From Elusimicrobiota bacterium (GTDB taxonomy: Bacteria > Elusimicrobiota > Elusimicrobia > 2-02-FULL-39-32): a stretch of DNA of 64,000 nucleotides. The translations under genes and the position numbers were made by a program. Below the pieces are notes generated by a model, which was not told the origin of the DNA, searched no databases, and was given only the letters and a program-made list of their open reading frames with translations. This document shows, piece by piece, positions 1 to 64,000 of this stretch. The DNA lies in the NCBI GenBank assembly GCA_021730935.1, contig JAKFYJ010000010.1:6500-70499 (forward strand), written 5' to 3'. How positions within the stretch are numbered: position 1 is the first letter of the stretch; the number at the start of each line of letters is the position of its first letter.

Positions 1-3000
1 TCCACCGTCGGGCAAATATCCCAGGTCTATGGCGTTATCAACGGGCAGGCCAAACTTCTCTCATCGAGAACGGCTTCAATTCAAAATGAAGTTCCGACCG
101 TCCGCCAAACTTTCACCGCGCCTCAGCCGGCGGCTCAGACTCAAACCCAGCCTCAGGTTCAGACCCAGTCTCTCGCGCCCGTGACCGCGCCTGCTTCCGA
201 ACAAACTGTCGATCTGGACGCTTCAGGAAACCTGACCGGAGCTTCTTTCACAGTCGGCGGAGTTCAATATCTCCTCGGGAGCGACGCGAACGGAAACCTG
301 ACGGTGAAATATCAGGATGCGAACGGCGAATGGCTTGACGGCTCTGCCTCCTTCGACGATTCCAATGGGCTCACGACGATCTCAATTGAAATGGGGGGAG
401 CCCTCTCTGTCCTGGCCACGCTCAACCAATCCACCAAAGAACTGATTTTCTCTCAGACAGGCGAAACATGGACGCTTGAGAATGAAGCCGCAATGGGGAG
501 CGTCCAAAATCAGGATGTCACCGTCACCTATGTTTATGATTCCAAGGGCCGCCTGACAGCCGCTCACGGAACCGGAAGTTTCGTGGGAGACGACGGTTTC
601 GGAAACCAGACTTCCGGCAGAATCAGCCAGTCGTATCTCGTCCTCATGGGACAGGCCAAGATCAACCAAAGCGTCACGCTTTCAAACACCGCCAACCTTG
701 ATGGTTCCACCCAGGACCAAAGCATGACCGTCACCTATCGTTATGATTCCAACGGCGCGCTTTTGAACGCCAGCGGACGCGGCACTTTTGTCGCCGTGAA
801 CACGGACGCTTCCGTCACAACCGGCAACATCACTCAGGATTATGTCGTGCTCGACGGCCAGGCCAAACTTTCTTCTTCCAGGACGGATTCCTCCAACAAC
901 TATCCTGATCAGTCCCATCAGGACCAGACCCTGGTCATCGCTTATGAATATGACGGAAGGAACCGCCTGAAAAGCGCCAAGGGCAAAGGGACTTTCACCC
1001 AGAGCGACAAGTTCGGAAACCTCCAGCATGGCGGCATCGCTCAGGACTATGCCGTCCTCATGGGACAGGCCAGGATCTCCAAATCCGTCACCAACACCAC
1101 GGTGGAGAACCTTGACGGGTCCAGTTCCCAGCAGGACCAGACGGTGGAATATATTTATGATTCTTCGGGCCGGGTCCTCGGCGCGACAGGCGCAGGCGTC
1201 TCCGTCTCCAACGACGGATACGGCAACCTCACAACCTCCCGATCCTTCCAAAACTATTCCCTCATTTTAGGCCAGACCAAACTTTCTCAAACCCTCTCTC
1301 ATTCCGAAACCCGAAACCTCGACGGTTCCTCTCAAGTCCAGGACATGATCCAGACCCAGGATTATGATTCCAAGGGCCGATTGATCGGCGCGCACGGCGG
1401 CGGAACCTTCAGCTCCGACGACGGGTTCGGCAACACAACATCGGGGACCCTCAGCCAGATTTATGACATCATCAATTTTCAGGCCAAACTCATGCGGTCC
1501 GTCACAGAATCCAGCACGCTCAACCTGGACGGTTCATCCCAGTCTCAGATCACCACGGTGGATTATGCTTATGACAATCTCGGATTGCTCTCGTCTTCCT
1601 CCGGTTCGGGTTCTTTCAGCTCGAACGACGGCTATGACAATCTTACAAGCGGAACCATAACCCAGACCTATTCAGTCATCCAGGGCCAGGCCAAACTCTC
1701 GGCATCCGAAACCCTTTCTAACACCGCAAACCGGGACGGGTCCACTCAAACCCAAACAGTCACCGTGGCCTATGGCTATGACGCCAACGGCAAACTGACA
1801 TCCGCGGGGGGGACCGGAACATTTTCTTCCAACGACGGATTCAACAACGTCACCGCCGGCACCCTCACCCAGATTTACAGCATCGTCAACGGACAGGCCA
1901 AGATGGGAACTTCCGCCACGGTCTCGGACACGCGCAACCTCGACGGATCCACTCAGCATCAGAGCGTCACAGTCGCCTATGTTTATGATTCCCTGGGCCG
2001 CGTCCTCTCCGCTTCCGGTCAGGGCTCGTTCAATTCCGACGACGGCTATGGAAACCTCACCAACGGAACCATCGCTCAGACTTATGCCGTCGTGAACGGC
2101 CAGGCGAAACTTTCCGCTTCAGAAACGGTTTCGCGCACCCTGAACCTCGACGGCTCCACGCAAGACCAGACCGTCATCGTTTCCTATGCGTATGACCGCT
2201 TCGGAAAAATCCTCTCCGCCTCCGGCATCGGAACATTTTCATCCAACGACGGTTACGGCAACCTGACCTCCGGCAACATCGAACAGTCCTATGTCATCTT
2301 AAACGGTCAGGCCAAACTCTCTTCTTCAAAAACCGTTTCGGACACGCTCAACCTCGACGGCTCCACTCAGCGCCAGACCGTGACGGTTGATTATGGTTAT
2401 GACGCCGACGGCTTCTTCCTCGCTTCCGCGCTCGGCAAAGGTTTGTTCAGCTCCAACGATGGTTTCGGCAACCTCACCTCCGGCAGCATCGACCAAAAAT
2501 ATTCCATCATCCGCGGCCAGGCCAAACTGGATGCCTCGGAAACCGTTTCCCGCACCGCCAACCTTGACGGTTCCACGCAAGACCAGACTGTGACGGTTTC
2601 CTATGCGTATGACAGCGTCGGAAAAATCATCTCCGCCTCCGGTTCCGGAACATTTTCATCCAACGACGGGTTCGGAAACCTCACCTCCGGGAACATCCAT
2701 CAGACTTATGCCGTCGTGAACGGCCAGGCCAAAATCGCCTCGTCGCAAACGGCATCCCAAACGCAGAACCTGGACGGGTCCACCCAGGACCAAACCGTCA
2801 CCGTCGCTTATTCTTATGACCCTCTGAACGGCAAACTCCTTTCCGCTGACGGCTCAGGCGTTTTCAATTCCAACGACGGATACAACAATCTCACGTCCGG
2901 AACCATCAATCAAACCTATGCCGTCGTGAACGGCCAGGCCAAACTTTCCGCTTCAGAAACGGTTTCGCGCACCCTGAACCTCGACGGATCCACTCAGGAC

Positions 3001-6000
3001 CAAACGGTCACGGTTTCCTATGCCTATGACGCGGCGGGCAAAATCATCTCCGCGGACGGCAGAGGGACTTTCAATTCCGACGACGGTTATGGCAACCTCA
3101 CTTCCGGCAGCATCGCGCAGTCTTATGTCATCGTGAACGGTCAGGCCAAACTTTCCTCCTCTGTGACGGTTTCTCACTCCGACAACCTTGACGATTCCAC
3201 GCAGGATCAGACCGTCACGGTTTCTTATGCTTATGATTCCGTCGGCAAAATCGTTTCAGCGTCCGGGGCCGGAACATTTTCCTCCAATGACGGATTTGGC
3301 AACCTCACTTCGGGAAAAATATCCCAGTCTTATGTCATCGTGAACGGACAGGCGAAACTGGCCTCTTCCGAAACGATTTCCGACACGGCGAACTTGGACG
3401 GCTCCACCCAAAATCAGCGGATGCTGGTCAATTATGCTTATGATTCCGTCGGCAAAATCATCTCAGCGTCCGGGACAGGAACCTTCGGATCCGACGATGG
3501 CTTCGGCAACCTCACTTCCGGCCGCCTCACGCAGTCTTATGTCATCCTGAACGGCCAGGCGAAACTTTCTTCGTCTGTCACAGATTCCAGCACGGTCAAC
3601 CGGGACGGGTCCACCCAGCATCAGCTCATGACGGTCTCTTATTCTTATGATCCCAGGACCTTCAAACCCGCTTCAACCACAGGCAAAGGCGTCTTCGATT
3701 CCAATGATGGATACGGAAACCTCACAACCGGAGACATCGAGCAGACTTATGTCCTCATCAACGGCCAGTCCAAACTCGCGTCATCCATCACGGCGTCTCA
3801 CACTCAAAATCTCGACGATTCCGTTCAGGACCAGACTGTCACCGTTTCTTATGCTTATGACAATGTCGGCCGCCTCACCCGCGCTTCGGGCGCCGGAACC
3901 TTCAATTCCAACGACGGCAACGGCAACCTCACCGCCGGAGACATCCTTCAAACCTATGACATCATCCGAGGCCAGGCGAAACTGGTCTCATCCCAAACTG
4001 ATTCCCACACGCTCAACATCGACGGGTCCACTCAGGACCAGACGGTGACCGTCCGTTACACTTATGATTCCCTCGGCCGTTCTCTGACCGCTTTCGGGCT
4101 CGGCTCCTTCACTTCCAATGACGGATATGGAAACCTGACTTCCGGCACCATCACGCAGACATATGTCAGCATCAACGGCCAGTTCAAACTCGAGTCTTCA
4201 GAAACCGTTTCCGATTCCTCCAACCTTGACGGTTCCACACAGCATCAGAGCGTGCTCGTGGCTTATGTTTATGATTCCGTGGGCCGAATCACCGGCGCCT
4301 CCGGAGCCGGAACCTTCGTTGCAGACGACGGATACGGCAACCTCACGGACGGAAACATCGCCCAGTCTTATTCCGTCATCAACGGACAAGCCAAACTCTC
4401 CTCCTCAAAAACAGATTCCAACATGATCAATCTCGACGGTTCTTCCCAGGTCCAGAGCGTGACCGTGGATTATGCTTATGATTCCGTCGGCCGGCCCTTG
4501 AGCGCGGACGGAAACGGCTCGTTCCGATCCAACGACGGTTTCGGCAACATCACTCTCGGGACCCTGCATCAAACCTATTCCAAAATTGCGGGCCAGTTCA
4601 AAATGACGGCCTCCGAAACAGTTTCAGAAGTCAACAACCTTGACGGATCCGCTCAGCATCAGGCCGTGACCGTGGTTTATGCCTATGACAGCGCGGCCCG
4701 CCTGATTTCCGCAGTCGGAGATGGAACCTTTTCCTCCACCAGCTTCAAAACCCTTTCCCAGGGCACCCTCCACCAGACCTATGACATCATCCTGGGCCAG
4801 GCGCGTCTCTCGGGCACCGACACCCGGACCCTCACGACAGAACCCGTCACACTGATTTCGCAATATGCAGAATCCCAGGGCTCGGCGTCCAATGTCTCGG
4901 CCACGCTCAATTTTGACGCCGCGAAAAACCTGCTCGGCGGAGAAATCCTCAACCTGAACGGACGCAAATGGATCGTGAGCTGGGACGACACGGCCCAGGC
5001 TCTGGTTCTCTCGGTTTTGGACAGCGGCAACAACAAGGTTGCCGGAACCCTTTCCATGCTCTCTGAAACGTCCGGCCTCGCTTCATTCGAATTGATTTCA
5101 GCGGACGGAGAAACCCATTCCGTCACCGTCGACAAACAAAGCGGCCAGGTCGCCTTCAACAATTCTCCCGTCGTCCTTTATACCGCCAACGGCCCCGTCG
5201 TCGTGAGCCCGGACCAGGACCAGTTCGTGACCGTCACCTATAAGCATGACGCCAACGGCAAACTCCTGTCCGCCGAAGGCCGCGGAAACTTCACCATCAA
5301 CGACGGATACGGCAACATCACCGAGGGCCGGATCGAACAGGAATATCTCATCATCAAGGGCCAGGCCAAACTTTGGAAGAACGAAACCAAAACCTGGTCC
5401 GGCGGCGGCCTGCTGGACAGTTTCGGAAACCCCGGATCCAACCAGGACAACAGCATGAACAGCCAGGACCTCACGGTTTATTATGCCTATAATGCCGTGG
5501 GCTCTCTCGTCGCGAGCGGCGGGGTTTTCGGCGGCAAAAACGGGGACGGCGTCACTCAGGGCGAAGGAACGATGTGGAGCGATTCAGGATTCGGCGATGT
5601 CACGCTGGGGAACATCACTCAGACTTATGAAGTCGTCATGGGACAAGCCAAGCTCAAGACCTCCCGGACCGACACGCACACGATGAACGCGGACGGAAGC
5701 CAGACCTGGCAGGACGGGTCCACCCACAACGGCGTCCAGACCCAGGGCATCACGGTCACTTATTCTTATAACGCTTTGGGGCTCATGACGGGAGCGGTCG
5801 CCGACACAGGCGTTTCCATGAGCCGGGACGCTTATGGCAGCTGGACCAAAACCACCACCACGCAGTCCTATATGATGATTTCCAGCATCGGGCAGGCCAA
5901 ACTCAGAGAAACGGCTTCTGTTTCCGAAGGTTTCAACCTTGACGGCTCATCGTCCCGCCAGGAGATGACGGTCACCAACAATTATGACGCCAACGGCTCT

Positions 6001-9000
6001 CTCGTCGCCGCTTCAGGCAAGGGAAATTTCGTTTCCAACGACGGCGCCGGCAACATCACCTCAGGAAAAATCACCCAGGTTTATGTCATCATCGCAGGCC
6101 AGGCGAAACTGTCTTCTTCCCGCACGCTTTCCGATTCGTTCCATCAGGACGCAAACGGCGCTCTCGTTGCCGGCAACGCGGACGGATCTTCCCAAACCCA
6201 GGACCTCACCGTCTCCTATACCTATGATTCCAAAGGACTCCTGACCGGAGCGCACGGAGCCGGAACTTTCAGCAACGAATCCGCTTTCGCCTGGACGGAC
6301 TCTGACGGAGACGGAACGGTGGATTCTCAGGTGAGAGAAGGCCCTGCCTCCAGCGGCACCATTGAACAGATTTATGCGGTCATCAACGGCCAGGCCAGGA
6401 TGATCGAATCCAAAACCATCACTCTCGCAACCGACGCCGCAAGGGCCGCAGGAAGGCCCCAGGCCCAGGCCGAGCTCGACGCCGCGCTTCCCGTTCTCCA
6501 GGCCGCTCAGTCTGAACTGGACGCCGCAAATGCGTCCCGCGATTCCAGCGAACTCACCATGAACAGCGCCGAAACTCTTTATCGCGCGGCCGTCGCCGAG
6601 CTGGAACAGCGGAGAGCCGAATATGACAGCGCCGTCAACGAACATGACGCCGCCGTGACCGCCTATAACATCGCGCTTGCAGAGCTGGATAACGCCGCCC
6701 TGCTCAGAGATGAAGCCGCCCGGCAGGCAGACCTTTCTGATCAGGGGTATCTGGACGCCGTCGCGGCCTATGACGCCGCCGTGGTCGCTTATCAAAATTC
6801 CATCCCGGCCTATGACGCCGCCGTTGCCGCTTATGACGCAGCGATCGCGCCTTATGAAGCCGCCAAGGCGGAACATGAGGTTGCCCTTGCCGCCTATGAT
6901 CAAGCCATCTCTGTTTATGACAACGCTTTGGCCGCTTATGACCGGTCCAACACGGCCTATCGTGACGCGATCAAACAATATACGGACGCCGTGAAAGTCC
7001 GCGACCAGGCCGTGACGGATGCGATCAGGAAACACGACGCGGATTATGCCGCCCAATTGCCCATCCTCCACGCCGCGGAAATTGTCCTCTCGGCCCGTCA
7101 GACAGACCTGGACTGGTCCATCTCGAATCTCAAGAGCCAGCAATCCAATGGAAATTTAAGTTATTCCGACTGCATTAAAATTCTCGAAGATCAAGGCAGG
7201 ATGGATCTTTATTATGCGGCGCAAACCGACGTGAAGGAAGCCAAAGAAACATTGAACAGAATCGACAGCGCGCGCGACGCGAAGATCTCTCAGGCGAACG
7301 CCACACTCTCCACATTCAAACAGGCGATGGACCTTGCCTATGACGACATGCTCTCCAAGCTGTCCGATGTGGACGCATCTCTGACGGTGAAAGACGCGAA
7401 ACATGCTGATTTGACCCAGGCCTATAATTTTATGGTGGCGAAGAAAGCGGTCATGGACCTCGCCTTCGATGTCAAATCAAATGCCTTCACCGTGATGGAT
7501 AACGATTACAATTTCACTCTCAACCGCGCGGCTCTCGTGCAGGTCGCTCTCGAATGGAAAGCCTATACTCCGGCCTATCTCGCCGAGCGGACCCAGATCC
7601 TGACGGATCGGCAGAACGATGTCTCCGCCGCCTCTGGCAGCATGTCCGCAACCGACTCCGCCATGCAGGCCAAACTGGACGCCCTTCAAAGCGCCCAGTC
7701 CGCAGTCGTTCCTGCCCAATCCGCTTTTGCTTCTGCCGCTTCCGCGTTCCAGGCCTCCGCCAGTCTCGCGGACCAGAAACAGCAGGCTTTCGACGCCGCG
7801 CAGGACGATGTGAATGAAAAACGCGCCGTCCTCAATTCCATTCCTCTTTATGCGCCCACCTCCGAACAGAATATATCGGTCAAATACACCTATGATGCCA
7901 AAGGCCTCCTCACAGGCGCTGTGGGAGACGGAACAACCCGGTCCGACGACGGGTTCGGCAATGTTTCCCTGGGAACCATCCATCAGGACTATGCCGTCAT
8001 CCTCGGACAGGCCAGGATCACTGCCAGCAACACCAAGACCTGGTCCGGAACCACTGGATCGGACTTTGCGCATCCCGGAGTGAACCTTGACGGAAGCAAA
8101 AACACCCAGGACACCACGGTTCACTATTCTTATGATTCCGCCACGGGCCGCCTCACGGGAGCCGCAGGAAGCGGTTCCATGTGGAGCGACGACGGATATG
8201 GCGATGTGACCACCGGAATCATCAGCCAAACCTACGGCATTTATAACGGCCAGGCCAGGATGACGGAAACCACCACCGTCTCGGACAGCGCGAATCTGGA
8301 CGGGTCCACCCAGCATCAGTCCGTCACCGTTTCCTATACGCTCGACAGCAAAACAGGCATGGTCACGGGAGCCTCCGGCACAGGCGCCTTTGACGGCAAC
8401 GACGGATCCGGCAACCTCACTTCCGGCACATTGGCGCAGAAATATGTGATCCTTGCCGGGCAGGCCAAAATGAGCCGATCCGTCACCGCGTCCGACACCA
8501 TCAACCTTGACGGAACCACCCAGCATCAGGTCATGACCGTCAACTATAAATATGACCTGAAATCCGGCGCCCTCATCAAAGCGTCCGGTTCGGGAACTTT
8601 CACCTCCAATGATCGTGGGAGCGTGAACGCGGGAACCATAACCCAGGGCTTTGAAATCATCAACGGCCAGGCCCGCATTTTCCGGAACATCACCGTTTCC
8701 GATTCTCTCAACAAAGACAAATCTTCCCAGCATCAGGAAGTCCGCATGATTTATGTCAACGATCAGGCCACGGGCAGACTCGTGAGCGCGTCCGGTTCCG
8801 GAACTTTCAGCGGAGACGACGGGTTCGGAAACAAGAGTTTCGGCAAACTCTCCCAATCTTTCGAAGCCATCAACGGACAGGCCCGCATGACGCAAAACGA
8901 CACGGTCACCGAAACCCGCAATCTGGACGGTTCCGCCCAGCATCAGGAAATGTCCGTGGTTTATGTGAATGATCACTCCACCGGCAAGGCTCTGACCGCG

Positions 9001-12000
9001 GTCGGCATCGGTTCTTTCGTCGGCGACGACGGGCACGGGAGCGTCACCAACGGGAGCATCTCCCAGACTTTTGCGCAGTTCAACGGCCAGCTCAAGATGG
9101 TTCAAAACAACACCCAAACCTGGTCAGGAACGGGGTCTTATGACAATCCCGGAACGAACCCTGACGGAAGCCTCAGCAAGCAGGAAACAATCGTGACCTA
9201 TGCTTATGATTCTTTGGGCGCGCCGATCGGCGTCACGGGACACGGCACCCTTTGGAGCATGGACGCGGGCGGCAATGTGACGAACGGGGAAATCACCCAG
9301 GAATATGCCAATGTGAACGGACAGCACAAAATGATTTCCAGCAACACCCGCACCTGGTCCGGCAACGGCAGTTATGATGCCCCGGGATTGAATGTGAACG
9401 GCAGTCAGAACAGCCAGGACATGACGGTGTATTATGCCTATGACGTCGACGGAAAAGCAGTCGCGTCCGGCGGAGTCTATGGCGGCCTCTCCGGCGACGG
9501 CGTCACTCAGGGCGCGGGTTCCATGTGGAGCAACGACGGAAACAGCAACATCACCACCGGCCAGGTCCGCCAGGTCTACAGCGTTGTGAACGGCCAGCTC
9601 AAAATGCTGGACTCCATATCCGCCACCCACACTGACAACGCCAGCGGTTCCTCATCTGAACAGACCGTCACCGTGACTTATGCCTATGATTCTCTCGGGC
9701 GGCTGACAGGCGCAAGCGGCGCGGGGACCTCGGCGTCCTTCAATGACGCGGGCAGGAAAACTTCCGAAGGAACCATCAGCCAGGTTTATCTCCTCATCAC
9801 CGGCGAAGCCAAACTCGTTTCACAGACTTCCGTGAACTCCCAGATTCAGGCCGATCCCGCGCTCCAGAATGTCGTGACCCAGACGCAAACCACCACGGTC
9901 AAATATTTTTATGATTCCCTGCGCAGGCTCACGGGAGCCGCCGGTTTCGGCTCTGTCCGTTCCGTTGAACTGAACGGCCGCCTGACCACACAGAATTTCG
10001 TTCAGGATTTCTCCATCATTCGAGGCGAAGCCAAGATCACCCTCATCAAAAACGGCGTTTCCATCACCCGCGAATCCGCCACAGCCAATGCCCGCATCGT
10101 GGGCACGGAAACCGAATGGAACCAGTCTTTCACTTATGACGCCAACGGCGTGCTCACGGGCTCAGCCGCTTCCAAAGCCACGGTCCGCACCTCAGAAGAA
10201 TTCGGCACGGGCCTCATGACCGTGAGCTGGACCGACCGGACATTTGCTGTCATCAACGGCGAAGCCAAAGCCAACACCATCTATAACGGATGGACCATGA
10301 CTTTCAACCTCTCCGGCGCCATCGTCGGCAAAGAAACCGCCTGGATGCAGGCGTTCATCTATAACACCGTCGGGCGTTTGCTCCATGTCGACACCACCCT
10401 TTCAGATCAGACTTCCATTGACCAGGACTCCACCTCAATCACGAGACACACCGTTCAGAGGATTTTCGGCGTGGTTGCGGGAGAGGCCAGGCTCCTCGGC
10501 ATGAAAAACGGCGAGTCCGTGACCCTGGACCGATTCAGCAGAGTGGTCGCCAAAGAGTCTTCCTGGACCCAAAACTATATTTATGACGCCTATGGCACGT
10601 TCGTGGGGATTGATGCGGAAGATTCCGTTCAGACTTCCATCGATCCTGATTCCCTGAGCGTGACTGAGCACAGCATCTCAAGAAGTTTCGATATCAAAAA
10701 CGGCGAGGCCAAGCTCCGGAGCATCACCAACGGCGCGTCCGTCACCAAATCGCGATATGGCAATGTCGTCAGCGAAGAAACTTCCTGGACCCAGACTTTT
10801 GCCTATGACAGCGAAGGCAACCTTTCAGGCGTCACAGCGACAGAATCCGTTCAGACCGGCATCGACAACAACGGACTCACCACATCTCACACGGTTCAGC
10901 GCACTTTTGATGTCATCAAAAACGAAGCCAAGCTGACGCGCATCGACAATGGCGATTCCGAGACGAAAGACGATTTCGGACGCATCGTCGGAACCGAAAG
11001 CGCCTGGAGCCAGATTTTCAAGTTCAACAGCAATGGCAAACTCGTTGAAGTGAGCCAGCTCGGAGATTCTGTCCAGACCTCCACGGATCCGGACACCGGA
11101 ACCAAAACAAGCCACACGAGCAGGCGGACATTTGATGTGATCGCGGGAGAAGCCAAACTCTCCTCTGTTGAAAACGGGGAAACCCGCACGGTTGATTCCC
11201 AGGGCCGCCTGACTGCCGTGGAATCCGCCTGGAACCAAACTTTCACTTATGATGCTCTTGGCCAAATGCTCACCGCGTCCTCCTCAAAGTCCACGCGCAC
11301 GTCCACCGATCCAGACACAAACCAGACCGGGACCATGGAAATCAGCCGTGTTTTCACAGTGGTCCACGGAGAATCCAAACTGGCCGCTCTCGAAAACGGC
11401 GAATCCATAACGCGGGACGTGAACGGAAAGATCGTTTCGCAGGAATCCGCCTGGACCCAAATTTTCGCGTATAGCGCTTCCGGAGAACTCGTCGAATCCC
11501 TCGCCTCCGTTTCACACAGCGAGACGACCGACCAAAAGACCGGGCAAGTGACCCGCCGCGATGTCGAGCGGACTTTCGTTATCCTGAACGGCGAAGCCAA
11601 GCTGAACACGGTCAAAACGTCCACCCAAAGCGTCGGCAAGGCCAATGATAAACACTGGGAAGAAGTGACCGTGAAATATGTCTATGATTCCAGAGGCAAG
11701 CTCATCAGCGCGAAAGGCTCGGGGGAATCCATCCAGTTCGGCGGCCAGGTCTGGTCCGTGAAACTGGACCAAAACGGCCAGGTGGTCAAAGACAGCCAGG
11801 GCAAAGATGTCCGGGAACTCGTTGACAATCGCGGCCTCACCACCAGCGTGATCGAGCAGGATTTCGACATCGTGGGCGGCGAAGCCAAGCTCGTCAAAAA
11901 CCGAACCATTGCCACTTCACGGAGTTCCGACGGCATCGGGTCCACCCGGATCGACGACACGTCCATCACTTTCCTTTTTGACCTCAAGACCGGAAAACAG

Positions 12001-15000
12001 ATCGGCCAGAAAGGCATCGGGACCACCAACTCCACAGACGCGTTCGGCAATGTGACCGCAGGCACCGTCGAGCAGGATTTTGTCCGGACCGAAAACGGCG
12101 AATGGAAAATTTCTTCCAACAGGAGCGTCTCCGAGACCGTCAACCTCGACGGATCAAAACAATCCCAGGACATGACCGTTTCTTATACTTATGATTCCAA
12201 GGGCGAACTGATCGGCGCCCACGGAACAGGCACCACGAAGAGCGACGATTACGGCAACATCACCCTCGGGACCACTGACCAGACTTATGAGATCATCAAC
12301 GGCGAAGCCAGGATGGTCAAATCGATTTCTTCCACAAATTCCAAAAACGCGGATTCAACAACCCAGACTTCGGACATGGTCCTCACCTATTCTTATGATT
12401 CCGACGGACGCCTCACAGGGGCGAGCGGAACAGGCACTTCCCGCTCCGACAGCTACGGCAACATCAGCACGAACGATATCCGGCAGACCTTCATCGTCCT
12501 CAACGGCGAATCCAAGATGCTCGAATCTTCTTCCATCTCCGAAACCATAAACACCGATGGGTCCGGCCAGAACCAGACCATGGTCATCAAATATCAATAT
12601 GACAATGCCGGCATGCTCGTCGCGGCCCAGGGAACGGGTTCTTTCACCAGCCATGACCCGGGCGGAACGGGCAGTGCGAGCCGCTTCGGCGCAACCACTT
12701 CCAAGGGGGAAATAAGCCAAATTTACACCGTGAGAAACGGTCAGGCCAAACTCCTGGTGAGCTCCACAAAAACAGAATCGTCCGGCACAAAATCCGAAAT
12801 CAATGTGGGTTATGAGTATGACGACAACGGCGCTCTCACAGGCGCCTTCGGCACCGGTTTCTCCTATGGCGAGAAATCCGCGAGCTACATCGAACAGACC
12901 TATGTCGTGATCCGGGGCCAGGCCCTCATCAAAACTTCCACCACCAACGGTCTCGAGTTCGGCAACGAATCCACCCTCACAGTCACCTATTCCTATAACT
13001 CCAACGGCCAGCTGACCGGAGCCCACGGCCAGGGCACCATTCCCAACGGCACCATCGAACAGTGGTACGACATCCTCCACGGCCAGGCCAAACTCACCCG
13101 CACCCACACGCACATTCAAGCGTCCGGCGTGGATGAAGCCACGATCAAGGAAGATGTCACTGTCGACGGAAAAACTCGGACTATAGAAAAGGTTGTCCGG
13201 AGCGAATATTCCTATGTGATGGACAAAGACGAGAATTATGGTTATGACGCCGGCGGCAGGATGAACGCATTCGATGAGCATGAAGAAACTCAGATGCACT
13301 CGAGTTCCACAGTGCTGAGTCTCCGAATCCACGAAGAAGGCGGAGGTTCAAACTGGACCATCAATCAGGGCGTGCTTGAAGCAGGCGCCATGCTTGGGGG
13401 AACCTATTTGACCGGCGCGGAAATTGAGGCATACAATCAGAACGCCAGAGATTTCGGCGGGGTTGTTTCAAATATTTCCCTCGACGTAAACCGGCATGTT
13501 AATGTTCAATACAGCACGGACCTTTCCGGAACTGTGTCCGTGACGGCATTGGGAAGCGCCGATTCAACGCAGATTTCCAATTGGATCAACATCGCGAAAA
13601 ATCCCGAAAGCCGAGACGCGCTCAACAACACCGTCACAATGAACTCCAGCCTCGGCCTCGTTTCCATGACCGCCATCATCCGCGGATACCAGGTGAGCGC
13701 GTTCATGGGCTCCAACAGCGGCTCAACCCAGGTCCTGAACTCCTTCACGAACCTCTCAACAGGCCGGAGCTTCACAACAGAGGGCGGCGCCGCGGATGCG
13801 GATGTCGATGCCTTCATGACCGGAATCGGAGGCGTCTCCTCCATCAAAGATTTAAATGCCCTCAACTCTCAGGAGAACCGCGCGAGGGGCTTCATTTCTG
13901 CAACGGCCATGTTTGGAGACTTGAGAGTCACCACCTTGTTAGGTGTCGATTCCAGCGGAGTCAGTGAAGTTCAGAACAGCTTCACAGATCCCAAGACAGG
14001 GCGGACCGTTGGCGCCTCTGCGAATGCCGGCATAAGCGATGTCAACCTTTGGCTCACTCAGTCCAGCAAGGTTTCTTCTCCCGAAGCTCTGGACGCTCTG
14101 AACAGCGCGGACAACCGGGCTCTCGGTTTGAGGAGCATTGATGCCTTCATCTCCGGCGTTCATTATGTTTCGGGCATGGACAGGAACGATCAGGGATCGA
14201 TGGCTCCTGCCACCACCGCCACGGACATTGTGACTGGGAAGAGCGTGACAGTTTCCGGAGGAACTCCTTCCGGAGCCATTTCCTCGTTGCTCACTGGCAT
14301 AAACGCCATCACAAACCCAGCTGACCTGGAAAACTTTTTCAACGCCAATCGCGCGTTGGGCCTGATGTCATTCAACACCGTCATCGGCAACCGCGCTTAT
14401 GGCATGTCCATGGGAGCCAATGCTTCCGGCGCGATCGTTCCCGTCCTGCGCATGACGGACACTCTCACCAACAGGAGCGTCACAGGAACGACAAACGCGT
14501 CTCAGTCTGAATTTGAATCATGGATGGATCAGGCCAACCATTCTTCCGAGAGCAGTTTGGGCTCGCTCAACAGTGAAGATAACCGGGCCAAGGGCCTCTT
14601 ATCCGCCACGATCGTTGTCGGCAACCGCCAGATCTCCGTTTTCACAGGCAGAACAGAATCCAACTCCAGCGAAACTCAAACCAATGTCACCGACCTCAAC
14701 ACAGGCCGGAGCATCACTTTCGGAGGGACCGCATCATCGTCCGATATCTCCTCCTGGCTCAAGACTGCCGACAGCGCGTCTTCCAGAGAGCAGTTGAACG
14801 GACTCAACACCTCCGACAACCGCGACAGGGGTTTCCGCTCCGCCTCCATCACGCTGAACGGCATGCGGATCAGCACGGCATATCAGAGAAACGAAACCAC
14901 TGGGGAAATGGACGTCCAAAATGCGATCGTGGACCTCTATTCCGGCCATTCCATTTCGATTTCTGCCGGCGTGAGCGATAAAACCGTCTCGGCGTTTTTC

Positions 15001-18000
15001 TCAACCCTGAGCGGCACCGAAGATGAAGGATCCTTGACCCGCTTTACTCTCGCCAACTCTGCCAATGGCCTTCTTGGGGCTTCTGCCGTTGTTCAAACCC
15101 GAATCGAAGACAGGGTCCAGACCGCATCTGTGTCCGTTCAGAACACTTCCAGAGGCGTCCGGGTCAGTGGGTCCACTGCTGACGGTCTTTCTTTCACCAG
15201 AAATTTCAGCGTCGGCGCGAACGGAGCCCTTATTAAGCTCGAAGACGAGAACGCGAGCAGGAACGGCCGCTTGGTCGCCCTGTCAGCGGGGTATTATGGA
15301 ACGTCCGGCGGAGAAGCCATCAGCCGCGCAAGATTCGATTTTGCAAATTCATTCTTGGCGGCCGTGGGCGCGATCGGATCCGTTTCCCTTTTCAAGAATG
15401 AAAAAGACAATGAACTCGGCGCCGCGGCCAGGACTGCCAACGGGAACAGTGTTTCCTTCGGGGTGAACGAAGACGGCAACGCGGTCACATCGTTCTATGA
15501 GATCGACATCAACGGCAGGATCGTTGTCCCAGCCGCAAACTCGCCTTTGCGGGGCATTCCCGGCCTTTCAGGGCTCGGAACCCAGTTCGCGGCTCTTCTG
15601 GGCGGAACCCCTGTGACGGCGATCGAGATCGAGAAGCTGAACAAACTCGCGGACTCTGTCGTTGGAGGCAGGATCCTGAGCTTGTCGAAGGACAAAACAG
15701 GCGAGGCCGTCGCAGTCGTTTCAGGATCGAACGGCGGAACCTTTTTCTTCAGCGCCAACGGAAACACGAACGCAGGCATTGACGCCAGCGGTCACGCCAT
15801 GCGCATGCCGGACGGAACTTTCGGAAAATATCAGGGCCTCTCCATCAGCGAAGCAGACGCCAAACTCATGAACGAGATTGTGGATGTCTCCGGAGAACGG
15901 CTCCAAAGTTTTGACACTGTCGTGGACGAAGACCACAGCCGCAGGCTCGTGGGCGTGATCCGCCTCACCCATGCCGCCATTGCCAAACTCCTGCCCGCCT
16001 TCATGCCGTTCCTCCATGATGCCCTGGGCCTTGGAGCGAACGAAACCATTTCCGCCGCGCAGGTTTCTGACGACAGGAAAACAATTTCCATCACCATCTC
16101 GAACAGCGAGACAGGCCAGTCGGAAATCAAGACCTTTGACTCCATGTCCCTCTCGCGGATGCTCTCGTCTCAGGCCTCTGTCGCCCTCACTCTGGTCATC
16201 GTTCAGTCCAACGCTCTTGCCCAAAACGCGCCTGGGACTTCCGGCGCCTTCGCCCAGAACTTGTCCATGGGCCTTGCGAATGCCACACTGATGGTGGGCG
16301 GCGCAGACTCTGTGGCCACAGTTGATCTCATGAGCCAGGGCGTTCAGGTCGGCACTCTTCAAGTCGGGTTTGGCCTTGCCGCTTCCCGTCACGGCGTGAC
16401 CTTGTCCTCAACCTTTGACGCAGGCAACGCCCTGGTCCAGAAGGCCATCTTAAATGATGAGATCGTCATTCCAAGTCCCCGCATCACCGCAGGAACTCCG
16501 CCCCAGCCTCAGCCTGTTTATGCTGAAGACGGCACGCTCCTCGATTCCGCCCCTGCTCCGCCCCGGGCTGTTGAGTTGCCCAATTCCGATGCCGCGGCAC
16601 AGCTCAGATCCGACATCCGCGCAGGAAAGATCATCAAGGGCCAGATCACAAACGGAACCGTCAGAGGCATCGAGAGCCGCGTCGCCTCCTGGGAAGTCCA
16701 GCATTTCGACAAAACCCTCAACAAGAATGTAACCGAAGCCGCCTATACCCGCGGATATTCCGAAGGCAAAGGCAATTTTGCCACTGACCACATCGTTCAC
16801 CAGCGCGATGCCCAGGGACGAGCCAGCGACTTCACCGACAACACCTGGAACGAGCAGAACGGATTTTCATCTGAACACCGCACGAACGCCACCTATGACG
16901 CCCAGGGCAGACTTTATGCCTATCAGTCCGAGAAAACCAGCAACTATGACGACCCCATCACCCGCACAGTTCAGTCTTCGGAATATGACCCCGCCGGAAA
17001 CCTGATCCGCATCACAGGCACCGCGTCCTGGGGCAACGTTTCCGATATCCCCGGCCTGGACTCCGGATACAAAAACGGCCGCAATGTCAGTTTCACCATC
17101 ACTTATGCTTTCAACCTCGGGAACCAAATGGTCGGAACCTCCGCTTCCGTTTCCGGCGGGTCCTATGGCTCAACGCCGTTCGACAACATGGACGGAAAAG
17201 ACAACAAGAATCTGGCCGCGCGCATCCGCTCTTCCGGCGCCACTTTCACATATGAGCAGACCAACATCCAGCGCGACAGATTCGGAAACATCACATCTTA
17301 TGCCTATACTCAAAGCGGCTATGCGCAGGTCGAAAACAAAATCAAGGATGTCCGTTCCGGAGGCTCCGTCACCAGTTCCAACTTCGACGCCTTCGGCCGC
17401 GCCGGAACAACCACCTCAACCACCTGGACCGAATCCATCTCCAAATCTTTCTTCTTCGGCGTCAGAACAACGCGCACAACCTCCTCCAGCGTCTCCACAA
17501 ACCGAAAATATAACGATATCGGCCAGATCCTTTCTGAGAATGTCAGCTATCGTTCAGAAACCAACCGCAGTGTCACCACCGGCTCCAAAGTGGTCCATCA
17601 TCAATACAATTCCAGAGGCCAGTTCCAAAACACTTACGACACCGACAAGTCTGAAAAAACCAAAGCCAGGGGGTTGGGCAAGTTCTTTGATGTGCTGTTG
17701 ACGGTGGCCACTGTCGGAATTTATAAAATTCCCGTGATCGGAAAAATGCTGGTGGAAGTCGGCCTTGCGATTTTATGCGCGGTTTGCCCGATCGCCTGGT
17801 TTTTTATACCTCTCATCATGGGCGCCTATTCATTCATGTCCGCCATGGCCAGCGGAGGCAGTATCCTGAGCGCGCTCAAGTCGGCAGGCATCTCTGCGAT
17901 AACATCCTTTGCCGGCGCGGCGTCTAAATATATTGGCAGTTTAGCGAAGTTCACCGGCACCGTGACCAAATTAATGACGGCCGCCAAGATTGCTTTGCAA

Positions 18001-21000
18001 ACTGCTGTAAATTTCTCCGCAAATCTTGCCGTTGGTTTATTATCAAACAAAAGCCTGGGTCAATCGTTAAAGTTCGCTCTTTTCTCTGCAGTTGCCGTGT
18101 CGGCGCTGAACAGTCTTTCGTCCCTGGGCGGAGTCAAAGGACTTGGATTTTTAAAGAAATTGGAAATCGGTTCCGGGTTCGGCGGGTCCGGCCCGTTGTT
18201 GAGTGGAGCTGAAAAAGCGGCCGCAAAACTTGAGGAAAATCTAGGAAAGCTAATTGTTGAAAGAGCCAAGCAAAGATATCTTCCCCAGGTCCTTGGAGCC
18301 ATCGCGGAACGGCATTTGGGCCAAAATTGGGCGTGGGTCGGTTCCATGTCAGGCATCATCTTCAGCGGGGGCATGCCTTCCAGCCTGGATGTCTCGTTCC
18401 TCTCTTCCATCGCCGCTCCTCTGGAAAACAAAATCTTCGGCTCTTCGGGCATCACCTTCACCCAGACCAGCGACGGAACCTGGATCAAGAACACGGTGAG
18501 AAACAAACGGGACAAAGACGGCAACCCGATCACGGACCAGCAAATCGTGTCCGAAAAAGACATCTCAAAACACGCCGTCAAAATCAATTACAGCGGCAAA
18601 CAAATCGGCGGCGCAAGTTTCCTGCGCACCGTCTTCTCCCAGACCGCCGGCACCATCCTGGCAGCGTTGGGCTCTGTGATTCAAAAACCTCTCGCACACC
18701 TCTTCTCGTTCGTTGGATTGACAGGCGCGGCAGAATTCATCGCGCCCCTCGGCATGACCATAAATGGGCGAACAAAATTGCCTGACGGCATATGGATGAA
18801 TCAGAAAACACACAGGTCATCTGACGGAGAGGGCAACCTGGTTATCAATGAGGGAGGCCGAAATGTTTCCGTGATTCAGGACAACAATCCTCCCATCATG
18901 CAGGACGCTGAAACCTCATCTCCAGGTTTGAAATATGAGGGAAGCGCTCAAATCAACGGCGCCCGCGTTATGGTCTTTACGGACACGAATTCAGGCGAAC
19001 TCAAATTTTACACTCAGAGAGAAGGCTCAAATGTGAGGACGCATTTCCTCTCGGCAATCTCCGAAACCGGCGCAGGGTCCAAATCCCTGATGCTCCAGAA
19101 AGGCGGAGAATCCGCCGTGGCTGTGATCGGCGGGATGCTCTGGCAGATTAAAGTCGGGGACAATGGAGAACTCAACGCTTCTCAATCCGCCGGTTATCCT
19201 GAAGGGTCAATGAGCCTTGGATCCATCGCTCTTCCTGTCGGAGCGCGCGTCTCGAATGTTTCGTTCGGACAGGGCAATCAGATCGTCCTGAACACCGAAA
19301 ATACGGTGTCCTTCAACAGCATGTCTTCCCAACAGCAGGCGGCGCATGTTGAGCATAACGGAATCGTGAAACGCGCTGAAAACACGGGCTCGTCCCAATT
19401 TTTAGTCGGCCAAACCGGGGAATTGATTTCCAATGAGTGCGTCACGCTCACCGGCTCCTCCGACAGGAGCATCGTCTCAGGAACAGTGCTCGGCGGCATG
19501 CCTCTGGCGGACATGAACAAAAAAATTGTCCTCCGCACTCACGCCGGCGGAGCGCAGGAAATTGTGGGCGGAACGCAGTTCTCCTTGTTTGACGGCGACG
19601 CCTCCAAAGAACATGTTGGAGTCCAGATGAAACTTGCCGGCGGAAAGGGCAGCATATATCTCGCTGCGAACCCGGGCGGAGGATTGACCGCGTTCTGGAA
19701 TTCTGATTTCAATTATGAAGTGACAGAAGCCCCGTCGCAGGGCGGGGGAACTTCAACTTCAGGGAAATTGCCGAAAGTCCAAACCACAGGCAAATTGTCC
19801 ATCGGCTCAAAAGCCGGCGTCCAGAATTTCGGCAAAGGTTCCGGAAAGTTTGCGGCCCTCTCATTCGTGAACGGCCAGGCCGCGCTTCAGGGAACAGGGG
19901 CAGTTCTCGAAATGGCCCAATACGCTTCTGTGGGCGCATACCAGGCGAAAAATGAATTGACTCTCACCTTCGGTTCCGGCAACGACATCAGCGTCTCCAA
20001 CCTTCAGAACAATGCCCGCCTTGAAGCTTCTTTCGGGCAAGACCATTTTATTTTCACTCAGGATCAGAAACACGGCAATCTGACTTATCGCGTTTCCTCC
20101 GATTCTGAGCTCACGGGAACGCGGTTCTATTTCGTTCATTCTGTCGCTGAAGCATCATCTGCGGGGTTCAGCGTCACGGAATTTGAGTCTTATTCTAAAA
20201 AAATGTCTTCCGCAGAAACGATTCAGGGGATGACGCTTTATCAGCCCGAAAACGCTGACGGATCAACTTTGGCAAGTTTCCAGATCGGTTTTGAGAGGAA
20301 CGGCAGATCGGGGACCTTCGAGCTCACCTCTGAGAAAACAGCTCTGGGCTTTCAAGGATATTCCCGAAACTTCGATTCTTTTGCCGAAGCGCGGGATTTT
20401 TATGGCGATGACGCAACCGCTCTTGAAGCTCTCAAGGCTGTTCAGTCCAGGCTGGGCAACGATCAGGTCCGATCCGTTTCCACTGCGCTCAGAGTCGGCG
20501 CTGATTCGATTGACTCTGTTTCTGTCCAGAGGATCGCAAAAGTCCAGGGCTCGAATCAGCCGGTTGTCTTCAGCGACACATATGAGCTCGGTAATAAAAA
20601 GTTTGGAAGCGCCGTTGATTATAGGCAGGGATTGAGCGCCGGACTGATTCCAAAAACCGTATTAAACGCTCTCGACAAACTGAGTGACGCGGAAAGAACC
20701 GTCCTTGGGACTCCGATGACCGTAAACTTTGATGAAAATAATGTGGTCACCGGCATCCGTTTCAAAACCGGCTATGTCGAAATCGGAAGCGACCGCTCAT
20801 TCTATACTGGGGCATTCACTGCCTACCAATTTGTTCCTTCCAAATCTGACCCTTCTAAATCTGAAAGCATCAAGGTGCGTATATACAAACCGCTCGAAGT
20901 GGATCTCAAACGAATTTCTGTTGCTGACCTCTCTCAGCTTGGATCGTCATTCAATCTGACTTATGGCCGGAACAATCTTCAAAGCGGGGAACTTTCTGAC

Positions 21001-24000
21001 AATTTCTTTAAAATGGATAACCCTGAATTTCTTCAAAACAAGCCGGTCTTCAAAGGGACCATGGTTAATGACGGAACCACCCTGGAAGGAACCTTCAACG
21101 AAGCTTTAACCATCGTCGGCCCATACACCGCGCGAAACGCAAGGGTTTCCAAAACGGATTTCAGGGCGGACATGATCGTCAATGCGAAAGGCGAGGCGAG
21201 ATATTATCTCTCAGGATCAATCGGCGCCGGATCATCGAAAGCATCTTTCGGCGCACTCAACACTGCGAACGGTCAGCCCATGGCCGTGACCGCGAGCGTG
21301 CAGACTCTTATTCCGGGGAGCCTTGTCCTGGAAGAACACAACACACAGAATGAACAGCCCAAGACACAGAACATTGCCGGAATCATCAATGTAAATCTTG
21401 AATTTAAATCCGGACAGTTTACCTCCCGTTCCGTCGTGGGGCTCAACCTTGAGGAGGCAGGCAAACAACTCGCAGATCATCAGACATTCAGCTTTGCCGG
21501 GATAAACTGGACCTGGAACGCCGCCGATAAAAATGCCACAGGGAATGCGTCACAATTGTTCAGTTCCAACGAAAAAATCAACATCCTCGGGGATAAAACG
21601 ACCGCTCTGGTCAAGTTGGACCAAAATGGATTCAGTCTGGCGAGGAATGTTGACGCAAATCTGAATTCTGATGCCGTAAACTCAAGACAAGGCAATTTTA
21701 GCGGAAACAACACCTCTGGAGCTGTTTTGCAAAAGGGTTTTCAACTTCAGCTGAACAGCGCCGAACATCTCGCTCTTTTTGAAGGCGAAGCCCAGATCAA
21801 ACAAGCTCTTGTCATCAAGCATGAAGCCGGGCAAGGAGGCGGCACAGCGGCCAGCGTCAAGACGAATGCAGTCATTGAATATCTGACGGACGCCAAGAAC
21901 AATGTCGTGGGTTACAAAATCAGCGAAGGACGCCTCTCCATGCGCCAGGGCAAGTGGGCTCCGATCGGCGATGGAACAACCTTCCTCAAAGGGTCCATTC
22001 TCCGCGCCCCGGGCAAGGACGGCGCCGTGCGCGTGGATGTGTTGACCACCGAATCCAAAATCGTCATGGGACAGGGCGGCGAAATCATCCGCCTTGAAGG
22101 GACCGTGAGAGTGAGCGAGGGCTCAAAGATTTCCACACTCGCCGGTTCCGACGTCACGAACGAGCCCGCTTATGCCGGCATCCGGCACACCACAGTGGCT
22201 GGCGCGTCCATCAGCTCTCTCAACCGGATCGTCTCAACCGAGAACGGCCAAAAACCGGTTTCTTCTCTGCGCGCTTTCGACGCCAAGGGAGCGCTCATCG
22301 GGCAGGTTTATATTTCAAATTTCACTTATTCAACCTACAAATATCCAGCGTTCGTCCTCGCGCGAAGCGACGGATCCGCCCATGTCAAAATCAAAGACGG
22401 GAAATGGGAACTTGGAAGGATGTCAACCGGAAAAATTAATCTAACCTCCGGCGACAGAGTGGAATTGAACGGTCATGTTTCACCCGCAAAGAAAACAGTC
22501 TTTACCTTTGCAAAGAATTTGTCATATGAGGCCAAGGAAGCTTTGCAAAATGTTGGAATGGGAGAAGGCACGGACTATTTCAGCTCTGGAGGAGAAAGGA
22601 TTGCTTCTGTTTCTGATTCCGCGGGCAAGAGAACATTGTATGTGTTTAACAGCAAGAGCCTGACCGTTGATTCATTTGTAAGCGATGCCGGGAGTTCATT
22701 CTTTAATGTGAATTCCAAAGGCAAGTTTGTTCGCCAGGTTTCCACTGTGAGCATCGATAAAAATGGCGACATCAAAGAAACAAACACTGACCATGTCACA
22801 CAGAAAGGTTTTTGGGACACGATCACGCGTGTCTCTGGCGGCGGATTTGTTGTGGTTGGCAAAGACGGGACCACGGCAAGATATAACCCCAAAGGCGCCA
22901 TGACCTCTTTAACTCTCGGCGGCAAAAAAATTGATTTGGAAACGCTCAAGACCAGGCAGGAAGAGGGCTCCGCAATTAATCAGAAATCTGATTCAAAGAG
23001 CGTTCCGAAACTTACTGATGCTCAAATTCAGAAAGTTGTTTCAGCCTTCGCAGAGCTTCAGGCCGGACGAGCGCCCTTTGAGGGGCTGGTGGGAAAAGGC
23101 GTTGAAGTCGCAGGTCTGATGAGTTATAGAGACACAAGTTTGGGGCAGGAATTCACCCGTTTCGGATTGATGAGCGAGATAATGCAGGGCGCCGGGAAAT
23201 TTGCCAATGAAATGTTTGGAGACGCGCGAGACGAGAGAAACAATGTTTTTGCCGAATTTGCGGCTTCCAGAAACACACTCGAGATCGGCGGAGTTTTCAA
23301 CGCCATTGCCGTTCAAAGCGCCGCTCAGTCTAAATTTGAAAACGCTCGAAACTCCCTCGGACTCAGCGAAGATCAGATGTCAGCCGTTTTCTCAGACCAC
23401 ATTCAAAAAATATCAACTGCCGATCCCGCGGGCGGAAAAGAGTCTTCCGTTGAGCTCGTGGCGGGGTTTGGCGCCGCTTTCAACTCTCAATTCAAGAACG
23501 CTCTTGTCGGCATCCTGAGCGGTCGGGGCAAAGATTCTGCTGACAAGAAAACCACTTCGATAAGTTTTGACCGATATACTTTGACCCTCGGGAGAAACGA
23601 ACTTGGCCGTTTTGACGGAAAGGTCACTTTGAAATTTGGGAACACGCGGCTGAGCTGGTCCTCAAATGCACTTTCAACTTTTGGAACACATGGAATGAAC
23701 TCACAAGCGTCCATTGAACAAGCGAAAGCCTTTGTTAAAGGCCTTTTCATGGAAGGCGGGGTTTCAGAACTTTTGATGAACACTCCGACAGTGAAATTTG
23801 TCACGCAAACTGCGCAAGGCGAACTGTCCGGCTATCTTGCCGGAGGCAAATGGACTCTTGATTTTCCGTCGATGAAGAAACTGTCGGATTCCGGCATTTT
23901 CAAAGATCTGTCCAAAGGTGACAACAACATATCTGATGTGAGCATCAAATCCTTGAATGAAGCCAACCTCCAGATTTCTGCAGATGGATCAGCACGCGTC

Positions 24001-27000
24001 GTCAGAATGGTCATCACCATGGATGCCGACACAAACAGCGCATTCACTGCCGTGCAGGGGAAAAGCGGGGGCAAGGGGGAGCCTTCCAAGAACGATGTCA
24101 AGGTCACTTCAGTGGCAGGCGATGACAGCCGGATTCATGTCTCCGGAACCATTGACTGGAAACTGGACCGCAACAAAAATAATACTTGGGGCTTCAACCT
24201 CAAGGAAGTTGGAAGCAAGCTGAACCTTTCTGATTCGGGAGCAGCCAAAGCGTTCGGTCAGGAGACGGAAGGATCATATACGGTGGATGGTCAAGGTAAA
24301 CTCAAAGCCGATATCGCTGGAAACCTTGGTTCCGGAATGTATCATCTCCTCCTCGCCATTGTCGTTCCCGCCCCTGTGTCACTTGAAAGACGCAGAGTTG
24401 TGAAGCTTGGCGAAATTGCCTCCGCCGACACCGATCACGCCATCGCAACCCTCATGTCAAAGGCAGAGAGGAATGAGACAAGCAGAAAGGATAATAGAAA
24501 ATCCGACCTTGCATATACTAAGCAATTTTTTGGCCTCGCTACTTCGTCTATTATAGAAGGATTGTACTCCGTTATCCCAAGCCCGATGAGAGGTGTCGAA
24601 ATTAGTTTAAGTTTTGTCGGAATCGTCGCATGGGGAACCGCCTATATCATTACTTCTCCTCTTTATTTGCTTCCATCTTCTATTCAGAATTTCTTGGGGG
24701 TTCGAGAATTCGAAGCACGCCAGGGAATCAGAGGTAATTATCTTTTAGATCATTTCTATGGAAAAGACCATGATCAAGTGACTTGGGCAGAAGCCACATC
24801 AACCTGGCACGCGTTTGCTGGGTTGGCAGTCGTTGCCGCGGCTGGCGCCTTTATATTGGCTCTTGCTCCGGCAATATATGTTTCGAGCGTATTTGGATTA
24901 GTATCCGGCGAAGCCACAATAACTGAAGGAGCAATACAAACCGCAATTAATACACCTGCTCTCTCATCCATCGTTAGAACAGTTTTCTCTGCGGCAGTTT
25001 CCGGACACTCATTGGCAACCTCATTTGATGCCGCGTTCGGCGTCGGCGAGTTTGAAGGCAAGAGAGATTATGGATTGGCCGCGCTTCATCTTGGAATGGC
25101 CCTTGTCCCTTACTTAACTCAAGGGGTCGGATTTTTTGGGGCCAAAGCCGCAGCGTTCGCACGCTTATCAAAAATTCCCACTATATCAGTGACCCGGACT
25201 TCTGCGATGCTTAGATTTAGCATGGCATATGGGACGATCAGTGTTGTTTTAAATCGCGCTCTAAGCGCTATGGAAAAGGACCCTGAAAAGCATCGGGGCC
25301 TTTTCAGGTGGCTCGATCAGCAGGACGCAACTGCTTTTATTGCCGGATCTATAGCCGGAGCCTTTTATGGTGGTATATTCAGCGGTAAAGGCAAAACAGC
25401 TGGGTTTCTTCAGGAACCCCTGAAAAACATCCGCACTCATTTCGGAGTCTCTGCAAAACTGGTCAGTGCTCCTGGAACAGTGACTAAAAAAGATTTACTC
25501 ACAGCAGGCTCAAGCTGGGCATCCACCCTTGTCGGCGCTCTTTATGGCGGCTTAAACTTTGCTCGAATCAATTATTATGGTTTTGGCGATGCCATGACGC
25601 TTCTTCCGGGATATCATCAAGACGCGTCTGGAAAGTGGGGTTTGGCCTGGAACCCTCACATATTGGGCAAAGTTGAGGGACCTGACGGCAAATTGACAGA
25701 TGAGAGAGCGGCAAGCGCTGTTTCAGGGTTCCAAATGGGTCTTGCCTTTGGCTTGGTCGGAGGTTTCCAAGTCACTGCGTTGACCGGAAACACAGTTGCC
25801 GAAGCGGTGGGGATGGGTGACAGCCGCCTTGCAAGATCTCTGATGAACTTCTTGCCAAACTGGGGAATCGGAACCACACTTCATACGGGACATTCCGTTG
25901 CGACGTTTTCTCTGGTCGAAAGCTTTCTCAATGGTTTTACAGCCGCTCTCGATAACATCCCATACTTGCACGAATTTACAGTTCCCGGCACCGAATATAA
26001 GATATCAATCACAAAGATTCTTCAGGAAAATGTCACATTTCTGTCAGCCCTTATTGCCCCTTCCACCAGCGAAGCCACTGCTCGGGCTGTTGTCGCTGAG
26101 CGTGTTAAAAAAGGTGATGTCGCCCTTGAAAATGCAATTAATACACGAAATGCGGAAGGCACTGACTTTCAAATGGTGACCAGAACGAGGCAAGGAGGCG
26201 ATGATCAGCGAATTCGGGTTAAAATCGGCGGCGGCAGAACGGTTGAAGTCAGCCTTGACGCGCACTTGCATCATGAGATTGCCAGCGTCACCGTTGACCG
26301 CGCCGTGGGCGATGTCACAGGTCAGGAACGCGCTCATGGGCTCGTGAACCTGCTTGATGTCTCGCGTTCCCGAACCGAGACTGGCGCTCAAATGACAGAT
26401 GTAGTGAGAACCGAAGTCGTCAGACAGCTCTCTGAAATGCCGGAAGGACGCGCTATTATCGATTCAGTTGACAGCATTAAAACGATGACTCCCGAACACA
26501 AAAAAAGCGTAATTGATGCGCTTGATAGTTATGCCAGATATGTGACGAATGAAAAGCTCGGCGTTCCTTCCGTAATCCAAACACGAAACGAAATGGAAAT
26601 TAAAAGAAAGCTTGAAGGCACAGGAATTACCTTCGAAGACTTGGCTCAACCTAATCTTCGAAGCTCTCTGGATGGCCGAGTCAGAATGGGGCAAATCCTA
26701 AAGTTTGCGTTGCTAAGTGACAAACAACAACAGTTCCTTGCGCTTCCAGAGCCGGGGCAAAGGAATGTTCATGATGCGGTCAAGTTGCTGGATGTCCTTG
26801 AAAAAAATAAAAAGATTGGGACCGGCGCAGGGCACTTTGAGAAAGCCATTGTCCAGGATATCGACAAACTGCTCAGAGGGACAGGATTTAATCAGGCCGA
26901 CCTCGGCATCATTAAGACGGCTTCTGGATTCGATAAGGAACACGCTCTCTCCTCCGGTCTAAACGATATTTTAAGAGGCGGATTTGAAGGTCTGATGGAC

Positions 27001-30000
27001 CGCGTTGTCTCTGATTTCAACCGCACCGCCGGAACCTCCCTGTCTCATGAACAGCTCACTGTTGTCGCCCGTGAATGGATCATGCATTCGAGAGCCGAAC
27101 AATCATTGGGGCTGATGCAAGTGAACGGCAAAACAATTATTGTTTCTCACGAAGTAAGATCGAATTTGGAAACATTCCTGGCCAAGAATTCGCTCAAGTC
27201 ATTCATGGCCCAGGCGAATGCGAACATCGCTGAATTGGCTGATAAAGTGAATGCCCCCAAGGCAATGGGGACCCGAATTGATGTGGGTGGAGAGAAATTT
27301 AAAGTAACGCAGGCGTTGCACGACGCTGTAAACATTGAATATAACGTCCAATATTCTAAAGCAGAGCAATCGATGAGCGCAAAACAAGCCTCACGCGAGC
27401 ATCTTGACCCGGTGATGGCCAGAGCCTCGGAACAACACAAAAGCCGGCTGGAGGCTCTGCGCGGCGTGCAGAGTGATTTAATTTTAGAAAAAGCTGTGCT
27501 CAGCCCAAATGACAAGAAACATGAATATCTGGCCATTCGAATGAAGTTGGTTGCCACGCAAATTGAAGGTCTTGAAAGAGGAAAAGATGTTTCAGTAAAA
27601 CTGGCATCGCTGGATGAAAAACTGAAAGCGACGGAATATCAAAAAGAAATAAACGCGAAATCACTAGCCGAAATTTCAGCCGATGACATTGGGGACTTCA
27701 TGAAAGGGGAAGGGCACGATGAAGCGATCGGGAGAACGCATGTGACCCGCGAAAACGCGAAAATTGATGTCCAAAATATAGTCGCAAGCAACAAAACGGA
27801 ACTTCAAAAGGCCTCAGACGGATTGTCCGCGAGAATTTTGGAGTTTGCTGGAAACGCGCGCCCGGAAAACTTTGTTAGCCTCGTGAGCGATTTGGGGAAA
27901 GCCGTCAACATCGATGCGCAATTGAGAACAAACCTGTTTAACGCCATGGACAGCCTTTGCGGCTCTTGCTCAATCATGAGCGCGTTTCAGTCAGGAAGCG
28001 AAACCGGAATCGTTGAGGCCGTTCGGCGCATACCCGGGGCACAGGTCAGAGACATCAAACCATGGGAAGCCAACAATTTGACCGGGGAAAAATCAAAAAT
28101 TCTGGATGCCATGAGAAAGCGCGGAGTTCTTGACAGGAAAAGCCTCAGTGACGCGCGATTTGGGGGAATGACGGACGCAACCCCGCTTTTCGGCAAATCA
28201 AGGTATGCTTCGAGATTGGAAAACGGCGAGGGTATTTTACGGCATTTAAAACGCGGGGACACGCTCAGGCACGCCAGCGGCGAAAGATTCTTTGCCGTTG
28301 ACGAGAAGACTCTGATCAGGCTGGAGGAAGGCCAGGAACCCGCCTTGGAGTATGGAAAAACATCGAACAAGCCTGAAATTGTTTTTCGAGACAGCAAGCA
28401 GAATAAATGGCAGTTTGACGGATCGCGTTGGGTAAAGCTGGATGCGAAAGGCAACCTGACTGCAAAAACAAAAGAGGTTGTGCAGAAATTGCGTGAATCC
28501 GATTTTGATTCGGAAGAAGTCAAGATCTTTGCCTCAGAATCTGTTGTGCTTTCCAAACGCTTGGTGGAGAAATATTCTGGAAAGGTTTTCGAAATATTCA
28601 GCAACCTTTCGGAAAGAGATGTCCTTGCCAAAGATGGTTCCCGTGTGTCTCCTTTTGACGAGAACCTGTCGTTATACGCCATTGTTGCTCAAGAACAAAT
28701 TATGCATCGAGCAACGGAACCGAAATACCAATTCAGCCCAACTCAAGTCGCGTTCGAGGTTATGTTTGCTCGGTCCATGATCCTGGGTTATCTGGAAGCC
28801 AAGGACCGCCCTCTGGCTTTAGGCGCGGCTATGGCCGCTGGGAAACAGGAAGGATCTTTAGTGGGGTTTGTTTCCGCTTATCGGTTTCTTAAGTCACGAG
28901 TGGGAACTGCCGGCACTAAACCCATCCGATTTGCGTTTAAAACTAAAAATGGCAATCTCGTAAACCAGGTTATGAATTCAACCTATGGGCGCGCTTTCGT
29001 TGCGGATAAGGGACTTGATTTCGGAATGAGGAAAGTTCATGGAAAAATGTCCGGCACGGACATCAAGAATGCGCGTTTTTCTGGAATTGATGTGATGGAG
29101 TTCAAAACTGTCCAGGAGCTCATGCTTGAAGACGAATCCATCTTCGTAAAGACATATGATGGAAGTTTTGACGATGAAGTGCATGCTGAACTCGCCGCAA
29201 ACCCCATGAGGCGCGGTTCTTCGATGAATGGGTTTACGAAACGCGGTTCAGCGCTGAGATTTTTGAACCTGTCGGCTATCTTTGACACCAGAAGTCAGCG
29301 TCAATATTTTAATGAGGTCATTTTGCCGACAGAAGCTGTTTTTGACAGAGTCGTTGATGTCTTCAGGGAAAATGGAACGCTCCGCAGAGAATACAACTCA
29401 ATGGACAGCGCAATTGATGTTATTCCTGCTTTAAACTCAGGAACAGTTGTGGCCACTGAGCGCGGACATTTTGAAATCAGAGGCGATGTTTTGACGAAGA
29501 TGTATGACGACATGACAAAGAGCGGAGAATTAAGAGGGATGGGCCGCCCGGAGTTTGATGAGACGGCTAAACTTGCTGTTTCAGCGATCATGATGCGGAA
29601 AAACAAAGATTATTTCACGAGAGTTGAGAATGGAATGATGAAATATGATGTTGGGGACAGCGACGGAAACATCATGCCTGAAACCGTTTTCAGCGAAGGA
29701 AAATTGGCCGCGTGCGTGCTGATGAAGGAAATCAAGCTTGGTAAGGGTGAAGATTCACTGAGAAAACTTGATTTTGATACCGATTTTAAATATGTCGAAA
29801 GTCTCGGCAATGTCTTGGATCAGGCAGAGCCCAGACAAATGGACATGATCAGAACCATGAAGGCTTTTGATCCAAAAAAAGCTGTTTATGCGACGGGGAC
29901 AATGGACGGCGTTCGCAAAACATTGGACAGGATGGGTGCGGATATTGTGTGTTTGGACGCCGAAGGCCGATTGGACTTGGGCGTCAGAGAAGACGGCACG

Positions 30001-33000
30001 GAAAGACGGATCGTGATTGCTCTGGATTCTGTCCATAGCGTTGTGGAACAGATATTAATAGCGACTAGAGCAGATCCAAACTTAAGCCAGATCATTATCA
30101 CGGGCGCTGACACAAGCAAGCTGGAAAAAATTGCTTCAAGTTTGAGAGAGGCTTCGGCACTCGGATTTGAAATTATAACTCTGGACTTTTCAAATGGGGA
30201 CGCATCGTCGAGAGAGTTGTCGGAATTAAAAGACCGAATTCAAAGCGAAGCAAAAGGGCCGGGACTGAAAAAGAGAATCGTGATTGCCAAAGGCGTTGCC
30301 GAGGGAAGCAATCTATTAGGCGTAGCCACAAGCGACCGAGCCATGCTGGTGAAGGTGGATGTTTCTCCATTCAACAATGTAATTCAGGCCGCAGGAAGAA
30401 TGAATGACATCGACGGCCGCCGCATGAAGGGAATTTTCAGCCAGACTCTGGATCTGACCACGGTTGCCCGGCATTTAACTTCAGAGGAATTCAGCGAGTT
30501 CAAGAAACTATATGATCAACACGCCATCGCCACAGGTTCGCGGAAGGTTGAACTCGCGGAACAAATGAGTCAATTGGTGGTTGATGCTCAACGGAATTGG
30601 GTGGATGAAATTGATACTCAACAGTCTAAAAAAACAGCCCAGGTTTTATCGGTGAACGACAGAAACACAGGATTCACCATGGATGAAGCTATCAGGCTCG
30701 TTCACGGAGAAGCCATGTCCCAACATGCCCCCGGCTTTGCAAGCTTGCTCGGGGGCAGAGCGCCACCGCTGTCTGCGATTCGACAAACCCTCAGCAATAT
30801 GGGCGTCACGAATATACATGCTTTAGTGAGCTATCTGGACAACAAAGGAGCGCTCTATAGCACGGTCAGAGGAACATCAGACGACGATAGACTGCTTACG
30901 CAGGAAGGTTTCCTGGCTGCGATCCTTTTTGTTAATACCGCGGCCAACATTTGCAACTTGAGTGATGCGGCTCGAAGCAATTTAAACACGGTCCTGCCTA
31001 GTGCTTCCCAGTTCGCTTTTAACAATCAGATCGACTTTTCATCCGCTTTTTCTATCACCTCACTCCTTATCGAGACTGGAGTGATTAATATTATCAACAA
31101 AGACAAGGATTTCAACGCATTGCTCTCCATGTCCAATGCTGTGAATGTGGCCAATGGTCTGGTGACGCCGCAAAATAGAATTGGCGCCGGGGAGCTCCAA
31201 AATTTCTTTGGCTCTTTTGAGCCCCGTTTTAGACTCGCGCAATATGTCACAACTCACGCAAGGTCGGGGCTTTCTCGAAGCGAAAGAGCGCAAGTAAGGT
31301 TATTTTCGAGATTTGCTGAGGTTCAGAAAAATAAGAATGATGCTGACGATTCTTTCAACAGCATTTTTGCTGAGAATCATTTGGCACAGGCCGCATATGA
31401 AAATTTTGGACAGGCAAGTTCCCGCATGGCATCTAGTTGGAAAGATATCGGTAAGAAAAACGGCTTTCTGGCGAAAGCTCAATCTTGGGTTCCGTTCCTC
31501 AAATATGTCGGCAAATTTACAGCATCAATGGGCCGATTTGCTTTATCAGACATCAGAATTTTATTTACATTGGTCAGGCAGGGGTGGGCCAATTCCCGAA
31601 TGAACCGACTTGAAAACAACACACGCCTGAACGCCTTGGGCAATGACCCAGGCTCTGCGCGGGCTGTCATCTCGTTGCTTTCGCCTGAAACCACGGGTCT
31701 GCCCGGAGCCGACAACATGCTCGCAAACGCGGGTGTGAGGAGGGAACACGCCAGGCGGTCATTCAATGCCGAAACGAGCCGCACGACTGTCAAGCAGTTC
31801 GCAGAGGCGGCCAGGTCTTCCAATCCTGACGACTGGCAGTTCAGGCCGACCTCCCGGCTTGTGACTGTTGCGCAACATTCTTTCACGGGCGCAATGGCTC
31901 TGGCGTTTGCCCTTTCCTGGTTCTTCCCGCCTGTCTCCGCGGCGGCGGCTGTTTGGGCCGGAGGCGCCGTCTCTGTTCTTCCCTTCGGTTCTGCGATCGC
32001 GGGCCTTGCCGGCTCCGTTTCTCCTGTTGCTGTCTGGACGATCACTGCCGCAAAGGCGATTTTGGCTTTCGGATACGGCGTGAAATCCAGCAAGGCGCCT
32101 GATGCAGACGCAAATACCCCGGGTAACTCAAAAGTGCCGAAGTTTATGGCGAACATGGGCGGGAAAATGGGGGCCGTAAGCTTCATTCAGGCGCCAATGA
32201 TGGCAAATATGTTGGGAGGCGGAATTTTCGGTACGGTTGCGGCAATGGCCGGGGCATTCGTCGGCGGAAAATTGAACCAGGATTCCAAAATCCGAACAAC
32301 CTTCGGCGCGGTCGGCGCAATCGCCATGATCTTTATGGCCGTCAACTTGTTGCCCTCAGTGGCCAGCGCGGCTCCGGCGGCGTCCAGCATTTTGCCGAGC
32401 TTTGGAGTCCATCCGTCCGCCGCGTTGCCTGTTGGACTTCTCACACTTTTCTCTTCCGCCTGGGCGCCCATCTCTGCGGCAGGCGCATATGTTGCCCATT
32501 CATCCGTTTTCGTGACTTATCTGAAACCGGCCGGAGCTTTCCTCATGGCCATGGGCATCATGGGAAGCGGGGCTCACGGTTTGTCTTCGAGCGCGTTTGA
32601 AGGAGCCGTTTCATTGATTGACCGCGCCACGAGCAATCCCAGGACCGTTGCCAAGAAAAATCTCGACAAACAGCTCAAAAAAGCCGCGGAACGGGCGCGG
32701 GTCAAGGCGGTGAAAGAGCGGATGGACGGCAGACGCTCAGAAGAAGAGATCCGCGAAGAAGTGGACAAAGAAAACATCAAGGGAGAACTCACCGTGGCAG
32801 ACTTGGACGCCATTGTTGAATCCATCGCCTCATGGTTCGGCAATGACCGTGAAGAAGCGGCAAGGTTTGTTCTCGCGGTTTATAACAATCCCAATTGGAA
32901 TCAGACTCAAGTCTCCAACCTCGCGGGAGCCGCTCTCACCGCGGACCGCCTCAGGAAAGATTTGAAAGACAAGACGGGCCAAGAGAAAGCAAAAATTGAA

Positions 33001-36000
33001 GCCGTCCTTGCCCGCCTTGACGAACAGAACCTCGCGAGTCTGGCTGATTTTAACCGCGCGGAATCTTTGGCCCATGCCGTGCTGGGCGGGATGGAAAGAG
33101 GCGTCCGGGCAGAGGCTGGCGCCGAAAGTCCGTTCGTCATTCTTGCCAACGGCATGATCAGCGATGCGGTCCAGTTCGACGCGAAAATTGAGCAGGCCCG
33201 CGCACGTCTCAAAGCGGTTTTGGGCGTGGAAATGCTTCCGCTGGCTGAAACGGCCGGCATAGACCATTCTGTCTTCAGCTTCTCTCTTGAAACCATCCTC
33301 AAACTCCGCTATGGCTTGAATGCGAGTCAGATCGAGAGGTTCAAAAAGGCCCGCAATGTCCTGGTGCGCCTCGCGGGAGGGGAAACCCGCCTCAATGAAT
33401 TGCTTCACAAGGCCGCCGCCGAAGGGGCAACCGGCGACTTGGCTGAACTCCTCAAAAAACACATCATGAAAGGAAAAGGCGACGAAACCGCGGAGGGCCC
33501 CGTCGCGACGATTTTTGATGTCAATGCCATCCTTGCCGAAGCGGTCAAAAATGACAATGCCTGGCGCGATCTTGCCGCGGCGGTTCTCCCGGAAGATTCC
33601 GCTCTGGGCAAAGCGGCCAGGCTGGTGCGGGACAGAATGAAGTCCGCTCCCGGCTCCGAACTGATGCCCAATGTCCTCATGGCCGCGGGCGTTCACAACA
33701 TCATGATCGACGCGGACCGCCTGATCCTTGTGGAGGCCTCCACTCTGGACACCGTCCAGGACAACAAGGAATGGAAAAAATATCTTGAATGGAAAGAAGT
33801 CGGCATCCACCTTGAGCGTTGGATTCAATTGTCCAAACAGCTGAAAGATTTGAAACTCCTCAAGGACCAGGTCGGCCGCGACATTGTCGGCGCCGACATT
33901 GCAAAAGTCGAATCTGAGATGAAATCCAGCGAAGCGGCCCTGATCTCGGCGGTGCTTACAGCCGGAAACCTCCTTTCTCCCTATGACAAATGGAAAAATG
34001 TTCAGCATGCCCTGCAGGGGGAAGGAATCATGGTGAGCCTCGAACCCGTGAATTTCGCGGACCGGGACTTTGCGGCAAAGCACTCCGGACTGAAGGCCGT
34101 TTTTGACAAAGCCAGAGTGGACATCCTGTCGGGACTTCCCGCGGCTTTCAGCAAACTCTCTGCGGAAAATGTGAAGGCCCATCTTTCCAGGAAACTCCTT
34201 GCGGTCAAGGACGCCAAAGCCTCGATTCAGAAAAGAAGAACGGCGCTCATAAAGAAAATGAAAGCGCTCGGCATTGAGTTCAAGGCAGACGACGAAACGG
34301 GAACCCTTGAAGAAATCATTTCAATTCCCGGATACACGCCTCAAGTCATCTCATTCCTTGAAGAAATGGGAGTCAAGGTGAGCAGAGTTTCAGGCAGGAT
34401 TAGACCTCAAGCCATGCTTCAAATCGTCGGGGATTTGGAAAGCAGGCTGGAACAAAGAATTTTTGAGCTTCAGGATGAGGAAAAAGCGGTCATTGATCAG
34501 GAACCCTCTGCGGCCACGCAATCCGATGTTGACCGTCTGAAGGCCGCGGGCATCACCGTTGAAATTGACAAGGCCACGGGTGAAGTCAAAGGGATCAATC
34601 TCCCTGAGGTCGTCTCCAGCGAACAATGGAAAGTTCTTGGAGAAGTCTTGGGTTATGATTTCGGACGCCTCGCCGGAAGCCGGACAGAAAATTTTGACAT
34701 CAGCGGCGTGAGGGACCTCAAGGTCCGCGCCCGCCTCCAGCAAGTTTTGGACAAGGGTCAGGTTCATTTTGTCGCCGATGAGCTGATCGGCGGCGTTCCC
34801 ACGGTCACTTCAGATGGGCACGTCCTTCTGCCCAGATCCCTTGCTTCCAGTCAGGATCAGGCCATGAAAGCCATGCTGATTCAAATCCTTGTTCTTTTCC
34901 AGAGGACTCCATCCTCGGACCTCACACAGTTGAACCGGATTGCGATGGCGGTTGCGGCTCCGGCGGTTTCAGGAGTGTCCGGCGGCGATGCAAATGATGT
35001 TCTTGTGAGAGCCGCCAATGCCCTTTCCGCCATTTCAGCCTTGTCAGCGGTTTCCAAACAGCGGGAAAATTCCGCTTCACGATATCTTTCAGGACTTGCC
35101 CCGAACCAGGCGGCCAAAGCAGTTGCCCTGCTCGATCACATTGCGGTTCAGAACGCGGACGGAGGCGCAATCCTCACCCTCGCTTCTCTGAGAAATCTCC
35201 CGGAGGAATTCAATACGGACGAATTCAAATCGATGATCTATCCTCTTTCCGGGCTTGGAGAAGCGGATCAGGCCGCGATCAGCGAAACCACGAGGAGAGC
35301 GGGCGCCTCAGGCGCAAATCTGCCTCTTGAATTGATCGCAAATAAAAAATTATTCAACGCGGTTCGCCAGTCCAGAAAATGGAATCAATTTAATCAGGTG
35401 ATGGCTGAACCTGAGAACGCACTCAAACAAGCGTCGGTCCTGGCGATCCTTGCGGCGGCCCGTCCGGAGCAGGTTGACCGCGCCCTGTCATTCGCGATAA
35501 GGCTTCTGAAGGATCAGAGAATGATGAATAATCAAAGGCTGAATGATTTCCTTGAAGAAGGTCCTTCGTCCGCGATCTTGCGCGTTGCGGCTCCCATGAT
35601 CCTTGCCGGATGGGGGTTCCGCCAGATGTCCGTTTTCAGAAATCTCGCAGTCCTCACTCCGGAAGCAAGACGGGGGATGCAGGCAGGCCTGAGGGAAGGC
35701 ATGACGGTGAGTGAAACGATCGACTTCGCCGAAACTCTGGGCATTTCCAGGGCGCGCGTTTTTGCGGTCCTTGACCGTTCCAATGAAAAAGACGCCAAGT
35801 CTATGCTTAAAAAATTCATCCTCTTCCCTGCCGCCCTGCGAGAAGGAATGGTTTCAGCGGACCTCAAACAAGCCTCTCCCAAAGCCATAAAAAAATTCGC
35901 TCAAGCGCCGAATGTCTTCTCCGCGGCTCAGCTCAGGCCTGCAGATTTCTTCAGGACTCCTTTCGGCAGGGCGATCCTGGGCAATGAATCAGCCTCCGCC

Positions 36001-39000
36001 TTCCTCATCGCGTTCCTTGCAGATGAAGATGTTTCAGCCGAGGCAAAACACAAGCTTGCGTCCGCTGTGATGGCCCTTCAGGATCCAGCGAATGTCCAGA
36101 ACCTGCTGAAGTTCATGGCTGAAGCCGAAGAAGGAAAAACGATCCTCAGCCTGCCCAGGATTCAGGACCTCGGCGTTAATCTTGAAGGCATCGCATTCCA
36201 ACTTCTCGATTTCAGCGCCATGAACCTCTCCGTGATTCGCGCCGGCCACGATTTGATCAAAGACACGCCTCTGGCTCGCAAGATTTCAGCGTTTGATCTC
36301 TTATTTATGGAAAATCAGCACCTCCAGCTCCTTGAGACGGCAGGAAAAGAACTCAAAGAAAGAAAAACCTTGAGCTTCAAAACCCTGTCAGCCCTCATTG
36401 AGATCGGAATAAACGATGTCGCCGCGAACGCAGGGAAATGCAGGAACATGCCCCAAATCGAAGGCATTCTGCAGATGGGGAAAATCGACAAAGTCCTGGA
36501 GATGGTTGGGCTCACGAAGGAACAGTTTTCAACTGCTCAAAAGCGTCTTGAACAAATTATTCCGATGGTCCCGGGCGCCGAAGACATGGATGTCGCGTTC
36601 CTTCTCTCCATTAAACCCTCCGAGATTAAAAACCTGATCAATCTTGCAGGACGGAAGGGAATCAAATTCCGCATTATGAAGCTCTTTGGCAGAGAGCCCA
36701 TCCTCACTCTGGCTGACATTGTGCCTCTCTGGCAGGCGCTTGCTTCCGGCAAGGGGAAAGATCTTGTTTTGAAAGCTTTGAACATCGAGGAAGGTCGACG
36801 CAAAGGATTAAAGAATGCGCTGGATGCGCTGGTTCCTGCTCTCAAATCAAACCCTGAGTTGTCAGTTTTGCCGCTTTCTCTGCTCGCAGGCGCCGCAGTG
36901 GAAAACATTTTGTTCCAGAAAATTGACACGAAAGTCGTCCCACGGAAAGGCGGCGTGGCAGTTCTTGCGAGACTGGCCTCAATGCCCGCTCAGGAACGCT
37001 CAACTGCAATTTCGAAACTTATGCTGTGGTCCGCTCCTTCCATAAATGATGACTCAGATCTCTCAGCTGATCAGCAAATCAATGCCCGAAACATCGCCGC
37101 TTTTGCGGAAAACCTTGTCAAATGCGTTTCGGGAACGGCAACCTTTGAGGAGCTTCTCAAAGCTGGAGACATGCTGTTCGGAACTCCAAAAATTGATCCG
37201 TCCTTCCTCCTGAATCTGGGCCTTTCCCCGGACCACGGCGCTGAGTTTCAGGCGCTCACGATCCTTGGAGGGCATTCCGCCGAAGAAGCCGTTCAAGGAA
37301 TTAAAAATTGGGCCCGCCTCATTGGACAGGATGAAAAAGCAGGCAGAGCGTTCGGGTTTATCCCTGTCCAGCTTCTTGTAAATCTCAACGATGAGTCTTT
37401 GGGCAAACTCCTTGCATTATTCCAGCTTATGGATGACGATCAGAGGGATGCTTTCGCGTTCCGGCTCGCATCAACGGCGAAATCTCCCTCTGGAATTGAA
37501 AAAATAGTCTCGTCTCTGAAGAATTTCGAAAACAAATCCATCGTGTCAGACATCGAAAACGCCGCGCAAACCCTTGGACTGGGAAGAGTTGCCCTGACGG
37601 TATCGGGCCTCAAAAACATGTCGGTCTTTGACATTTTGAGACGCGCGTCCAAAGCGATCGTTGCCAAATTGCCTTTGAGCTTCTTTGATTGCCCGGTTGC
37701 CGAGGCCCTGGCGACAGACAGTCAGAACTTGAACGCCGCCTTGCAGACGATTGCCCGTTTGAGCCCTGAAGCAGTTGCTTCACTGCAAAAAGTCACGGTT
37801 GACCGCGCTTCCCGCGTCGTTGTTCTTCTGGCAAAAATTCAAAATCCCGAGACCATGAAAACTTTAGAATTTACGGAACTTGCGCGCGTGTTTGAAAATC
37901 AAAGTCTCGTGAACCGCATCGCAAGTTTCTTCGGAATCCGCAGAGCGTTCAAGGGAGCAGTGAAGGAACTGGCTCCGGTTTTGGGGCGCAGATCCGGAAT
38001 AGATTTACTTGCGAACCGCATCGGCCAATTGAGAAGCGAAGAAAGCGAATTGATGCCGCTCATTTTCCTTCTGAGCGCGGATTCCAAGACCTGGAACTTC
38101 TGGATGAGCGTTCAAAACTCAATCCCGTCCGGCTTCTGGGCCAACAGGACCGTTAATGAAGCCCTCCAGATTTTCGGCTCTCAGGGAGCCCAATTGCTCA
38201 TCCCGCGAATGGAGAGGGAAGAAAGGCATCAGGTCTTGTCCATGCTGGCCGCGGCCAACCCGTTCGAACTGAGAAGCGCCGTCTCTCTATTGAACACCCT
38301 CGCCGGCAAAAACCTGACCTATGCCCAAATGCAGGCCATTGAACCCTCTTTCGGCCTCAAGCCGCTCAGGATGCTTCAGATTTCAAATATCAAAACTGAA
38401 CTTTCCAAAGTTTCAGAAGCTCATGACCTCCTTTCAGCCAACGGACAGGGAGCGCAAGCTGACGGAATGCTGATCAAGGACCTCACGCCGAAGAACGCGA
38501 ACGCGATCCTGGTCAAGTTTAACAAACAGCCCATGATTGCCCGATTGCCGCAAAACATCCGCGAACGGCTTCTCGCGATGGATAAAGATGCGCAGTCCGA
38601 AGCCATAAAATTAATCACGAACTTCAGACAAGATGATCTTCAGATCTCCCTGAGCAGACTCAATGTCCTGGCCTCAATGCTCAATCTCTCCGTCGATGTC
38701 GTTGCTCGAGATGTCGCCGGCATCAATTTGGGAAAAACCGGCAGTCTGAAAACTCTGACAGAGCGCGCGAATCAAACCATCACCCTTTCCATGGCCCGCG
38801 CCATCGGACTGGACGCGGTGAAGAATTTAATAAATCTGAATCTCACGCAAAGCCAATTTGACTCTCTCCGGGCTCTCTTTACCTATGATTTCAATAACGA
38901 TGCTGGAAGGATCGTTCCCGTCATCAACCTCCTTGGAGCCCATCCAAATCTGCTTCCCGGTTTGTTGTCCAATTCCGGCCTGTCGCAGGAAACATTAGTC

Positions 39001-42000
39001 GCTTTGCTTGAGCATCCGGCCGCCCTGGACCTCGCCGCTCGGAGCATAAAGGCGCAGGAGTTTATATTCCAGGATCTCGTGACTCGCGAGGGGACTGCTT
39101 TGACATCCGAACTTTCGAGACTCGACAGAGACCGTGAACGCTTCATGCGCGGCGAAGAAATGGCCGAACTTGAAACAATGATAAAAGCCAACACAATTCA
39201 AACCGTGCAAGCAAGCCGAATTCAGCGGGGTCTAGATAAAGCTCGGTCTAGAATGGAAGCTGAGGTCAGAGCAAGAGAACTCGTCAGGGAAAATGAGGAT
39301 GCTTTCGCAAAAGCGGATGAACGTGCCGATCTCGTTCAGATTGTTGCCGAGAACACGCGTGAAGTCCAGGGCGCCAGAATTCAACGGGGTGCCGAAAAAG
39401 CCCGTATCAGAAGAGAGGCTGAAGCCAAACGGGCTCAGAAAGAATTGGAACAAACTCGAGAGAGAATAGCGCAAAAACCCCGCTTACGCATCGGATCAGG
39501 GAGAATATCTGTCGAGGTCCAAGGCGGAAAAAATGATGAAAGAATTGGAGAAGTCGGCAAGTCTGAACAACAGGCGGCCCGTTTGGACGGGACAAATGGC
39601 AGGGCAAAGGGCAAAGGTCTCCTCAATTCTGCCGCTGTCCGCCTTGGGGTCCAATGGAACGTTTTCTCCGGGAATGCTCGTTTGCTCTATGGAAACCTTG
39701 CTCATAAACAGCCCGGAGATATTGACATTCAGCCTTATGAAAACAATGGTGAAGACCCCGTCCAGTTCATTGAAGCCGCGCTGAAATATCTTTCAGCAGA
39801 TGCGGCGGAAAAGGTTCGAAAAAGCGCCATTGTGCTCATTGGCTCCGTCAAAGATGTTGCCGGCAAACAGGTTCCTGACGCGATCGTCGAGTTGGCCGCA
39901 GTTTTTGACAGTTTGGCGAGAGAAGGGGGGACGAACAGGGAAGATTTCTTAAAACAACTCAAGGTTCAGGAAAATGCCCCCTATGTTCCGAAAGCCATGC
40001 TGGACGTTTTCCTGGAAAACCTTCAGAACATGAGTCAACTGGGGAGTGAAGAATCGAAACAAGAGGCCAGACAAAGACTGATGCTCGTCCTTAAATGGAT
40101 CGTTTCGGATTATCCGAACTTAAAAGAGAAGGACTTGAAGATCACGAAGACGCTTGCGAAAATAATCCTCGCTCTTTTGCAGGAAGATGAGGATTTTGAA
40201 CAGGATTTCATGCAGTTTGAATTTGCCCGCGAGATTTGGGGAAATGAAGCTGAAAGGCAAAAAATTAAAACGGATATATACGACCCCAAAATAAAAAAAT
40301 ATCTTACGGGTCTATACAATGCATCCTACAAGACTCAATCGTCCGGCAACGGCGCTCAGATTGATTCTGAAGATGCCGCCGCAGATGAATCGTCATTGAC
40401 CATGTATACCGCCTTCGGGAAGACGGGTCAAATTGTGGGATATCAGGCGGCGCGCGCAGGGAGGACCCGCAACACGGTCTATATGACCCTTGGCCTATGG
40501 AACGCTCTCAAAAACAATCCCCTTGCCCTGGCCCAGCTCCTGGCCCATGAGGCGTATCATCTCAGCAACCCTCAGGACCCCGATATCCAGACGGAAGAAG
40601 CCAGCGCTGAATCCATGGAAAAGAAAGTTTTGGAAACTTATATCGCCGTAAACGGCGAAGACAATCTGCCTCCCCAACTCGACCAGCTCCTCCCCCAACT
40701 GACCGAAGTCCGCCAGACTGCCGCTACTGCCGAAAAGCCGGTCAACCCATTGAGGAGAATCCTTACACTGATCACCGGCGGCAGGACGAGTGCTTCCGGC
40801 GCACGCGTGCTGTCCATTGCAGGGTTGACCGCCTCGTCTCTGGGCGTCACCGACCCCAATCTCCACCACGCTTTCAACCTCACCGACTTCTTCTTCAACC
40901 CCACCAACTTGATCGTTCTCGCGGCCCTGGGGATGGCTTATATTACCAAGCCTGGCAAGGGCCCTGCCGACGTCTCTCCATGGGACGCGGTTGTCACAGC
41001 AATCCTTGATTTGGACAGGACCTCAATTTCTCAAGCCATCGTGAGTTTGAGTCAAACTTCTTCAGATGAGGACTTCGCGCGGCAAATTATTGAAATCGGT
41101 CACGGACTTCTTCAGAAAATGGCTGTGACTGATAATCCAGATGAAATCTCCGAAAATGCCGATGGTTTCTTAAACGCATTGTCCAACCATTTGGCTGGAA
41201 ACAGCCCAAGGAAGCGAGTAATCTCGCTCGTCAGAAACGATATAAAAGCAATGCAGGAATTAATGACTGCGCATGCTGATGTGACACATAAGATATTTTT
41301 CGCGCAAAGTTCAAGAGCAAAAAATCTTCTTGTCACGAACGCCGGCTTGCTCAGCGCGGGCAATGTTTTGAGAGGCACCTCGCGGACAGAACTGGAACGT
41401 GTCCATCTTGATCGCAAACTTGTTGCCTCAGGCAATATCGGGGAATACGGCGACGGAATTTATGGCCAAAAAGTTAATTCCGATGACATCAAAGACGGTC
41501 AAATTCTTGCATTGAGGGGCCACGCTTCCGCCTCAGCGCAGGAAACTGAATCAGCCATGATCCTGTTGAGGATCAAGAACGCAAAAACTACTACAAATTC
41601 TCTTTCTTATGCGGCCACACTTGTTGGAAATGTTGACATTCAGGACCTCGAAGTCTTCGATGACTCAGGTTCAGGCCGGTGGGTTTCCGTCGATGATTAT
41701 TTCAAAACACATTCTGGGAACTCCGGCATCATCGCCGGTTTCGGGTTCGGCGCGCTTCAGAGTTTGCCGGCATTTTTGAATGAGGCCCGAAAACATCCTG
41801 GAATCGTGTTTGGGACCGTCTCTGCCGTGATCGGAGCCGCGCTGCTGGGCCAGGGCGTTGCCTTCGCTCCCGCTCTCATTGCCGCCGGCGTCCTTATGGT
41901 TGCCTATTCGTTCATCACCGCGCCGAGTGTGAAAACATCTGATGTTGTCCCGGCGGATCGTCAGGAAATCATGAACGGAGTGCGTTCCCGTGCAGCGGCT

Positions 42001-42984: not shown

Positions 42985-42994
42985 AAATGGAAAT
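42979..42994. repeat. Direct repeat, left copy (CAATAAAAATGGAAAT), includes the TAA stop of gene 1
   Basis: Exact 16-nt match to 43579-43594, exactly 600 nt away. The match extends to 19/20 identities from 42975. Confidence 0.9.
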
Positions 42995-43341
42995 CAGCTC
43001 AGGACAGAATGGAGCGCGGAGGTCACGAATGTCAGGGTTTGATTTGAAAGGGTTCCAAGTTTTTTGCGGATGAGCCTTTGGTCTATGGTCACAAGCTTTG
43101 ACAAGCGCACGATGGAAGGTTTGGGAAGGCCGGCGTCTTTCAAGTCTGCAGGCGAAAGGAAGAATTCGTCAAGCCCGATGTCTTTTGGGACCTGCGATGT
43201 CACGGCGGCCAAAATGATGTCGGGGCTTTTCCGGTTGAACCGGTCGTTTGAGACCACAAGTGCGGGCCTCATTTTGGTTGTCGTCAGGTCAGTGAAGGGG
43301 AAAGAAACGAGGACAACGTCGCCCCGTTTAAAGGGTGTCAT
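42994..43341 (-). CDS. Type II toxin, PemK/MazF family (115 aa)
   Basis: MTPFKRGDVVLVSFPF..KMRPALVVSND..ILAAVTSQ..SIVRLSKLVTIDQRLI..KLGTL matches the PemK/MazF layout (G.(I/V)..V.F....K.RP.(L/V)V(V/I)S ... (V/I)..(L/I)TS ... (V/I)..(D/K)Q(I/L).T(I/V)D). It overlaps the upstream small ORF by 14 nt. Confidence 0.85.
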   Translation of the reverse strand: MTPFKRGDVVLVSFPFTDLTTTKMRPALVVSNDRFNRKSPDIILAAVTSQVPKDIGLDEFFLSPADLKDAGLPKPSIVRLSKLVTIDQRLIRKKLGTLSNQTLTFVTSALHSVLS

Positions 43342-43510
43342 AAATCGAATCTTGGGGATTGTTCCAAAAAGAGAAACTTTTTTCCGCGGCTTTCAGACGG
43401 GCGAGATCATCGGCTTTCAGCCGAATCAGCTTGGGGAGATGGGCAAGAAATTTTCTCTGCTCTTCGGGCTTGAGCGAGCGGACGGCTTTTTCAACAGTTT
43501 TCAATGTCAT
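43328..43510 (-). CDS. Small antitoxin partner of the PemK/MazF toxin (60 aa from ATG 43510; the track uses TTG 43516)
   Basis: It sits directly upstream of the toxin and overlaps it by 14 nt. The sequence MTLKTVEKAVRSLKPEEQRKFLAHLPKLIRLKADDLARLKAAEKSFSFWNNPQDSIYDTL is a small helical protein typical of antitoxin positions. No family was recognised with certainty. Confidence 0.65.
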   Translation of the reverse strand: MTLKTVEKAVRSLKPEEQRKFLAHLPKLIRLKADDLARLKAAEKSFSFWNNPQDSIYDTL

Positions 43511-43516
43511 GTGCAA

Positions 43517-43545
43517 ATTCTATCAGGTTTCATTTCGATCTTCAA
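43517..43545 (-). promoter_or_regulatory. Putative sigma70-type promoter for the TA operon (near-leaderless)
   Basis: Read on the minus strand: TTGAAG (43545-43540), a 17-nt spacer, TAGAAT (43522-43517), then 6 nt (TTGCAC) and ATG at 43510. There is no Shine-Dalgarno sequence. Confidence 0.4.
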
Positions 43546-43578
43546 GAGCAGTCCGGCGCTGAACAGGGCTTGAGACAA

Positions 43579-43594
43579 CAATAAAAATGGAAAT
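43579..43594. repeat. Direct repeat, right copy (CAATAAAAATGGAAAT), includes the ATG of the response regulator
   Basis: Exact 16-nt match to 42979-42994. Confidence 0.9.
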
Positions 43595-43970
43595 ATTAAA
43601 AAAGAAAATTTTGGTTATCGACGACGAAAGCCCGATCGCGGACATGATCGCGGATTTCTGCCAGACCTATGGCTTTGAGACGCGGGTCCTGAACAGCGGG
43701 GAAAAAGCGGTGGAAGTGGCGAAAGCTTTCAGGCCGGACTTGATCACGCTGGACATCGTCATGCCTGAAAAATCCGGGCTCGAGGTGGCGGACCTCCTCA
43801 AAAACGACCCCGAGACCGTCAACATCCCCATCATCGTGATTTCGTCTTATACGAACGCCGTGGAAGCGGCCAAGTCGCTCCAGATCGCGCAGGCGGTTCT
43901 GCAGAAACCCGTGTCCCTCAAAATACTGGAAGAGAACATCGGGTCGGTCCTTTTGCCAAAAAAACCATAA
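43587..43970 (+). CDS. Stand-alone CheY-like response regulator receiver (127 aa)
   Basis: KILVIDDE (D12/D13), LITLDIVMPE (phospho-acceptor D56), IIVISSY (S86/S87), LQKP (K107). There is no output domain. Confidence 0.9.
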   Translation: MEILKKKILVIDDESPIADMIADFCQTYGFETRVLNSGEKAVEVAKAFRPDLITLDIVMPEKSGLEVADLLKNDPETVNIPIIVISSYTNAVEAAKSLQIAQAVLQKPVSLKILEENIGSVLLPKKP

Positions 43971-43998
43971 AATCGAGGATATGGCCCATTTGAAATTG

Positions 43999-44031
43999 TT
44001 ACAAAAAGTTTACAAAAAGTTTAGGAAAAGT
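43999..44031. repeat. Three tandem 11-bp units (TTACAAAAAGT x2, TTAGGAAAAGT) in an AT-rich intergenic region; putative promoter/UP or regulator-binding element
   Basis: Read directly from the sequence. The units are helically phased A-tracts 30-65 nt upstream of ATG 44063. TTTACA (44009-44014) and TATATT (44047-44052) are -35/-10-like hexamers, but their spacing is not canonical. Confidence 0.45.
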
Positions 44032-44062
44032 TTATCTTCTTCTGTTATATTTAAGTTATCCG

Positions 44063-44980
44063 ATGATTAAGACCTGGCTTAGGGTGTCCACCCTCCTGTG
44101 CTTCTTTTCATTTTCCGGTTTAAATAACGGCTTCACTTATTTTATAGTCTCCTCCGGCCAGGTCCAGCGCCTGGACGTCTCCCACGCATTGATCGAACGC
44201 CTCGCGGTCGCGGTCAACCCTGTCAGAGTCCAGTCCGAGTTCATTCATTTCGCGAAACATTTCTTCGTCTCAAAACCTGCCCGCGTGATCGAATTCGCGA
44301 GCCAGCGGGCCGTGCAGAATTTCATGCTCCAGTCCTCCGTCCTCCACACCTGGCTGGCCCTCTCCTGCGGCAAACTGATTTCTGTCCCCGCCGCGCCCTC
44401 AGCTCTGTCCGCCGAAAAACCTTCTTCCGCCGTCCAAGTTTCAAATGTTCCCGCGCGTTCCAACCCAACCGGAACCGCCATTGCCGCGATGAACGCCGGC
44501 CAGACTCATTCGCTCAATTCATTGCAGGAAACCCTCGAAGCGTCCCGCAAACAGGATCTCGTCCTCAAGCGCCAGAACGGCGGGGCTCATTCAGCCGAAG
44601 ACACTTTTTCCATGCATCGCCGCAAAAAATTCGAAGTCCCCGAACGCTCCGATTCCCGTTCCGCCTTCACGGCAGAAAAACTCCGAAAATGGCTCACTTC
44701 CTCTCTATCCAGAGGCGGAGGCGCCGCTCCCGAACCCTCGATTTCCGTTTCCGCCAATTCCACCCCAATCACTCTGTCAGCAAGCCAGGGTGATTTTCTT
44801 TTTATAAGATCAAAAATTTTGGCTGATTCTTTTTTCCGAAGACTGTATCGAGCAAAAGACTTCGCATACGCTTTTGCGAGATCCAAGCGAGCCCGCACTC
44901 GGCGAGCGTGTCTTCGTAAAAATGAGTCAGCCAAAATTTTTGATATCCATTTCGATCTGCGCGCGGAGACCATTTCATGA
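44063..44980 (+). CDS. Hypothetical protein (305 aa), hydrophobic N-terminus, basic C-terminus
   Basis: ORF with the same C-rich third-position bias as the giant genes. Its TGA stop overlaps the ATG of gene 2 (ATGA at 44977-44980). The N-terminus LRVSTLLCFFSFSGL is signal/anchor-like. I saw no clear RBS and recognised no family. Confidence 0.45.
   Translation: MIKTWLRVSTLLCFFSFSGLNNGFTYFIVSSGQVQRLDVSHALIERLAVAVNPVRVQSEFIHFAKHFFVSKPARVIEFASQRAVQNFMLQSSVLHTWLALSCGKLISVPAAPSALSAEKPSSAVQVSNVPARSNPTGTAIAAMNAGQTHSLNSLQETLEASRKQDLVLKRQNGGAHSAEDTFSMHRRKKFEVPERSDSRSAFTAEKLRKWLTSSLSRGGGAAPEPSISVSANSTPITLSASQGDFLFIRSKILADSFFRRLYRAKDFAYAFARSKRARTRRACLRKNESAKIFDIHFDLRAETIS
44965..44968 (+). promoter_or_regulatory. 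Shine-Dalgarno (GGAG) for giant gene 2
   Basis: GGAG lies 8 nt upstream of ATG 44977. Confidence 0.55.
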
Positions 44981-45087
44981 TCGGTTTCTGGGCGTCTAAA
45001 CTCAATCTTCACTGGCTGAAATCCACCGCGGCAGTCCTCGCCTGCGCGCTCCTCTTCTCTTTCATCGCCCCGCCCTTCGCCCAGGCC
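44977..45087 (+). other. Sec-type signal peptide of gene 2
   Basis: MIGFWASKLNLHWLKSTAAVLACALLFSFIAPPFAQA / GIWEDRR: a basic n-region, a hydrophobic core and an AQA cleavage-type site. Confidence 0.7.
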
Positions 45088-48000
45088 GGCATCTGGGAAG
45101 ACCGCAGAAAAGCGGTTGAGCAGATGAACCGCGACAAGGAAAAAACCCGCGACGCTTTCAAGCCCGCCCGCAGTGTCCCTTCTGCATCAACAGAGCCCAA
45201 GGTTTCAATCCCCGGGTTCGGAGACGGGTTCACGGTCCCCTCAGGCCTCGGCTCCGTGGTTGAATCGTGGGGGGGGACTCAGACTCTCGAAGCCAAGGCC
45301 AAGGGATATCCTCTCGTCATCCACATTCAGGACGCTCACGGGTTTTATGGCGCTCAGAAAAACGAAGCCGCCCTCCTGAAACATATTTCCGAATCTTCTT
45401 CACCGATCCTTGTTTCAGCTGAAGGCGCCTGGACGCCCGTGGACGCCCGCTGGCTTGAAGCGCTTCCGGACCCCGGCTTCCGAAGCGTTGCGGCCGAAAA
45501 TCTCCTGCGCTCAGGCGAGATCACAGGCGAACAATTTTTGGCGATCACCGAGGGCGCGGAAAAAATAAAAATCACGGGCGCGGAAGACGAACGGATTTAT
45601 AAAGCCAACCTGAAATCCCGCGAACTGCTTGAATCCGAGCGGCCCGCCATCCTTGCGAAACTGAACGAGTCCCTGAACCGGATCAACGAAACCAAGAAAA
45701 TCGTTTTCCAAGACAAGCTCCTTTCCCTGGACATCGCTTCCCGCCAGTTCGAAGCGCAAAAAATCACCCTCGCGGAATATCTGAAATTCGTTCAGTCCCG
45801 TTTTGCTCTGGACCCTGCGAAATATCCTTCGCTCCGCCAGCTTTCCGATTTGGCCGCGTCAGAAGATGCCCTGCCGATGTCCGCGGTGGAACAGGAACGC
45901 AAATCCGTTTTGGATTCTCTCTCAGACAAGCTCGACAAGATGACCCTGGCCCAGCTCGCCCAGACCAGCCTCAATTTCAGGACCGGGAAAATGCCCGCCT
46001 CCGTGTTTTATGACACCCTCATCAAACTGGCCCGCGTCAACAATATCCCAACCCCATCGCTCGACAAATATCTGGATTATCTCGCCCGCTCCGAGTCCCT
46101 TGACCCGCAAAAGGCGCTCGCGGAACTGAAATCTTTTGAGTCCGAAGCCATGCTCTCCCTCGCCGCAGGAAGGCCTGAACCGCAAAAGCTGATCATTGAG
46201 AGCCGCGGCATGCGTTCCCGCCTCAAATTCTGGGACGAGAAATTTTCGCCCGCAGACTGGGCGGAATATCAAAAAATGCAGTCAGAGAATTTCGCGGAAG
46301 GCGTTCCCGGAGGCAAACTGTCCGCCGCCCAGCTCAAGTTTTTGCAGGACGCTTATTATAAACTGGCCTTCAAGCGCGACCGCATCATGGTGGAAAAGAC
46401 TCTTTCAGCCGCGAATGAGCAAGCTTCTGTCGTCCTCGTCGCCGGAGGTTTCCACACGCCGGGCATCACCCACATCCTCCGCGAAATGGGCGTGCCGTTC
46501 ATTGTGATCCGTCCCAGCCTCAACAGCCCTGCGCCGGCGCAGACAGCCCGCAAACCGTTCACCAAAGCCGAATATTCAGCCTTCGCCCAAAAATATGCCG
46601 CCAACCTTGAAGCCCTCAGGTCCGGCAAAAATCCGGAATCCGACAAAACCATAGCCCAGGTCATCGACATCATTCAGAACCGCCTGTCGTTCTCCGAGCC
46701 CGTCGAAAAAGACGGCCAAACCCTGGTCTATGGAGCATTCCAGGGCGACCAGTCCCGGGTCTATTTCAAAATGTCCTATGACCGAACCATCGCCTCCGAA
46801 CCCCTCGCCTCCGCCGATTTCCAGGACGCCCTCAAGGCCTCCATGGGTTCTCTGCGCGCCTTGACGGTCCTTGCGGACCCCACAGATGTGCCCAAACTCG
46901 TGCGCACTATCCTTTACGCGACTCAACCCAATGAAATCAAGGGAGTCGTAGAAGACGAAATCCCTAAAGAACTTCAAAATCCTGGTGCAGACGAAATCGC
47001 CGAGCGGTTGAAATTAGCGGCGGCCGTTGCCCGCGCGAAAGGCGCCCAGACGCCAGCTCCGTCTCCTGCCCCGACGGACAATCAACCCGCCGCGAGTAAA
47101 AAATCCGGTTCGGCCACATTCAATCTCCCCAGAGCCTCTTCCTTCTTCCTTCCCCTGCTCCTGGTTTCAGGCGCGGCGCTTGCTGTTTATGGTGTCCAGC
47201 TTTTGTCGGGACTCCACCTCTCTCCAGAAATCGCGATGCATCTGCCTTCAATCCAGGGCAACTCCTCCGGAATTTGGGGCGCCGCGGCCGCTCTCCCGAC
47301 TCTGAGCGTCATGAAAGTTTTAGACATCTTCCTGGACCGTAAAAACAATCTTAGATCTGAGGCTAACCAGGAATTGCAAGACCGCGGTTATACAGTCGTT
47401 GAGTTTAGAGATGAAGGAGTGTCTCCATTCAGTCAGGCAGGGCAATACAAAGGACCATTGGCTGAATTGACAGAGAAAGCGCGTGTGGTTCCAAGCGAAG
47501 TTACGGCCAAACCGCTGAAGCATTTCGAAACGGGCAGGGATATTTCTGTGCGTTACAAAGGCGCGCAGGCCGTGATCGCCATGGTAAATGGATTGTCCGA
47601 ATGGATCATCGAACACTCAAACGGCAACGGCGCGATCCTGTATCGTGAAACTCCAGGCGGACTTGAAATCATAGCGCGAGATTTTGGCAGGCCGATAAGC
47701 AATTTAAGCAAACTTGACAGACTTCTGGAATTTGCCAGAGATGTCGCGTGCTCAGGGCGGGCGGGAACCTTCACGATCGAGTCGGGGGGCAAACACAATA
47801 AATACAACGGGATCGTCTGGAATCCGGAAATCTCCAAGAGTGAAGTGAAAAATGGCAGTTATATCGTCATTGATCTCAAGAGACAGGTTGTTGGCGGGGC
47901 AGTTGTCCACACGGGAACTCAAAAGCTCGATGAAAATCCTGTTTCATCTGACGCCACAGAAACTCCAACCGCTCAGGATTGGTACACTGCGTATGTGTCT

Positions 48001-51000
48001 GCAAAGGCCTTGCCGATGATACAGAATGGTAAGCATCAATTCTCCATGACCAGATTTGAAATAAATGCCGCCGCTCGGGATAATAATTTTGTTTTTAAAC
48101 CCACTCTCCTCGGTGACATCATAGCCAAACCCGCAACCATTGAAGTCAATGAATACACATTGACATTGAATCCAGAAGGACCAAATGTTCGGGTCATGAT
48201 CAAGCGGAACGATCAGAATTTTTCGCCTCCCAAAGCCCACAACCTTGTTCAGAATGTTGCCGCATCTGCCGCGGCTTTGTTCGTCGCCAAATCCGGATTG
48301 TTCCTCCTGGGTTGGGCGGCCTCCCCGATCCTGCTTTCGCTCGGATTCGCTTTGATGTCCGGCGGCGCCGTGATCGGAATGATCCTGGGGGGACAAGCTT
48401 TGGCCGTTGGCTTTATGAGAGCTCTTTCGTCCCTGGGAACGGCAAGCCCGGAAAGAGAAGCGGAGCTCCGTGAAAAACTCGCCGCTCGCGGTTTCGACAT
48501 AGACAAAATTAAATTCAAGGATTTGGGCCGCTTCACTTCTGCCCGGACCTCAGGCGGCAATCGCGTCGGGATCAGCCCCTGGCTGGCCTTCAAGTTTAAT
48601 AACAGACTGTTGGATGGGCTCATGACCCGCATCATCCTGCCCATGATCGTCGAGCATGAAGGGCTGAGGAACGATTTGTTCAGGAGGGGGTATGTCAGAT
48701 CCAACACCTTCATTGTTTATCTTGCCAAATCACTCAAATTTAATTCATTCACACCCAAATCAAACACTTCAAACGACATAACTCTCCAAACAGCTTCCAA
48801 CAAAACCCGTCTTTGGGAGTCCTTCGCACGGTCGGCCATTGTGCTTGTTCCCATGGGATTGGCACTGTTTTCATATCTAACCTCCGCCTCAGGCTTGATG
48901 ACCATCCCGCTCGTGACAGCGATCCTTAACGGATCCGGCAGTTTCATCGTGCCTTTGATGGCAAAAATTCCGTTCCTCAGCGGTGTGGCTGGAGGAGCTC
49001 CTGTCGCCGTCATTGGTCTCATGTTCACCTTGATTGTCTTTGAACTGTCCGGCCAAATGGTGGGGGAGATCTACCGTATTATTTTAAAACAAATGGGTTA
49101 TCGCACAGCAGGAATCGGCCTGACTTCCGGCAAAGATGAAGTCCTTCAGGCGCTCAAAGAGGATCACGGCCTTGATGATCAAACGCTTGAGACCTTGCGC
49201 GCTTTATCCCGAAGCGGGTTGACCCGGCTTTATGTCGCTCTCGAGCGTGAAAAGATTTCTCAACAGGGCGATCAAAAGGCCCTTGCAAACGCAAAACGGA
49301 AACAGATGCATGAGCAGGAACAGCAGAAATTCATGCAGAGCGCGCCGCTTCTGGTTCGCCCATTCTATTTTGGATTCAACAAAATTGTGCATCTGATCAA
49401 TGACCTCGTTGGAATTTTCCATTCCTTCGTGTTCCAGTTTTATATCGATTCGTTCTCGAGATATGCGCTGGGCCGGTCTTCCAAACTTTCGGACGAACAG
49501 AAAATTCATTTAAACAATTATGCCCGTTCATTGGCCGGCAGAATCACAGCTGACGGACGCGTAAACATCCCAGCATCATTAACCTCTTCCAATCTGTCTT
49601 TGAAAGCAGGTTATTCCTTCGGGAATATGATGAGATTTGTTCCCGGAGCATATCTTTGGCAATCCAATGTCTTTCTGCGCGGAACCATAAACCTCCTGAA
49701 AAAGCGATCCACCCTCTATATGATCAGCTCAGTTTTCGGCAAAGGTCTGTTGCCGCATATTCTTTCCCCGCCTGTGCTGGAAAGCTCAGCCCTTTATTTC
49801 GTTGCGGCGTTTCTCTTTTTCCGATTCCTTTACAGTGTTTATGAGTCCTTGAAAGCGCGGCAAACAGCCGGCTCTGACAAATCCATTCAAAGGCCCCGCA
49901 TCCTTTGGTCGAAATTGGCCTGGGCTCTCACGGTCGTCATGGTCAGCATTGTCGTCACCGGGGTTCTTTCTCCCGACGCCAGTTTCATTCAATCTCTCTT
50001 TGTTCAGTCTTCCGTCAACCCCGGCATCCATCAGTTTCTGGGCTCGAATTATTTGGAAGTCATCAATCCGGCAACGATAAAGCTTTTTGGATTAAACCTC
50101 CATTTCTCCTTCCAGGGGATCATCTCTCCGCTTCTCACAACTCTCGGCATAGGATTCACCGGATATCTCCGATCTGAAACGCTTCAGAGAGCGGCGTCAA
50201 ATGAACAATATCAGGGAACGCTGAGCGGATTTTCCGTCGAGCAGGTTGAAAATGCCATCGCGAATTTAAATAAACTTGAAAATAATGACGCGATTAAAAT
50301 TGCCAGAGCTTTGAAGCGCGACATTCTTGCCGGATATGTTCAGCGGGGCGGTTCTCACGTGAACGCCAGCGATTATGAGCGAGACAGACTCTTAAAGCTC
50401 CTTGAAACTGCGGTCGGAGAAAAAAATCTGTGGGATATTTCTGCTCCCAATCTGGCCGAAGTTCTGGTCGGGGGGGTCAAATCTCTGAGAACGTTGGGAC
50501 GAATTTCCACCCTTGACTCTCTTTCTCACGGCACATTTTCCATGTGGACCGTCACTCCGGAAATTCAGGCAGTTGTCTATGGAGCAGGACAAATTGATTC
50601 TGTGATAAATCACTTGCCGTTCGTGCATGGAGTTGAGACCCGCGCTGAACTGGATCTGATCAAGACAGCGGAAAGCTCAATGCGAAACTCACCCAATCCC
50701 CAACATTCCGCTTTGCAGGCGCTCCACAGCAATGTCGAGCTCGACAAAACAGCCGCTGAACGCATGATCAGCGCTGTGGAACATCTGCCCTCTGATGCCA
50801 AAGCGGACACGGTTGCCCAAGCCCTTCATGAAACGGCCTCCAAAGTTTCCTGGGTGACCGACACCGTCAACCTGGTGGAAAGCGATCAGCAGGGCGTCAT
50901 GAGTCTCGGAGATCAGTTCGGCAAATGGATTTATGCCGCGACGGGATTTGAATTCGGCGAGCAAAACCGGACCGCTGAACTCAGAACCATGTTCAACATC

Positions 51001-54000
51001 GCCGCACGAAATCTTCAGAATGAGAAAATCCTTTCTTCCATGGCACGGGACCGCGAAAAAGATTCCACCGCGCGAGAAAATGAACCCGTCAAACAGGATA
51101 TCCAAGTCAAGAGTGACCGCATGATTTCGGAGAACATCAGCACCCCAAGAATTCCATTGCGCACAAACCCGGCTCCTGTCTCTGCAGCCTCCGGCGGGTC
51201 TGGCCCGGGGGGCGGAGGAAACGGCGGCCCTGGTGACGGAAAGAATCTCTTGAGTTTTATTTCACCGATTGCGTTTGGGTCATCGCTTATTTCTGGAACT
51301 CTTCCACTGGGTTCTCAAATCCAAAAAGTCGGCGAAGTCGCCTATAACGCCTCGGGACTTCCGCAGTTCCTGACCAATCCTTTCGGGCCCAAAGATGCTG
51401 TGACGGATTTCATTCCGTCTCGCGCCGAGCAGTCCGATCAGACTGCGGTTTCAAACGCCCCTTATGATGAGCGGCTTATCCAGGAAGTGAGAGACCGGCA
51501 GACAGCCAATGCTCAAAACAAAACGATGATGACCGTCATTCACGCAGATGATGCATTAAATTCTGATCCCAAAAACAAAATTTATGACCGTCTCAAAAAC
51601 AGCGTGTCCGCAAGACTTTTCAGGGAAGAAATTGAACGGGCGCGCCAAGCTTCAAGAATCGCCGGCAACAGCAACTTCCTTGACCTTTTTGTGCAGGGAA
51701 GATTTTCACGCGGACCGCTCTTGAGATATAGTCCGGATTCCACTTCTCCTGCAACCAGACTCGACGGATCGTCGTCAGACATCGGCCGCGCGGCGGGACA
51801 GATTCTCGGAAGGACATTCGGACAGGGACAGGGTATCCGCGGATTAAGTGAGAACTCCAACCCTTTGTCGCCCTCAGATTTTGCCCCGCACAATTTAATC
51901 GCGACGAACGGCGAACTTATAAAAGAGGTCGTGAACGCCGCGGTATCAGCGGTCAACGCTGAAAAACCAAAACCCGTCAGCATCGATAAAAACTCTACAG
52001 TCCGGATCAAGGAAACTTCTCAAAAAATCATGGATTCGGACGAGTATTTCCGTCAGTTGGGTCAGCCCATCGTTCAGAGCGCTAAAACACGGCAAAGGAC
52101 TTCAACTCCTGCCAGACCTGATGCGCAGAGTGTCGAAAGACAATCGCCGATAAACCTCGTGAACTCCGCGGCCGTTCAGAGTTTCCTCGGAATCGACAGA
52201 GAACGGCTTCAAAACTTGATTGAACACGGGGAAAATGACGGATATTTCACCATCGGACTTCTGAGTTATTTCCTCGGACACGACGATCCTTCAACCGCGG
52301 TGATTGAAGGACAGGGATATTCCGCCGATCAAGTTGATCAGCTCTTTCAGAAATTCGTCTTTTTAAAAGACAATCAAGCGTTTATGAAAATATTCAATCT
52401 TGACGGCCGAGACGGAAGGTCACTTTTGTCTGACTTTGAATCTGCCGGAATTTTGACTTATTTTGCGGACAGTTTGAGAGATGTGAACGGAGACGGACGG
52501 CTCGACTTTGTCGTTCCGGGCGGCTCTCAGTCTGCAGTGTCGCAAACGCCTTCCGTTCAGGACTCGATCCGGAATTTTGCTTCGTCTCTCGGCCAAAACG
52601 CGGTGGATATTGTTGACGGAGTTCCGGTCCTGCGGTTCACTGACGCCGCGGGAACGCCCTATGTTCCGGACGCTCTGGACGCCAATCTTTTCTTCTCAGC
52701 ATGGGCTGGGATTCTCTTTAGTGAGGTTTATGGTGATTTCACAAACCCTGCGGCTGAAAGCTCATATCAAGGACTGAACCGTCTCGGACTTATCCTCCAA
52801 ACGGCAAGCGCAGATCCCAAAGAAAGATCCACTGCAATAACCGTTCTTGCTCATTATGGCGTCCTGGCCTTGCGCTTTGAGCCCGTGAAAGATGCGAACG
52901 GAAAAATCATCGGCGTTACGCAGAGAATATGGACCGATAGAAATCAGGACGGGATTGAGACTCCGGATGAGGTTTTTACGGCCCCTCAAACAATGGATTC
53001 CGACACGTATCTTCAGAGCATCATTTTTGCCAGCCGGCTCCCCGGCGTCCGCGTGCGTCTTGAAAATCAGGAAATCATTTTTATCAATCCGAGAACGAAT
53101 GAGCCTTATATCACCGTGGATCTCATGACGCTCGCTGGTCTTAAAGACGGAAACGGAAATCTCACTGCTCAGGCCTTGCAGGCGATTGCTGTGTTGGCGT
53201 ACAGCGAAAACACGGCTCTGAAACTGGTCCCCATTTGGAGCAGTGACGATCCTGCGACGCGGCGAATTGTCGGCGGAAGAATGGAAATCTGGCATGATTC
53301 GAACGGGAACGGGGTTTTGGACGGTCCGGAAGAACTTGCAATGCCTCCTCAAAACATAGATCCCGATGTCCTGGCGCATGGAGCGGCCTATATTTCAAGT
53401 CTGACTGGCGTTGTCGAATATCATTCCGGAGACGCGGTTGTGATGACCTCTGACGGACGGCCTTTCATGCGCATTGATTTGGAAGTCCTCTCCGGTATTA
53501 AAAGTGAAAACGGAAAACCCACTGCTGACGCAGTTTTGGCCCAGTCAATTCTGGGACTTTATTCCGGACTTTCACTTTATGTCAAAGCCACGGAAAACGG
53601 CCTCGTGCTTCGAAGATACACCGACGTTGATCATGACGGAAAATTCACCGAAGGAGTGGACAAGCCTGCATCTCCGGACGAATCAATTGACCCCAACGAA
53701 TCTGCGTGGCTTCAGGTTCAAATCAGCGAAATGCCGGAGATGGTGAAGCTCGTTTCCTCCAAGATCTATCAGCAGCTGCAGGTCCAGGCCAACGGTGAGG
53801 ACAAAGCAGCGGCGAGCCTTGCCAAGGGTTCCCTCGGCAAGATTCAGGCCTTTGCTGATCTTGGATTCATCGATCAGGAAGGGTTCCAGAGAGACCTGAC
53901 GGGTAAACAAAGGGAAACAATCCCTCTCGAAGAAAATATTCGCGTCCAAAATATGCTGATCAGTCATCCCGCAATGTTGGCGGAGCTTGACCCTGAGGCC

Positions 54001-57000
54001 GCGAAATTCCTGCGCGTCAACGGCAAACTCAATAACATCGCGGACCTTGAAGCTCTTTCCGGAGACAAAAACGCCAATCAATCAGACCGTCTCATGGCCC
54101 AAAAGATTTTGGGACTTGGAGCGTTCATTGCCGGACTCACCACCAAAGTTATTTATGATGATCAGGGGAACCCGGTCAATGTCCTCCTCTCAGTCGTTGT
54201 CAGAAAATATGGCAAAGAGTCGCGGCTGGACTTTCCGCTTCGCTCCACAGATCCTCGCCCTGCCAAGATGCTTTATGACCTGTTCTTAAACGCACATGAA
54301 GCGGTCCTAATGAACATCGAAAACTTTGCGAAGATTATTAATGAAGGACGGGGGGAATTCATTCCTGTTAATCCCACCACAGAGATGCTGGTTGATCCCA
54401 ACGCGTTCCTGGGCAGTCTGTTCTTCGGGAATTACGGCGTCCTCACACAGCCCGTGACCTTTGAGATGTTCGGATTGGACAACCTGTCGGTCGATCTGGA
54501 CGGTGACGGAAAGCCGGACGAGGTCACTCGTTTCAGCATTTTAACCGCCTCGTCCAGAAACCCTGCGGACGGGGAGACGCCTGACGAAAAGCTTGCGCGG
54601 GAATCCAACAACGAAAAAATACAATATATTCAAAAAGTCAATTCAATTGTCACTGACCTTGCCCTGAACCGCGGCATTTACGAAAAAGAAACGGGCAAAG
54701 ATATCCAGGTGATGCTCAGAGAAATGAACGAAGCGGCCAATGGAGATTTCAGAGAATGGGTTCGGACAGCATATGGCCGAGAGCCCAGGATGACGGAAGG
54801 CGATTTTTATTTCCTCCTGTTCCTCGAAAGAGACGCCTCCATCCGGGGAGTCACGATCCATGATCTTCTATATGACAAGAGATTCAAGGCGGAGCTGATT
54901 CTCACGAGAATATTCTTTGACTCCGGCATCGCCCAAAGACGGAGCGTGGCGCGGTGGGACAAAAAACTAAGCGAAGATATGTTCAGAGATGTATTGATGA
55001 ACCAGGCGGAATATGTCGCTGATCTCCTCAATGACGCCAGCACCGCCACGGAACAAATTGACAGAAGCCGCGTCACACTCCTCCAATTGTTGAAGGATTT
55101 TGACGATGCCAAGCGCAAAGTCGCCGCCGGGATTGAAAAGACAGACATTCTGAAGGATTTGGAATACAGGATTCTGTCCGAGGACCGGCAATTAAGAAGT
55201 TTTCCCAACACTCTCGATGATGCTGTGATGAACTTGAAGAATGTTTTGGGGTATAGTCCTGCGGATCATGTCACATTTGATTCAGATGCTGAATCCGTCA
55301 ATAAACTGCTGACTGCTTTCGGCGTGCCTGATCATCATTCACTTACAATTCAGCTGGCTCAGCAGCGGGTGGAGAGGGCGCGAGCCGCAATCCCTTCCGA
55401 ATATCCGATTTCTTTCTCACTTAGAGACTCCATAAACCTCCTGCGCGTTGTTTCAGGAGGCGTGGACCCCATTTCTGTTCTGAACCTTGAAACGCGCGGC
55501 AATTTTATCGACCCTTCAAGAAGACACCGAATCAATGCCGCGATTCTGGCCTATGCCCAAGCTGTTTTTGATCTGGACAAGATAACGATAGAAGAAGCCG
55601 GAAAAGCTCGAGACGCTGGGCGGCTCCTCTCTTTCTGGGAGAGCGAACTCAAGGCTGTTGAGTCAAAAGTTTCCAACCTCACGGCAAGGATCCGCGAAGA
55701 AGAAATCAAAGTGGCCGCTGACAATGCTCCGCTCAGGACTCTGGAGGATCTGAGGTCACAGCTTGATGACGCCAACAAAAGTCTGATCACTGCAAGGCGC
55801 TCATATTTGAGATATCAAAATCAGTCTTTAAAATTTGTGAATCCCGTCGCGCCTTTTGAGGGGCCCAAAGTCAGTCCGGTGGTCAGATTCCTTGAAGGGT
55901 CCGAAAAAGTTGTCGCGAATGTCCTCCATCCGCAAGCCGCCGTGTTCAAGGGGATCAAGTTTATCGGCAAAATCTTTGGAAAGACAACCGTCAGTCTTGA
56001 TGAGACGCTCAGAAACATCCGAACCAATCCTTTGACGCAGGCGTCAGCGCCGTTCGGCGACAGCTCAGAAATCGGAAGCGTCATAAATCAGGCTTTGGAG
56101 CGCAATGAGGATTTTAGAAAGGCGGTGACCCAGATATCCATCGAAAATTCAAACCAAAAGGCCCTGTCAGGTTCAAAATGGCCTTCCATCAGTGTCATCG
56201 GAAGATATTTTTCGTTCCTTGATCCGACCGGCGTTAATCCTCGCAAGTTCGGCGATTTCCTGACGAAAGGCGATCTCTTCCTGAACCTGGGCCTCAATTG
56301 GTCCGCTTATGATTCCCAGCGCGCCGTCAAGCGCCACATGATTCAAAACAATCTGGATATCGCGCGCCTTGGAGTGGTTCAGACTGCAAACAAGTTTTAT
56401 TCTGCTGTTGCCCGATCGCTTCAGGATCGGCTTAATCTTAAACTGCAAATTGCGGCGACAGAAAGCTATATTGATAACCTCAAAGAGCAATATGAAAACA
56501 CGCGCCGTTATAAGGATTCAAACATCGATGTGAATGTGGATCAGGCTAGCCTGGAGCGGCAGATTGAAGATGCAGAAAGTTCAAGACGGGAAACTCAGGA
56601 GAACCTCATCCTTTCGGAAGGCAAGATTCGCGATCTCGCGGGAAACCAGGCAAACGATCTGCTGATCCGCTCGGAATCCATGACCCCTGACCAGCTTGAA
56701 AAAAGCCTCAGCTTCATGCGTTTCGAAGGCCTTGTCCGCGAGGATAAAGTGAATGGAAAAACCGTTTCTGTCTTCACGGATCATGCCCAAGATGAAATAA
56801 AATCTTTCAGATCCAACCTTGATGCCGCCTCGGATGCTCTCAGAGTCCTGCAAGCCCGCGAAATCGTGGAAAATTTAAAATCTGTCAAAAAATCGTCGCC
56901 ACGAGCTTTCAATAAGGCCGATACCATTTTTAATCAAATGAATGTTCTCTATGATAATCCCAAAATGGCCCCGGGTCTCAAAACATCACAGCTGGACCGG

Positions 57001-60000
57001 CTCCTCCAGGATCTCTTCACCCTTGCGGAAAACTCTCCCGAAATTTTGATCGTGAAAGCGAAAAGGATTGCGATAAACCTGGGATCAAATTCAAAACTCG
57101 CGGACGATGAGGTTCTCGCCATGGAAGAAATCTGGAATGATGAGAAACTTTCTCCTCGCGACAAAAAAAATAAGCTTCAGACGGCTTTTGAAACCCTGCA
57201 CCTCAAAGTGCACGGTTCGGACCTTGATTCAGCAGACTCCGAAAGAATTCAGACTTTAAGAGACGCTGTCGAACGGCTTAAAACCGTCGCGTCCGGTTCG
57301 GACGACGCCATATCCCAGCTCGAAAAAATTTCAGCGATTTTAATCGCGGACCGCACCCAGGCCAGGCCTGAAGGAATTGTTCCAATCTTCTCGCGCCTGA
57401 GTGAAACACTGAAGTGGAAGGGACGCGAAGGAATGTTCCTTTCTGAAATGTTCCAGACCTGGGACACCGCTTTCATGGGCCGTTTTGATCCTTTCGTCGA
57501 TTACCGCATCGCTCTCAAAGAATCAGAAATCCATCAGATGTCCGCTCTGGTTGCAAATGGAATGGAACCCATCTCTGTTAATCTCGAATCCATCACCTTG
57601 CTCCATAAGAGCTTGGATCCGAATAACCCTGAGAACAGCTCTTCAAACGCAAGGAATGATCCGAACAGTCCCCAATATCAGTCCGGAAAAATAAGCCAGG
57701 GACTCGTGAAATACGGGACCCTTGCGATCCCGGTCATCCCCGCCAAAGCCATGGGCGGAATCTATAAGGTTTTTGATAAGCTGAAGCTCGGGAAAGATCC
57801 TGTCACCCGCACAATGTTCTCAATATTTCTCCCCGGATACAGTGAAAACAGGGCGCGGCCTGCCAGAGTTCTCACTGAACGGGACAGAGCCAGAAACGCG
57901 TTCCGAAACGCGGATAATGTTCTTTTGAGAACCGTGAATCAGATCAATGGCGACATTCAGGCGTATCTCGAATCAGACGAGGTAAATTACGAAGTGCTCA
58001 CGCAGGCGCAGGAACGCATTAGCGCGCAGGTCCCGGATATGGATGAACCACTCCCTCCGCTTGAATCGAAAAGCAGAAATGACACCATGCGCGGTTTCCT
58101 TAAAAATATCAACGTGCTAGTTACAAATGCCGGTGCAGTTCGGAGTGTGAGCCGCAGCAACCTTCTCTCACAGGGTATTAATCTTGCAGGGATGAGCCGT
58201 CAGACTTCAGGCGATGCCGGAGAAAGACTGATCGTCGGATTCTCCCCAGGCTCTCAATTGGCCGCTGGAAGTCCGCGCGTCGTGCAGGCGGAAGGCAGGG
58301 CCAAAGTTGAATCGGATATTCTTGAGGCGATGAAGATTGCGGGGACCCGCTCGCGCGCAAGCTTGAATTTTGTTCCTGATCCTGAATTCCTCACCCAAAC
58401 ACACCCCGGAAAATTTTTGTGGAGCACCGCGCGGAACCCTTCGCTGGGCATGACTCTGTTTGACCGTTCTTCAATAACTCCGGCCCAGCTCCGAACCCAG
58501 GAACATCGCGCCAAATGGGCTGAGATCGGCGTGGATGCTGAGAAAATGCGAAGCGCAGACCAGATCGAAGACGCCTATGGCCAGATTGCTGAGCTGCTGG
58601 TCGCTCAACAGATGCCGGAAACCATCCGGCAGACCATCCTCCAGAAATTTGGATATGTGACGGGGGCCGGTTTTAAAGGCTCATTGGAAAATCTGAGCCA
58701 GGAACAAACACAGAATCAGTTCAGGAATTTGTTTTATACCGCTTCCAGCAACCTGTCTCACGCGATGGCCCAGCTTAAAACTGCGGCCGGAATCAACAGC
58801 GGCTATCTCATTTCAGCGTCGCTTCCTGAAAACTTTGACAAGATGGTTTCACTGGGAACCAATATCACGGCGCTTGTCCAGCCTGATTTCATCACGCTTC
58901 CCGAAGTCAGGCAGATGAATGAGGATTTCGACAGGCTGAAATCTCAAAACGCGGCAGTCCGGCAAGAAAGACTCTTCCCCGTGATCAACGCCAATATCGT
59001 CAGAAACAGATTTTCAGACACCACAGAACTTCAAACACAGCTGTTTTGGAGATTTGTCGGGGAAAATGTCAACGCCAGAAGCGCGACCCTGAAGAGTTTC
59101 ATGCGGACCGTTGACCTCCAGATCGAAGACCGCACTCGGAATCTTGCAAATTTCAATGAAAGACAGAGGTCAAACGTCACCCGCGCGGCTGAACAGCTTG
59201 AGCAATTGGACAAAGAAATCTCTATCGTTTCAGATCTCCTCACCAAGAGCAATGAACAATATGAAAGAAATGAAATCACAGTCGCGCCGGTGATGTCCCT
59301 CGTGAGCCGGCTTGGCCAGCTCTATCGGGACCGGATCCATGTCGTTATGGTTTTCGCCACCACCTATGATTATTTGGCTGAAATCTCCGGACTGGACAAC
59401 CTTGAGACAGTCATGAAAAAACAGGGAATGGTTGATTCGGACGGCGAGTCTTCAATCACCAATATCATCAGGGAACTCAAGCCGCAGATTGAGGAACAGG
59501 AACGGCTGGCCGCTGAAAGCAAGGATAAGCCTTATGTGATGCCGGCTGACTGGGCAGGTTTGAAAGACCGCGCCCCTCCGGCTTTCGTTCAGAACCCCGG
59601 CAAACCCGCGATCGCGTTTCAATCGCAGACAAAAGTTTTCTCCATCGCACGAAAAGGTCAGCCGTTCAACATGTCGATCGGCCATCTGTCCATCGCTCCT
59701 GCCTCTTTAAATCAGTCGATGGCGGAGTTTATGAAGTCGCAAAACATTCCGGACACCGATCTGCACATCGTTAACCACGCTGATTTGGCAGGGCTCCTGC
59801 ATGAAGCGCTTGGGAATGATGATATGCGCTATTCCATCCCTGAATACAAGCGCGAACAGATTTCCAGGAATTTCTTCCGGGTCCTTCCCAGAGTTTATGA
59901 ATCTCTCAAGGGAGCCCGAAGCCCGGATGACTTGCCGAACATTTTATCTTCCTCGGTTTTTGACGCCTATGCTTCCCGCCTCATTCCCAAACTGAATGTT

Positions 60001-63000
60001 CTTCTTTCCAGCCCTGAAGTTCAGTCTCAATCCGATTCCAACCTCGTCAAGAAATTCGCGCTTGCCTTCATGTATGCCGTTGAAATGACCGAGGAGGTTT
60101 CAGAATCCCAACAAGACCGTTTCCTGACGGATCGAGTTGACTATGACCTGAACATGCTCCGGATCGGACTTTTGAAGCGTCAAGGCGACCGCGCAATTTC
60201 TCAGGAAGATTTTGAAAAATACATGACTTGGGAAGCGGATCGGGGAAACCTCTGGACCCGTCTCATGATCACCAAACGCATGCCGGCCGCAGACAAAGAC
60301 CGTTATGTCGCCGCCGCTCACAAGTTCATTGCCCAGTTTTTCCCGAAAACCGAGCAAGCGCAAGCCCTGAAAGATCGAGAACTCACCAAGTTCGGCGACT
60401 TGCGCCTGGAAAGCATGTATCGGTCCCTCATGTCGTTTGCAATGGCCAACAATCTGACTCCTGAAGACCTCAACAACTACATGAAAGTGGTGGGCGGGTT
60501 CATTCCCGAAGTTCAAAAGTTCACGTCGCAGGCCACCCTCCAGGATTTGTCACAATTAGCCGAGTCCGAACGAATCCGTCTGCTCTTGGAACGGCTCAGC
60601 CCGGCTGACACGCGCTGGAGCGCCGACGAAAAGAGAAGTCTTGAAGCACAGCTCAAAATTGAAATTGAAGAAGCCAGAGATTCCATGACCCTTTCCATCG
60701 CCATGTTCTGGAGCCAGGAATTCCTTCGCGATTTTGCATTCCTTCGAGACGGCAAATATGATTTAAAAGCCGCTTCTCAGGGCGCCACCCTCCGGCTGAT
60801 GCAGGCGAACTTTAAGTCGTTTATGGATAAAGCGGCTCAACTCCGCGAGATGAAGGCGACCATAGACGGAGTCCCCAATGTTAATCCGGTTGAAGTTCTT
60901 CTTCAGCGCCAGAGAGGTCTTTCTTCCGGGCAAAAAATCAACTGGTTTGAAGCGGAGAATCAGGGATTTGTTTCATCTCTGGTCGTGGACTCCATCAGGG
61001 AGAACTGGGACACGATGCCTTCCCAGCAGAACGAGCTTCCGGAATTAAAAGCGCACCTTCTGAATTTGGTCTCTCTCTCGAATGACGCGTTCAATCCCGG
61101 AAAATCCAATGGACATCTGCAGAACGTCAAAAAATATTTTGACTTAATCGGACGCCGCCTCGACTTCAAACTGAAACCTGGAAACGGATCCGATCCCGCC
61201 GAAATTAAAACGGAGTGGGGAGTGCTCAATGGGATGCTGATCGGCCTCGAGCATATCTATAGAAAAATTGGTCTGACTGAACAGGAAATCAGACAAGGGC
61301 TTGAAGATTATGTTTTAGTGCGCGACATCATCGTCAAGGAAAACATAGACATCGCCGAGAGCCTGGACACCTATTATCTGACGGCCGCGTATCATGCCGA
61401 CGACATCGACACCGGGGAACGGCTTGACCTTTCGCTTCCCCGGCGGGCCGCTTTCAGACAAATGATCGAAAAAATCGCTTTGGACAACGATCAGCGCATC
61501 AAGGCAAGCCTTGAATATGGAAGCGACAATAATTTTGCCTCCAAAGCTATTCACGAGATATTGAGGCAGTATCAATCCAAACAAAAATCGGAACGCGCGC
61601 AGAGGCAGAAAGAATATCGCGATGAAATCGCTCGGGACCCCGTGACAAGCATCGAACGGATGAAGAGTCTCCTGGCTTCAAAAGCTCGAATCGCCTTTAA
61701 GGAAATTTCTCTCGACAAAGAAAAGTTTTTAGACAGCACACAGCTGTCCTTTTTGGCCTACCGCATGGTTGAATTTGGATATACCCCTGAAGAAACTCTT
61801 GAAAGATTTGTTTATCTCATGGAGCGCGTCAAAGAGCACTATCTGAATGTGTTCAAAATGCCCCTCACTCAGGAAGATGAGTTTTATATCGCATCCTCCG
61901 CGGACGCTATCTGGCAAAAATGGGGTTATATCGATCCCAAGGACAGGCCGGAAGTTGACAGAAGAATTGCGGCCTTGCCTAAGATTGGAAACATCCAATT
62001 TCACAATCTCGAAGAACTCATTCAGTTTGAAGTGAATAACTCCAGCCAGAAATATTCAAGCATGAAAGCCATCATCAATATGGATTCGTTCCAGGAATTG
62101 GCCCGCGCACAGGGGAGAAAAATCACTTCAATCCCGGCATCACCGCCAGGGACGATCGACAGCGTTTTCAATGCAGAGACTCAGAATGTTTCCTACAAAG
62201 CTCTCACAAACTTGCGCTACGGCGTCATTCAGGGAAGGGCATCCGGTCAGCCCGACCGTCCCGTCGACCATATCGTGATCGATAACACCCAGGACCGGCG
62301 TTCAGACACAAAATCAACCAATATAGCAATGGACCTCCTCTCTGCGATCACCGCTTATGAAAGCGGCAAGGTCTCATTCAAGCAGGCGGAATACCTGGAT
62401 ACGGTCAACCATATCCGTCAGGTTTTGTCCGCACTGAAGGAACTTAAAGCCGGCTCTAAACCCGCTCCCGGGAACATTTTCCCTGAAAACATAGATATCG
62501 GAACCTCCCTTAAACCTCATCGAGAGCCCGATGGCACGGTGCGTTATTCTTCAATTGATTCCGGCTGGCTGACCTTCGCTCTGTCCGTTGTTTATAACTA
62601 TTTTGGAAAGAGTGAGGACGGTTCGCCCAGAGATCCCGGTCTTGCCGCGGCCGCGTGGGACCTCATTAAGGATCAGGATTACGGCGTTTTCGTCCGTCCT
62701 GAAGACCGCGGTCAGCTGAATCAGCTGTTCACGCTTGGCTCAGCGGGGGAAATTCGATATTCTGCCAACCATTATCTTGACAGGAACAGCGAAGCCCGGG
62801 TCATCGTTCCCGCACTCACAGCGATAAAGAACGCGCAAGGCCGCAACATGCTCCCGGAAAGCGCGTGGGACGCGATGGAATACAATTCCTCGGACCAGCA
62901 GGGTCTCAAAGTGGCGAACGGATATAAATTCAACGGTTTCGTAGAAATGATCGGGAACGCGTTTTTTGACGAAGCGGCCCTTGCGCCGAATGCCCTCGGC

Positions 63001-64000
63001 ATAAGCCATAAAAATTATGTTGAAGCCCAGCGAAGAGCAAGTTCTGCGGATTCCATTATTTATGGCTATGCTCCCGCAAGATTTAAAGCATCTGGAACGC
63101 AGGATTCTCCGGCCTATACGGAGTTTGGTTTGGAAAATACCGCATTTGTGACGCCCTATGCCGCGGCCGCCCTTGCCACAACAGGCGATCCCGGCGCTAT
63201 GGACAATCTTAAAAAAGTCATCAGCGCTCTCCCCAAAGACGGCCGGCCTCTGCCTGACGCTCTCGACCCCAAAACAGGAAAAGTTCACTATTCGGGAGCG
63301 TTATCCCTCGACAATGCGCTTTTCTTCCTTTTTTCAAATTATGAAACCCTGCGGCAAGTCATAAAGAAAACGAACTGGTATCCTCAGGTGGAAGAACAGC
63401 TGAAACTGATGGATAGAATCAACAGCATTTCGAGCATTCAGGACAGAACAGGAATAGCGGCCCGGACAGCCTCCTCATCGGTGCTCAGGCTTGTGCGGGT
63501 GAATCGGGGGGGAATGTTGGAAGGGATCGGATCGGATTATTTGCCTGTCACTGGGGCAGGTCCCAGGCGCGAAGCCGCAAGCTATTTCCCTCCCTTTTAC
63601 GCGCCGATCACTCCAGGGGCCCTCCTTGAATCCGGGAATCGCGCAGTGGGTTCAGTCGCGTCACGAATCGTGAGATCGAGGATCACAAGACAGAGCTCTG
63701 GACCTCAATCTCCCCAGGAACCGTCAGTCCGAGCAGGGGCTGTCGATGAAAATCTCCGGTCTCTTGCCGATGTCTTTGCTCAGGAAAAAGATTTGGAATC
63801 CTGGAGCAATGAACAAATGGGCCAGCACCTGCGGAATGTGGATTTTGTTCGCAAGAATTATCTGAATGAACTTCAGGAATACGCGAATCTGTTCGGAGAG
63901 CCGACAATACTTGACGTTTCCGCGACCGATGCCCAGCAGGCAAGAAAGATTTGGGGCGTCATTATATCGCGGGTTCGCGACTTGGAGCGGGCCAACGACA
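44977..64000 (+). CDS. Second giant multi-domain envelope protein, 3'-partial (>=6,341 codons in window)
   Basis: Frame 1 is open from ATG 44977 (the first start after the in-frame TGA at 44941-44943) to the window end. I read it through by eye and spot-checked it at several positions. No + strand frame-1 ORF is listed in the track between 45 and 64 kb, which fits a single ORF without a stop in the window. Coding-type codon bias is present. Confidence 0.88.
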   Translation, partial: MIGFWASKLNLHWLKSTAAVLACALLFSFIAPPFAQAGIWEDRRKAVEQMNRDKEKTRDAFKPARSVPSASTEPKVSIPGFGDGFTVPSGLGSVVESWGGTQTLEAKAKGYPLVIHIQDAHGFYGAQKNEAALLKHISESSSPILVSAEGAWTPVDARWLEALPDPGFRSVAAENLLRSGEITGEQFLAITEGAEKIKITGAEDERIYKANLKSRELLESERPAILAKLNESLNRINETKKIVFQDKLLSLDIASRQFEAQKITLAEYLKFVQSRFALDPAKYPSLRQLSDLAASEDALPMSAVEQERKSVLDSLSDKLDKMTLAQLAQTSLNFRTGKMPASVFYDTLIKLARVNNIPTPSLDKYLDYLARSESLDPQKALAELKSFESEAMLSLAAGRPEPQKLIIESRGMRSRLKFWDEKFSPADWAEYQKMQSENFAEGVPGGKLSAAQLKFLQDAYYKLAFKRDRIMVEKTLSAANEQASVVLVAGGFHTPGITHILREMGVPFIVIRPSLNSPAPAQTARKPFTKAEYSAFAQKYAANLEALRSGKNPESDKTIAQVIDIIQNRLSFSEPVEKDGQTLVYGAFQGDQSRVYFKMSYDRTIASEPLASADFQDALKASMGSLRALTVLADPTDVPKLVRTILYATQPNEIKGVVEDEIPKELQNPGADEIAERLKLAAAVARAKGAQTPAPSPAPTDNQPAASKKSGSATFNLPRASSFFLPLLLVSGAALAVYGVQLLSGLHLSPEIAMHLPSIQGNSSGIWGAAAALPTLSVMKVLDIFLDRKNNLRSEANQELQDRGYTVVEFRDEGVSPFSQAGQYKGPLAELTEKARVVPSEVTAKPLKHFETGRDISVRYKGAQAVIAMVNGLSEWIIEHSNGNGAILYRETPGGLEIIARDFGRPISNLSKLDRLLEFARDVACSGRAGTFTIESGGKHNKYNGIVWNPEISKSEVKNGSYIVIDLKRQVVGGAVVHTGTQKLDENPVSSDATETPTAQDWYTAYVSAKALPMIQNGKHQFSMTRFEINAAARDNNFVFKPTLLGDIIAKPATIEVNEYTLTLNPEGPNVRVMIKRNDQNFSPPKAHNLVQNVAASAAALFVAKSGLFLLGWAASPILLSLGFALMSGGAVIGMILGGQALAVGFMRALSSLGTASPEREAELREKLAARGFDIDKIKFKDLGRFTSARTSGGNRVGISPWLAFKFNNRLLDGLMTRIILPMIVEHEGLRNDLFRRGYVRSNTFIVYLAKSLKFNSFTPKSNTSNDITLQTASNKTRLWESFARSAIVLVPMGLALFSYLTSASGLMTIPLVTAILNGSGSFIVPLMAKIPFLSGVAGGAPVAVIGLMFTLIVFELSGQMVGEIYRIILKQMGYRTAGIGLTSGKDEVLQALKEDHGLDDQTLETLRALSRSGLTRLYVALEREKISQQGDQKALANAKRKQMHEQEQQKFMQSAPLLVRPFYFGFNKIVHLINDLVGIFHSFVFQFYIDSFSRYALGRSSKLSDEQKIHLNNYARSLAGRITADGRVNIPASLTSSNLSLKAGYSFGNMMRFVPGAYLWQSNVFLRGTINLLKKRSTLYMISSVFGKGLLPHILSPPVLESSALYFVAAFLFFRFLYSVYESLKARQTAGSDKSIQRPRILWSKLAWALTVVMVSIVVTGVLSPDASFIQSLFVQSSVNPGIHQFLGSNYLEVINPATIKLFGLNLHFSFQGIISPLLTTLGIGFTGYLRSETLQRAASNEQYQGTLSGFSVEQVENAIANLNKLENNDAIKIARALKRDILAGYVQRGGSHVNASDYERDRLLKLLETAVGEKNLWDISAPNLAEVLVGGVKSLRTLGRISTLDSLSHGTFSMWTVTPEIQAVVYGAGQIDSVINHLPFVHGVETRAELDLIKTAESSMRNSPNPQHSALQALHSNVELDKTAAERMISAVEHLPSDAKADTVAQALHETASKVSWVTDTVNLVESDQQGVMSLGDQFGKWIYAATGFEFGEQNRTAELRTMFNIAARNLQNEKILSSMARDREKDSTARENEPVKQDIQVKSDRMISENISTPRIPLRTNPAPVSAASGGSGPGGGGNGGPGDGKNLLSFISPIAFGSSLISGTLPLGSQIQKVGEVAYNASGLPQFLTNPFGPKDAVTDFIPSRAEQSDQTAVSNAPYDERLIQEVRDRQTANAQNKTMMTVIHADDALNSDPKNKIYDRLKNSVSARLFREEIERARQASRIAGNSNFLDLFVQGRFSRGPLLRYSPDSTSPATRLDGSSSDIGRAAGQILGRTFGQGQGIRGLSENSNPLSPSDFAPHNLIATNGELIKEVVNAAVSAVNAEKPKPVSIDKNSTVRIKETSQKIMDSDEYFRQLGQPIVQSAKTRQRTSTPARPDAQSVERQSPINLVNSAAVQSFLGIDRERLQNLIEHGENDGYFTIGLLSYFLGHDDPSTAVIEGQGYSADQVDQLFQKFVFLKDNQAFMKIFNLDGRDGRSLLSDFESAGILTYFADSLRDVNGDGRLDFVVPGGSQSAVSQTPSVQDSIRNFASSLGQNAVDIVDGVPVLRFTDAAGTPYVPDALDANLFFSAWAGILFSEVYGDFTNPAAESSYQGLNRLGLILQTASADPKERSTAITVLAHYGVLALRFEPVKDANGKIIGVTQRIWTDRNQDGIETPDEVFTAPQTMDSDTYLQSIIFASRLPGVRVRLENQEIIFINPRTNEPYITVDLMTLAGLKDGNGNLTAQALQAIAVLAYSENTALKLVPIWSSDDPATRRIVGGRMEIWHDSNGNGVLDGPEELAMPPQNIDPDVLAHGAAYISSLTGVVEYHSGDAVVMTSDGRPFMRIDLEVLSGIKSENGKPTADAVLAQSILGLYSGLSLYVKATENGLVLRRYTDVDHDGKFTEGVDKPASPDESIDPNESAWLQVQISEMPEMVKLVSSKIYQQLQVQANGEDKAAASLAKGSLGKIQAFADLGFIDQEGFQRDLTGKQRETIPLEENIRVQNMLISHPAMLAELDPEAAKFLRVNGKLNNIADLEALSGDKNANQSDRLMAQKILGLGAFIAGLTTKVIYDDQGNPVNVLLSVVVRKYGKESRLDFPLRSTDPRPAKMLYDLFLNAHEAVLMNIENFAKIINEGRGEFIPVNPTTEMLVDPNAFLGSLFFGNYGVLTQPVTFEMFGLDNLSVDLDGDGKPDEVTRFSILTASSRNPADGETPDEKLARESNNEKIQYIQKVNSIVTDLALNRGIYEKETGKDIQVMLREMNEAANGDFREWVRTAYGREPRMTEGDFYFLLFLERDASIRGVTIHDLLYDKRFKAELILTRIFFDSGIAQRRSVARWDKKLSEDMFRDVLMNQAEYVADLLNDASTATEQIDRSRVTLLQLLKDFDDAKRKVAAGIEKTDILKDLEYRILSEDRQLRSFPNTLDDAVMNLKNVLGYSPADHVTFDSDAESVNKLLTAFGVPDHHSLTIQLAQQRVERARAAIPSEYPISFSLRDSINLLRVVSGGVDPISVLNLETRGNFIDPSRRHRINAAILAYAQAVFDLDKITIEEAGKARDAGRLLSFWESELKAVESKVSNLTARIREEEIKVAADNAPLRTLEDLRSQLDDANKSLITARRSYLRYQNQSLKFVNPVAPFEGPKVSPVVRFLEGSEKVVANVLHPQAAVFKGIKFIGKIFGKTTVSLDETLRNIRTNPLTQASAPFGDSSEIGSVINQALERNEDFRKAVTQISIENSNQKALSGSKWPSISVIGRYFSFLDPTGVNPRKFGDFLTKGDLFLNLGLNWSAYDSQRAVKRHMIQNNLDIARLGVVQTANKFYSAVARSLQDRLNLKLQIAATESYIDNLKEQYENTRRYKDSNIDVNVDQASLERQIEDAESSRRETQENLILSEGKIRDLAGNQANDLLIRSESMTPDQLEKSLSFMRFEGLVREDKVNGKTVSVFTDHAQDEIKSFRSNLDAASDALRVLQAREIVENLKSVKKSSPRAFNKADTIFNQMNVLYDNPKMAPGLKTSQLDRLLQDLFTLAENSPEILIVKAKRIAINLGSNSKLADDEVLAMEEIWNDEKLSPRDKKNKLQTAFETLHLKVHGSDLDSADSERIQTLRDAVERLKTVASGSDDAISQLEKISAILIADRTQARPEGIVPIFSRLSETLKWKGREGMFLSEMFQTWDTAFMGRFDPFVDYRIALKESEIHQMSALVANGMEPISVNLESITLLHKSLDPNNPENSSSNARNDPNSPQYQSGKISQGLVKYGTLAIPVIPAKAMGGIYKVFDKLKLGKDPVTRTMFSIFLPGYSENRARPARVLTERDRARNAFRNADNVLLRTVNQINGDIQAYLESDEVNYEVLTQAQERISAQVPDMDEPLPPLESKSRNDTMRGFLKNINVLVTNAGAVRSVSRSNLLSQGINLAGMSRQTSGDAGERLIVGFSPGSQLAAGSPRVVQAEGRAKVESDILEAMKIAGTRSRASLNFVPDPEFLTQTHPGKFLWSTARNPSLGMTLFDRSSITPAQLRTQEHRAKWAEIGVDAEKMRSADQIEDAYGQIAELLVAQQMPETIRQTILQKFGYVTGAGFKGSLENLSQEQTQNQFRNLFYTASSNLSHAMAQLKTAAGINSGYLISASLPENFDKMVSLGTNITALVQPDFITLPEVRQMNEDFDRLKSQNAAVRQERLFPVINANIVRNRFSDTTELQTQLFWRFVGENVNARSATLKSFMRTVDLQIEDRTRNLANFNERQRSNVTRAAEQLEQLDKEISIVSDLLTKSNEQYERNEITVAPVMSLVSRLGQLYRDRIHVVMVFATTYDYLAEISGLDNLETVMKKQGMVDSDGESSITNIIRELKPQIEEQERLAAESKDKPYVMPADWAGLKDRAPPAFVQNPGKPAIAFQSQTKVFSIARKGQPFNMSIGHLSIAPASLNQSMAEFMKSQNIPDTDLHIVNHADLAGLLHEALGNDDMRYSIPEYKREQISRNFFRVLPRVYESLKGARSPDDLPNILSSSVFDAYASRLIPKLNVLLSSPEVQSQSDSNLVKKFALAFMYAVEMTEEVSESQQDRFLTDRVDYDLNMLRIGLLKRQGDRAISQEDFEKYMTWEADRGNLWTRLMITKRMPAADKDRYVAAAHKFIAQFFPKTEQAQALKDRELTKFGDLRLESMYRSLMSFAMANNLTPEDLNNYMKVVGGFIPEVQKFTSQATLQDLSQLAESERIRLLLERLSPADTRWSADEKRSLEAQLKIEIEEARDSMTLSIAMFWSQEFLRDFAFLRDGKYDLKAASQGATLRLMQANFKSFMDKAAQLREMKATIDGVPNVNPVEVLLQRQRGLSSGQKINWFEAENQGFVSSLVVDSIRENWDTMPSQQNELPELKAHLLNLVSLSNDAFNPGKSNGHLQNVKKYFDLIGRRLDFKLKPGNGSDPAEIKTEWGVLNGMLIGLEHIYRKIGLTEQEIRQGLEDYVLVRDIIVKENIDIAESLDTYYLTAAYHADDIDTGERLDLSLPRRAAFRQMIEKIALDNDQRIKASLEYGSDNNFASKAIHEILRQYQSKQKSERAQRQKEYRDEIARDPVTSIERMKSLLASKARIAFKEISLDKEKFLDSTQLSFLAYRMVEFGYTPEETLERFVYLMERVKEHYLNVFKMPLTQEDEFYIASSADAIWQKWGYIDPKDRPEVDRRIAALPKIGNIQFHNLEELIQFEVNNSSQKYSSMKAIINMDSFQELARAQGRKITSIPASPPGTIDSVFNAETQNVSYKALTNLRYGVIQGRASGQPDRPVDHIVIDNTQDRRSDTKSTNIAMDLLSAITAYESGKVSFKQAEYLDTVNHIRQVLSALKELKAGSKPAPGNIFPENIDIGTSLKPHREPDGTVRYSSIDSGWLTFALSVVYNYFGKSEDGSPRDPGLAAAAWDLIKDQDYGVFVRPEDRGQLNQLFTLGSAGEIRYSANHYLDRNSEARVIVPALTAIKNAQGRNMLPESAWDAMEYNSSDQQGLKVANGYKFNGFVEMIGNAFFDEAALAPNALGISHKNYVEAQRRASSADSIIYGYAPARFKASGTQDSPAYTEFGLENTAFVTPYAAAALATTGDPGAMDNLKKVISALPKDGRPLPDALDPKTGKVHYSGALSLDNALFFLFSNYETLRQVIKKTNWYPQVEEQLKLMDRINSISSIQDRTGIAARTASSSVLRLVRVNRGGMLEGIGSDYLPVTGAGPRREAASYFPPFYAPITPGALLESGNRAVGSVASRIVRSRITRQSSGPQSPQEPSVRAGAVDENLRSLADVFAQEKDLESWSNEQMGQHLRNVDFVRKNYLNELQEYANLFGEPTILDVSATDAQQARKIWGVIISRVRDLERAND
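45290..46520 (+). other. TraB/PrgY/ChaN (Tiki-superfamily)-like domain
   Basis: YPLVIHIQDAHGFYGAQKNEAALLKHI..ILVSAEGA at the start (cf. GT.H....Q/S ... VE) and VVLVAGGFHTPGITHIL (46424-46480, cf. V(V/A)GAGH..GI) at the end. Confidence 0.35.
47135..50170 (+). other. TM-helix-rich region of gene 2 with interspersed soluble inserts
   Basis: FFLPLLLVSGAALAVYGVQLL; AALFVAKSGLFLLGWAASPILLSLGFALMSGGAVIGMILGG; AIVLVPMGLALFSYL; GGAPVAVIGLMFTLIVFEL; ALYFVAAFLFFRFLY; LAWALTVVMVSIVVTGVL; IISPLLTTLGIGFTGYL. Confidence 0.8.
52828..53900 (+). repeat. About 3 tandem ~120-aa repeats, each carrying a DxDxDG-type calcium-binding loop
   Basis: Loops at 52936-52971 (DRNQDGIETPDE), 53296-53334 (DSNGNGVLDGPEE) and 53623-53652 (DVDHDGKFTE). 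The flanks align as ..(I/V)LA(H/Y)..L.L..(V/I)... W.D.N.(D/N)G....P(D/E)E ... (I/V)DL..L.G(L/I)K..NG..TA.A(L/V). Confidence 0.6.
56071..56643 (+). other. TolC/outer-membrane-efflux-protein (OEP)-like repeat 1
   Basis: INQALERNEDFRKAVTQISIENSNQKALSGSKWPSISVIGRYF...LFLNLGLNWSAYDSQRAVKRHMIQNNLDIARLGVVQTANKFYSAVARSLQDRLNLKLQIAATESYIDNLKEQYENTRRYK..NVDQASLERQIEDAESSRRETQENL..KIRDLAG is collinear with the TolC-family pattern (A...NP.L..A......A......A.....P.(L/I)...G.Y ... (L/F).(L/W)..(F/Y)D.....(V/I)..A...(A/N)...L......(V/I)..A(Y/F)......(L/Q)........Y..G.....(V/L)..A...L..A...). Confidence 0.55.
58969..59395 (+). other. TolC/OEP-like repeat 2
   Basis: RLFPVINANIVRNRFS...LFWRFVGENVNARSATLKSFMRTVDLQIEDRTRNLANFNERQRSNVTRAAEQLEQLDKEISIVSDLLTKSNEQYERNEITVAPVMSLVSRLGQLYRDRIHVVMVFATTYDYLAEISG follows the same pattern as repeat 1. 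A shorter OEP-like piece lies at 58441-58612 (SLGMTLFDRSSITPAQLRTQEHRAKWAEIGVDAEKMRS..). Confidence 0.5.
62250..63350 (+). other. (alpha/alpha)6-barrel glucoamylase-like / beta-1,2-glucanase-like (DUF3131/GH144/cyclic-glucan-synthase-type) domain
   Basis: TKSTNIAMDLLSAITAYESGKVSF (from 62314; cf. TSPTN(I/L)G..LLS..AA..LG.I), YSSIDSGWLTFALSVV (62551-; cf. (Y/V)S.VDSGNLA..L), C-terminal ..LSLDNALFFLFSN (cf. (I/L)DQGP..(L/M)(M/I)EN). Confidence 0.5.

Follow-up and report, generated by a model that had tools for sequence, protein, structure and literature searches.

LapA, SiiE, MpIBP and a 36,805-aa protein of Chlorobium chlorochromatii are giant, repeat-dominated surface proteins of Gram-negative bacteria that are thought to mediate attachment. 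The protein described here, p1, resembles the adhesins LapA, SiiE and MpIBP in being very long and repeat-rich and in having a TolC-like element nearby, inside the neighboring giant protein p2. It differs from them in that no BIg, RTX or other T1SS-adhesin repeats and no C-terminal T1SS signal were detected in it (Pfam, all tiles), while the adhesins are without the internal transmembrane (TM) clusters and the SecA-like motor that are both found in p1.

In Omnitrophota, Elusimicrobiota and other phyla of the PVC group, proteins of at least 10,000 aa are reportedly common (10.1101/2023.11.21.568195; 10.64898/2026.06.07.730766; PMC12057145), and the statement of an earlier, sequence-only reading of this DNA that genes of such size are very rare in prokaryotes, although true in general, has to be read with these phyla in mind. 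West-Roberts et al. (2023, 10.1101/2023.11.21.568195) distinguished 'large' proteins of at least 10,000 aa from 'giant' ones of at least 30,000 aa, and described many TM regions, Rhs-like antiparallel beta-helix regions and divergent SecA_DEAD/preprotein-binding domains without a wing or scaffold in the very long proteins of the PVC group. According to the same study, C39 or S8 peptidase domains, for which a processing role was proposed, are a common part of giant proteins, and the genes for those of Omnitrophota lie between type II/IV secretion genes on the upstream side and genes for PilZ and sugar uptake on the downstream side (10.1101/2023.11.21.568195). A class of 'tandem-repeat scaffolds' has also been recognized among very long proteins (Nielsen & Lui 2026, 10.64898/2026.06.07.730766).

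With the Omnitrophota/PVC giants p1 shares a length above 10,000 aa, clustered TM segments, a mostly domainless and nearly unique sequence, a SecA-like motor that lies far from the N-terminus and adjoins TM regions, and a toxin-antitoxin element in the flank; its long antiparallel beta region, as predicted, may correspond to their Rhs-like one. In contrast to them, p1, with 14,327 aa within the window and a truncated 5′ end, is 'large' when set against the 30,000-aa threshold for 'giant'; its repeat relatives and the relative of its unique part are mostly annotated as Elusimicrobia; the enzyme, HEAT, dockerin and TSP3 domains of the 'Archaeovorin' and 'Dockerin-type' classes are absent from it (Pfam); its SecA-like module lies below Pfam detection; and its downstream side holds a CheY-like receiver rather than PilZ, followed by p2 with its TolC-like domain.

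Thus, p1 is striking yet precedented, very long proteins having already been reported for Omnitrophota and Elusimicrobia, and it does not by itself constitute a new category. Transcription, translation, folding and export are all pushed to their limits by proteins this large, and the published Omnitrophota architecture occurs also in an Elusimicrobia-like lineage, in so divergent a form that standard domain models see only YD repeats. Useful targets here are a 69-aa beta super-repeat that is confidently modeled and has no structural analogue in the PDB, a small, previously unnamed family of SecA-like motors with 8 relatives among 1.84 billion representatives, and two giant genes in tandem, of which one includes a TolC-like domain.

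A 5′-truncated gene of at least 14,327 codons

The window, by which we mean the whole 64,000-nt stretch of DNA that was analyzed, opens within the gene for p1:

1..42984, + strand: giant ORF p1, at least 14,327 codons, open at the 5′ edge of the window and ending with TAA at 42982-42984
1..75, + strand: partial repeat unit at the window edge (repeat copy at 10-51); the gene continues upstream

The analysis confirmed p1 to be a genuine gene, truncated at its 5′ end, whose predicted product is one very large chain of 14,327 aa or more. Counted from nt 1, frame +1 has no stop before the TAA at 42982-42984, a run of 14,327 sense codons that has a chance probability of ~1e-272 at this base composition, and each of the remaining frames of the window contained 429-1100 stops. 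GC content by codon position was coding-like across the full ORF, and synonymous codon usage was correlated at r = 0.65-0.95 among all parts of p1 and the neighboring giant gene p2. GC content at third codon positions (GC3) was 0.68 in nt 1-18,000 of p1 and 0.53-0.57 thereafter.

The program-made ORF list begins p1 at a GTG codon (181..42984, 14,267 aa), which is merely the first start codon inside the window, as the frame is open 5′ of it. Furthermore, nt 10-51/75 encode GQISQVYGVINGQAKLLSSRT, the C-terminal portion of the 69-aa repeat described below (repeat copy at 10-51; consensus), and because nt 10-75 thus belong to the final part of such a unit, p1 is coding from nt 1 on. A stop-free, 5′-truncated frame of 42,984 nt, with GTG 181 as only the first start in the window, was what the sequence-only reading had proposed, and both proposals hold.

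The YD/Rhs-like repeat region and its relatives

Like the Rhs proteins, TcB/TcC and the teneurins, p1 bears the YD signature (PF05593, TIGR01643) in repeats of predicted antiparallel beta-hairpins; unlike them, it fuses three hairpin-length segments into a very regular 69-aa super-repeat with four long strands, has no Rhs core domain and no identifiable toxin, and extends the array to several times what a cocoon needs. At least 44 copies of the 69-aa (207-nt) unit, which match YD/Rhs repeat models, are present in p1, with the consensus GQAKL..S.T.S.T.NLDGSTQ.Q.VTV.Y.YDS.G...SASG.GTF.SNDG.GNLT.G.I.Q.Y...N. Three stretches of them, and two further segments, lie in the N-terminal ~5,000 aa:

490..4791 (aa 164-1597), + strand: 69-aa YD/Rhs-like units, 21 in a regular array (repeat searches, Pfam RHS_repeat, TIGR01643, AF2 model)
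5212..6387 (aa 1738-2129), + strand: irregular copies of the 69-aa YD-like repeat (repeat comparison)
6613..7668 (aa ~2205-2556), + strand: Ala-rich segment with a 14-aa 'AAYDAAV' periodicity (42-nt period at 6757-6864)
7858..13041 (aa 2620-4347), + strand: divergent YD-like units, including a 74-aa variant (repeat comparison)
13498..15090 (aa 4500-5030), + strand: second repeat type of ~78 aa in ~7 copies, unrelated to the YD-like unit (repeat comparison)

The 207-nt period claimed by the sequence-only reading was recovered by Tandem Repeats Finder (13.5 copies over 1684-4491), and a second repeat search gave 19-33 copies at a spacing of 207/210 nt. That reading had also called the repeats extracellular in type, which agrees with matches to Pfam RHS_repeat (PF05593; 20-41 bits) and to NCBIfam YD_repeat_2x (TIGR01643; over its cut-off), each on five tiles and within aa 1-4,500, and with the signal peptides at the start of relatives that share the repeat. 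Canonical-looking YD repeats are found farther along, at aa ~5,560-5,890. Because the DNA copies are only 60-83% identical to one another and exact repeats in the window reach ~47 nt at most, collapse of the repeats is unlikely, and this divergence likewise weakens the possibility, named in the same reading, that assembly through the repeats might have produced the open frame.

An AF2 model of ten units (aa 562-1254) was all-beta, with pLDDT 92.3 and pTM 0.78, and showed four strands of 12-14 residues in each unit and no external helices. The YD-type units are thus confidently predicted to form a continuous antiparallel beta-meander with four strands per unit, and the repeat region may have the shape of a fibre, a tube or a ribbon. 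A Foldseek search of the PDB with the ten-unit model found no global match (best TM-scores 0.1-0.2), and Rhs, Tc and teneurin chains were absent among its 50 best matches; nothing meaningful was returned from BFVD by Foldseek. The Ala-rich segment, which interrupts the repeat arrays, is probably alpha-helical or a coiled coil, judging by its sequence. When compared with Pfam at E-values up to 10, this segment and the second repeat type gave only noise. A comparison led us to reject the idea that two non-repeat inserts, aa 25-165 and aa ~1,600-1,740, are copies of a single domain.

The relatives of p1 are 26-47% identical, fragmentary, and derived mostly from groundwater 'Elusimicrobia' MAGs. 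Nearly all of the named repeat relatives are annotated as 'Elusimicrobia bacterium' MAGs, one being from Chlamydiota, and the single relative of the unique part of p1 is also annotated as Elusimicrobia. The window contains no marker gene, and by the labels of these relatives p1 would belong to an uncultured, Elusimicrobia-like bacterium of the PVC group. One relative, P0020, is a complete protein of 974 aa in which a signal peptide is followed by 69-aa YD-like repeats, and a homologous giant gene of the Elusimicrobia MAG JACPBF010000008.1 likewise has a signal-peptide-like start, YD repeats next, and a frame that is open for at least 5,040 aa.

Membrane clusters, a putative SecA-like motor and enzyme-like motifs

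Beyond aa ~5,030, p1 consists of unique sequence with four hydrophobic clusters, between and after which lie a motor-like module and two short motifs:

17683..17856 (aa 5895-5952), + strand: hydrophobic (TM) cluster 1, 2-3 helices (hydropathy)
24313..25383 (aa 8105-8461), + strand: hydrophobic (TM) cluster 2, ~5 helices (hydropathy)
28675..30570 (aa 9559-10190), + strand: putative divergent SecA-like SF2 motor (HMMER relatives, alignment, AF2, Foldseek, hhalign)
31858..32562 (aa 10620-10854), + strand: hydrophobic (TM) cluster 3, ~7 helices (hydropathy)
40546..40560 (aa 13516-13520), + strand: sole HExxH motif, HEAYH, in the context 'LLAHEAYH' (motif scan)
40888..41934 (aa 13630-13978), + strand: hydrophobic (TM) cluster 4, 3-4 helices (hydropathy)
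42184..42231 (aa 14062-14077), + strand: JAB/MPN-like motif 'FHTHPKGNFASQTAQD' (motif scan)

The four clusters, where at least three had been expected from the sequence alone, comprise ~17-20 candidate helices in total, with helix counts and topology being approximate, as the calls come from a simple hydropathy scan. Cluster 1 is the first membrane anchor and follows ~5,900 aa of repeat-rich sequence.

The segment between clusters 2 and 3, previously described as an ATPase-like module, can now be specified more sharply: with moderate confidence, we assign aa ~9560-10190 to a very divergent SecA-like motor composed of NBD1, a PPXD insertion and NBD2. Its motifs are AAGKQEG (Walker A-like), DDEVH (motif II), ATGTMDG (III), AKGVAEGSNL (V) and QAAGRMNDIDGRR (VI), and an insertion of ~240 aa includes the PPXD-like stretch 'KDYF..G..KYDV.D..G..MPETVF'. 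The AF2 model of the module is of moderate quality (pLDDT 66.8) and includes a long helix after NBD2. Its seven best Foldseek matches in the PDB are SecA or SecA2 (E 1e-11 to 4e-8; TM-score ~0.4), in alignments that span ~650 columns, and DinG, UvrB and RIG-I rank behind them. The hhalign comparison with E. coli SecA was collinear over 454 columns across the Walker A, DExD and PPXD motifs but was not significant alone (Prob ~1%, P = 0.038). No match to Pfam SecA_DEAD (PF07517) or SecA_PP_bind (PF01043) was obtained with the 751-aa motor segment, even at E = 10; the motor profile had no hits among PDB sequences, and neither a SecA wing domain nor a SecA C-terminal tail was identified in the motor. 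In sum, the module resembles the SecA translocase in its two RecA-like domains, the large insertion after motif II, the collinear order of motifs, the GEGK-type Walker A of its family, DExH/D, and the PPXD-like 'DY..DG....D..G..M....F.D.L'; it differs in its low sequence identity of 10-15%, in having GKQ rather than GKT in Walker A, in being missed by the Pfam SecA models, and in forming part, in cis, of a giant membrane protein.

Exhaustive HMMER searching of 1.84 billion representative proteins yielded 8 relatives of the motor, in which the SF2 motifs are conserved and two of which are matched by Pfam ResIII; word-index homologue searches with the motor segment and with its alignment as queries each gave 0 hits. 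Besides the Elusimicrobia member, these relatives are stand-alone proteins of 700-900 aa from Campylobacterota and Desulfurellales MAGs, which carry a Tat-like RR motif and, following the motor, a TM segment. The Walker A sequence is AAGKQ in p1 and, in each of the relatives, GEGKQ; the Lys is kept and Gln replaces Ser/Thr throughout the family. Because GKQ stands in place of GK[ST] in every member, ATP hydrolysis by the motor is uncertain, and its ATPase activity is best regarded as putative.

The 'several enzyme-like signatures' of the sequence-only reading are reduced to the one HExxH and the one JAB-like motif, both without statistical support. The former, a possible Zn-protease site judging by the motif, is represented by 'LAHEAAH' in the Elusimicrobia relative P0001, but its region gave a local match to that relative at E = 3 and to DUF5700 at E = 0.086, short of the cut-off, neither of which is significant. 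The spacing of the latter deviates from the canonical HxHx7SxxD, and its region had no family match (Pfam at E up to 10 gave noise); P0001 also has a JAB-like HxH...S...D after a TM cluster, as does p1. Since significant similarity between the tails of P0001 and p1 ends at aa ~10,560, both sites remain at the level of motifs. The Pfam/NCBIfam HMM scan by tiles, which that reading had advised, found only YD/RHS repeat families in p1. From aa ~4,500 to 14,327, matches to Pfam, NCBIfam and PDB sequences amounted to noise; whole p1, searched in three pieces against the PDB with phmmer, gave 0 hits, and tblastn against plasmids found no match for aa 5,030-8,000 and 10,801-13,800. Altogether, ~9,000 aa of p1 are without a homologue or domain detectable by Pfam, NCBIfam, PDB or plasmid tblastn searches.

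Neighboring genes and possible roles of p1

Directly downstream of p1, the other strand encodes a MazF/PemK toxin-antitoxin cassette that has a promoter-like site of its own. Copies of a 20-nt direct repeat flank the mazEF cassette and make it look like a later insertion, and the gene for a CheY-like regulator, with a GC3 of 0.73, was probably once immediately downstream of p1 (an exact look-up gave no record of this regulator):

43587..43970, + strand: single-domain CheY-like response regulator (Pfam)

Next is the second giant gene, p2, which encodes at least 6,341 aa with a TolC-like domain. No similarity was found between p1 and p2, and so they are not paralogues; nor was there similarity between p2 and the gene downstream of P0001, and the N-terminus of p2 had no relatives in GTDB. 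Within the window, the downstream side of p1 is occupied by mazEF, the CheY-like receiver and p2, and includes no type II/IV secretion or PilZ gene.

We consider it probable that p1 is a very long multi-pass membrane protein, a surface fibre or adhesin that is anchored in the inner membrane and carries its own SecA-like motor, a function that we infer from its architecture. Signal peptides stand at the start of relatives made of this repeat, for which reason its export is likely in p1 as well, and the repeats would form a long beta-rich fibre or sheath at the cell surface, contacting other cells or surfaces. TM cluster 1 would hold this fibre. The SecA-like module would be cytoplasmic, anchored by the flanking TM clusters, and the motor might help partner proteins, or the huge extracytoplasmic segments of p1 itself, to pass through the inner membrane. 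One apparatus may include p1, the CheY-like regulator and p2, the last by way of its TolC-like outer-membrane domain. Both the architecture and this working model agree with what has been published on very long proteins of Omnitrophota and neighboring phyla. To our knowledge, the function of such proteins is not known even in the sole cultured organism, Velamenicoccus archaeovorus.

It is less probable, and on balance we think it unlikely, that p1 is a polyprotein, a single precursor that is processed, perhaps through its own HExxH or JAB-like sites, to give surface, membrane and cytoplasmic proteins which work independently. The recurrence of 'LAHEAxH' and of the JAB-like motif in the Elusimicrobia relative, the separation of the modules by TM clusters, and the frequency in published giants of C39 or S8 peptidase domains, the proposed processors, are consistent with such cleavage. 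However, neither motif region matches a family significantly or is significantly similar in p1 and the relative, and the Pfam scan of all tiles found no C39 or S8 domain in p1. Processing of this kind would be compatible with a motor-bearing membrane fibre rather than opposed to it.

A more ambitious proposal, which we regard as distinctly doubtful, is that p1 and p2 together make up a self-contained, envelope-spanning machine for export or cell contact, of an undescribed kind, in which the YD-type beta fibre of p1 would be exported in cis by a new family of SecA-derived motors, p2 would provide a TolC-like passage through the outer membrane, and the CheY-like protein would exert control. If true, the pair would amount to a new system for protein export or cell contact, and to more than another long adhesin.

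That p1 is an Rhs-type polymorphic toxin, in which a YD cocoon encloses and delivers a C-terminal toxin and an immunity gene lies downstream, is very improbable. The RHS_repeat and YD_repeat_2x matches across aa 1-4,500, the canonical-looking YD repeats at aa ~5,560-5,890 and the toxin-antitoxin pair that adjoins p1 would all fit this scheme, but the Rhs-associated core domain is absent (NCBIfam and Pfam, every tile), as is any toxin domain (Pfam and NCBIfam, every tile, including the C-terminal 9,000 aa), and the repeat model had no Foldseek match to Tc, Rhs or teneurin cocoons. Moreover, no Rhs protein resembles the ~8,400 aa that come after the repeats and include four TM clusters and a SecA-like motor, and the adjoining pair is an ordinary opposite-strand MazF/PemK cassette within its 20-nt direct repeat.

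Finally, although 207-nt tandem repeats take up the first 13 kb, GC3 shifts after nt 18,000, no public contig with the same DNA was found for comparison (exact-DNA search of GTDB genomes and JGI metagenomes) and homologous genes are badly fragmented in short-read MAGs, it is extremely improbable that the frame or its repeat part is chimeric or that the array was collapsed or expanded, given that the repeat copies are divergent enough for ordinary reads to resolve them, that misassembly and sequencing errors break frames rather than make an open one of 14,327 codons, that codon usage is correlated across p1 segments and neighbors and the response-regulator gene has a high GC3 of its own, and that one independent Elusimicrobia MAG keeps the order across the motor junction while another has a repeat-rich frame of at least 5,040 aa. 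In the former, GCA_016207625.1, P0008 stops at p1 aa ~9660, the point from which P0001 takes over, and this genome additionally carries the repeat fragment P0029.

The open frame of p1 and its integrity

The 5′-truncated giant ORF p1 at nt 1-42984 (forward strand; residues numbered here from nt 1) is best explained as a genuine gene of very great length whose product is a surface protein anchored in the inner membrane; that this product might be a self-processing polyprotein would be compatible with the explanation. Both the single stop-free frame and the 5′ truncation proposed in the sequence-only reading were confirmed. Frame +1 runs without a stop through 14,327 sense codons, from nt 1 to TAA 42982-42984. 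The remaining five frames contain 429-1100 stops across the window, and a run of this length has a probability of ~1e-272 at the window's base composition. GC by codon position is coding-like along its full length. The GTG at which a mechanical ORF list begins the gene (181..42984) is merely the first start codon past the window edge, and the frame is open 5′ of it. Nt 10-75 encode 'GQISQVYGVINGQAKLLSSRT', the final third of a repeat unit seen dozens of times downstream, and a repeat search of the window lists nt 10-51 as a copy of repeat family D6. The open frame 5′ of GTG 181 and this repeat end thus indicate that p1 is truncated by the window.

That the long frame is an assembly artefact is unlikely. 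The 207-nt period, which corresponds to a 69-aa YD/Rhs-type unit, is real: Tandem Repeats Finder reported 13.5 copies of period 207 (67% matches), and a second repeat search gave 19-33 copies at a spacing of 207/210 nt. The copies are old, and because they are 60-83% identical in DNA and the longest exact repeat anywhere in the window is ~47 nt, repeat collapse or mis-joining is unlikely even with short reads. Exact-DNA searches of GTDB genomes and JGI metagenomes turned up no public contig carrying this sequence. A difference in composition could favor an artefact, as GC3 is 0.68-0.69 in the repeat part of p1 (nt 1-18000) versus 0.53-0.57 in the unique part (18001-42984), with GC skew going from strongly negative in the former to near zero or positive in the latter. 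However, synonymous codon usage is correlated among all p1 segments and with p2, a second giant ORF 3′ of p1 (r = 0.65-0.95), and because the correlation stays at least 0.71, we do not read the step at ~18000 as a sign of a chimera. The small genes adjoining p1 have GC3 values of 0.52-0.73, equal in range to its segments. In the Elusimicrobia MAG GCA_016207625.1, the end of P0008 and the start of P0001, two relatives of p1 parts, both match p1 at aa ~9,660, and Elusimicrobia MAG contig JACPBF010000008.1 holds a repeat-rich frame open for at least 5,040 aa; these independent assemblies point the same way, against an artefact.

Repeats and layout of p1

Layout of p1 (forward strand)
aa 1-4,420: YD-type repeats, 44 units found by an HMM built from 25 units
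aa 164-1597: very regular YD-type block, 21 units
aa 1738-2129: irregular YD-type block
aa ~2205-2556: Ala-rich, helical-looking stretch between YD-type blocks
aa 2620-4347: divergent YD-type block
aa 4500-5030: second repeat type, unit ~78 aa, unrelated to the YD type
aa 5,030-14,327: unique sequence
aa 5895-5952: hydrophobic cluster 1 (hydropathy)
aa 8105-8461: hydrophobic cluster 2 (hydropathy)
aa 10620-10854: hydrophobic cluster 3 (hydropathy)
aa 13630-13978: hydrophobic cluster 4 (hydropathy)
aa 13516: HExxH, single copy (HEAYH; motif match)
aa 14062: JAB-like 'HTHPKGNFASQTAQD', single copy (motif match)

The YD-type repeats match Pfam RHS_repeat and NCBIfam YD_repeat_2x, and include a 74-aa variant (family D11) missed by the unit HMM. 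A search with ten p1 units returned 16 relatives (26-47% identity), nearly all of which are incomplete proteins encoded on short contigs from groundwater MAGs labeled 'Elusimicrobia bacterium'. P0020, which is complete at 974 aa and has an ordinary gene neighborhood, consists of a signal peptide and then ~ten units of p1's YD type, and the giant homologue on JACPBF010000008.1 has a signal-peptide-like start, the same 'DRD.SGYM' motif, and then YD repeats. Because both relatives begin in this way, we place the repeat part of p1 outside the cytoplasm, and a signal peptide is expected on its missing N-terminus. The family matches and the signal peptides of relatives with the same repeat thus uphold, at the sequence level, the earlier description of the repeats as extracellular-type. 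On JACPBF010000008.1 (MAG NC_groundwater_250; L015 ~6566-21200, L009 1-13612), the 5,040-aa giant ORF is followed by an 84-aa ORF and then by a repeat ORF of at least 1,204 aa, which begins mid-repeat and reaches the contig end, a break suggestive of a frameshift or assembly error dividing one even larger gene.

AlphaFold2, run for p1 aa 562-1254 on an alignment of the repeat relatives, predicted an unbroken antiparallel beta-meander with four 12-14-residue strands per 69-aa unit and no helices (mean pLDDT 92.3, pTM 0.78). Foldseek found no global analogue of this model in PDB or BFVD (TM-scores ≤0.2), and Rhs/Tc/teneurin cocoons were absent from its top 50 matches. Having no PDB analogue, the predicted fold, which may be a tube or a ribbon, would fit the regions described by West-Roberts et al. 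as 'antiparallel beta-helix, Rhs-like but novel'. While its YD/RHS_repeat matches would suit an Rhs-type toxin, p1 fails three of the four defining features of such a toxin, namely the core domain, the toxin and immunity pair, and the cocoon fold.

The unique part and its SecA-like module

Self-comparison of aa 5,030-14,327 revealed no internal repeats, and this part had no match in Pfam, NCBIfam, PDB sequences or plasmid records. Its four hydrophobic clusters bear out the at least three TM clusters noted at the outset; the several enzyme-like signatures noted with them come down to motifs, one HExxH and one JAB-like. P0001 carries similar motifs, and their surroundings showed no significant similarity between p1 and P0001 or to any family.

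SF2 and SecA-like motifs are visible by eye at aa ~9560-10190 (the module). Pfam gave nothing in this region even at E = 10, a word-index homologue search with the module segment or alignment found nothing, and neither did the family profile against PDB, so sequence methods alone do not confirm the SecA-like reading. Only 8 relatives of the module emerged when 1.84 billion representatives were searched exhaustively with HMMER. P0001, an Elusimicrobia fragment, is alignable to p1 aa 9657-10563 at 28-37% identity, and P0008, which precedes P0001 as part of one gene, aligns to aa 9441-9661. P0005 (L013 1109-7228, JGI metagenome) is complete at 2,039 aa, has no Pfam domain and carries the module centrally, at aa ~907-1474; in size this member falls between the stand-alone proteins and the giants. 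The other relatives are stand-alone proteins of ~620-890 aa, those of named source from Campylobacterota, with related loci in Campylobacteraceae and Desulfurellales MAGs; two module relatives reach Pfam ResIII. The full-length stand-alone proteins have in common GCGEGKQEG, VDEFHA, ASATL, QGLGEGSNI and TQTRYRVGxxGR, and C-terminal to the motor comes an RR-motif/TM segment (Tat-like 'RRDFLKT', TM segment, conserved C-terminal domain). This unnamed family (~700-900 aa) was seen on MAG and metagenome contigs (L001 1501-4101, L002 648-3248, L005 175-2919, L006, L007, L011, L012), at L001 and L002 amid toxin-antitoxin and transposase genes.

AlphaFold2 on the family alignment gave a moderate model of the module (pLDDT 66.8, pTM 0.54), for which every one of the seven best Foldseek matches in PDB was a SecA, and SecA2 came in at rank 10. 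These matches, which include 3jv2_B (E = 1e-11), the SecA-SecY complex 5eul_A and 4uaq, outrank DinG, UvrB and RIG-I/MDA5. The hhalign comparison with E. coli SecA was collinear over 454 columns that take in Walker A, motif II and the stretch 'DY..DG...D..G..M' of preprotein binding, at only P = 0.038. We conclude that the module is probably a motor derived from SecA that has diverged too far for current models to recognize. Because Walker A reads GKQ instead of GK[ST] in every family member, ATP hydrolysis is putative only; of the ATPase-like module first proposed, the SecA-like fold is what the model favors.

As an inner-membrane-anchored surface protein, p1 would present an exported beta-repeat fiber of several thousand residues, N-terminal to membrane-embedded and cytoplasmic parts, with a SecA-like motor kept at the membrane by flanking TM clusters. 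By analogy with the published giant-protein model, the motor may serve in export and the fiber in adhesion or contact. West-Roberts et al. (10.1101/2023.11.21.568195) described giant proteins of Omnitrophota that have many TM regions, divergent SecA domains with neither wing nor scaffold, and beta-helix regions of Rhs-like type, and stated that proteins of at least 10,000 aa are frequent in Elusimicrobiota. Nielsen & Lui (10.64898/2026.06.07.730766) catalogued thousands of proteins of at least 10,000 aa, 80% of whose clusters at 30% identity are singletons, and reported a 'tandem-repeat scaffold' class and Pfam-dark members. Since p1 fits this picture, we rate it one more case of a known type, for the specialist a good specimen and not a surprise. 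What is particular to p1 is that its affiliation is Elusimicrobia-like, that its 69-aa super-repeat is very regular, and that its SecA-like module lies below HMM detection and has a small family of stand-alone proteins beyond the PVC group.

Genes 3′ of p1

Features 3′ of p1
within 42994-43516, minus strand: PemK/MazF-family toxin, 115 aa (E = 8e-22), overlapping a 62-aa ORF
43587-43970, plus strand: CheY-like single-domain response regulator, 127 aa (Pfam Response_reg, E = 2e-19)
44977-64000, plus strand: p2, at least 6,341 aa, from ATG 44977, open at the 3′ window edge

A further difference from the published giants is the tandem giant gene p2 with its TolC-like domain. This protein has a signal-peptide-like N-terminus, TM clusters at its aa ~728-1690 and, ~3,700 aa in, a Pfam OEP (TolC-type outer-membrane efflux protein) domain in two stretches (nt ~56080-56634, plus strand; E = 1e-10); the NCBIfam TolC and NodT models matched weakly, below cut-offs. 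Comparison with p1 showed no similarity, and no relatives of its first 1,000 aa were found in GTDB genomes. To find an outer-membrane channel domain within a giant protein, here the neighbor of p1, is unusual. Any link of p1 to this domain and to the CheY-like regulator, whose gene sits between p1 and p2, would again follow the published model by analogy. The exact regulator protein has no entry in the public gene-position index.

The mazF gene lies ten bases past the p1 stop on the opposite strand; the 62-aa ORF, presumed to be its antitoxin, has no family match, and a sigma-70-like promoter match for the cassette lies at 43545-43517 (minus strand). The cassette is flanked by a 20-nt direct repeat, ACA[G/A]CAATAAAAATGGAAAT, at 42975-42994 and 43575-43594, exactly 600 nt apart (19/20 identical, including an exact core of 16 nt; chance would yield none), of which copy 1 holds the p1 stop and copy 2 the ATG of the regulator gene. 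From its sequence, this repeat looks like a target-site duplication, and the toxin-antitoxin cassette like an insertion into a p1-regulator junction formerly only 2 nt wide. Three tandem 11-nt units (ACAAAAAGTTT, ACAAAAAGTTT, AGGAAAAGTTT) occupy 44001-44033 in the AT-rich gap 3′ of the regulator gene, and 44063-44976 (~0.9 kb, 5′ of p2) holds only ORFs without family match; together these stretches may form a regulatory region.

Follow-up and report, generated by a model that had tools for sequence, protein, structure and literature searches.

Two tightly packed giant membrane-protein genes, one encoding a divergent ATPase with a predicted SecA-like fold and the other a TolC-type repeat

We analyzed a window of 64,000 nt (the whole stretch of DNA, with coordinates counted from its first base), most of which ORF analysis showed to be filled by two tightly packed giant membrane-protein genes. 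The giant 1 frame runs uninterrupted on the plus strand from base 1 to a TAA at 42982-42984, a length of 14,327 codons. Because it has no upstream stop, the 5' end of the gene is cut by the window edge, and its N-terminus, together with any signal peptide, lies beyond the window. The frame of giant 2 is open over 44944-63999 on the plus strand, and its first ATG is at 44977. The giants are separated by a MazEF cassette on the minus strand, a gene for a CheY-like receiver, and an ORF here called orf305, in that order. The genes and the repeats that flank the cassette are as follows.

1-42984, plus strand: giant gene 1, an open frame of at least 14,327 aa, 5'-truncated by the window
42975-42994: left copy of a 20-nt direct repeat, including the giant 1 stop codon
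42994-43341, minus strand: MazF/PemK-type toxin (Pfam PemK_toxin, E = 8.3e-22)
43328-43516, minus strand: putative antitoxin ORF (62 aa), sharing 14 nt with the start of the toxin gene
43575-43594: right copy of the 20-nt direct repeat, with a relic CAA CAA TAA and the receiver ATG
43587-43970, plus strand: single-domain CheY-like receiver (Pfam Response_reg, E = 1.6e-19)
44063-44980, plus strand: orf305, with a hydrophobic N-terminus
44977-63999, plus strand: giant gene 2, at least 6,341 aa, with its 3' end beyond the window

The cassette has the makeup of a type II MazEF system, namely, a PemK/MazF toxin and a small overlapping upstream gene. The putative antitoxin gave no family in Pfam or NCBIfam, and a promoter-like site lies ahead of it at 43545-43517 on the minus strand. 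A preliminary description of this DNA had taken the toxin-antitoxin genes for an insertion, and the direct repeats, which are identical at 19 of 20 positions, lie exactly 600 bp apart, and resemble a target duplication, back that claim. When the cassette was excised in silico, the giant 1 TAA sat 2 nt before the receiver ATG. MazEF would thus be a later insertion into the gene cluster. The ancestral spacing of the four codirectional genes is 2 nt, 92 nt, and -4 nt, the last being an ATGA overlap of the orf305 stop and the giant 2 start, which confirms the tiny or overlapping junctions described earlier. No plus-strand terminator-like site was found between the giant 1 stop and the giant 2 start. 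In codon usage, the orf305 frame scored +0.24 and the remaining frames scored negative; a Pfam search with orf305 gave no family. We propose that the receiver and orf305 are accessory genes, probably cotranscribed with the giants. The window contains no Rfam families, tRNAs, or marker genes for taxonomic placement. It also holds no type I secretion genes, no neighboring ABC, RND, or membrane-fusion genes, and no pilus genes; the type II secretion and sugar-import genes that had been suggested as possible neighbors are likewise absent from it.

Giant 1 consists of a long beta-repeat tract, four clusters of transmembrane helices, and an ATPase module. The clusters were placed with hydrophobicity scans, which are crude, so the helix counts per cluster are ambiguous.

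1-13200, plus strand: about 60 YD/RHS-type tandem units of ~69 aa, rich in Ser, Thr, Gly, and Asn (RHS_repeat, TRF)
6388-8007, plus strand: Ala-rich coiled-coil insert interrupting the YD/RHS tract
13201-17670, plus strand: second beta-rich region, with ~79-aa repeats (LNSxDNRAxG), from a weak RHS_repeat match, motif positions, and sequence reading
17683-18762, plus strand: transmembrane cluster A, aa 5895-6254
24322-25920, plus strand: transmembrane cluster B, aa 8108-8640, 7 to 12 helices
28723-30600, plus strand: divergent SF2/SecA-like ATPase module, aa ~9575-10200 (alignment, AlphaFold2, Foldseek)
31879-32589, plus strand: transmembrane cluster C, aa 10627-10863, ~7 to 8 helices
32590-41718, plus strand: ~3,000 aa of sequence helical by composition, with no Pfam family
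40546-40560, plus strand: HEAYH motif
41719-41916, plus strand: transmembrane cluster D, aa 13907-13972

When both giants were searched against Pfam in 5,000-aa and then ~1,000-aa pieces, RHS_repeat and OEP were the only families found. The greater part of both proteins is "dark" sequence, and they share no domains. RHS_repeat scored 41.2 bits in giant 1, where the cutoff is 22, with many weak repeats adding up to this total, and TRF found a 207-bp period in the repeat DNA (13.5 copies, 67% matches), so the long YD-repeat tract of the preliminary description stands. Homologues of this region likewise bear PF05593 and were found only in MAGs labeled Elusimicrobia. Classic YD repeats stand immediately before cluster A. 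The membrane clusters said to flank the motor module are also in place, with cluster B before it and cluster C, which is directly followed by a Lys/Arg-rich segment, after it. The proportion of Ser, Thr, Gly, and Asn is 0.35 to 0.39 before cluster B and 0.22 to 0.25 after it, where the composition is rich in Ala, Glu, Leu, Lys, and Arg (Lys plus Arg, 12 to 14%). A 355-aa C-terminal domain follows cluster D; it matched no family in Pfam or NCBIfam, and neither search found the effector-like C-terminal domains that had been claimed for giant 1.

Only 8 relatives of the ATPase module were found among 1.84 billion proteins. The module contains a Walker A motif (AAMAAGKQEGS), a Walker B motif (DDEVH), a motif III (ATGT), and an Arg motif (GRMNDIDGRRMKG). 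In an alignment of nine sequences, the Walker A Lys, the DE pair, and the Arg motifs are conserved, and Gln replaces the Walker A Ser/Thr throughout the family (GKQ, not GK[ST]). With this alignment, AlphaFold2 predicted two alpha/beta domains (pLDDT 66, pTM 0.61); a single-sequence run was uninformative (pLDDT 35). As modeled, the module comprises a pair of RecA-like domains bearing the Walker A, Walker B, and arginine-finger motifs, with the caveat of GKQ. The best Foldseek matches of the model were SecA structures 1tf2 (9e-11) and 2ibm (6e-8), at TM-scores of just ~0.3, and DinG, Rad54, and RIG-I came next, ~1,000-fold worse than SecA. The order of an ATPase followed by a membrane or signal segment recurs in a homologous fragment (P0001), which keeps the ~430-aa spacing from ATPase to membrane cluster, and in stand-alone homologues with an internal twin-arginine-like signal.

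Profile searches did not recover this resemblance. SecA HMMs (SecA_DEAD PF07517 and SecA_PP_bind) matched neither the module nor the 8 relatives at E ≤ 10, NCBIfam and phmmer searches against PDB sequences gave nothing for the module, the family profile did not recover SecA from PDB sequences, and a word-indexed homologue search with the module found nothing. By hhalign against a 29-sequence SecA profile, all SecA motifs were colinear, at a statistically weak P of 0.0085, and an insert of ~190 aa that separates Walker B from motif III aligned with the SecA segment DYIV...TGR.M.GRR.S.GLHQA. Because a control with the DEAD-box protein RhlE scored equally well (29.6 versus 30.1 for SecA), we dropped this alignment as SecA-specific evidence. 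Thus, for the SecA-like motor of the preliminary description, the predicted fold is the sole support; searches of Pfam, NCBIfam, and PDB sequences gave none, and a lack of HMM support is an outcome that the description itself had named as refuting the call. We conclude that the module is a real SF2 ATPase, very divergent, whose predicted fold had its best Foldseek match in SecA.

Giant 2 begins with a signal-like segment and contains helix clusters, calcium-type motifs, and an outer membrane efflux protein (OEP), or TolC-type, unit.

44977-45087, plus strand: signal-peptide-like N-terminus, MIGFWASKLNLHWLKSTAAVLACALLFSFIAPPFAQA followed by G (sequence, hydrophobicity)
47134-50169, plus strand: ~10 hydrophobic helices in clusters, aa 720-1731 from the start Met (hydrophobicity scans)
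52480-54513, plus strand: region with five DxDxDG calcium-type motifs inside ~110- to 150-aa modules
55306-55908, plus strand: weak OEP-like repeat R1 (Pfam OEP, E = 0.2)
56080-56637, plus strand: full OEP (TolC-type) repeat R2 with beta-hairpin (Pfam OEP, E = 2.1e-12)
62281-63393, plus strand: segment earlier called glucan-hydrolase-like

The signal-like segment ends in AQA, with G as the next residue, and the five DxDxDG motifs compare with 0.3 expected by chance; with the helix clusters, which extend to about aa 1731, these findings support the signal peptide, transmembrane helices, and calcium-binding repeats proposed for this protein. The DxDxDG region also gave weak FG-GAP matches, and no RTX nonapeptides were seen in giant 2. 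The glucan-hydrolase-like call was not sustained, since its segment matched nothing in Pfam, NCBIfam, or PDB sequences. The TolC-like repeats were confirmed in part. R2 scored 47.6 bits against an OEP gathering cutoff of 22 and covered profile positions 4 to 185 of 187. R1 is weak, at 5.9 to 7.4 bits in HMM tests, and scored above all 127 of 127 background windows. The other repeats seen by eye failed; a small OEP-repeat HMM found no further repeat above shuffled controls in giant 2. A single-chain TolC of five to six repeats was therefore rejected, as leave-one-out HMM tests back R1 alone. The NCBIfam NodT and TolC models matched R2 through their N-terminal halves only (E = 8e-4 and 6e-3), and the full-length TolC and NodT models failed (scores of 18.4 and 15.7 bits, well short of the required 210 and 225). 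A word-indexed homologue search with the OEP region found nothing, and giant 2 as a whole has no detectable homologue, including in scans of genome and metagenome contig collections.

Scans of the same kinds of collections for related loci found no close relative of the window. Every named homologue comes from a MAG that NCBI labels "Elusimicrobia bacterium," not Omnitrophota, and the nearest sequenced relatives are groundwater MAGs labeled Elusimicrobia; an Omnitrophota origin was not confirmed. The nearest relatives also have giants in tandem. In one (L005), a 5,040-aa gene precedes a gene of at least 1,204 aa, and in the closest (L002), the gene after the ATPase-bearing giant encodes a YD-repeat protein, not a TolC-bearing one; in both, the order is YD type and then YD type.

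Two reports describe giant membrane proteins of the Omnitrophota and of further phyla in the PVC group (West-Roberts et al. 2023, bioRxiv 10.1101/2023.11.21.568195; 2026 preprint 10.64898/2026.06.07.730766). As the preliminary description had proposed, our locus resembles these giants: it has more than 10,000 aa, many clustered transmembrane helices, RHS-like beta-repeat tracts, a divergent SecA-type ATPase beside membrane segments, and mostly unannotatable sequence. Unlike those giants, giant 1 has an ATPase that the SecA_DEAD HMM misses, the window has no type II secretion or pilus genes, and the relatives are labeled Elusimicrobia. The dockerin, CBM, GT, GH, C39, NUDIX, and methylase sets of the Omnitrophota giants (Archaeovorin and Dockerin types) were not found by Pfam, and an OEP unit on a neighboring giant is not mentioned in the main text of either report. 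The locus thus belongs to the known class of giant membrane proteins with a SecA-like domain, as a fresh variant.

The ATPase module shares with SecA two RecA-like domains in which the Lys of Walker A, a Walker B of the form DE(V/F)H, and Arg motifs are present. It may also share a large domain 1 insert at the position of the preprotein-binding domain, and the model has a long helix after domain 2. It differs from SecA in its low identity (~13%), the lack of an HMM match, GKQ in place of GKT in Walker A, and its embedding in a membrane protein of 14,000 aa, and neither scaffold nor wing domains could be demonstrated. Similarly, giant 2 has the complete helix, beta-hairpin, helix repeat of TolC/OEP (PF02321) after a weak second repeat. 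TolC is free-standing, with ~450 to 500 aa, whereas the unit here lies at aa ~3455-3900 of a signal-peptide protein of at least 6,341 aa with ~10 inner membrane helices. The repeats of giant 1 have the YD signature and long tandem arrays of Rhs/YD-repeat proteins and Tc toxin shells; unlike these, they form a regular 69-aa unit repeated ~60 times, without an Rhs core or toxin tip, and membrane clusters and an ATPase come after them. Giant RTX-type adhesins of type I secretion systems (LapA, MpIBP) have very long calcium-binding repeats and are functionally tied to a TolC-type protein. Giant 2 is likewise a giant calcium-motif protein associated with a TolC-type unit. However, in the LapA and MpIBP systems a gene of its own encodes the TolC-like protein, and the adhesin carries a type I secretion signal at its C-terminus, whereas here the OEP unit is inside the giant.

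The reading that we favor, with a probability of roughly 0.45, is that this is an operon-like cluster of an uncultured diderm encoding two giant envelope proteins, one a fibre with its motor in cis and the other a scaffold from the inner to the outer membrane. From hydrophobicity and composition, we infer that giant 1 is a membrane-anchored fibre, with at least 8,000 aa of YD/RHS-type beta repeats beyond the cytoplasmic membrane, into which cluster A stitches them; from cluster B on, the chain would be helical and lie in the cytoplasm, with clusters B to D as its tethers. The ATPase with a SecA-like fold most likely would work in cis as a dedicated motor, pushing or threading the extracytoplasmic segments of giant 1 itself through the membrane. 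The same cis role has been proposed for the SecA_DEAD domains of giant proteins (West-Roberts et al. 2023, bioRxiv 10.1101/2023.11.21.568195). Giant 2 would enter by way of Sec through its signal peptide and be kept anchored by its ~10 helices, and its long, calcium-binding periplasmic part may end in the TolC-type unit inserted in the outer membrane. An inner membrane anchor combined with such a unit would most likely make giant 2 a scaffold or anchor between the membranes. Both ends of a canonical TolC chain face the periplasm, so the giant 2 tail would be periplasmic rather than on prey.

How far the two giants might cooperate is where the readings diverge. The preliminary description joined them in a single self-contained trans-envelope machine, in which giant 1 supplies motor and attack fibre and giant 2 is the conduit for giant 1 or for effectors. 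The short ancestral spacing, the SecA-like predicted fold, the OEP repeat, and the absence of separate secretion genes from the window agree with it. Yet adjacency is the sole link between the giants, giant 2 has no homologues, so that coconservation with a giant-1-like gene cannot be shown, the tandem giants of the nearest relatives lack this pairing, and just one to two OEP repeats are supported. Moreover, we know of no precedent for a TolC-type pore passing a fibre that exceeds 8,000 aa. We consider this machine improbable and an integrated trans-envelope apparatus speculation. A stronger version is very unlikely: that giant 2 spans the envelope as one chain (helix bundle, ~1,700-aa connector, and its own TolC-type channel) and, cotranslated with giant 1 and energized by its ATPase, forms a two-gene secretion or attack system outside the numbered secretion systems. 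At the other extreme, the giants may be independent surface or adhesin-type proteins in the usual tandem array, with the OEP unit and ATPase serving their own chains or being degenerate relics. The tandem genes of the relatives, the mostly dark proteins without shared domains, and literature reports of genomes from these phyla with several very long genes each suit this possibility, which we rank as a serious, if somewhat unlikely, contender. Against it, the very short distances of the ancestral junctions, with the ATGA overlap, point to cotranslation and coexpression, and the catalytic residues of the ATPase are conserved, not decayed.

Two further alternatives concern giant 1 by itself. The module could be an SF2 nucleic acid helicase or translocase of the DEAD-box, ResIII, or DinG type instead of an export motor. 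Pfam ResIII matched two stand-alone homologues (7e-5 and 3e-4), the PADLOC typeIV_DinG model matched one (4e-4), toxin-antitoxin genes adjoin the stand-alone homologues, RhlE nearly equaled SecA by hhalign, and DinG, Rad54, and RIG-I rank next after SecA in Foldseek. Nevertheless, SecA leads the structural matches by about three orders of magnitude, the ~190-aa insert aligns with a SecA segment, the module always stands ahead of a membrane or twin-arginine-type segment, and no nucleic acid-binding domain was detected, so we judge a helicase unlikely. That giant 1 is an Rhs-type polymorphic toxin, whose YD shell delivers a C-terminal toxin with the neighboring small genes as immunity genes, is highly improbable. 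The RHS_repeat matches and the HExxH and HxH motifs near the C-terminus would fit, but Pfam and NCBIfam found no Rhs-associated core, PAAR, VgrG, or toxin domain in giant 1, the C-terminal part shows no conservation with P0001, and the ~8,400 aa with four membrane clusters and an ATPase after the repeats are unlike any Rhs toxin.

The locus offers three handles on the way in which bacteria produce, export, and use proteins of 10,000 to 100,000 aa. A TolC-type unit inside an inner membrane-anchored giant would, if functional, join the two membranes covalently. Standard HMMs miss this ATPase with its SecA-like predicted fold, so that published tallies of "SecA-bearing" giants may be too low. For the stand-alone ATPase family, PADLOC found no meaningful defense system, and a defense role was rejected. 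These stand-alone homologues, in which the ATPase directly precedes an internal twin-arginine-type signal, offer a tractable model for the idea that a motor exports its own chain.

The preliminary description had read two giant genes, giant 1 (window positions 1 to 42984, plus strand) and giant 2 (44977 to 63999, plus strand, running off the 3' end), as one self-contained trans-envelope apparatus. The observation behind this proposal is largely real; the integrated apparatus is an attractive and unproven reading, its one support being the adjacency of the two genes. In six-frame analysis, the giant 1 frame is open from base 1 to a stop at 42982-42984 (14,327 codons) with no upstream stop. A GTG at 181, taken as the start in an ORF listing, was rejected because residues 1 to 15 are already part of the repeat that occupies the next 4,400 residues; giant 1 is therefore truncated by the window edge. 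The giant 2 frame has no stop between 44944 and the last base and, from its first ATG at 44977, encodes at least 6,341 amino acids. No tRNA or Rfam elements were found in the window, and four genes lie between the giants:

42994-43341, minus strand: PemK/MazF toxin (Pfam E value of 8e-22)
43328-43516, minus strand: 62-amino-acid ORF upstream of the toxin and overlapping its gene, part of the MazEF cassette
43587-43970, plus strand: single-domain receiver (Response_reg, E value of 1.6e-19)
44063-44980, plus strand: orf305, without a family match, with codon usage that agrees with the coding frame

A 20-nt direct repeat, ACAGCAATAAAAATGGAAAT at 42975-42994 and ACAACAATAAAAATGGAAAT at 43575-43594 (19/20 identical, exactly 600 bp apart), flanks the minus-strand MazEF cassette and duplicates the giant 1 stop/receiver start junction in the manner of a target-site duplication. 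The giant 1 TAA lies inside the left copy; the right copy holds the receiver ATG as well as a relic CAA CAA TAA. This is most simply read as insertion of the cassette at this junction with duplication of its target, and thus the earlier guess of a toxin-antitoxin insertion between the plus-strand genes is supported. On that reading, giant 1 stop and receiver start were 2 nt apart ancestrally. Once MazEF is discounted, the gaps among giant 1, the receiver, orf305, and giant 2 are 2, 92, and -4 nt, the last being an ATGA overlap of the orf305 stop with the giant 2 start, as expected from the tiny or overlapping junctions described before. A consensus scan, which is weak evidence alone, found no plus-strand terminator-like sites between the four genes. 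Giant 1 and giant 2 are very probably co-expressed.

From residue 1 to about residue 4,400, giant 1 consists of about 60 units of roughly 69 amino acids each. At the DNA level, this repeat has a 207-bp period with only 67% identity, which marks the array as old. The tract scored 41 bits with Pfam RHS_repeat versus a cutoff of 22, which bears out the long fibre claimed earlier as far as its YD repeats are concerned. The array is split by an Ala-rich, coiled-coil-like insert of about 540 amino acids (residues 2130 to 2669, window 6388-8007), which carries a 14-amino-acid AAYDAA-type repeat (TRF period of 42, 6757-6864). Beta-rich repeats continue over residues 4,400 to 5,890, together with classic YD repeats. 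A second family of repeats, with units of about 79 amino acids and the signature LNSxDNRAxG[LF], is seen at window ~13620-15180, with at least four clear copies at residues 4625, 4704, 4860, and 4939. GC content is 0.55 to 0.57 in the repeat-coding part (window 1-18000) versus 0.47 to 0.50 in mid giant 1 (20000-32000), and GC skew flips sign at ~22 kb, inside the gene. Antisense ORFs of 360 to 546 amino acids within giant 1 (7477-9117, 32830-34182, and 6061-7143, all minus strand) probably do not code for protein and only reflect the bias of the coding strand.

Giant 1 has four hydrophobic helix clusters, at residues 5895 to 6254 (A), 8108 to 8640 (B), 10627 to 10863 (C), and 13907 to 13972 (D). 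N-terminal of cluster B, the protein is rich in Ser, Thr, Gly, and Asn (0.35 to 0.39); past it, the protein is rich in Ala, Glu, Leu, Lys, and Arg (Lys plus Arg, 12 to 14%), and a Lys/Arg-rich stretch follows cluster C. From this composition and the Lys/Arg stretch, rather than from a validated predictor, we infer that the N-terminal ~8,100 residues are extracytoplasmic and the remainder is cytoplasmic. The effector-like C-terminal domains proposed before were not upheld: Pfam found nothing besides RHS_repeat over all 14,327 amino acids, and HEAYH and HxH are mere motifs. Near the C terminus, a zincin-like HEAYH lies at 40546-40560 and a JAMM-like HTHPKG...S...D at 42175-42220, both without HMM support.

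The proposed SecA-like motor is the ATPase module, a divergent SF2/SecA-like segment of giant 1 (28723 to 30600, residues ~9575 to 10200). Residues 9501 to 10300 gave no match by Pfam (E value of ≤10), NCBIfam, phmmer against PDB sequences, or a word-indexed protein search, and an exhaustive phmmer search of 1.84 billion representative proteins returned only eight relatives. P0001 (36% identity) and P0008 are fragments of one giant from a single MAG labelled Elusimicrobia, one relative is a 2,039-amino-acid protein, and five of the eight are stand-alone proteins of 620 to 890 amino acids, the named ones from Campylobacterota MAGs. An additional relative was found in a Sedimenticola MAG. The family alignment conserves a Walker A GxGEGKQEG, a Walker B VDEFHA, KDYY...G.PM..T.F.D..LA, ASATL, and TQTRYRVG..GRA.G. 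Across the family (alignments A1 and A2; window 28930-28960), Walker A reads GKQEG, with Gln replacing the Ser/Thr of P-loop NTPases, and this Gln is invariant among the stand-alone homologues.

None of the eight relatives matched SecA_DEAD, and two matched ResIII. An AlphaFold2 model from the shallow alignment was usable (pLDDT of 66 and pTM of 0.61, with 70 to 90 over the first 440 residues). When this model was searched against the PDB with Foldseek, Bacillus subtilis SecA ranked top (1tf2, 9e-11; 2ibm, 6e-8), followed by DinG, Rad54, RIG-I/MDA5, and XPD at 1e-7 to 1e-5. With hhalign, the family aligned all motifs in order with a 29-sequence SecA profile, at a P value of only 0.0085; in the control, the DEAD-box helicase RhlE scored 29.6 and SecA 30.1, i.e., equally, with UvrB and DinG lower. 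The module is thus a genuine SF2 ATPase with SecA as the best structural match; its membership in the SecA family is not established. For a role in polypeptide export over a role with nucleic acids, the best argument is a recurring order: a membrane or signal segment follows the ATPase in giant 1, P0001, and the stand-alone proteins. In the relative P0004, this segment, TRRDFLKTAGKAAALVGAAS, is a twin-arginine signal of textbook form (Pfam TAT signal, 5e-4).

The giant 2 N terminus resembles a Sec signal peptide (two Lys, a 19-residue hydrophobic core, and AQA then G), and hydrophobic helices lie at residues ~720 to 782, 1096 to 1159, 1286 to 1355, and 1602 to 1731, numbered from the start Met; the predicted signal peptide and transmembrane helices therefore agree with the preliminary description. 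Five DxDxDG motifs versus 0.3 expected by chance (frame positions 2513-3184), with weak FG-GAP matches alongside, likewise favor its calcium-binding repeats as putative motifs. The N-terminal periplasmic domain (window 45850-46500) has a weak TraB/PrgY/GumN match (E value of 0.031), and its HIQDAHG and GGFHTPG motifs recall that family. Searches of Pfam, NCBIfam, and PDB sequences did not support the glucan-hydrolase-like reading of the C-terminal segment.

The TolC-like repeats stood in part. One repeat of OEP (Pfam PF02321, TolC type) is complete at frame positions 3713-3898 (window 56080 to 56637; E value of 2e-12, 47.6 bits, nearly the whole profile), with a readable beta-hairpin, PSISVIGRYFSF...GDLFLNLGLNWSAYD. 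Just before it, positions 3455-3655 (55306 to 55908) gave a sub-threshold OEP match (E value of 0.2) that beat all 127 helical background windows with HMMs from TolC, CusC, and the strong repeat; three more OEP-like units spotted by eye failed the same test. The NCBIfam NodT and TolC models matched the strong repeat over their N-terminal halves only, far under cutoffs. In canonical TolC, both chain ends sit at the periplasmic end of the molecule, which is a point against the attack apparatus proposed before; by analogy, an embedded two-repeat OEP unit would leave thousands of flanking residues periplasmic, not extracellular.

In the account favored here, giant 1 would be a membrane-anchored YD fibre whose cytoplasmic SecA-fold ATPase would serve its own export, and giant 2 a Sec-exported scaffold anchored in the inner membrane, its TolC-type unit reaching the outer membrane. 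Giant proteins that combine many transmembrane segments with RHS-like tracts and divergent SecA domains are a known class, and the literature describes genes of at least 10,000 amino acids as frequent in the Elusimicrobiota and in other phyla of the PVC group. New here are an ATPase module that escapes the SecA HMM, its tiny family with stand-alone members that contain a Tat-type signal internally, an OEP unit within a giant protein, and an apparent Elusimicrobia-like origin. The main text of neither giant-gene paper (West-Roberts et al. 2023, 10.1101/2023.11.21.568195; 2026 preprint, 10.64898/2026.06.07.730766) mentions TolC, efflux, or OEP.

The window itself and close relatives of it were absent from the searched genome and metagenome collections, and protein, genome, and metagenome searches detected no relatives of giant 2. 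As to origin, no marker genes lie in the window; for the repeat tract and for the ATPase module alike, every named homologue was an NCBI "Elusimicrobia bacterium" MAG protein, and none was labelled Omnitrophica. L002 is the nearest relative for which neighboring genes are available; there, 118 bp separate the ATPase-bearing giant from a following gene that encodes a signal peptide and YD repeats (7424-8525). In locus L005 (1-13612), a 5,040-amino-acid YD-repeat gene precedes another YD-repeat giant of at least 1,204 amino acids. Both come from MAGs labelled Elusimicrobia, and tandem giants are therefore typical of the lineage. So far, the pairing of an ATPase giant with a TolC giant is unique to this window. 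The stand-alone homologues (P0002-P0007 and P0013; loci L003 and L089-L092) carry an internal twin-arginine-type signal right behind the ATPase, and after it a small C-terminal domain that is conserved (PPGI..C.D, EPAYW). Their genes lie on short contigs and adjoin toxin-antitoxin genes, which encode ParE in L003 and a PIN-like pair in L090.

Follow-up and report, generated by a model that had tools for sequence, protein, structure and literature searches.

To our knowledge, the sole published clue to how bacterial polypeptides of 10,000–80,000 residues are inserted or exported is that many of them carry a divergent SecA-like domain of their own. For Omnitrophota, Actinobacteriota and other phyla, giant proteins have been described in which divergent SecA DEAD and preprotein (PP)-binding domains lie beside transmembrane (TM) regions; these domains were found with the Pfam SecA models and proposed to serve self-export (West-Roberts et al. 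2023, bioRxiv 10.1101/2023.11.21.568195); a PF07517 group in giant proteins is also reported in bioRxiv 10.64898/2026.06.07.730766. Here we analysed a 64,000-nucleotide stretch of DNA from an Elusimicrobiota bacterium (GCA_021730935.1, JAKFYJ010000010.1:6500-70499; hereafter, the window), in which a preliminary description had placed a SecA-like module with altered catalytic motifs between TM clusters, at 28660–30470. This region lies in frame inside a single 14,267-codon open reading frame (ORF) without a stop (Table 1). Because no stop interrupts the frame back to base 1 of the window, the true start may lie further upstream. A Pfam scan of the whole giant ORF returned RHS_repeat as its sole match, and the window contains neither an internal paralogue of the module nor another canonical P-loop. 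Two small ORFs sit between the giant genes of the window. The TM topology of the giant protein was taken solely from a Kyte–Doolittle hydropathy scan, which revealed hydrophobic clusters ~1,250 aa upstream and ~400 aa downstream of the module, bearing out its claimed location. On the module side, the downstream cluster is preceded by an Arg/Lys-rich stretch, which by the positive-inside rule suggests that this side is cytoplasmic; the inter-cluster loop carrying the module is presumably cytoplasmic.

The motifs claimed for the module were all found in place and in SecA-like order and spacing, with nine of nine landmarks collinear in a position check against E. coli SecA. The location held, but the end had been set too early, as the structured module runs from ~28672 to ~30666, its helical tail reaching ~200 nt further. 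Two RecA-like lobes carry motifs I, Ia, II, III, V and VI in order, as in SF2 proteins, and the set shared with canonical SecA and SecA2, in the same order and spacing, is GEGK, DE, P.I.SG, DY.V...TG..M......L....K, [MA][ST]GT, G.G[ST][DN] and Q.R.R.G..G. Walker A and Walker B lie 104 residues apart in SecA, 113 in the window module and 103 in the standalone relatives described below. DDEVH is directly followed by NPMRRGS, the counterpart of SecA TPLIISG, and motif III stands in the context VYATGTMDGV (29884–29913). Between them, the inserted domain carries ERGHFEIRGD (29458–29487) and KDYF...DGNIMPETVFSEGKLAACVLMKE, the SecA counterpart of the latter beginning with DYIV. The module does not have the catalytic residue set of canonical SecA (GKT, the GRGTD Arg and the motif VI arginines), and the alterations are those that had been named: Walker A reads GKQ, with Thr replaced by Gln (codon CAG, two changes from any Thr codon); motif V reads AEGSN, with Arg replaced by Glu and Asp by Asn; and motif VI, QAAGRMNDIDGRRMKGIF, has lost its first Arg and contains a 2-residue insertion, reading QAAGR..GRR. 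DEVH is kept, as claimed. In E. coli SecA, ATPase activity is known from mutants to require both the Thr that binds Mg and the Arg of motif V.

Table 1 Features of the giant ORF and its SecA-like module (window coordinates; q, residue numbers of the model)
Feature	Coordinates	Strand	Basis
Giant ORF, 14,267 aa, carrying the module	181..42984	+	ORF call
Upstream hydrophobic (TM) cluster, ORF aa 8138-8245	24592..24915	+	Kyte–Doolittle peaks 1.68 and 2.38
SecA-like module core, ORF aa 9498-10162: RecA lobe 1, inserted domain, RecA lobe 2, helical tail	28672..30666	+	AF2 model, Foldseek, family
Walker A-like P-loop AAMAAGKQ, Gln for Mg-binding Thr/Ser	28825..28848	+	Model: between strand q112-116 and helix q122-141
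Motif Ia-like strand IRFAFKTKNGNLVNQ	28924..28968	+	SecA counterpart VHVVTVNDYLA; family consensus LLFIT..DLV.QM
Walker B/motif II DDEVH, end of strand q228-232	29170..29184	+	Alignment, hhalign
Inserted domain (~205 aa) separating motifs II and III, where SecA has its preprotein cross-linking domain (PPXD)	29215..29829	+	Model, hhalign, spacing
Motif III ATGT (SecA: MTGT), end of strand q467-471	29890..29901	+	Alignment, model
Second RecA-like lobe (NBD2-like) with motifs V and VI	30022..30447	+	Model, hhalign, alignment
Motif V AEGSN (SecA: GRGTD)	30298..30312	+	Alignment
Motif VI QAAGRMNDIDGRRMKGIF (SecA: QLRGRSGRQG)	30385..30438	+	Alignment
Helical tail including 43-residue helix q687-729	30454..30666	+	Model secondary structure only
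Post-module extension, to ORF aa 10503, in common with an Elusimicrobiota giant-protein fragment	30667..31689	+	BLASTP
Downstream hydrophobic (TM) cluster, ORF aa 10560-10794	31858..32562	+	Kyte–Doolittle scan

An AF2 model of the module (m822259ed6d77), built on a nine-sequence alignment, reached medium confidence (pLDDT 63.3, pTM 0.43); a single-sequence model was useless (pLDDT 34). In the model, strands and helices alternate and the motifs fall at canonical places: the P-loop links a strand to a helix, and the DE of motif II stands at a strand end. The inserted domain is its best-predicted part (pLDDT 78–90 at q330–420). Foldseek comparison with the PDB yielded as the best 12 matches only SecA and SecA2 structures, from B. 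subtilis, T. maritima, M. tuberculosis and E. coli (e.g. PDB 3jv2, 2ibm, 4ys0, 1nl3, 4uaq and 2fsi), at E 4.6e-11 to 9e-8 and over 764–825 aligned columns, that is, nearly the whole chain. Identity in these structural alignments is ~12%, and the TM-scores are low (TMq 0.32–0.42) because the domain orientations differ. The best non-SecA match had an E of 9.5e-8, most other helicases following at 1e-6 to 1e-5 (TMq 0.20–0.27). A significant match to SecA or SF2 folds, on which the preliminary description had staked its claim, was thus found, and the medium-confidence model depicts a two-lobed DEAD-type motor whose overall fold is nearest to SecA. In the model, NBD2 is followed by only ~70 residues of helix; the one long helix of 43 residues may, judging from the modelled secondary structure, be the counterpart of the long helix of the SecA helical scaffold domain (HSD). 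A wing domain, two-helix finger or C-terminal zinc tail as in canonical SecA was not detected in the part modelled. The module also differs in forming part of the chain of a membrane protein, whereas SecA is soluble and peripherally bound.

The sequence profiles are not SecA-specific. Pfam SecA_DEAD (PF07517), SecA_PP_bind (PF01043) and SecA_SW (PF07516) and NCBIfam SecA gave no match in the window segment at E <= 1, nor did SecA_DEAD in the nine family members at E <= 10; the sole trace of a SecA profile was NF009538/PRK12904 in one member, P0013 (E 0.072, 11 bits versus a cut-off of 814). Pfam, NCBIfam, PHROGs and PADLOC, run over the module and the sequence on either side of it, returned nothing relevant, and neither phmmer with the module nor hmmsearch with the family profile matched SecA or a helicase among the PDB sequences. 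Pfam ResIII (PF04851), an SF2 N-terminal domain, matched three of the nine members (best E 1.1e-5), and in hhalign comparisons of single sequences HsdR (34.6), SecA (29.2) and RhlE (28.6) all scored above the non-SF2 controls. Whole-length hhalign against the SecA alignment gave 8% probability, and the global mode was uninformative. Because the whole-length score derives from the block around motif II, which block shuffling leaves intact, nulls of that kind were also uninformative and were replaced by per-segment tests with full column shuffles. Each of three segments of the family alignment then found its best local placement at the collinear SecA position: the motif II segment (P = 8e-4; 0/60 shuffles reached the real score), the PPXD segment TGR..GLHQ on its own (SecA columns 334–359; P = 0.02, 3/60 shuffles) and the motif VI segment (P = 0.06, 3/60 shuffles). 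The case for a PPXD-like insertion in NBD1 between motifs II and III is moderate, not decisive. Taken by themselves, the sequence profiles would indicate SF2 membership only, and the SecA assignment therefore rests on the medium-confidence model and the SecA-typical motifs of the inserted domain.

An exhaustive phmmer search identified eight relatives (E down to 2.7e-50), which together with the module form a small family previously without annotation. A single Elusimicrobiota giant protein accounts for two of them, both fragments; a third has 2,039 aa, and the others are 'hypothetical' proteins of ~760–900 aa, including one from Campylobacterota. Nothing was added by back-translated pattern scans with the window sequence in GTDB genomes, metagenome contigs and viral contigs or by tblastn against phages and plasmids, and a second metagenome scan, with the family alignment, returned one locus only, part of a known cluster. 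A word-indexed homologue search, with either the single sequence or the family alignment, found none and also missed the alignment's own members, and is thus insensitive here. The relatives are only 20–34% identical to the window module; their motifs are nonetheless conserved, and the nine-sequence alignment yields the signature G(E)GKQEG, DE[FVI]H, A[ST][AG]T, GEGSN and Q.R.R.G..GR. GKQEG is present in 8/9 sequences, and the family retains the Lys of Walker A, the Asp-Glu pair of Walker B, motif III and two arginines of motif VI; the comparison with other giant-protein modules that had been proposed as a check shows GKQ and (A/G)EGSN to be conserved. Because the relatives retain the odd motifs, the altered catalytic residues are a family trait and not decay. 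One member, P0005, is degenerate, with GKM, NEIQ (Walker B Asp gone) and GAGVN in motif V, a joint change as expected of residues that make up a single site. This giant protein and the Elusimicrobiota fragments have nothing in common beyond the module and its downstream extension (in BLASTP, residues 1–893 of P0001 align with ORF aa 9597–10503), and the extension has no Pfam match. In the standalone relatives, the chain runs from the module straight into an RR-x-F-L-K hydrophobic signal or anchor, followed by a C-terminal domain, and in P0011 this internal signal passes the NCBIfam TAT_signal_seq cut-off.

Like the domains of West-Roberts et al., the window module combines a SecA-like motor with a PPXD-like, preprotein-binding domain in a protein of >10,000 aa, next to TM regions and, as far as modelled, without evident scaffold and wing domains; the published domains are proposed to export the giant protein that carries them. 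Compared by description only, the window module is set apart from them in that no SecA profile detects it and in its GKQ P-loop and the GEGSN motif V of its family; its nearest relatives are the Elusimicrobiota giant protein and the small standalone proteins.

We considered three other explanations. That the motifs are a chance set in a long, low-information ORF, with no real domain behind them, would fit the failure of curated profiles to match the region, but is almost certainly wrong: it is refuted by relatives that have all the motifs in common, by the conservation of these motifs and by the Foldseek match of a folded alpha/beta model, and 14,267 codons run without a stop. We also regard as improbable a generic nucleic-acid SF2 helicase or translocase, of the ResIII/HsdR or DinG type, whose likeness to SecA would lie in the common RecA-lobe fold. 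The 12 SecA structures are matched with E values tenfold or more, and mostly 10^3- to 10^5-fold, better than those of other helicases, ResIII/HsdR-type matches being clearly weaker; the inserted domain aligns with a PPXD segment found only in SecA; the GEGK P-loop and the Q.R.R.G..G motif VI are as in SecA; and no family member lacks a link to membrane segments or to an internal signal. These points outweigh, in our view, that ResIII is the only Pfam family to match members, by a weak similarity over RecA lobe 1 from Walker A to Walker B, that HsdR ranked top in the single-sequence hhalign comparison, that one member gave a weak PADLOC DinG trace and that the standalone genes sit among toxin–antitoxin and transposase genes. 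Unlike ResIII/HsdR proteins, the family has a PPXD-like insertion and a membrane association, and gene neighbourhoods and PADLOC revealed neither a nuclease or methylase partner nor a match to a defence system, on which grounds a defence or restriction helicase was rejected.

The remaining alternative is a pseudo-ATPase, in which a SecA-derived fold would neither hydrolyse nor perhaps bind ATP and would act as a structural scaffold or peptide-binding clamp. The replacements in Walker A and motif V, the aberrant motif VI of the window module and the plainly degenerate P0005 all speak for it. We nevertheless consider it unlikely, as the Lys of Walker A, the Asp-Glu of Walker B, motif III and two arginines in motif VI have survived at such low identity, and the replacement residues Q, E, S and N are nearly invariant, which argues for selection on a working site and not drift.

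This analysis shows the fold, places the module in its family and finds the variant motifs conserved; on that basis, we lean towards the reading that the region is a highly diverged SecA-type module, a membrane-tethered motor or clamp that works in cis on the giant protein. In this proposal, a two-lobed SF2/DEAD-type motor with a PPXD-like domain in its first lobe and a short helical tail would bind nucleotide and, as a motor or nucleotide-gated clamp tethered to the membrane, would act on neighbouring parts of its own polypeptide, which would be fed to or held at the translocon during export or membrane insertion. The Walker A Thr-to-Gln and motif V Arg-to-Glu changes suggest that turnover is probably slow or otherwise regulated relative to SecA; judged from these residues, the activity may amount to nucleotide binding only. 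The module is thus probably a variant of the built-in export motors already reported for giant bacterial proteins; new here are its escape from SecA profiles, the GKQ P-loop and the small standalone relatives with an internal Tat-type signal. A bolder reading, which we regard as rather doubtful, is that the GKQEG/GEGSN family forms a separate SecA-derived lineage of built-in motors that export the segment C-terminal to them, linking a SecA-like motor to a Tat-type signal and coordinating nucleotide in a new way through GKQ. Each protein would then have its own membrane-tethered translocation ATPase, and in the standalone proteins of the Campylobacterota type the motor would run directly into an internal twin-arginine signal, followed by an exported domain.

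These findings extend the theme of built-in SecA-like domains to a lineage too diverged for standard annotation, in which seemingly 'broken' ATP-site residues are conserved and not decayed. They also link a giant-protein module to proteins of ~760–900 aa consisting of motor, signal or anchor and exported domain, a tractable size for studying a cis-acting SecA-like motor and ATP hydrolysis at a GKQ site. If the bolder reading were true, the Thr-to-Gln P-loop would represent a new way to coordinate nucleotide in a P-loop motor.

The SecA-like module (residues ~9498-10162) lies in frame within a single giant ORF of 14,267 codons, whose reading frame extends back without a stop to base 1 of the window. 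All motifs that the preliminary description had quoted were recovered in the translation of positions 28300-30900, with CAG as the codon for the unusual Walker A glutamine. A hydropathy scan of the ORF revealed hydrophobic clusters, two of which flank the module in coordinates and therefore place it between them, ~1,250 aa downstream of one and ~400 aa upstream of the next. Neither a second copy of the module nor another canonical P-loop was found in the window. RHS_repeat, at ~11194-11280, was the only Pfam match in the whole giant ORF.

Base composition shifts inside the giant ORF: the first 18 kb (window 1-18000), the part with RHS-like repeats, has 54-58% GC and a negative GC skew, and the region around the module (window 20000-32000) has 47-50% GC and a positive skew (+0.17 at 28-30 kb). 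A repeating unit of ~90 aa (...TVTY.YD..G.L..A.G.G.F...) is present in the first 300 residues. Another very long frame stays open for at least 6,352 codons and leaves the window at its right end; its only Pfam match is an embedded TolC-like outer-membrane efflux domain (OEP, PF02321; residues 3713-3897, E 6e-10), and similarity to the first giant ORF was not detectable. Two small ORFs between the giant frames (169 and 305 aa) had no Pfam match.

Coordinates of the features, and the stretches compared between the window and the relatives of the module
Feature	Position	Strand	Basis	Stretch compared, window	Stretch compared, relatives
Giant ORF	181-42984	+			
Walker A, AAMAAGKQ	28825-28848	+	translation	ALGAAMAAGKQEG	LGCGEGKQEGF (standalone); MGGGKQEGF (Elusimicrobiota)
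IRFAFKTKNGNLVNQ	28924-28968	+	translation		
DDEVH	29170-29184	+	translation		
Walker B				FDDEVHAELAANPMRRGS	FVDEFHALLASSPYIISG
ERGHFEIRGD	29458-29487	+	translation		
Insertion				KDYF...DGNIMPETVFSEGKLAACVLMKE	KDYY...G.PM..T.F.D..LA.LIALKH
Motif III, VYATGTMDGV	29884-29913	+	translation	ATGT	ASAT / ASGT
Motif V, AEGSN	30298-30312	+	translation	KGVAEGSN	QGLGEGSN
Motif VI, QAAGRMNDIDGRRMKGIF	30385-30438	+	translation	QAAGRMNDIDGRRMKGIF	QTRYRVG.KGRA.G.F
Arg/Lys-rich stretch with ARRSF	31738-31857 (ORF aa ~10520-10559)				
Hydrophobic clusters	ORF aa 5834-5896, 8138-8245, 10560-10794, 13871-13918		hydropathy scan		
Small ORF, 169 aa	43064-43573	+			
Small ORF, 305 aa	44063-44980	+			
Second long frame	44944-63999	+			
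OEP match in second long frame	~56080-56634		Pfam		
P0005 gene	L086 1109-7228				
P0011 gene	L001 1501-4101				

Searches with Pfam, NCBIfam and PHROGs over positions 27700-31500 and with phmmer against all PDB sequences returned nothing relevant for the module, and its relatives were not found by pattern scans of GTDB, metagenomes and viruses or by phage tblastn. A word-indexed protein search also found none, even with a query alignment containing the collection's own cluster representatives; because it missed these representatives, its negatives carry no weight for this family. Exhaustive phmmer against 1.84 billion representative proteins yielded eight relatives. P0001 (MBI4395863.1; E 2.7e-50, 37% identity) and P0008 (MBI4396303.1) are 'partial' proteins on different contigs of an Elusimicrobiota MAG, and because P0008 ends in ...LVKQAIEDS and P0001 starts with IEDS..., the two probably adjoin each other within a single giant protein. 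By BLASTP (ORF aa 9381-10503), the giant ORF has only the module and the ~340 aa after it in common with the Elusimicrobiota fragments. P0005, a relative of 2,039 aa, is encoded alongside other long ORFs whose ends overlap its gene. P0002, P0003, P0006, P0007, P0009, P0011 and P0013 are 'hypothetical' standalone proteins of ~760-900 aa, and one relative of this size comes from a Campylobacterota MAG. P0009, P0011 and P0013 are full-length members of the clusters of P0002, the fragment P0004 and P0006, respectively. The standalone members are flanked by toxin-antitoxin and transposase genes and by metabolic genes of various kinds. A conserved partner gene was not found among them, and PADLOC detected no defence system.

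The family alignment is collinear across the whole module. The preliminary description had asked whether its altered motifs are conserved, and in the relatives found GKQ and (A/G)EGSN are indeed kept, although these proteins are only 20-34% identical overall to the window. At the sequence level, the altered residues are thus family traits. The sole exception is P0005, a degenerate version in which GKQ, DE.H and GEGSN read GKM, NEIQ and GAGVN; that all three sites changed together fits the idea of a single functional site.

Sequence profiles pointed to superfamily 2 (SF2) more readily than to SecA. Pfam ResIII, the SF2 N-terminal lobe, matched three of nine members (best E 1.1e-5), and SecA_DEAD matched none of the nine. 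Whole-length hhalign against a SecA alignment (E. coli SecA plus 30 other proteobacterial SecAs, <80% identical to each other) gave a probability of 8% (P = 0.004) with the score coming from motif II, and the extended alignment was collinear with SecA over 495 columns. Nulls by block shuffling and global mode were uninformative, and the family alignment was then cut into segments and compared with column shuffles (n = 60). In three segments the best local match was the collinear SecA position: the first lobe from Walker A to B (SecA columns 192-228; P 8e-4, real score reached by 0/60 shuffles), the insertion (columns 334-359, a PPXD segment unique to SecA; P 0.02, 3/60) and the second lobe (columns 553-579, motif VI; P 0.06, 3/60). 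Single-sequence hhalign controls scored 34.6 for HsdR, 29.2 for SecA, 28.6 for RhlE, 23.5 for DinG and 20.0 for UvrB, with five non-SF2 proteins at 13.5-19.4; profiles alone therefore establish SF2 membership and do not single out SecA. Motif spacings in E. coli SecA, the standalone proteins and the window, respectively, were 104, 103 and 113 from Walker A to Walker B, 12, 9 and 9 from Walker B to P.I.S, 15, 20 and 18 from DY.V to TG., and 12 throughout from TG. to the L..A helix. The standalone P-loop GEGKQ differs from SecA GEGKT only at the Thr position, and the family motif VI is the exact SecA pattern Q.R.R.G..G.

Predicted structure favoured SecA. AlphaFold2 gave a pLDDT of 34 with the single sequence and 63.3 with the 9-sequence alignment (pTM 0.43, 280 residues at pLDDT ≥70), and the inserted domain was the best-predicted part (pLDDT 78-90). 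In model numbering, the P-loop connects strand q112-116 to helix q122-141, DDEVH and ATGT lie at the ends of strands q228-232 and q467-471, and AEGSN after strand q599-604, with motif VI beginning on helix q631-639; the motifs are thus predicted at the positions expected for RecA-like lobes. The Foldseek comparison with the PDB that had been proposed as a check on the SecA assignment bore it out: ranks 1-12 were all SecA or SecA2 (3jv2, 2ibm, 3iqm, 4ys0, 5eul, 1nl3, 3iqy, 2vda, 4uaq, 6gox; E 4.6e-11 to 9e-8, 764-825 aligned columns, TMq 0.32-0.42). The top non-SecA match was CSB (E 9.5e-8), followed by Hef, MDA5, ISWI, DinG, UvrB and XPD (E 1e-6 to 2e-5, TMq mostly 0.20-0.27). Together, these results demonstrate the fold and conservation of the module: an SF2 fold is near certain, and a SecA-type architecture specifically, a motor with a PPXD-like insertion, is likely.

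The family departs from SecA at defined sites. Glutamine replaces the Mg-coordinating Walker A Thr, and motif V has Glu and Asn in place of Arg and Asp. Both giant-protein versions lack the first Arg of motif VI, where the window also carries a 2-residue insertion. In the model only ~70 helical residues follow the second lobe, one helix accounting for 43 of them, and in the standalone proteins the chain passes from the module directly into an RR-hydrophobic segment; a wing domain and zinc tail therefore appear to be absent. This would agree with giant-protein SecA-like domains, which were described without scaffold and wing domains (West-Roberts et al., bioRxiv 10.1101/2023.11.21.568195). In Omnitrophota, 20 long proteins were grouped by a common Pfam SecA_DEAD PF07517 architecture (2026 preprint, bioRxiv 10.64898/2026.06.07.730766). 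New here are a lineage that escapes every SecA profile, the P-loop GKQEG and motif V GEGSN that it conserves (published giant-protein domains being compared by description only), and standalone relatives of small size that have a Tat-type signal inside the chain. A full-text literature search for 'Walker A' together with 'GKQ' returned a single, unrelated paper.

An Arg/Lys-rich stretch, GVRREHARRSFNAETSRTTVKQFAEAARS...RPTSR, directly precedes the downstream TM cluster of the giant ORF, so by the positive-inside rule the module side would be cytoplasmic, with nucleotide accessible there. ARRSF in this stretch is like the RR-x-F motif of the standalone proteins and is ~35 residues away from the hydrophobic region. 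The standalone relatives P0003, P0009, P0011, P0013 and P0015 carry a twin-arginine-type signal mid-protein, after the ~620-aa SecA-like module. That of P0011, TRRDFLKTAGKAAALVGAASMG...AKA, passes the NCBIfam TAT_signal_seq cut-off (16.9 against 16.7); Pfam UCR_Fe-S_N matched the signal weakly, below cut-off (E 5e-4). After the signal follows a conserved C-terminal domain of ~230 aa with no family assigned and with YPPGI...C.D and RGPP.Y close to its end. With a TM cluster or an internal signal in the same protein, the module is thus covalently linked to a membrane or exported sequence in every family member. A role in cis in the export of their own giant protein has been proposed for such domains (West-Roberts et al., bioRxiv 10.1101/2023.11.21.568195). 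We infer a comparable role and the nucleotide chemistry of the module; in the best-supported reading, it would be a nucleotide motor or clamp, derived from SecA and tethered to the membrane, which acts in cis on its own polypeptide in export or insertion.

Follow-up and report, generated by a model that had tools for sequence, protein, structure and literature searches.

The locus raises the question of whether the last 19 kb of the window (the whole stretch of DNA that was analysed, 64,000 nt) are occupied by a single giant gene and, if so, what kind of protein that gene encodes. The initial annotation had proposed such a gene, here called gene 2, starting at ATG 44977 and running in frame 1 to the window end. 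In the list of ORFs this region looks nearly empty, with only 17 short ORFs (100-205 aa) between 45.1 and 64 kb and none in frame 1 of the + strand. As the initial annotation had supposed, this is an edge effect: by its own description the ORF lister leaves out any ORF that is cut by an end of the sequence, and gene 2 is missing from the list for this reason.

44063..44980, + strand: orf305 (305 aa), an ORF with homologues in synteny
44977..64000, + strand: gene 2, a giant CDS with a complete 5' end, at least 6,341 codons and a 3' end past the window

On the + strand, frame 1 contains no stop between 44944 and the end of the window. The closest in-frame stop 5' of ATG 44977 is the TGA at 44941-44943, and a GGAG lies 8 nt upstream of the ATG (start context ...GCGCGCGGAGACCATTTC/ATGATCGG), both as originally read. 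From 44977 to 63999 the frame holds 6,341 codons and zero stops, and the overlooked in-frame stop that the initial annotation had named as grounds for giving up the gene was looked for between 44977 and 64000 and is absent. Each of the other five frames has 136-321 stops over the same stretch. With the base composition of the region, a run of 6,353 codons would lack a stop by chance with a probability of ~1e-126. The codon usage (RSCU) of gene 2 correlates with that of gene 1, the neighbouring giant gene, at r = 0.95, compared with 0.37-0.44 for shifted frames, and frame 1 is the best frame in 21 of 21 sub-windows of 300 codons. These coding statistics reject a chance or non-coding ORF. RNA genes were also considered and rejected, as neither an Rfam nor a tRNA match was found.

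The ATGAT start, a purine-rich SD sequence and the leader are kept in relatives L005, L006, L007, L009 and L036. Together with the codon statistics and colinear homology over ~3,200 residues, this bears out the proposal that the seemingly empty 19 kb is coding. We conclude that 44977-64000 is one real coding gene, with its stop outside the window. Self-BLASTP of the product gave no internal repeats, and TRF found one 32-nt array and otherwise no tandem repeats in the gene. Internal repeats were thus rejected at the level of BLAST and TRF; the sole exceptions are the degenerate DxDxDG units and an incomplete second copy of one module (module B, below).

The TGA of orf305 overlaps the ATG of gene 2 (ATGA), and the two genes are likely co-transcribed and probably translationally coupled. 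The orf305 product, which has no Pfam match, carries a hydrophobic segment at its N-terminus and the invariant motif FFxFSGLNNGFT. Its homologues lie directly 5' of the gene 2 homologue in L036, L005, L006, L007 and L009 (tblastn, alignment, profile scan), and because synteny is kept in these five loci we rejected the possibility that orf305 is spurious. A universal pairing of orf305 with the N-terminal domain of gene 2 was rejected as well, given that the pairing occurs in just the five closest of 80 fetched loci. Gene 1 bears RHS repeats, and paralogy between genes 1 and 2 was rejected, since BLASTP gave no matches between them. Genes for type II secretion or pili are absent from the 2 kb that separate the two giants.

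The N-terminal quarter of the product comprises a leader, a conserved head domain and a membrane region with an embedded domain:

44977..45087, + strand: N-terminal hydrophobic leader, aa 1-37 (sequence, hydropathy, kept in homologues)
45088..46836, + strand: head domain, aa 38-620 (12 homologues, invariant columns)
47140..49971, + strand: membrane region, aa 722-1665 (~10 hydrophobic segments in Kyte-Doolittle scans)
47566..47931, + strand: probable diverged GHKL (HATPase_c-like) domain, aa 864-985 (similarity to the L036 protein)

The leader ends AQA/G in gene 2 and AEA/S in relatives, and in gene 2 it is followed by the positive charges R43, R44 and K45. Judging from its sequence, it would be either a Sec-type signal peptide or a signal anchor. 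The "clean signal peptide" of the initial annotation therefore stands as a conserved N-terminal hydrophobic segment ending AQA/G that may be cleaved or may act as a membrane anchor.

The head domain occurs in >557 loci (GTDB genomes), in many of them alone as an ORF of 500-650 aa. Its invariant residues are H116-I-Q-D-x-H121, E149-G150, R467 and G490-G-x-H493-T. Two of 13 members match Pfam TraB_PrgY_gumN at E = 0.0075-0.015, under the cut-off, as is a match to the ChaN family (E = 0.11). In Foldseek searches with the model (pLDDT 72.9) the matches to EreC (E = 0.48), ChaN (0.85) and HopBA1 (2.2) were not significant, and E was at least 0.38 throughout. With the TraB/PrgY/GumN-ChaN-erythromycin esterase-Tiki superfamily the domain shares an ordered invariant His...Glu...Arg...His set, and its weak sequence and fold matches fall on three members of that superfamily, all sub-significance. 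However, it differs in a helical insertion of ~250 residues (aa ~205-480 in the model) that is without counterpart. We describe the head domain as weakly TraB/ChaN/EreA (Tiki superfamily)-like. In some relatives the head domain is fused to cytoplasmic-type enzymes such as AceK, PGK, enolase and LMW phosphatase. In P0009, which carries AceK, hydropathy indicates no further hydrophobic segment between the head domain and the enzyme.

In the membrane region the hydrophobic segments cluster at aa ~722-784, 1094-1136, 1279-1355 and 1595-1665. Residues 864-985, between these clusters, are 29% identical (E = 6e-8) to a stretch of the L036 protein that matches Pfam HATPase_c (E = 4e-6). This similarity makes a diverged GHKL domain probable; aa 864-985 of gene 2 have no direct Pfam match.

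The central part and the portion that follows it contain these elements:

52474..54546, + strand: degenerate units of ~110-290 aa, aa 2500-3190 (five DxDxDG motifs by regex)
56080..56634, + strand: OEP (TolC-type outer-membrane factor) repeat, aa 3702-3886 (Pfam PF02321)
57376..57600, + strand: strongly conserved motif, aa 4134-4208 (W..F.GRFDPF...RIALK..EI.Q..AL.A..MEPI)
59680..61551, + strand: module B (~570 residues), aa 4902-5525 (exhaustive search, alignment A6, local profile)
62173..63486, + strand: module A, aa 5733-6170, an (alpha/alpha)6 beta-1,2-glucanase-clan (SGL) domain (profile, AF2 model, Foldseek)
63793..63999, + strand: second, partial copy of module B, aa 6273-6341 (local hmmsearch, i-E = 3.9e-13)

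The DxDxDG motifs, which resemble calcium loops, lie at aa 2502, 2654, 2774, 2883 and 3173. Residues 2500-3190 give weak FG-GAP matches and align with the repeats near the N-terminus of P0064. Neither dockerin nor TSP3 models match the loops. The OEP repeat is matched by PF02321 at E = 4.9e-12 (46.5 bits versus a cut-off of 22) over model positions 4-184 of 187, and the stretch also has a weak NCBIfam NodT match. The repeat is present at the colinear position of P0064. A TolC protomer is built from two tandem OEP repeats. Gene 2 and its colinear relative share with the TolC/OprM/NodT factors one full-length repeat over the Pfam gathering threshold, but the canonical factors have ~450-500 aa and two repeats, whereas gene 2 has one, 3,700 residues into the chain, and does not match any solved TolC-family sequence: a profile of the OEP region against the PDB retrieved no TolC chain. 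A second repeat is not supported, as Pfam recognizes one stretch and the next-best hhalign match of the OEP block within aa 3301-4800 has E = 0.07. The motif at aa 4134-4208 is found in locus L002 in a separate gene of 495 aa just 3' of the head-domain gene.

Searches of Pfam and the PDB gave no sequence relative of module B, which also occurs in proteins of 464-739 aa. Its partial second copy corresponds to profile positions 421-489 of 570, the C-terminal part, cut by the window end, and aa 6273-6341 match the module B region of P0028, P0031, P0033, P0036 and P0037. For ~60% of the product (aa 1000-2500, aa 3900-4900 and module B) no functional assignment was found. The initial annotation had also spoken of recognisable domains; this is upheld for the OEP repeat and the beta-1,2-glucanase-clan barrel, both significant, but standard libraries cover only ~10% of the protein, and what is known of the remainder came from exhaustive searches and structure prediction.

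The profile of module A (A4) matches PDB entries 8wy1 (2.2e-29), Cgs 8rf9/8rf0 (5.7e-29), EeSGL1 8xuj (1.9e-26) and GH144 5gzh (2e-6), and one family member matches Pfam DUF3131 (E = 6e-4). In a Foldseek search with the AF2 model (pLDDT 85.5, pTM 0.89), the first 20 places go without exception to structures of the SGL clan, either beta-1,2-glucanases or Cgs (E = 1e-13 to 4e-7, TM 0.54-0.73). E5939, in the motif NSEAR, is the candidate general acid and falls in the alignment on the Glu of NESR in 8xuj and of SEAR in 8wy1. D5861, in SSIDSGW, falls on the Asp of VDNGN, and neither column varies in A4. In characterized enzymes the general acid is E221 in EeSGL1 and E211 in CpSGL, and a second acidic residue is D148 in EeSGL1 (PMC12102758); the equivalence of E5939 and D5861 is by motif, as residue counts in the PDB chain are 1-2 off the numbering of that paper. 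The clan Phe and Tyr, which are F286 and Y367 in XcSGL, are compared by sequence alignment only, in which they fall on the F and Y of 8wy1 (SAFve / PYaa). Module A shares with the beta-1,2-glucanase clan (PMC12102758) its fold, its profile matches and the Glu and Asp that are catalytic in EeSGL1. It differs in being just 10-19% identical to solved members, in not being assignable to one GH family, and in lying inside a giant membrane protein rather than in a 45-kDa secreted enzyme or a Cgs synthase. From its residues module A looks catalytically competent, and a glycan substrate would follow from family membership only. Stand-alone homologues of module A are secreted proteins of 420-510 aa, nearly all of which start with a signal peptide, lipobox or TAT motif, which fits an extracytoplasmic location.

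The relatives of the later parts of gene 2 were found by exhaustive HMMER search only. Word-indexed protein searches with the last 1,200 aa and with aa 3301-4500 gave no matches, nor did single-sequence PDB searches with aa 1-5000 and aa 4001-6341, for which profiles were required. The contig itself was recovered neither by an exact look-up of the neighbouring response regulator nor by scanning GTDB genomes and JGI metagenomes with the last 1,200 aa. Residues 2508-5688 are colinear with aa 221-3583 of P0064 at 25-28% identity, and aa 3458-5699 are colinear with P0028 and likewise with L086. Independent assemblies from other samples hold colinear ORFs of >6,000 and >7,000 aa. Every one of the closest relatives comes from a MAG labelled Elusimicrobia/Elusimicrobiota or Omnitrophota, and cysteine is scarce across the family (2 of 6,341 residues in gene 2, 0 of 4,675 and 2 of 7,190 in relatives). 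One relative, P0037, bears an SLT lytic transglycosylase.

P0063 and P0028 carry the NCBI name "TolC family protein [Elusimicrobiota bacterium]". Giant ORFs so named in Elusimicrobiota (HOW27525.1, 6,330 aa; MFC2061308.1, 5,635 aa; and JGI Ga0116241_10000112, at least 6,587 aa) have in common with gene 2 the calcium-loop repeats, the OEP position, the aa 4134-4208 motif, module B and low cysteine. However, they are either cut short at the 5' end or devoid of a head domain and membrane region, none has module A, gene 2 diverges from them past aa ~5,700, and the "TolC" name is an automatic annotation.

Elusimicrobiota and Omnitrophota are reported to be enriched in huge membrane-associated proteins (10.1101/2023.11.21.568195; PMC11573180; 10.64898/2026.06.07.730766), and gene 2, as a single ORF of >5,000 aa, falls among the huge proteins as delimited in PMC11573180. 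With the Omnitrophota giants ("Archaeovorin", "Dockerin-type"; 10.1101/2023.11.21.568195; 10.64898/2026.06.07.730766) it shares a very long, mostly unannotated single ORF with a carbohydrate-active domain, numerous transmembrane regions (in gene 2 ~10 hydrophobic segments by hydropathy, aa 13-1665), an adjoining second giant gene, here with RHS-type repeats, and an uncultured, possibly host-dependent lineage. It differs in that its 6,341 aa contain no SecA-DEAD, C39/S8 peptidase, dockerin or TSP3 domain; for SecA there is no Pfam or NCBIfam match at E <= 1. Of the Archaeovorin set these residues hold the GH-like domain alone, with no GT, methyltransferase or NUDIX domain. The "giant" set of West-Roberts et al. 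comprises ORFs of >90 kb and >30,000 aa (10.1101/2023.11.21.568195), and the visible length of gene 2 is far under this class; its closest relatives, moreover, are labelled Elusimicrobiota. Colinear relatives of ~6,000-7,800 aa suggest a full product of roughly 9,000 aa rather than >30,000, and analogy with P0064 would put it at 8,500-9,500 aa, with the stop a few kb past the window. Gene 2 is an ordinary member of an unusual, already described class of giant envelope proteins.

We place the gene 2 product in a family of very large envelope proteins that are poor in cysteine, for the most part unannotated, and encoded by uncultured Elusimicrobiota and Omnitrophota. As we propose it to work, the leader would target the chain to the inner membrane, where the ~10 hydrophobic segments would anchor it. 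The long remainder of the chain, from aa ~1,700 on, is predicted to lie outside the cytoplasm, where the OEP repeat might touch the outer membrane or insert into it. The glucanase domain would cleave or reshape glycans of the envelope or periplasm that resemble beta-1,2-glucan, whether the cell's own, a partner's or those of prey. Taken as a whole, one real gene for a giant envelope protein working in this manner is the likely reading.

That the long frame is instead an artefact of assembly or annotation, such as a chimeric contig, collapsed repeats or adjacent genes read as one, is highly improbable. The homologue in the closest relative, L036, does stop at 2,518 aa, and the next ORF, at least 1,594 aa long, overlaps it by 270 nt in a different frame, which implies that gene boundaries vary between genomes or that frameshifts occur. 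However, gene 2 contains no repeats to collapse, its codon usage and frame signal are even in all 21 sub-windows, merged adjacent genes would show stops where the 19 kb show none, and the colinear ORFs of >6,000 and >7,000 aa come from independent assemblies. The chain could instead lie mostly in the cytoplasm, as a membrane-tethered scaffold whose uncleaved anchor has its N-terminus outside and whose head and much of the remaining chain are cytoplasmic, comparable to the "TM-only" giants of Omnitrophota, a class that makes up 46% of long proteins there (Nielsen & Lui, 10.64898/2026.06.07.730766). The fusions of the head to AceK, PGK, enolase and LMW phosphatase, in P0009 with no hydrophobic segment before AceK, would fit such a scaffold, as would R43, R44 and K45 behind the leader. 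We nevertheless find it distinctly unlikely, because the AxA motif is kept at the leader end, the OEP and SGL-clan domains and the secreted stand-alone homologues point outside, and the extreme cysteine depletion fits export. Low cysteine content is linked to exported proteins. In addition, at least 10 hydrophobic segments would permit use of both compartments.

A further alternative is a polyprotein or "Rosetta-stone" fusion, made as one chain and cut into pieces after export, possibly by the TraB/Tiki-like head; this we regard as unlikely. The head domain, module A, module B and the aa 4134-4208 motif each occur as separate genes or proteins elsewhere, the weakly Tiki-like head has its invariant His, Glu and Arg, and self-cleavage was raised for the Omnitrophota giants by West-Roberts et al. 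(10.1101/2023.11.21.568195). Yet the protease assignment stays under every threshold (Pfam E >= 0.0075, Foldseek E >= 0.38), neither linkers nor sites of cleavage came to light, many of the short "stand-alone" matches may be fragments truncated by contig ends, and colinear giant relatives hold the modules fused across >3,000 aa. A broader proposal, which we consider quite improbable, is that the head domain, with the upstream gene in the closest subfamily, marks an undescribed but widespread system of Elusimicrobiota and Omnitrophota in which giant cargo chains are sent to the envelope and cut by the Tiki/TraB-like head, gene 2 being an inner-to-outer-membrane machine in one polypeptide. The cargo in such a system would range from glycan-degrading modules up to whole metabolic enzymes.

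Retaining the reading of a single giant envelope protein, several points are of wider interest. ORF tracks without edge-running frames conceal the largest genes, and here 30% of the window seems non-coding for this reason. Gene 2 adds a well-supported huge Elusimicrobiota-like protein with a complete 5' end and start context. It also offers handles on this class of proteins: a glucanase-clan domain with intact catalytic residues, a widespread unannotated head domain, and, in module B, a conserved module that has no sequence relative in Pfam or the PDB. If module A is active, it would link the giants to beta-1,2-glucan turnover. Given that beta-1,2-glucans are periplasmic, symbiosis-related glycans of other bacteria, such activity would fit action on the envelope of a partner or prey.

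Gene 2, the giant frame that starts at ATG 44977 and is still open at the end of the window, is one long, real coding sequence with a conserved start. The ATG lies in frame 1 of the + strand, 8 nt downstream of a GGAG, and the closest in-frame stop 5' of it is a TGA at 44941, all as read in the initial annotation. Between 44977 and 63999 there are 6,341 sense codons; an in-frame stop was looked for and none was found, in agreement with the frame claimed to be open up to the window end. The other five frames of this stretch hold 136-321 stops each, and from base composition 6,353 stop-free codons have a chance of ~1e-126. The mechanical ORF list has 17 ORFs (100-205 aa) in 45.1-64 kb and, as had been noticed, none in frame 1 (+); the tool itself states that ORFs running off an end are left out, which was the reason proposed for the gap.

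That the apparently empty 19 kb is coding, as the initial annotation held, is borne out by codon usage, a frame model, the conserved start and colinear relatives. Relative synonymous codon usage agrees with that of gene 1, the neighboring giant frame, at r = 0.95 (0.44 and 0.37 for the shifted frames), and when the frames are scored with a codon model derived from gene 1, frame 1 comes first in 21/21 consecutive 300-codon windows. The start, ATGAT..., is kept in the gene 2 homologues of five related loci (L005, L006, L007, L009 and L036), each with a purine-rich Shine-Dalgarno sequence 6-9 nt upstream. The first 40 residues can be aligned in L005, L006, L007, L036 and a further relative, L015, with the consensus MI[GR]FW..K.N..WL.STA...LLFS...PPFA[EQ]A|[SG]IW. 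BLASTP, permissive settings included, detected no internal repeats in gene 2, and there are no tandem DNA repeats of note, so that its length is not explicable by repeat collapse or expansion. No Rfam families or tRNAs were found in the window.

Features of the gene 2 product (residues counted from ATG 44977; + strand)
aa 1-37: hydrophobic leader, ending AQA|G
aa 38-620: head domain, with residues invariant across its family
aa 722-1665: membrane region, ~10 hydrophobic segments in four clusters
aa 864-985: GHKL-like piece between hydrophobic clusters, 29% identity to an HATPase_c-matching stretch of L036
aa 2500-3190: calcium-loop-like units, five DxDxDG loops ~110-290 residues apart
aa 3702-3886: one OEP repeat over its full length, scoring 46.5 bits (gathering score 22)
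aa 4134-4208: strongly conserved motif, also in locus L002
aa 4902-5525: module B, 25-33% identity with seven other proteins
aa 5733-6170: module A, beta-1,2-glucanase-clan (SGL-clan) domain by profile, fold and catalytic residues
aa 6273-6341: another, incomplete copy of the module B C-terminal part (i-E = 4e-13, profile positions 421-489 of 570)

Residues 1-~620 mark out a large unannotated family. A word-indexed protein search with the N-terminus gave 12 proteins at 22-38% identity. No Pfam or NCBIfam model covers the head domain, although > 557 loci with it were confirmed in GTDB species genomes. These loci are labeled Elusimicrobia/Elusimicrobiota, Omnitrophota or 'Planctomycetia', the last probably a mislabel; the best GTDB match to the gene 2 head (43% identity) is in Elusimicrobia bacterium RIFCSPLOWO2_01_FULL_60_11. 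The domain is N-terminal in its ORF in 75 of the 80 loci kept from these (L005-L084), namely those with the ORF start on the contig. The ORFs range from ~500 aa to > 4,000 aa (the longest run off the fetched 10-kb flank), and their C-terminal cargo varies and is unrelated among members (enolase, phosphoglycerate kinase, LMW phosphatase, AceK, HATPase_c). At L003:10001-22950 and L004:23-12972, a head-domain-AceK fusion of 1,165 aa adjoins a fusion protein of ~3,050-3,060 aa in which domains of isocitrate lyase, malate synthase and PEP carboxykinase are joined. The pair amounts to a 'super-enzyme' of the glyoxylate shunt whose regulator is tethered to the same head domain.

The invariant residues of the head are H116, I117, Q118, D119, H121, Q127, E149, G150, R467, G490, G491, H493 and T494. 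Its only Pfam matches, all sub-threshold, are to the TraB_PrgY_gumN (E = 0.0075-0.015) and ChaN families. A PDB search with an AlphaFold model from 13 sequences (pLDDT 72.9) gave no significant neighbor; the weak structural matches include EreC (erythromycin esterase), ChaN and HopBA1, all in the TraB_PrgY_gumN/ChaN superfamily. We regard a TraB/ChaN-superfamily-like head as a convergent lead rather than a result.

The initial annotation had also claimed recognizable domains; two domains, the OEP repeat and module A, are supported. For module A, a DUF3131/GH144-type glycosidase was suspected from the motifs TKSTNIAMDLLS and SSIDSGW and then tested. A profile of the module matches full-length Cgs/NdvB (8rf9/8rf0) at 5.7e-29, the beta-1,2-glucanase EeSGL1 (8xuj) at 1.9e-26, and the GH144 enzymes 5gzh, 3eu8 and 4qt9 at about 2e-6. 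Foldseek ranks 1-20 for its AlphaFold model (pLDDT 85.5, pTM 0.89) are beta-1,2-glucanase-clan structures only (E 1e-13 to 4e-7, TM 0.54-0.73). Nakajima et al. (PMC12102758) report catalytic roles for E221 and D148 of EeSGL1 and conservation of the general-acid Glu throughout the clan. In HMMER alignments these residues fall in NE-S-R and V-D-N-G-N motifs, which align with NSE5939AR and SSID5861SGW of gene 2, and both columns are invariant in the module A family alignment (A4). Because predicted fold, profile and catalytic residues agree, membership of the beta-1,2-glucanase clan is supported at clan level. Nearly all stand-alone module A homologues, the closest named one from a Polyangiaceae bacterium, carry a signal peptide, a lipobox or a TAT motif at the N-terminus, leader types that would fit an extracytoplasmic module A.

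The OEP repeat has a counterpart at a colinear position in P0064, a giant relative. A second OEP repeat in gene 2 was looked for and is unsupported, and a profile of the OEP region found no TolC chain in the PDB. FG-GAP matches at aa 2500-3190 are weak, and module B has no relative in Pfam or the PDB. The motif at aa 4134-4208 also occurs (45% identity over 75 residues) in a separate gene of 495 aa, L002:16054-17541, which lies downstream of one for a head-domain protein; thus parts fused in gene 2 are split into neighbors elsewhere. The window end cuts the partial module B copy, so this domain, and the protein with it, must extend further.

Genes 5' of gene 2 (positions in the window, strand)
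1-42984, +: gene 1, open frame of 14,328 codons that runs off the left edge, start outside the window
42994-43341, -: PemK/MazF-type toxin, 115 aa (Pfam E = 8e-22)
42994-43516, -: toxin-antitoxin pair between the two giant genes, the toxin gene overlapping a 62-aa partner ORF
43587-43970, +: receiver-only response regulator, 127 aa, without output domain (E = 2e-19)
44063-44980, +: orf305, 305 aa, its TGA overlapping the gene 2 ATG as ATGA

Gene 1 matches gene 2 in codon usage and shares no similarity with it; RHS_repeat is its sole Pfam match at E <= 0.001. Like gene 2, it is left out of the ORF list as a frame that runs off an end. No protein identical to the response regulator is recorded in the public gene-position index. 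The ORF orf305 is real. Homologues of it, which share an invariant FFxFSGLNNGFT motif, occur in only five of the 80 loci fetched, those of the closest relatives, and there they lie directly 5' of the homologue of the giant gene. We infer that orf305 and gene 2 form a two-gene operon with translational coupling, just downstream of the receiver-only response regulator. At 44000-44038 there are 3.2 copies of an 11-bp unit, TACAAAAAGTT; the array overlaps a sigma-70-like promoter match (44009-44038, ~25 nt 5' of orf305), and this triple repeat may therefore be a regulator-binding site.

A word-indexed search with the last 1,200 residues of gene 2 gave no match; an exhaustive HMMER search gave 50 relatives. 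Whole-protein comparison found long colinear matches of aa 2508-5688 to P0064 aa 221-3583 (25-28% identity) and of aa 3458-5699 to P0028 aa 2-2720 (22-27%). P0064 (6,587 aa, on a 239-kb JGI contig whose edge cuts the 5' end of the ORF) has as its 90% cluster-mate HOW27525.1 (6,330 aa), which like P0028 (MFC2061308.1, 5,635 aa) is titled 'TolC family protein [Elusimicrobiota bacterium]'. Two further metagenome loci with module B-like sequence are open throughout, L086:3-18305 over at least 6,101 codons and L087:2-21571 (Ga0247727_10000129, GC 66%, a much higher-GC organism) over at least 7,190. P0053 (4,675 aa, Omnitrophota) and P0061 (3,143 aa) have both head domain and module A, like gene 2. 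The P0064 N-terminus (L085:27-1500) consists of near-identical ~96-aa tandem protein repeats (VLGWYAGLAL...TLTILGEDGEP...); the matching gene 2 units are too diverged for BLAST detection. In the closest relative (L036:14741-19524), the homologous gene ends after 2,518 aa, and a second ORF, at least 1,594 aa long and in a different frame, overlaps its end by 270 nt. Either the MAG has a frameshift here or the gene boundary differs.

Only 2/6,341 residues of gene 2 are cysteine, one of them in the leader. The avoidance is extreme in the family as a whole, with 0/4,675 in P0053, 1/3,143 in P0061 and 2/7,190 in L087:2-21571; gene 1 has 12/14,327. In smaller head-domain proteins that carry enzymes, cysteine makes up 0.26-0.52%. 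Exported proteins of bacteria that lack a disulfide-forming system typically avoid cysteine strongly, and in gene 2 such avoidance is consistent with, not proof of, an envelope location.

The data thus show for gene 2 a partner gene conserved upstream, a conserved family of relatives, an OEP repeat, and an SGL-clan domain in which catalytic residues are kept. Most likely, the leader and ~10 membrane segments hold the chain in the inner membrane; the GHKL-like piece would be on the cytoplasmic side, and the other residues, 4,600 or more, would be periplasmic or exposed at the surface. The calcium-loop units and OEP repeat would reach towards, or contact, the outer membrane, and the glucanase-clan domain may act on beta-1,2-glucan-like glycans. 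The main rival, improbable but the most serious, is a polyprotein processed after export, as several gene 2 modules exist as separate genes elsewhere. Somewhat less probable again is a largely cytoplasmic, membrane-tethered scaffold; head-domain relatives bear cytoplasmic-type enzymes, and the AceK relative P0009 has no membrane segment between head and AceK. An assembly artefact is very unlikely, given that there are no repeats to collapse and that independent assemblies carry the same kind of giant colinear ORF, a strong argument against a chimera.

The initial annotation was correct, and its interpretation is supported. The phenomenon itself is already known: huge genes are enriched and poorly characterized in Elusimicrobiota and Omnitrophota (PMC11573180; 10.1101/2023.11.21.568195; 10.64898/2026.06.07.730766). 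By its length, its association with the membrane and its 'dark' sequence, gene 2 fits this class, but it does not show the features specific to the Omnitrophota types published so far; its 6,341 available residues contain no SecA-DEAD domain, C39/S8 peptidase, dockerin/TSP3 repeats or multi-enzyme set. Its closest relatives are the Elusimicrobiota giants that bear the automatic title 'TolC family protein', and the giant-gene preprints (10.1101/2023.11.21.568195, 10.64898/2026.06.07.730766) mention neither TolC-type repeats nor beta-1,2-glucanase domains. The same two preprints propose an action of such proteins on the envelope of another cell; an SLT lytic transglycosylase in one gene 2 relative and the RHS-repeat gene 1 next door would fit this idea. 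What we carry forward is a very widespread unannotated head domain with an invariant His/Glu/Arg/His set, the conserved upstream partner gene orf305, family-wide cysteine avoidance, and a glucanase-clan domain that is assayable.
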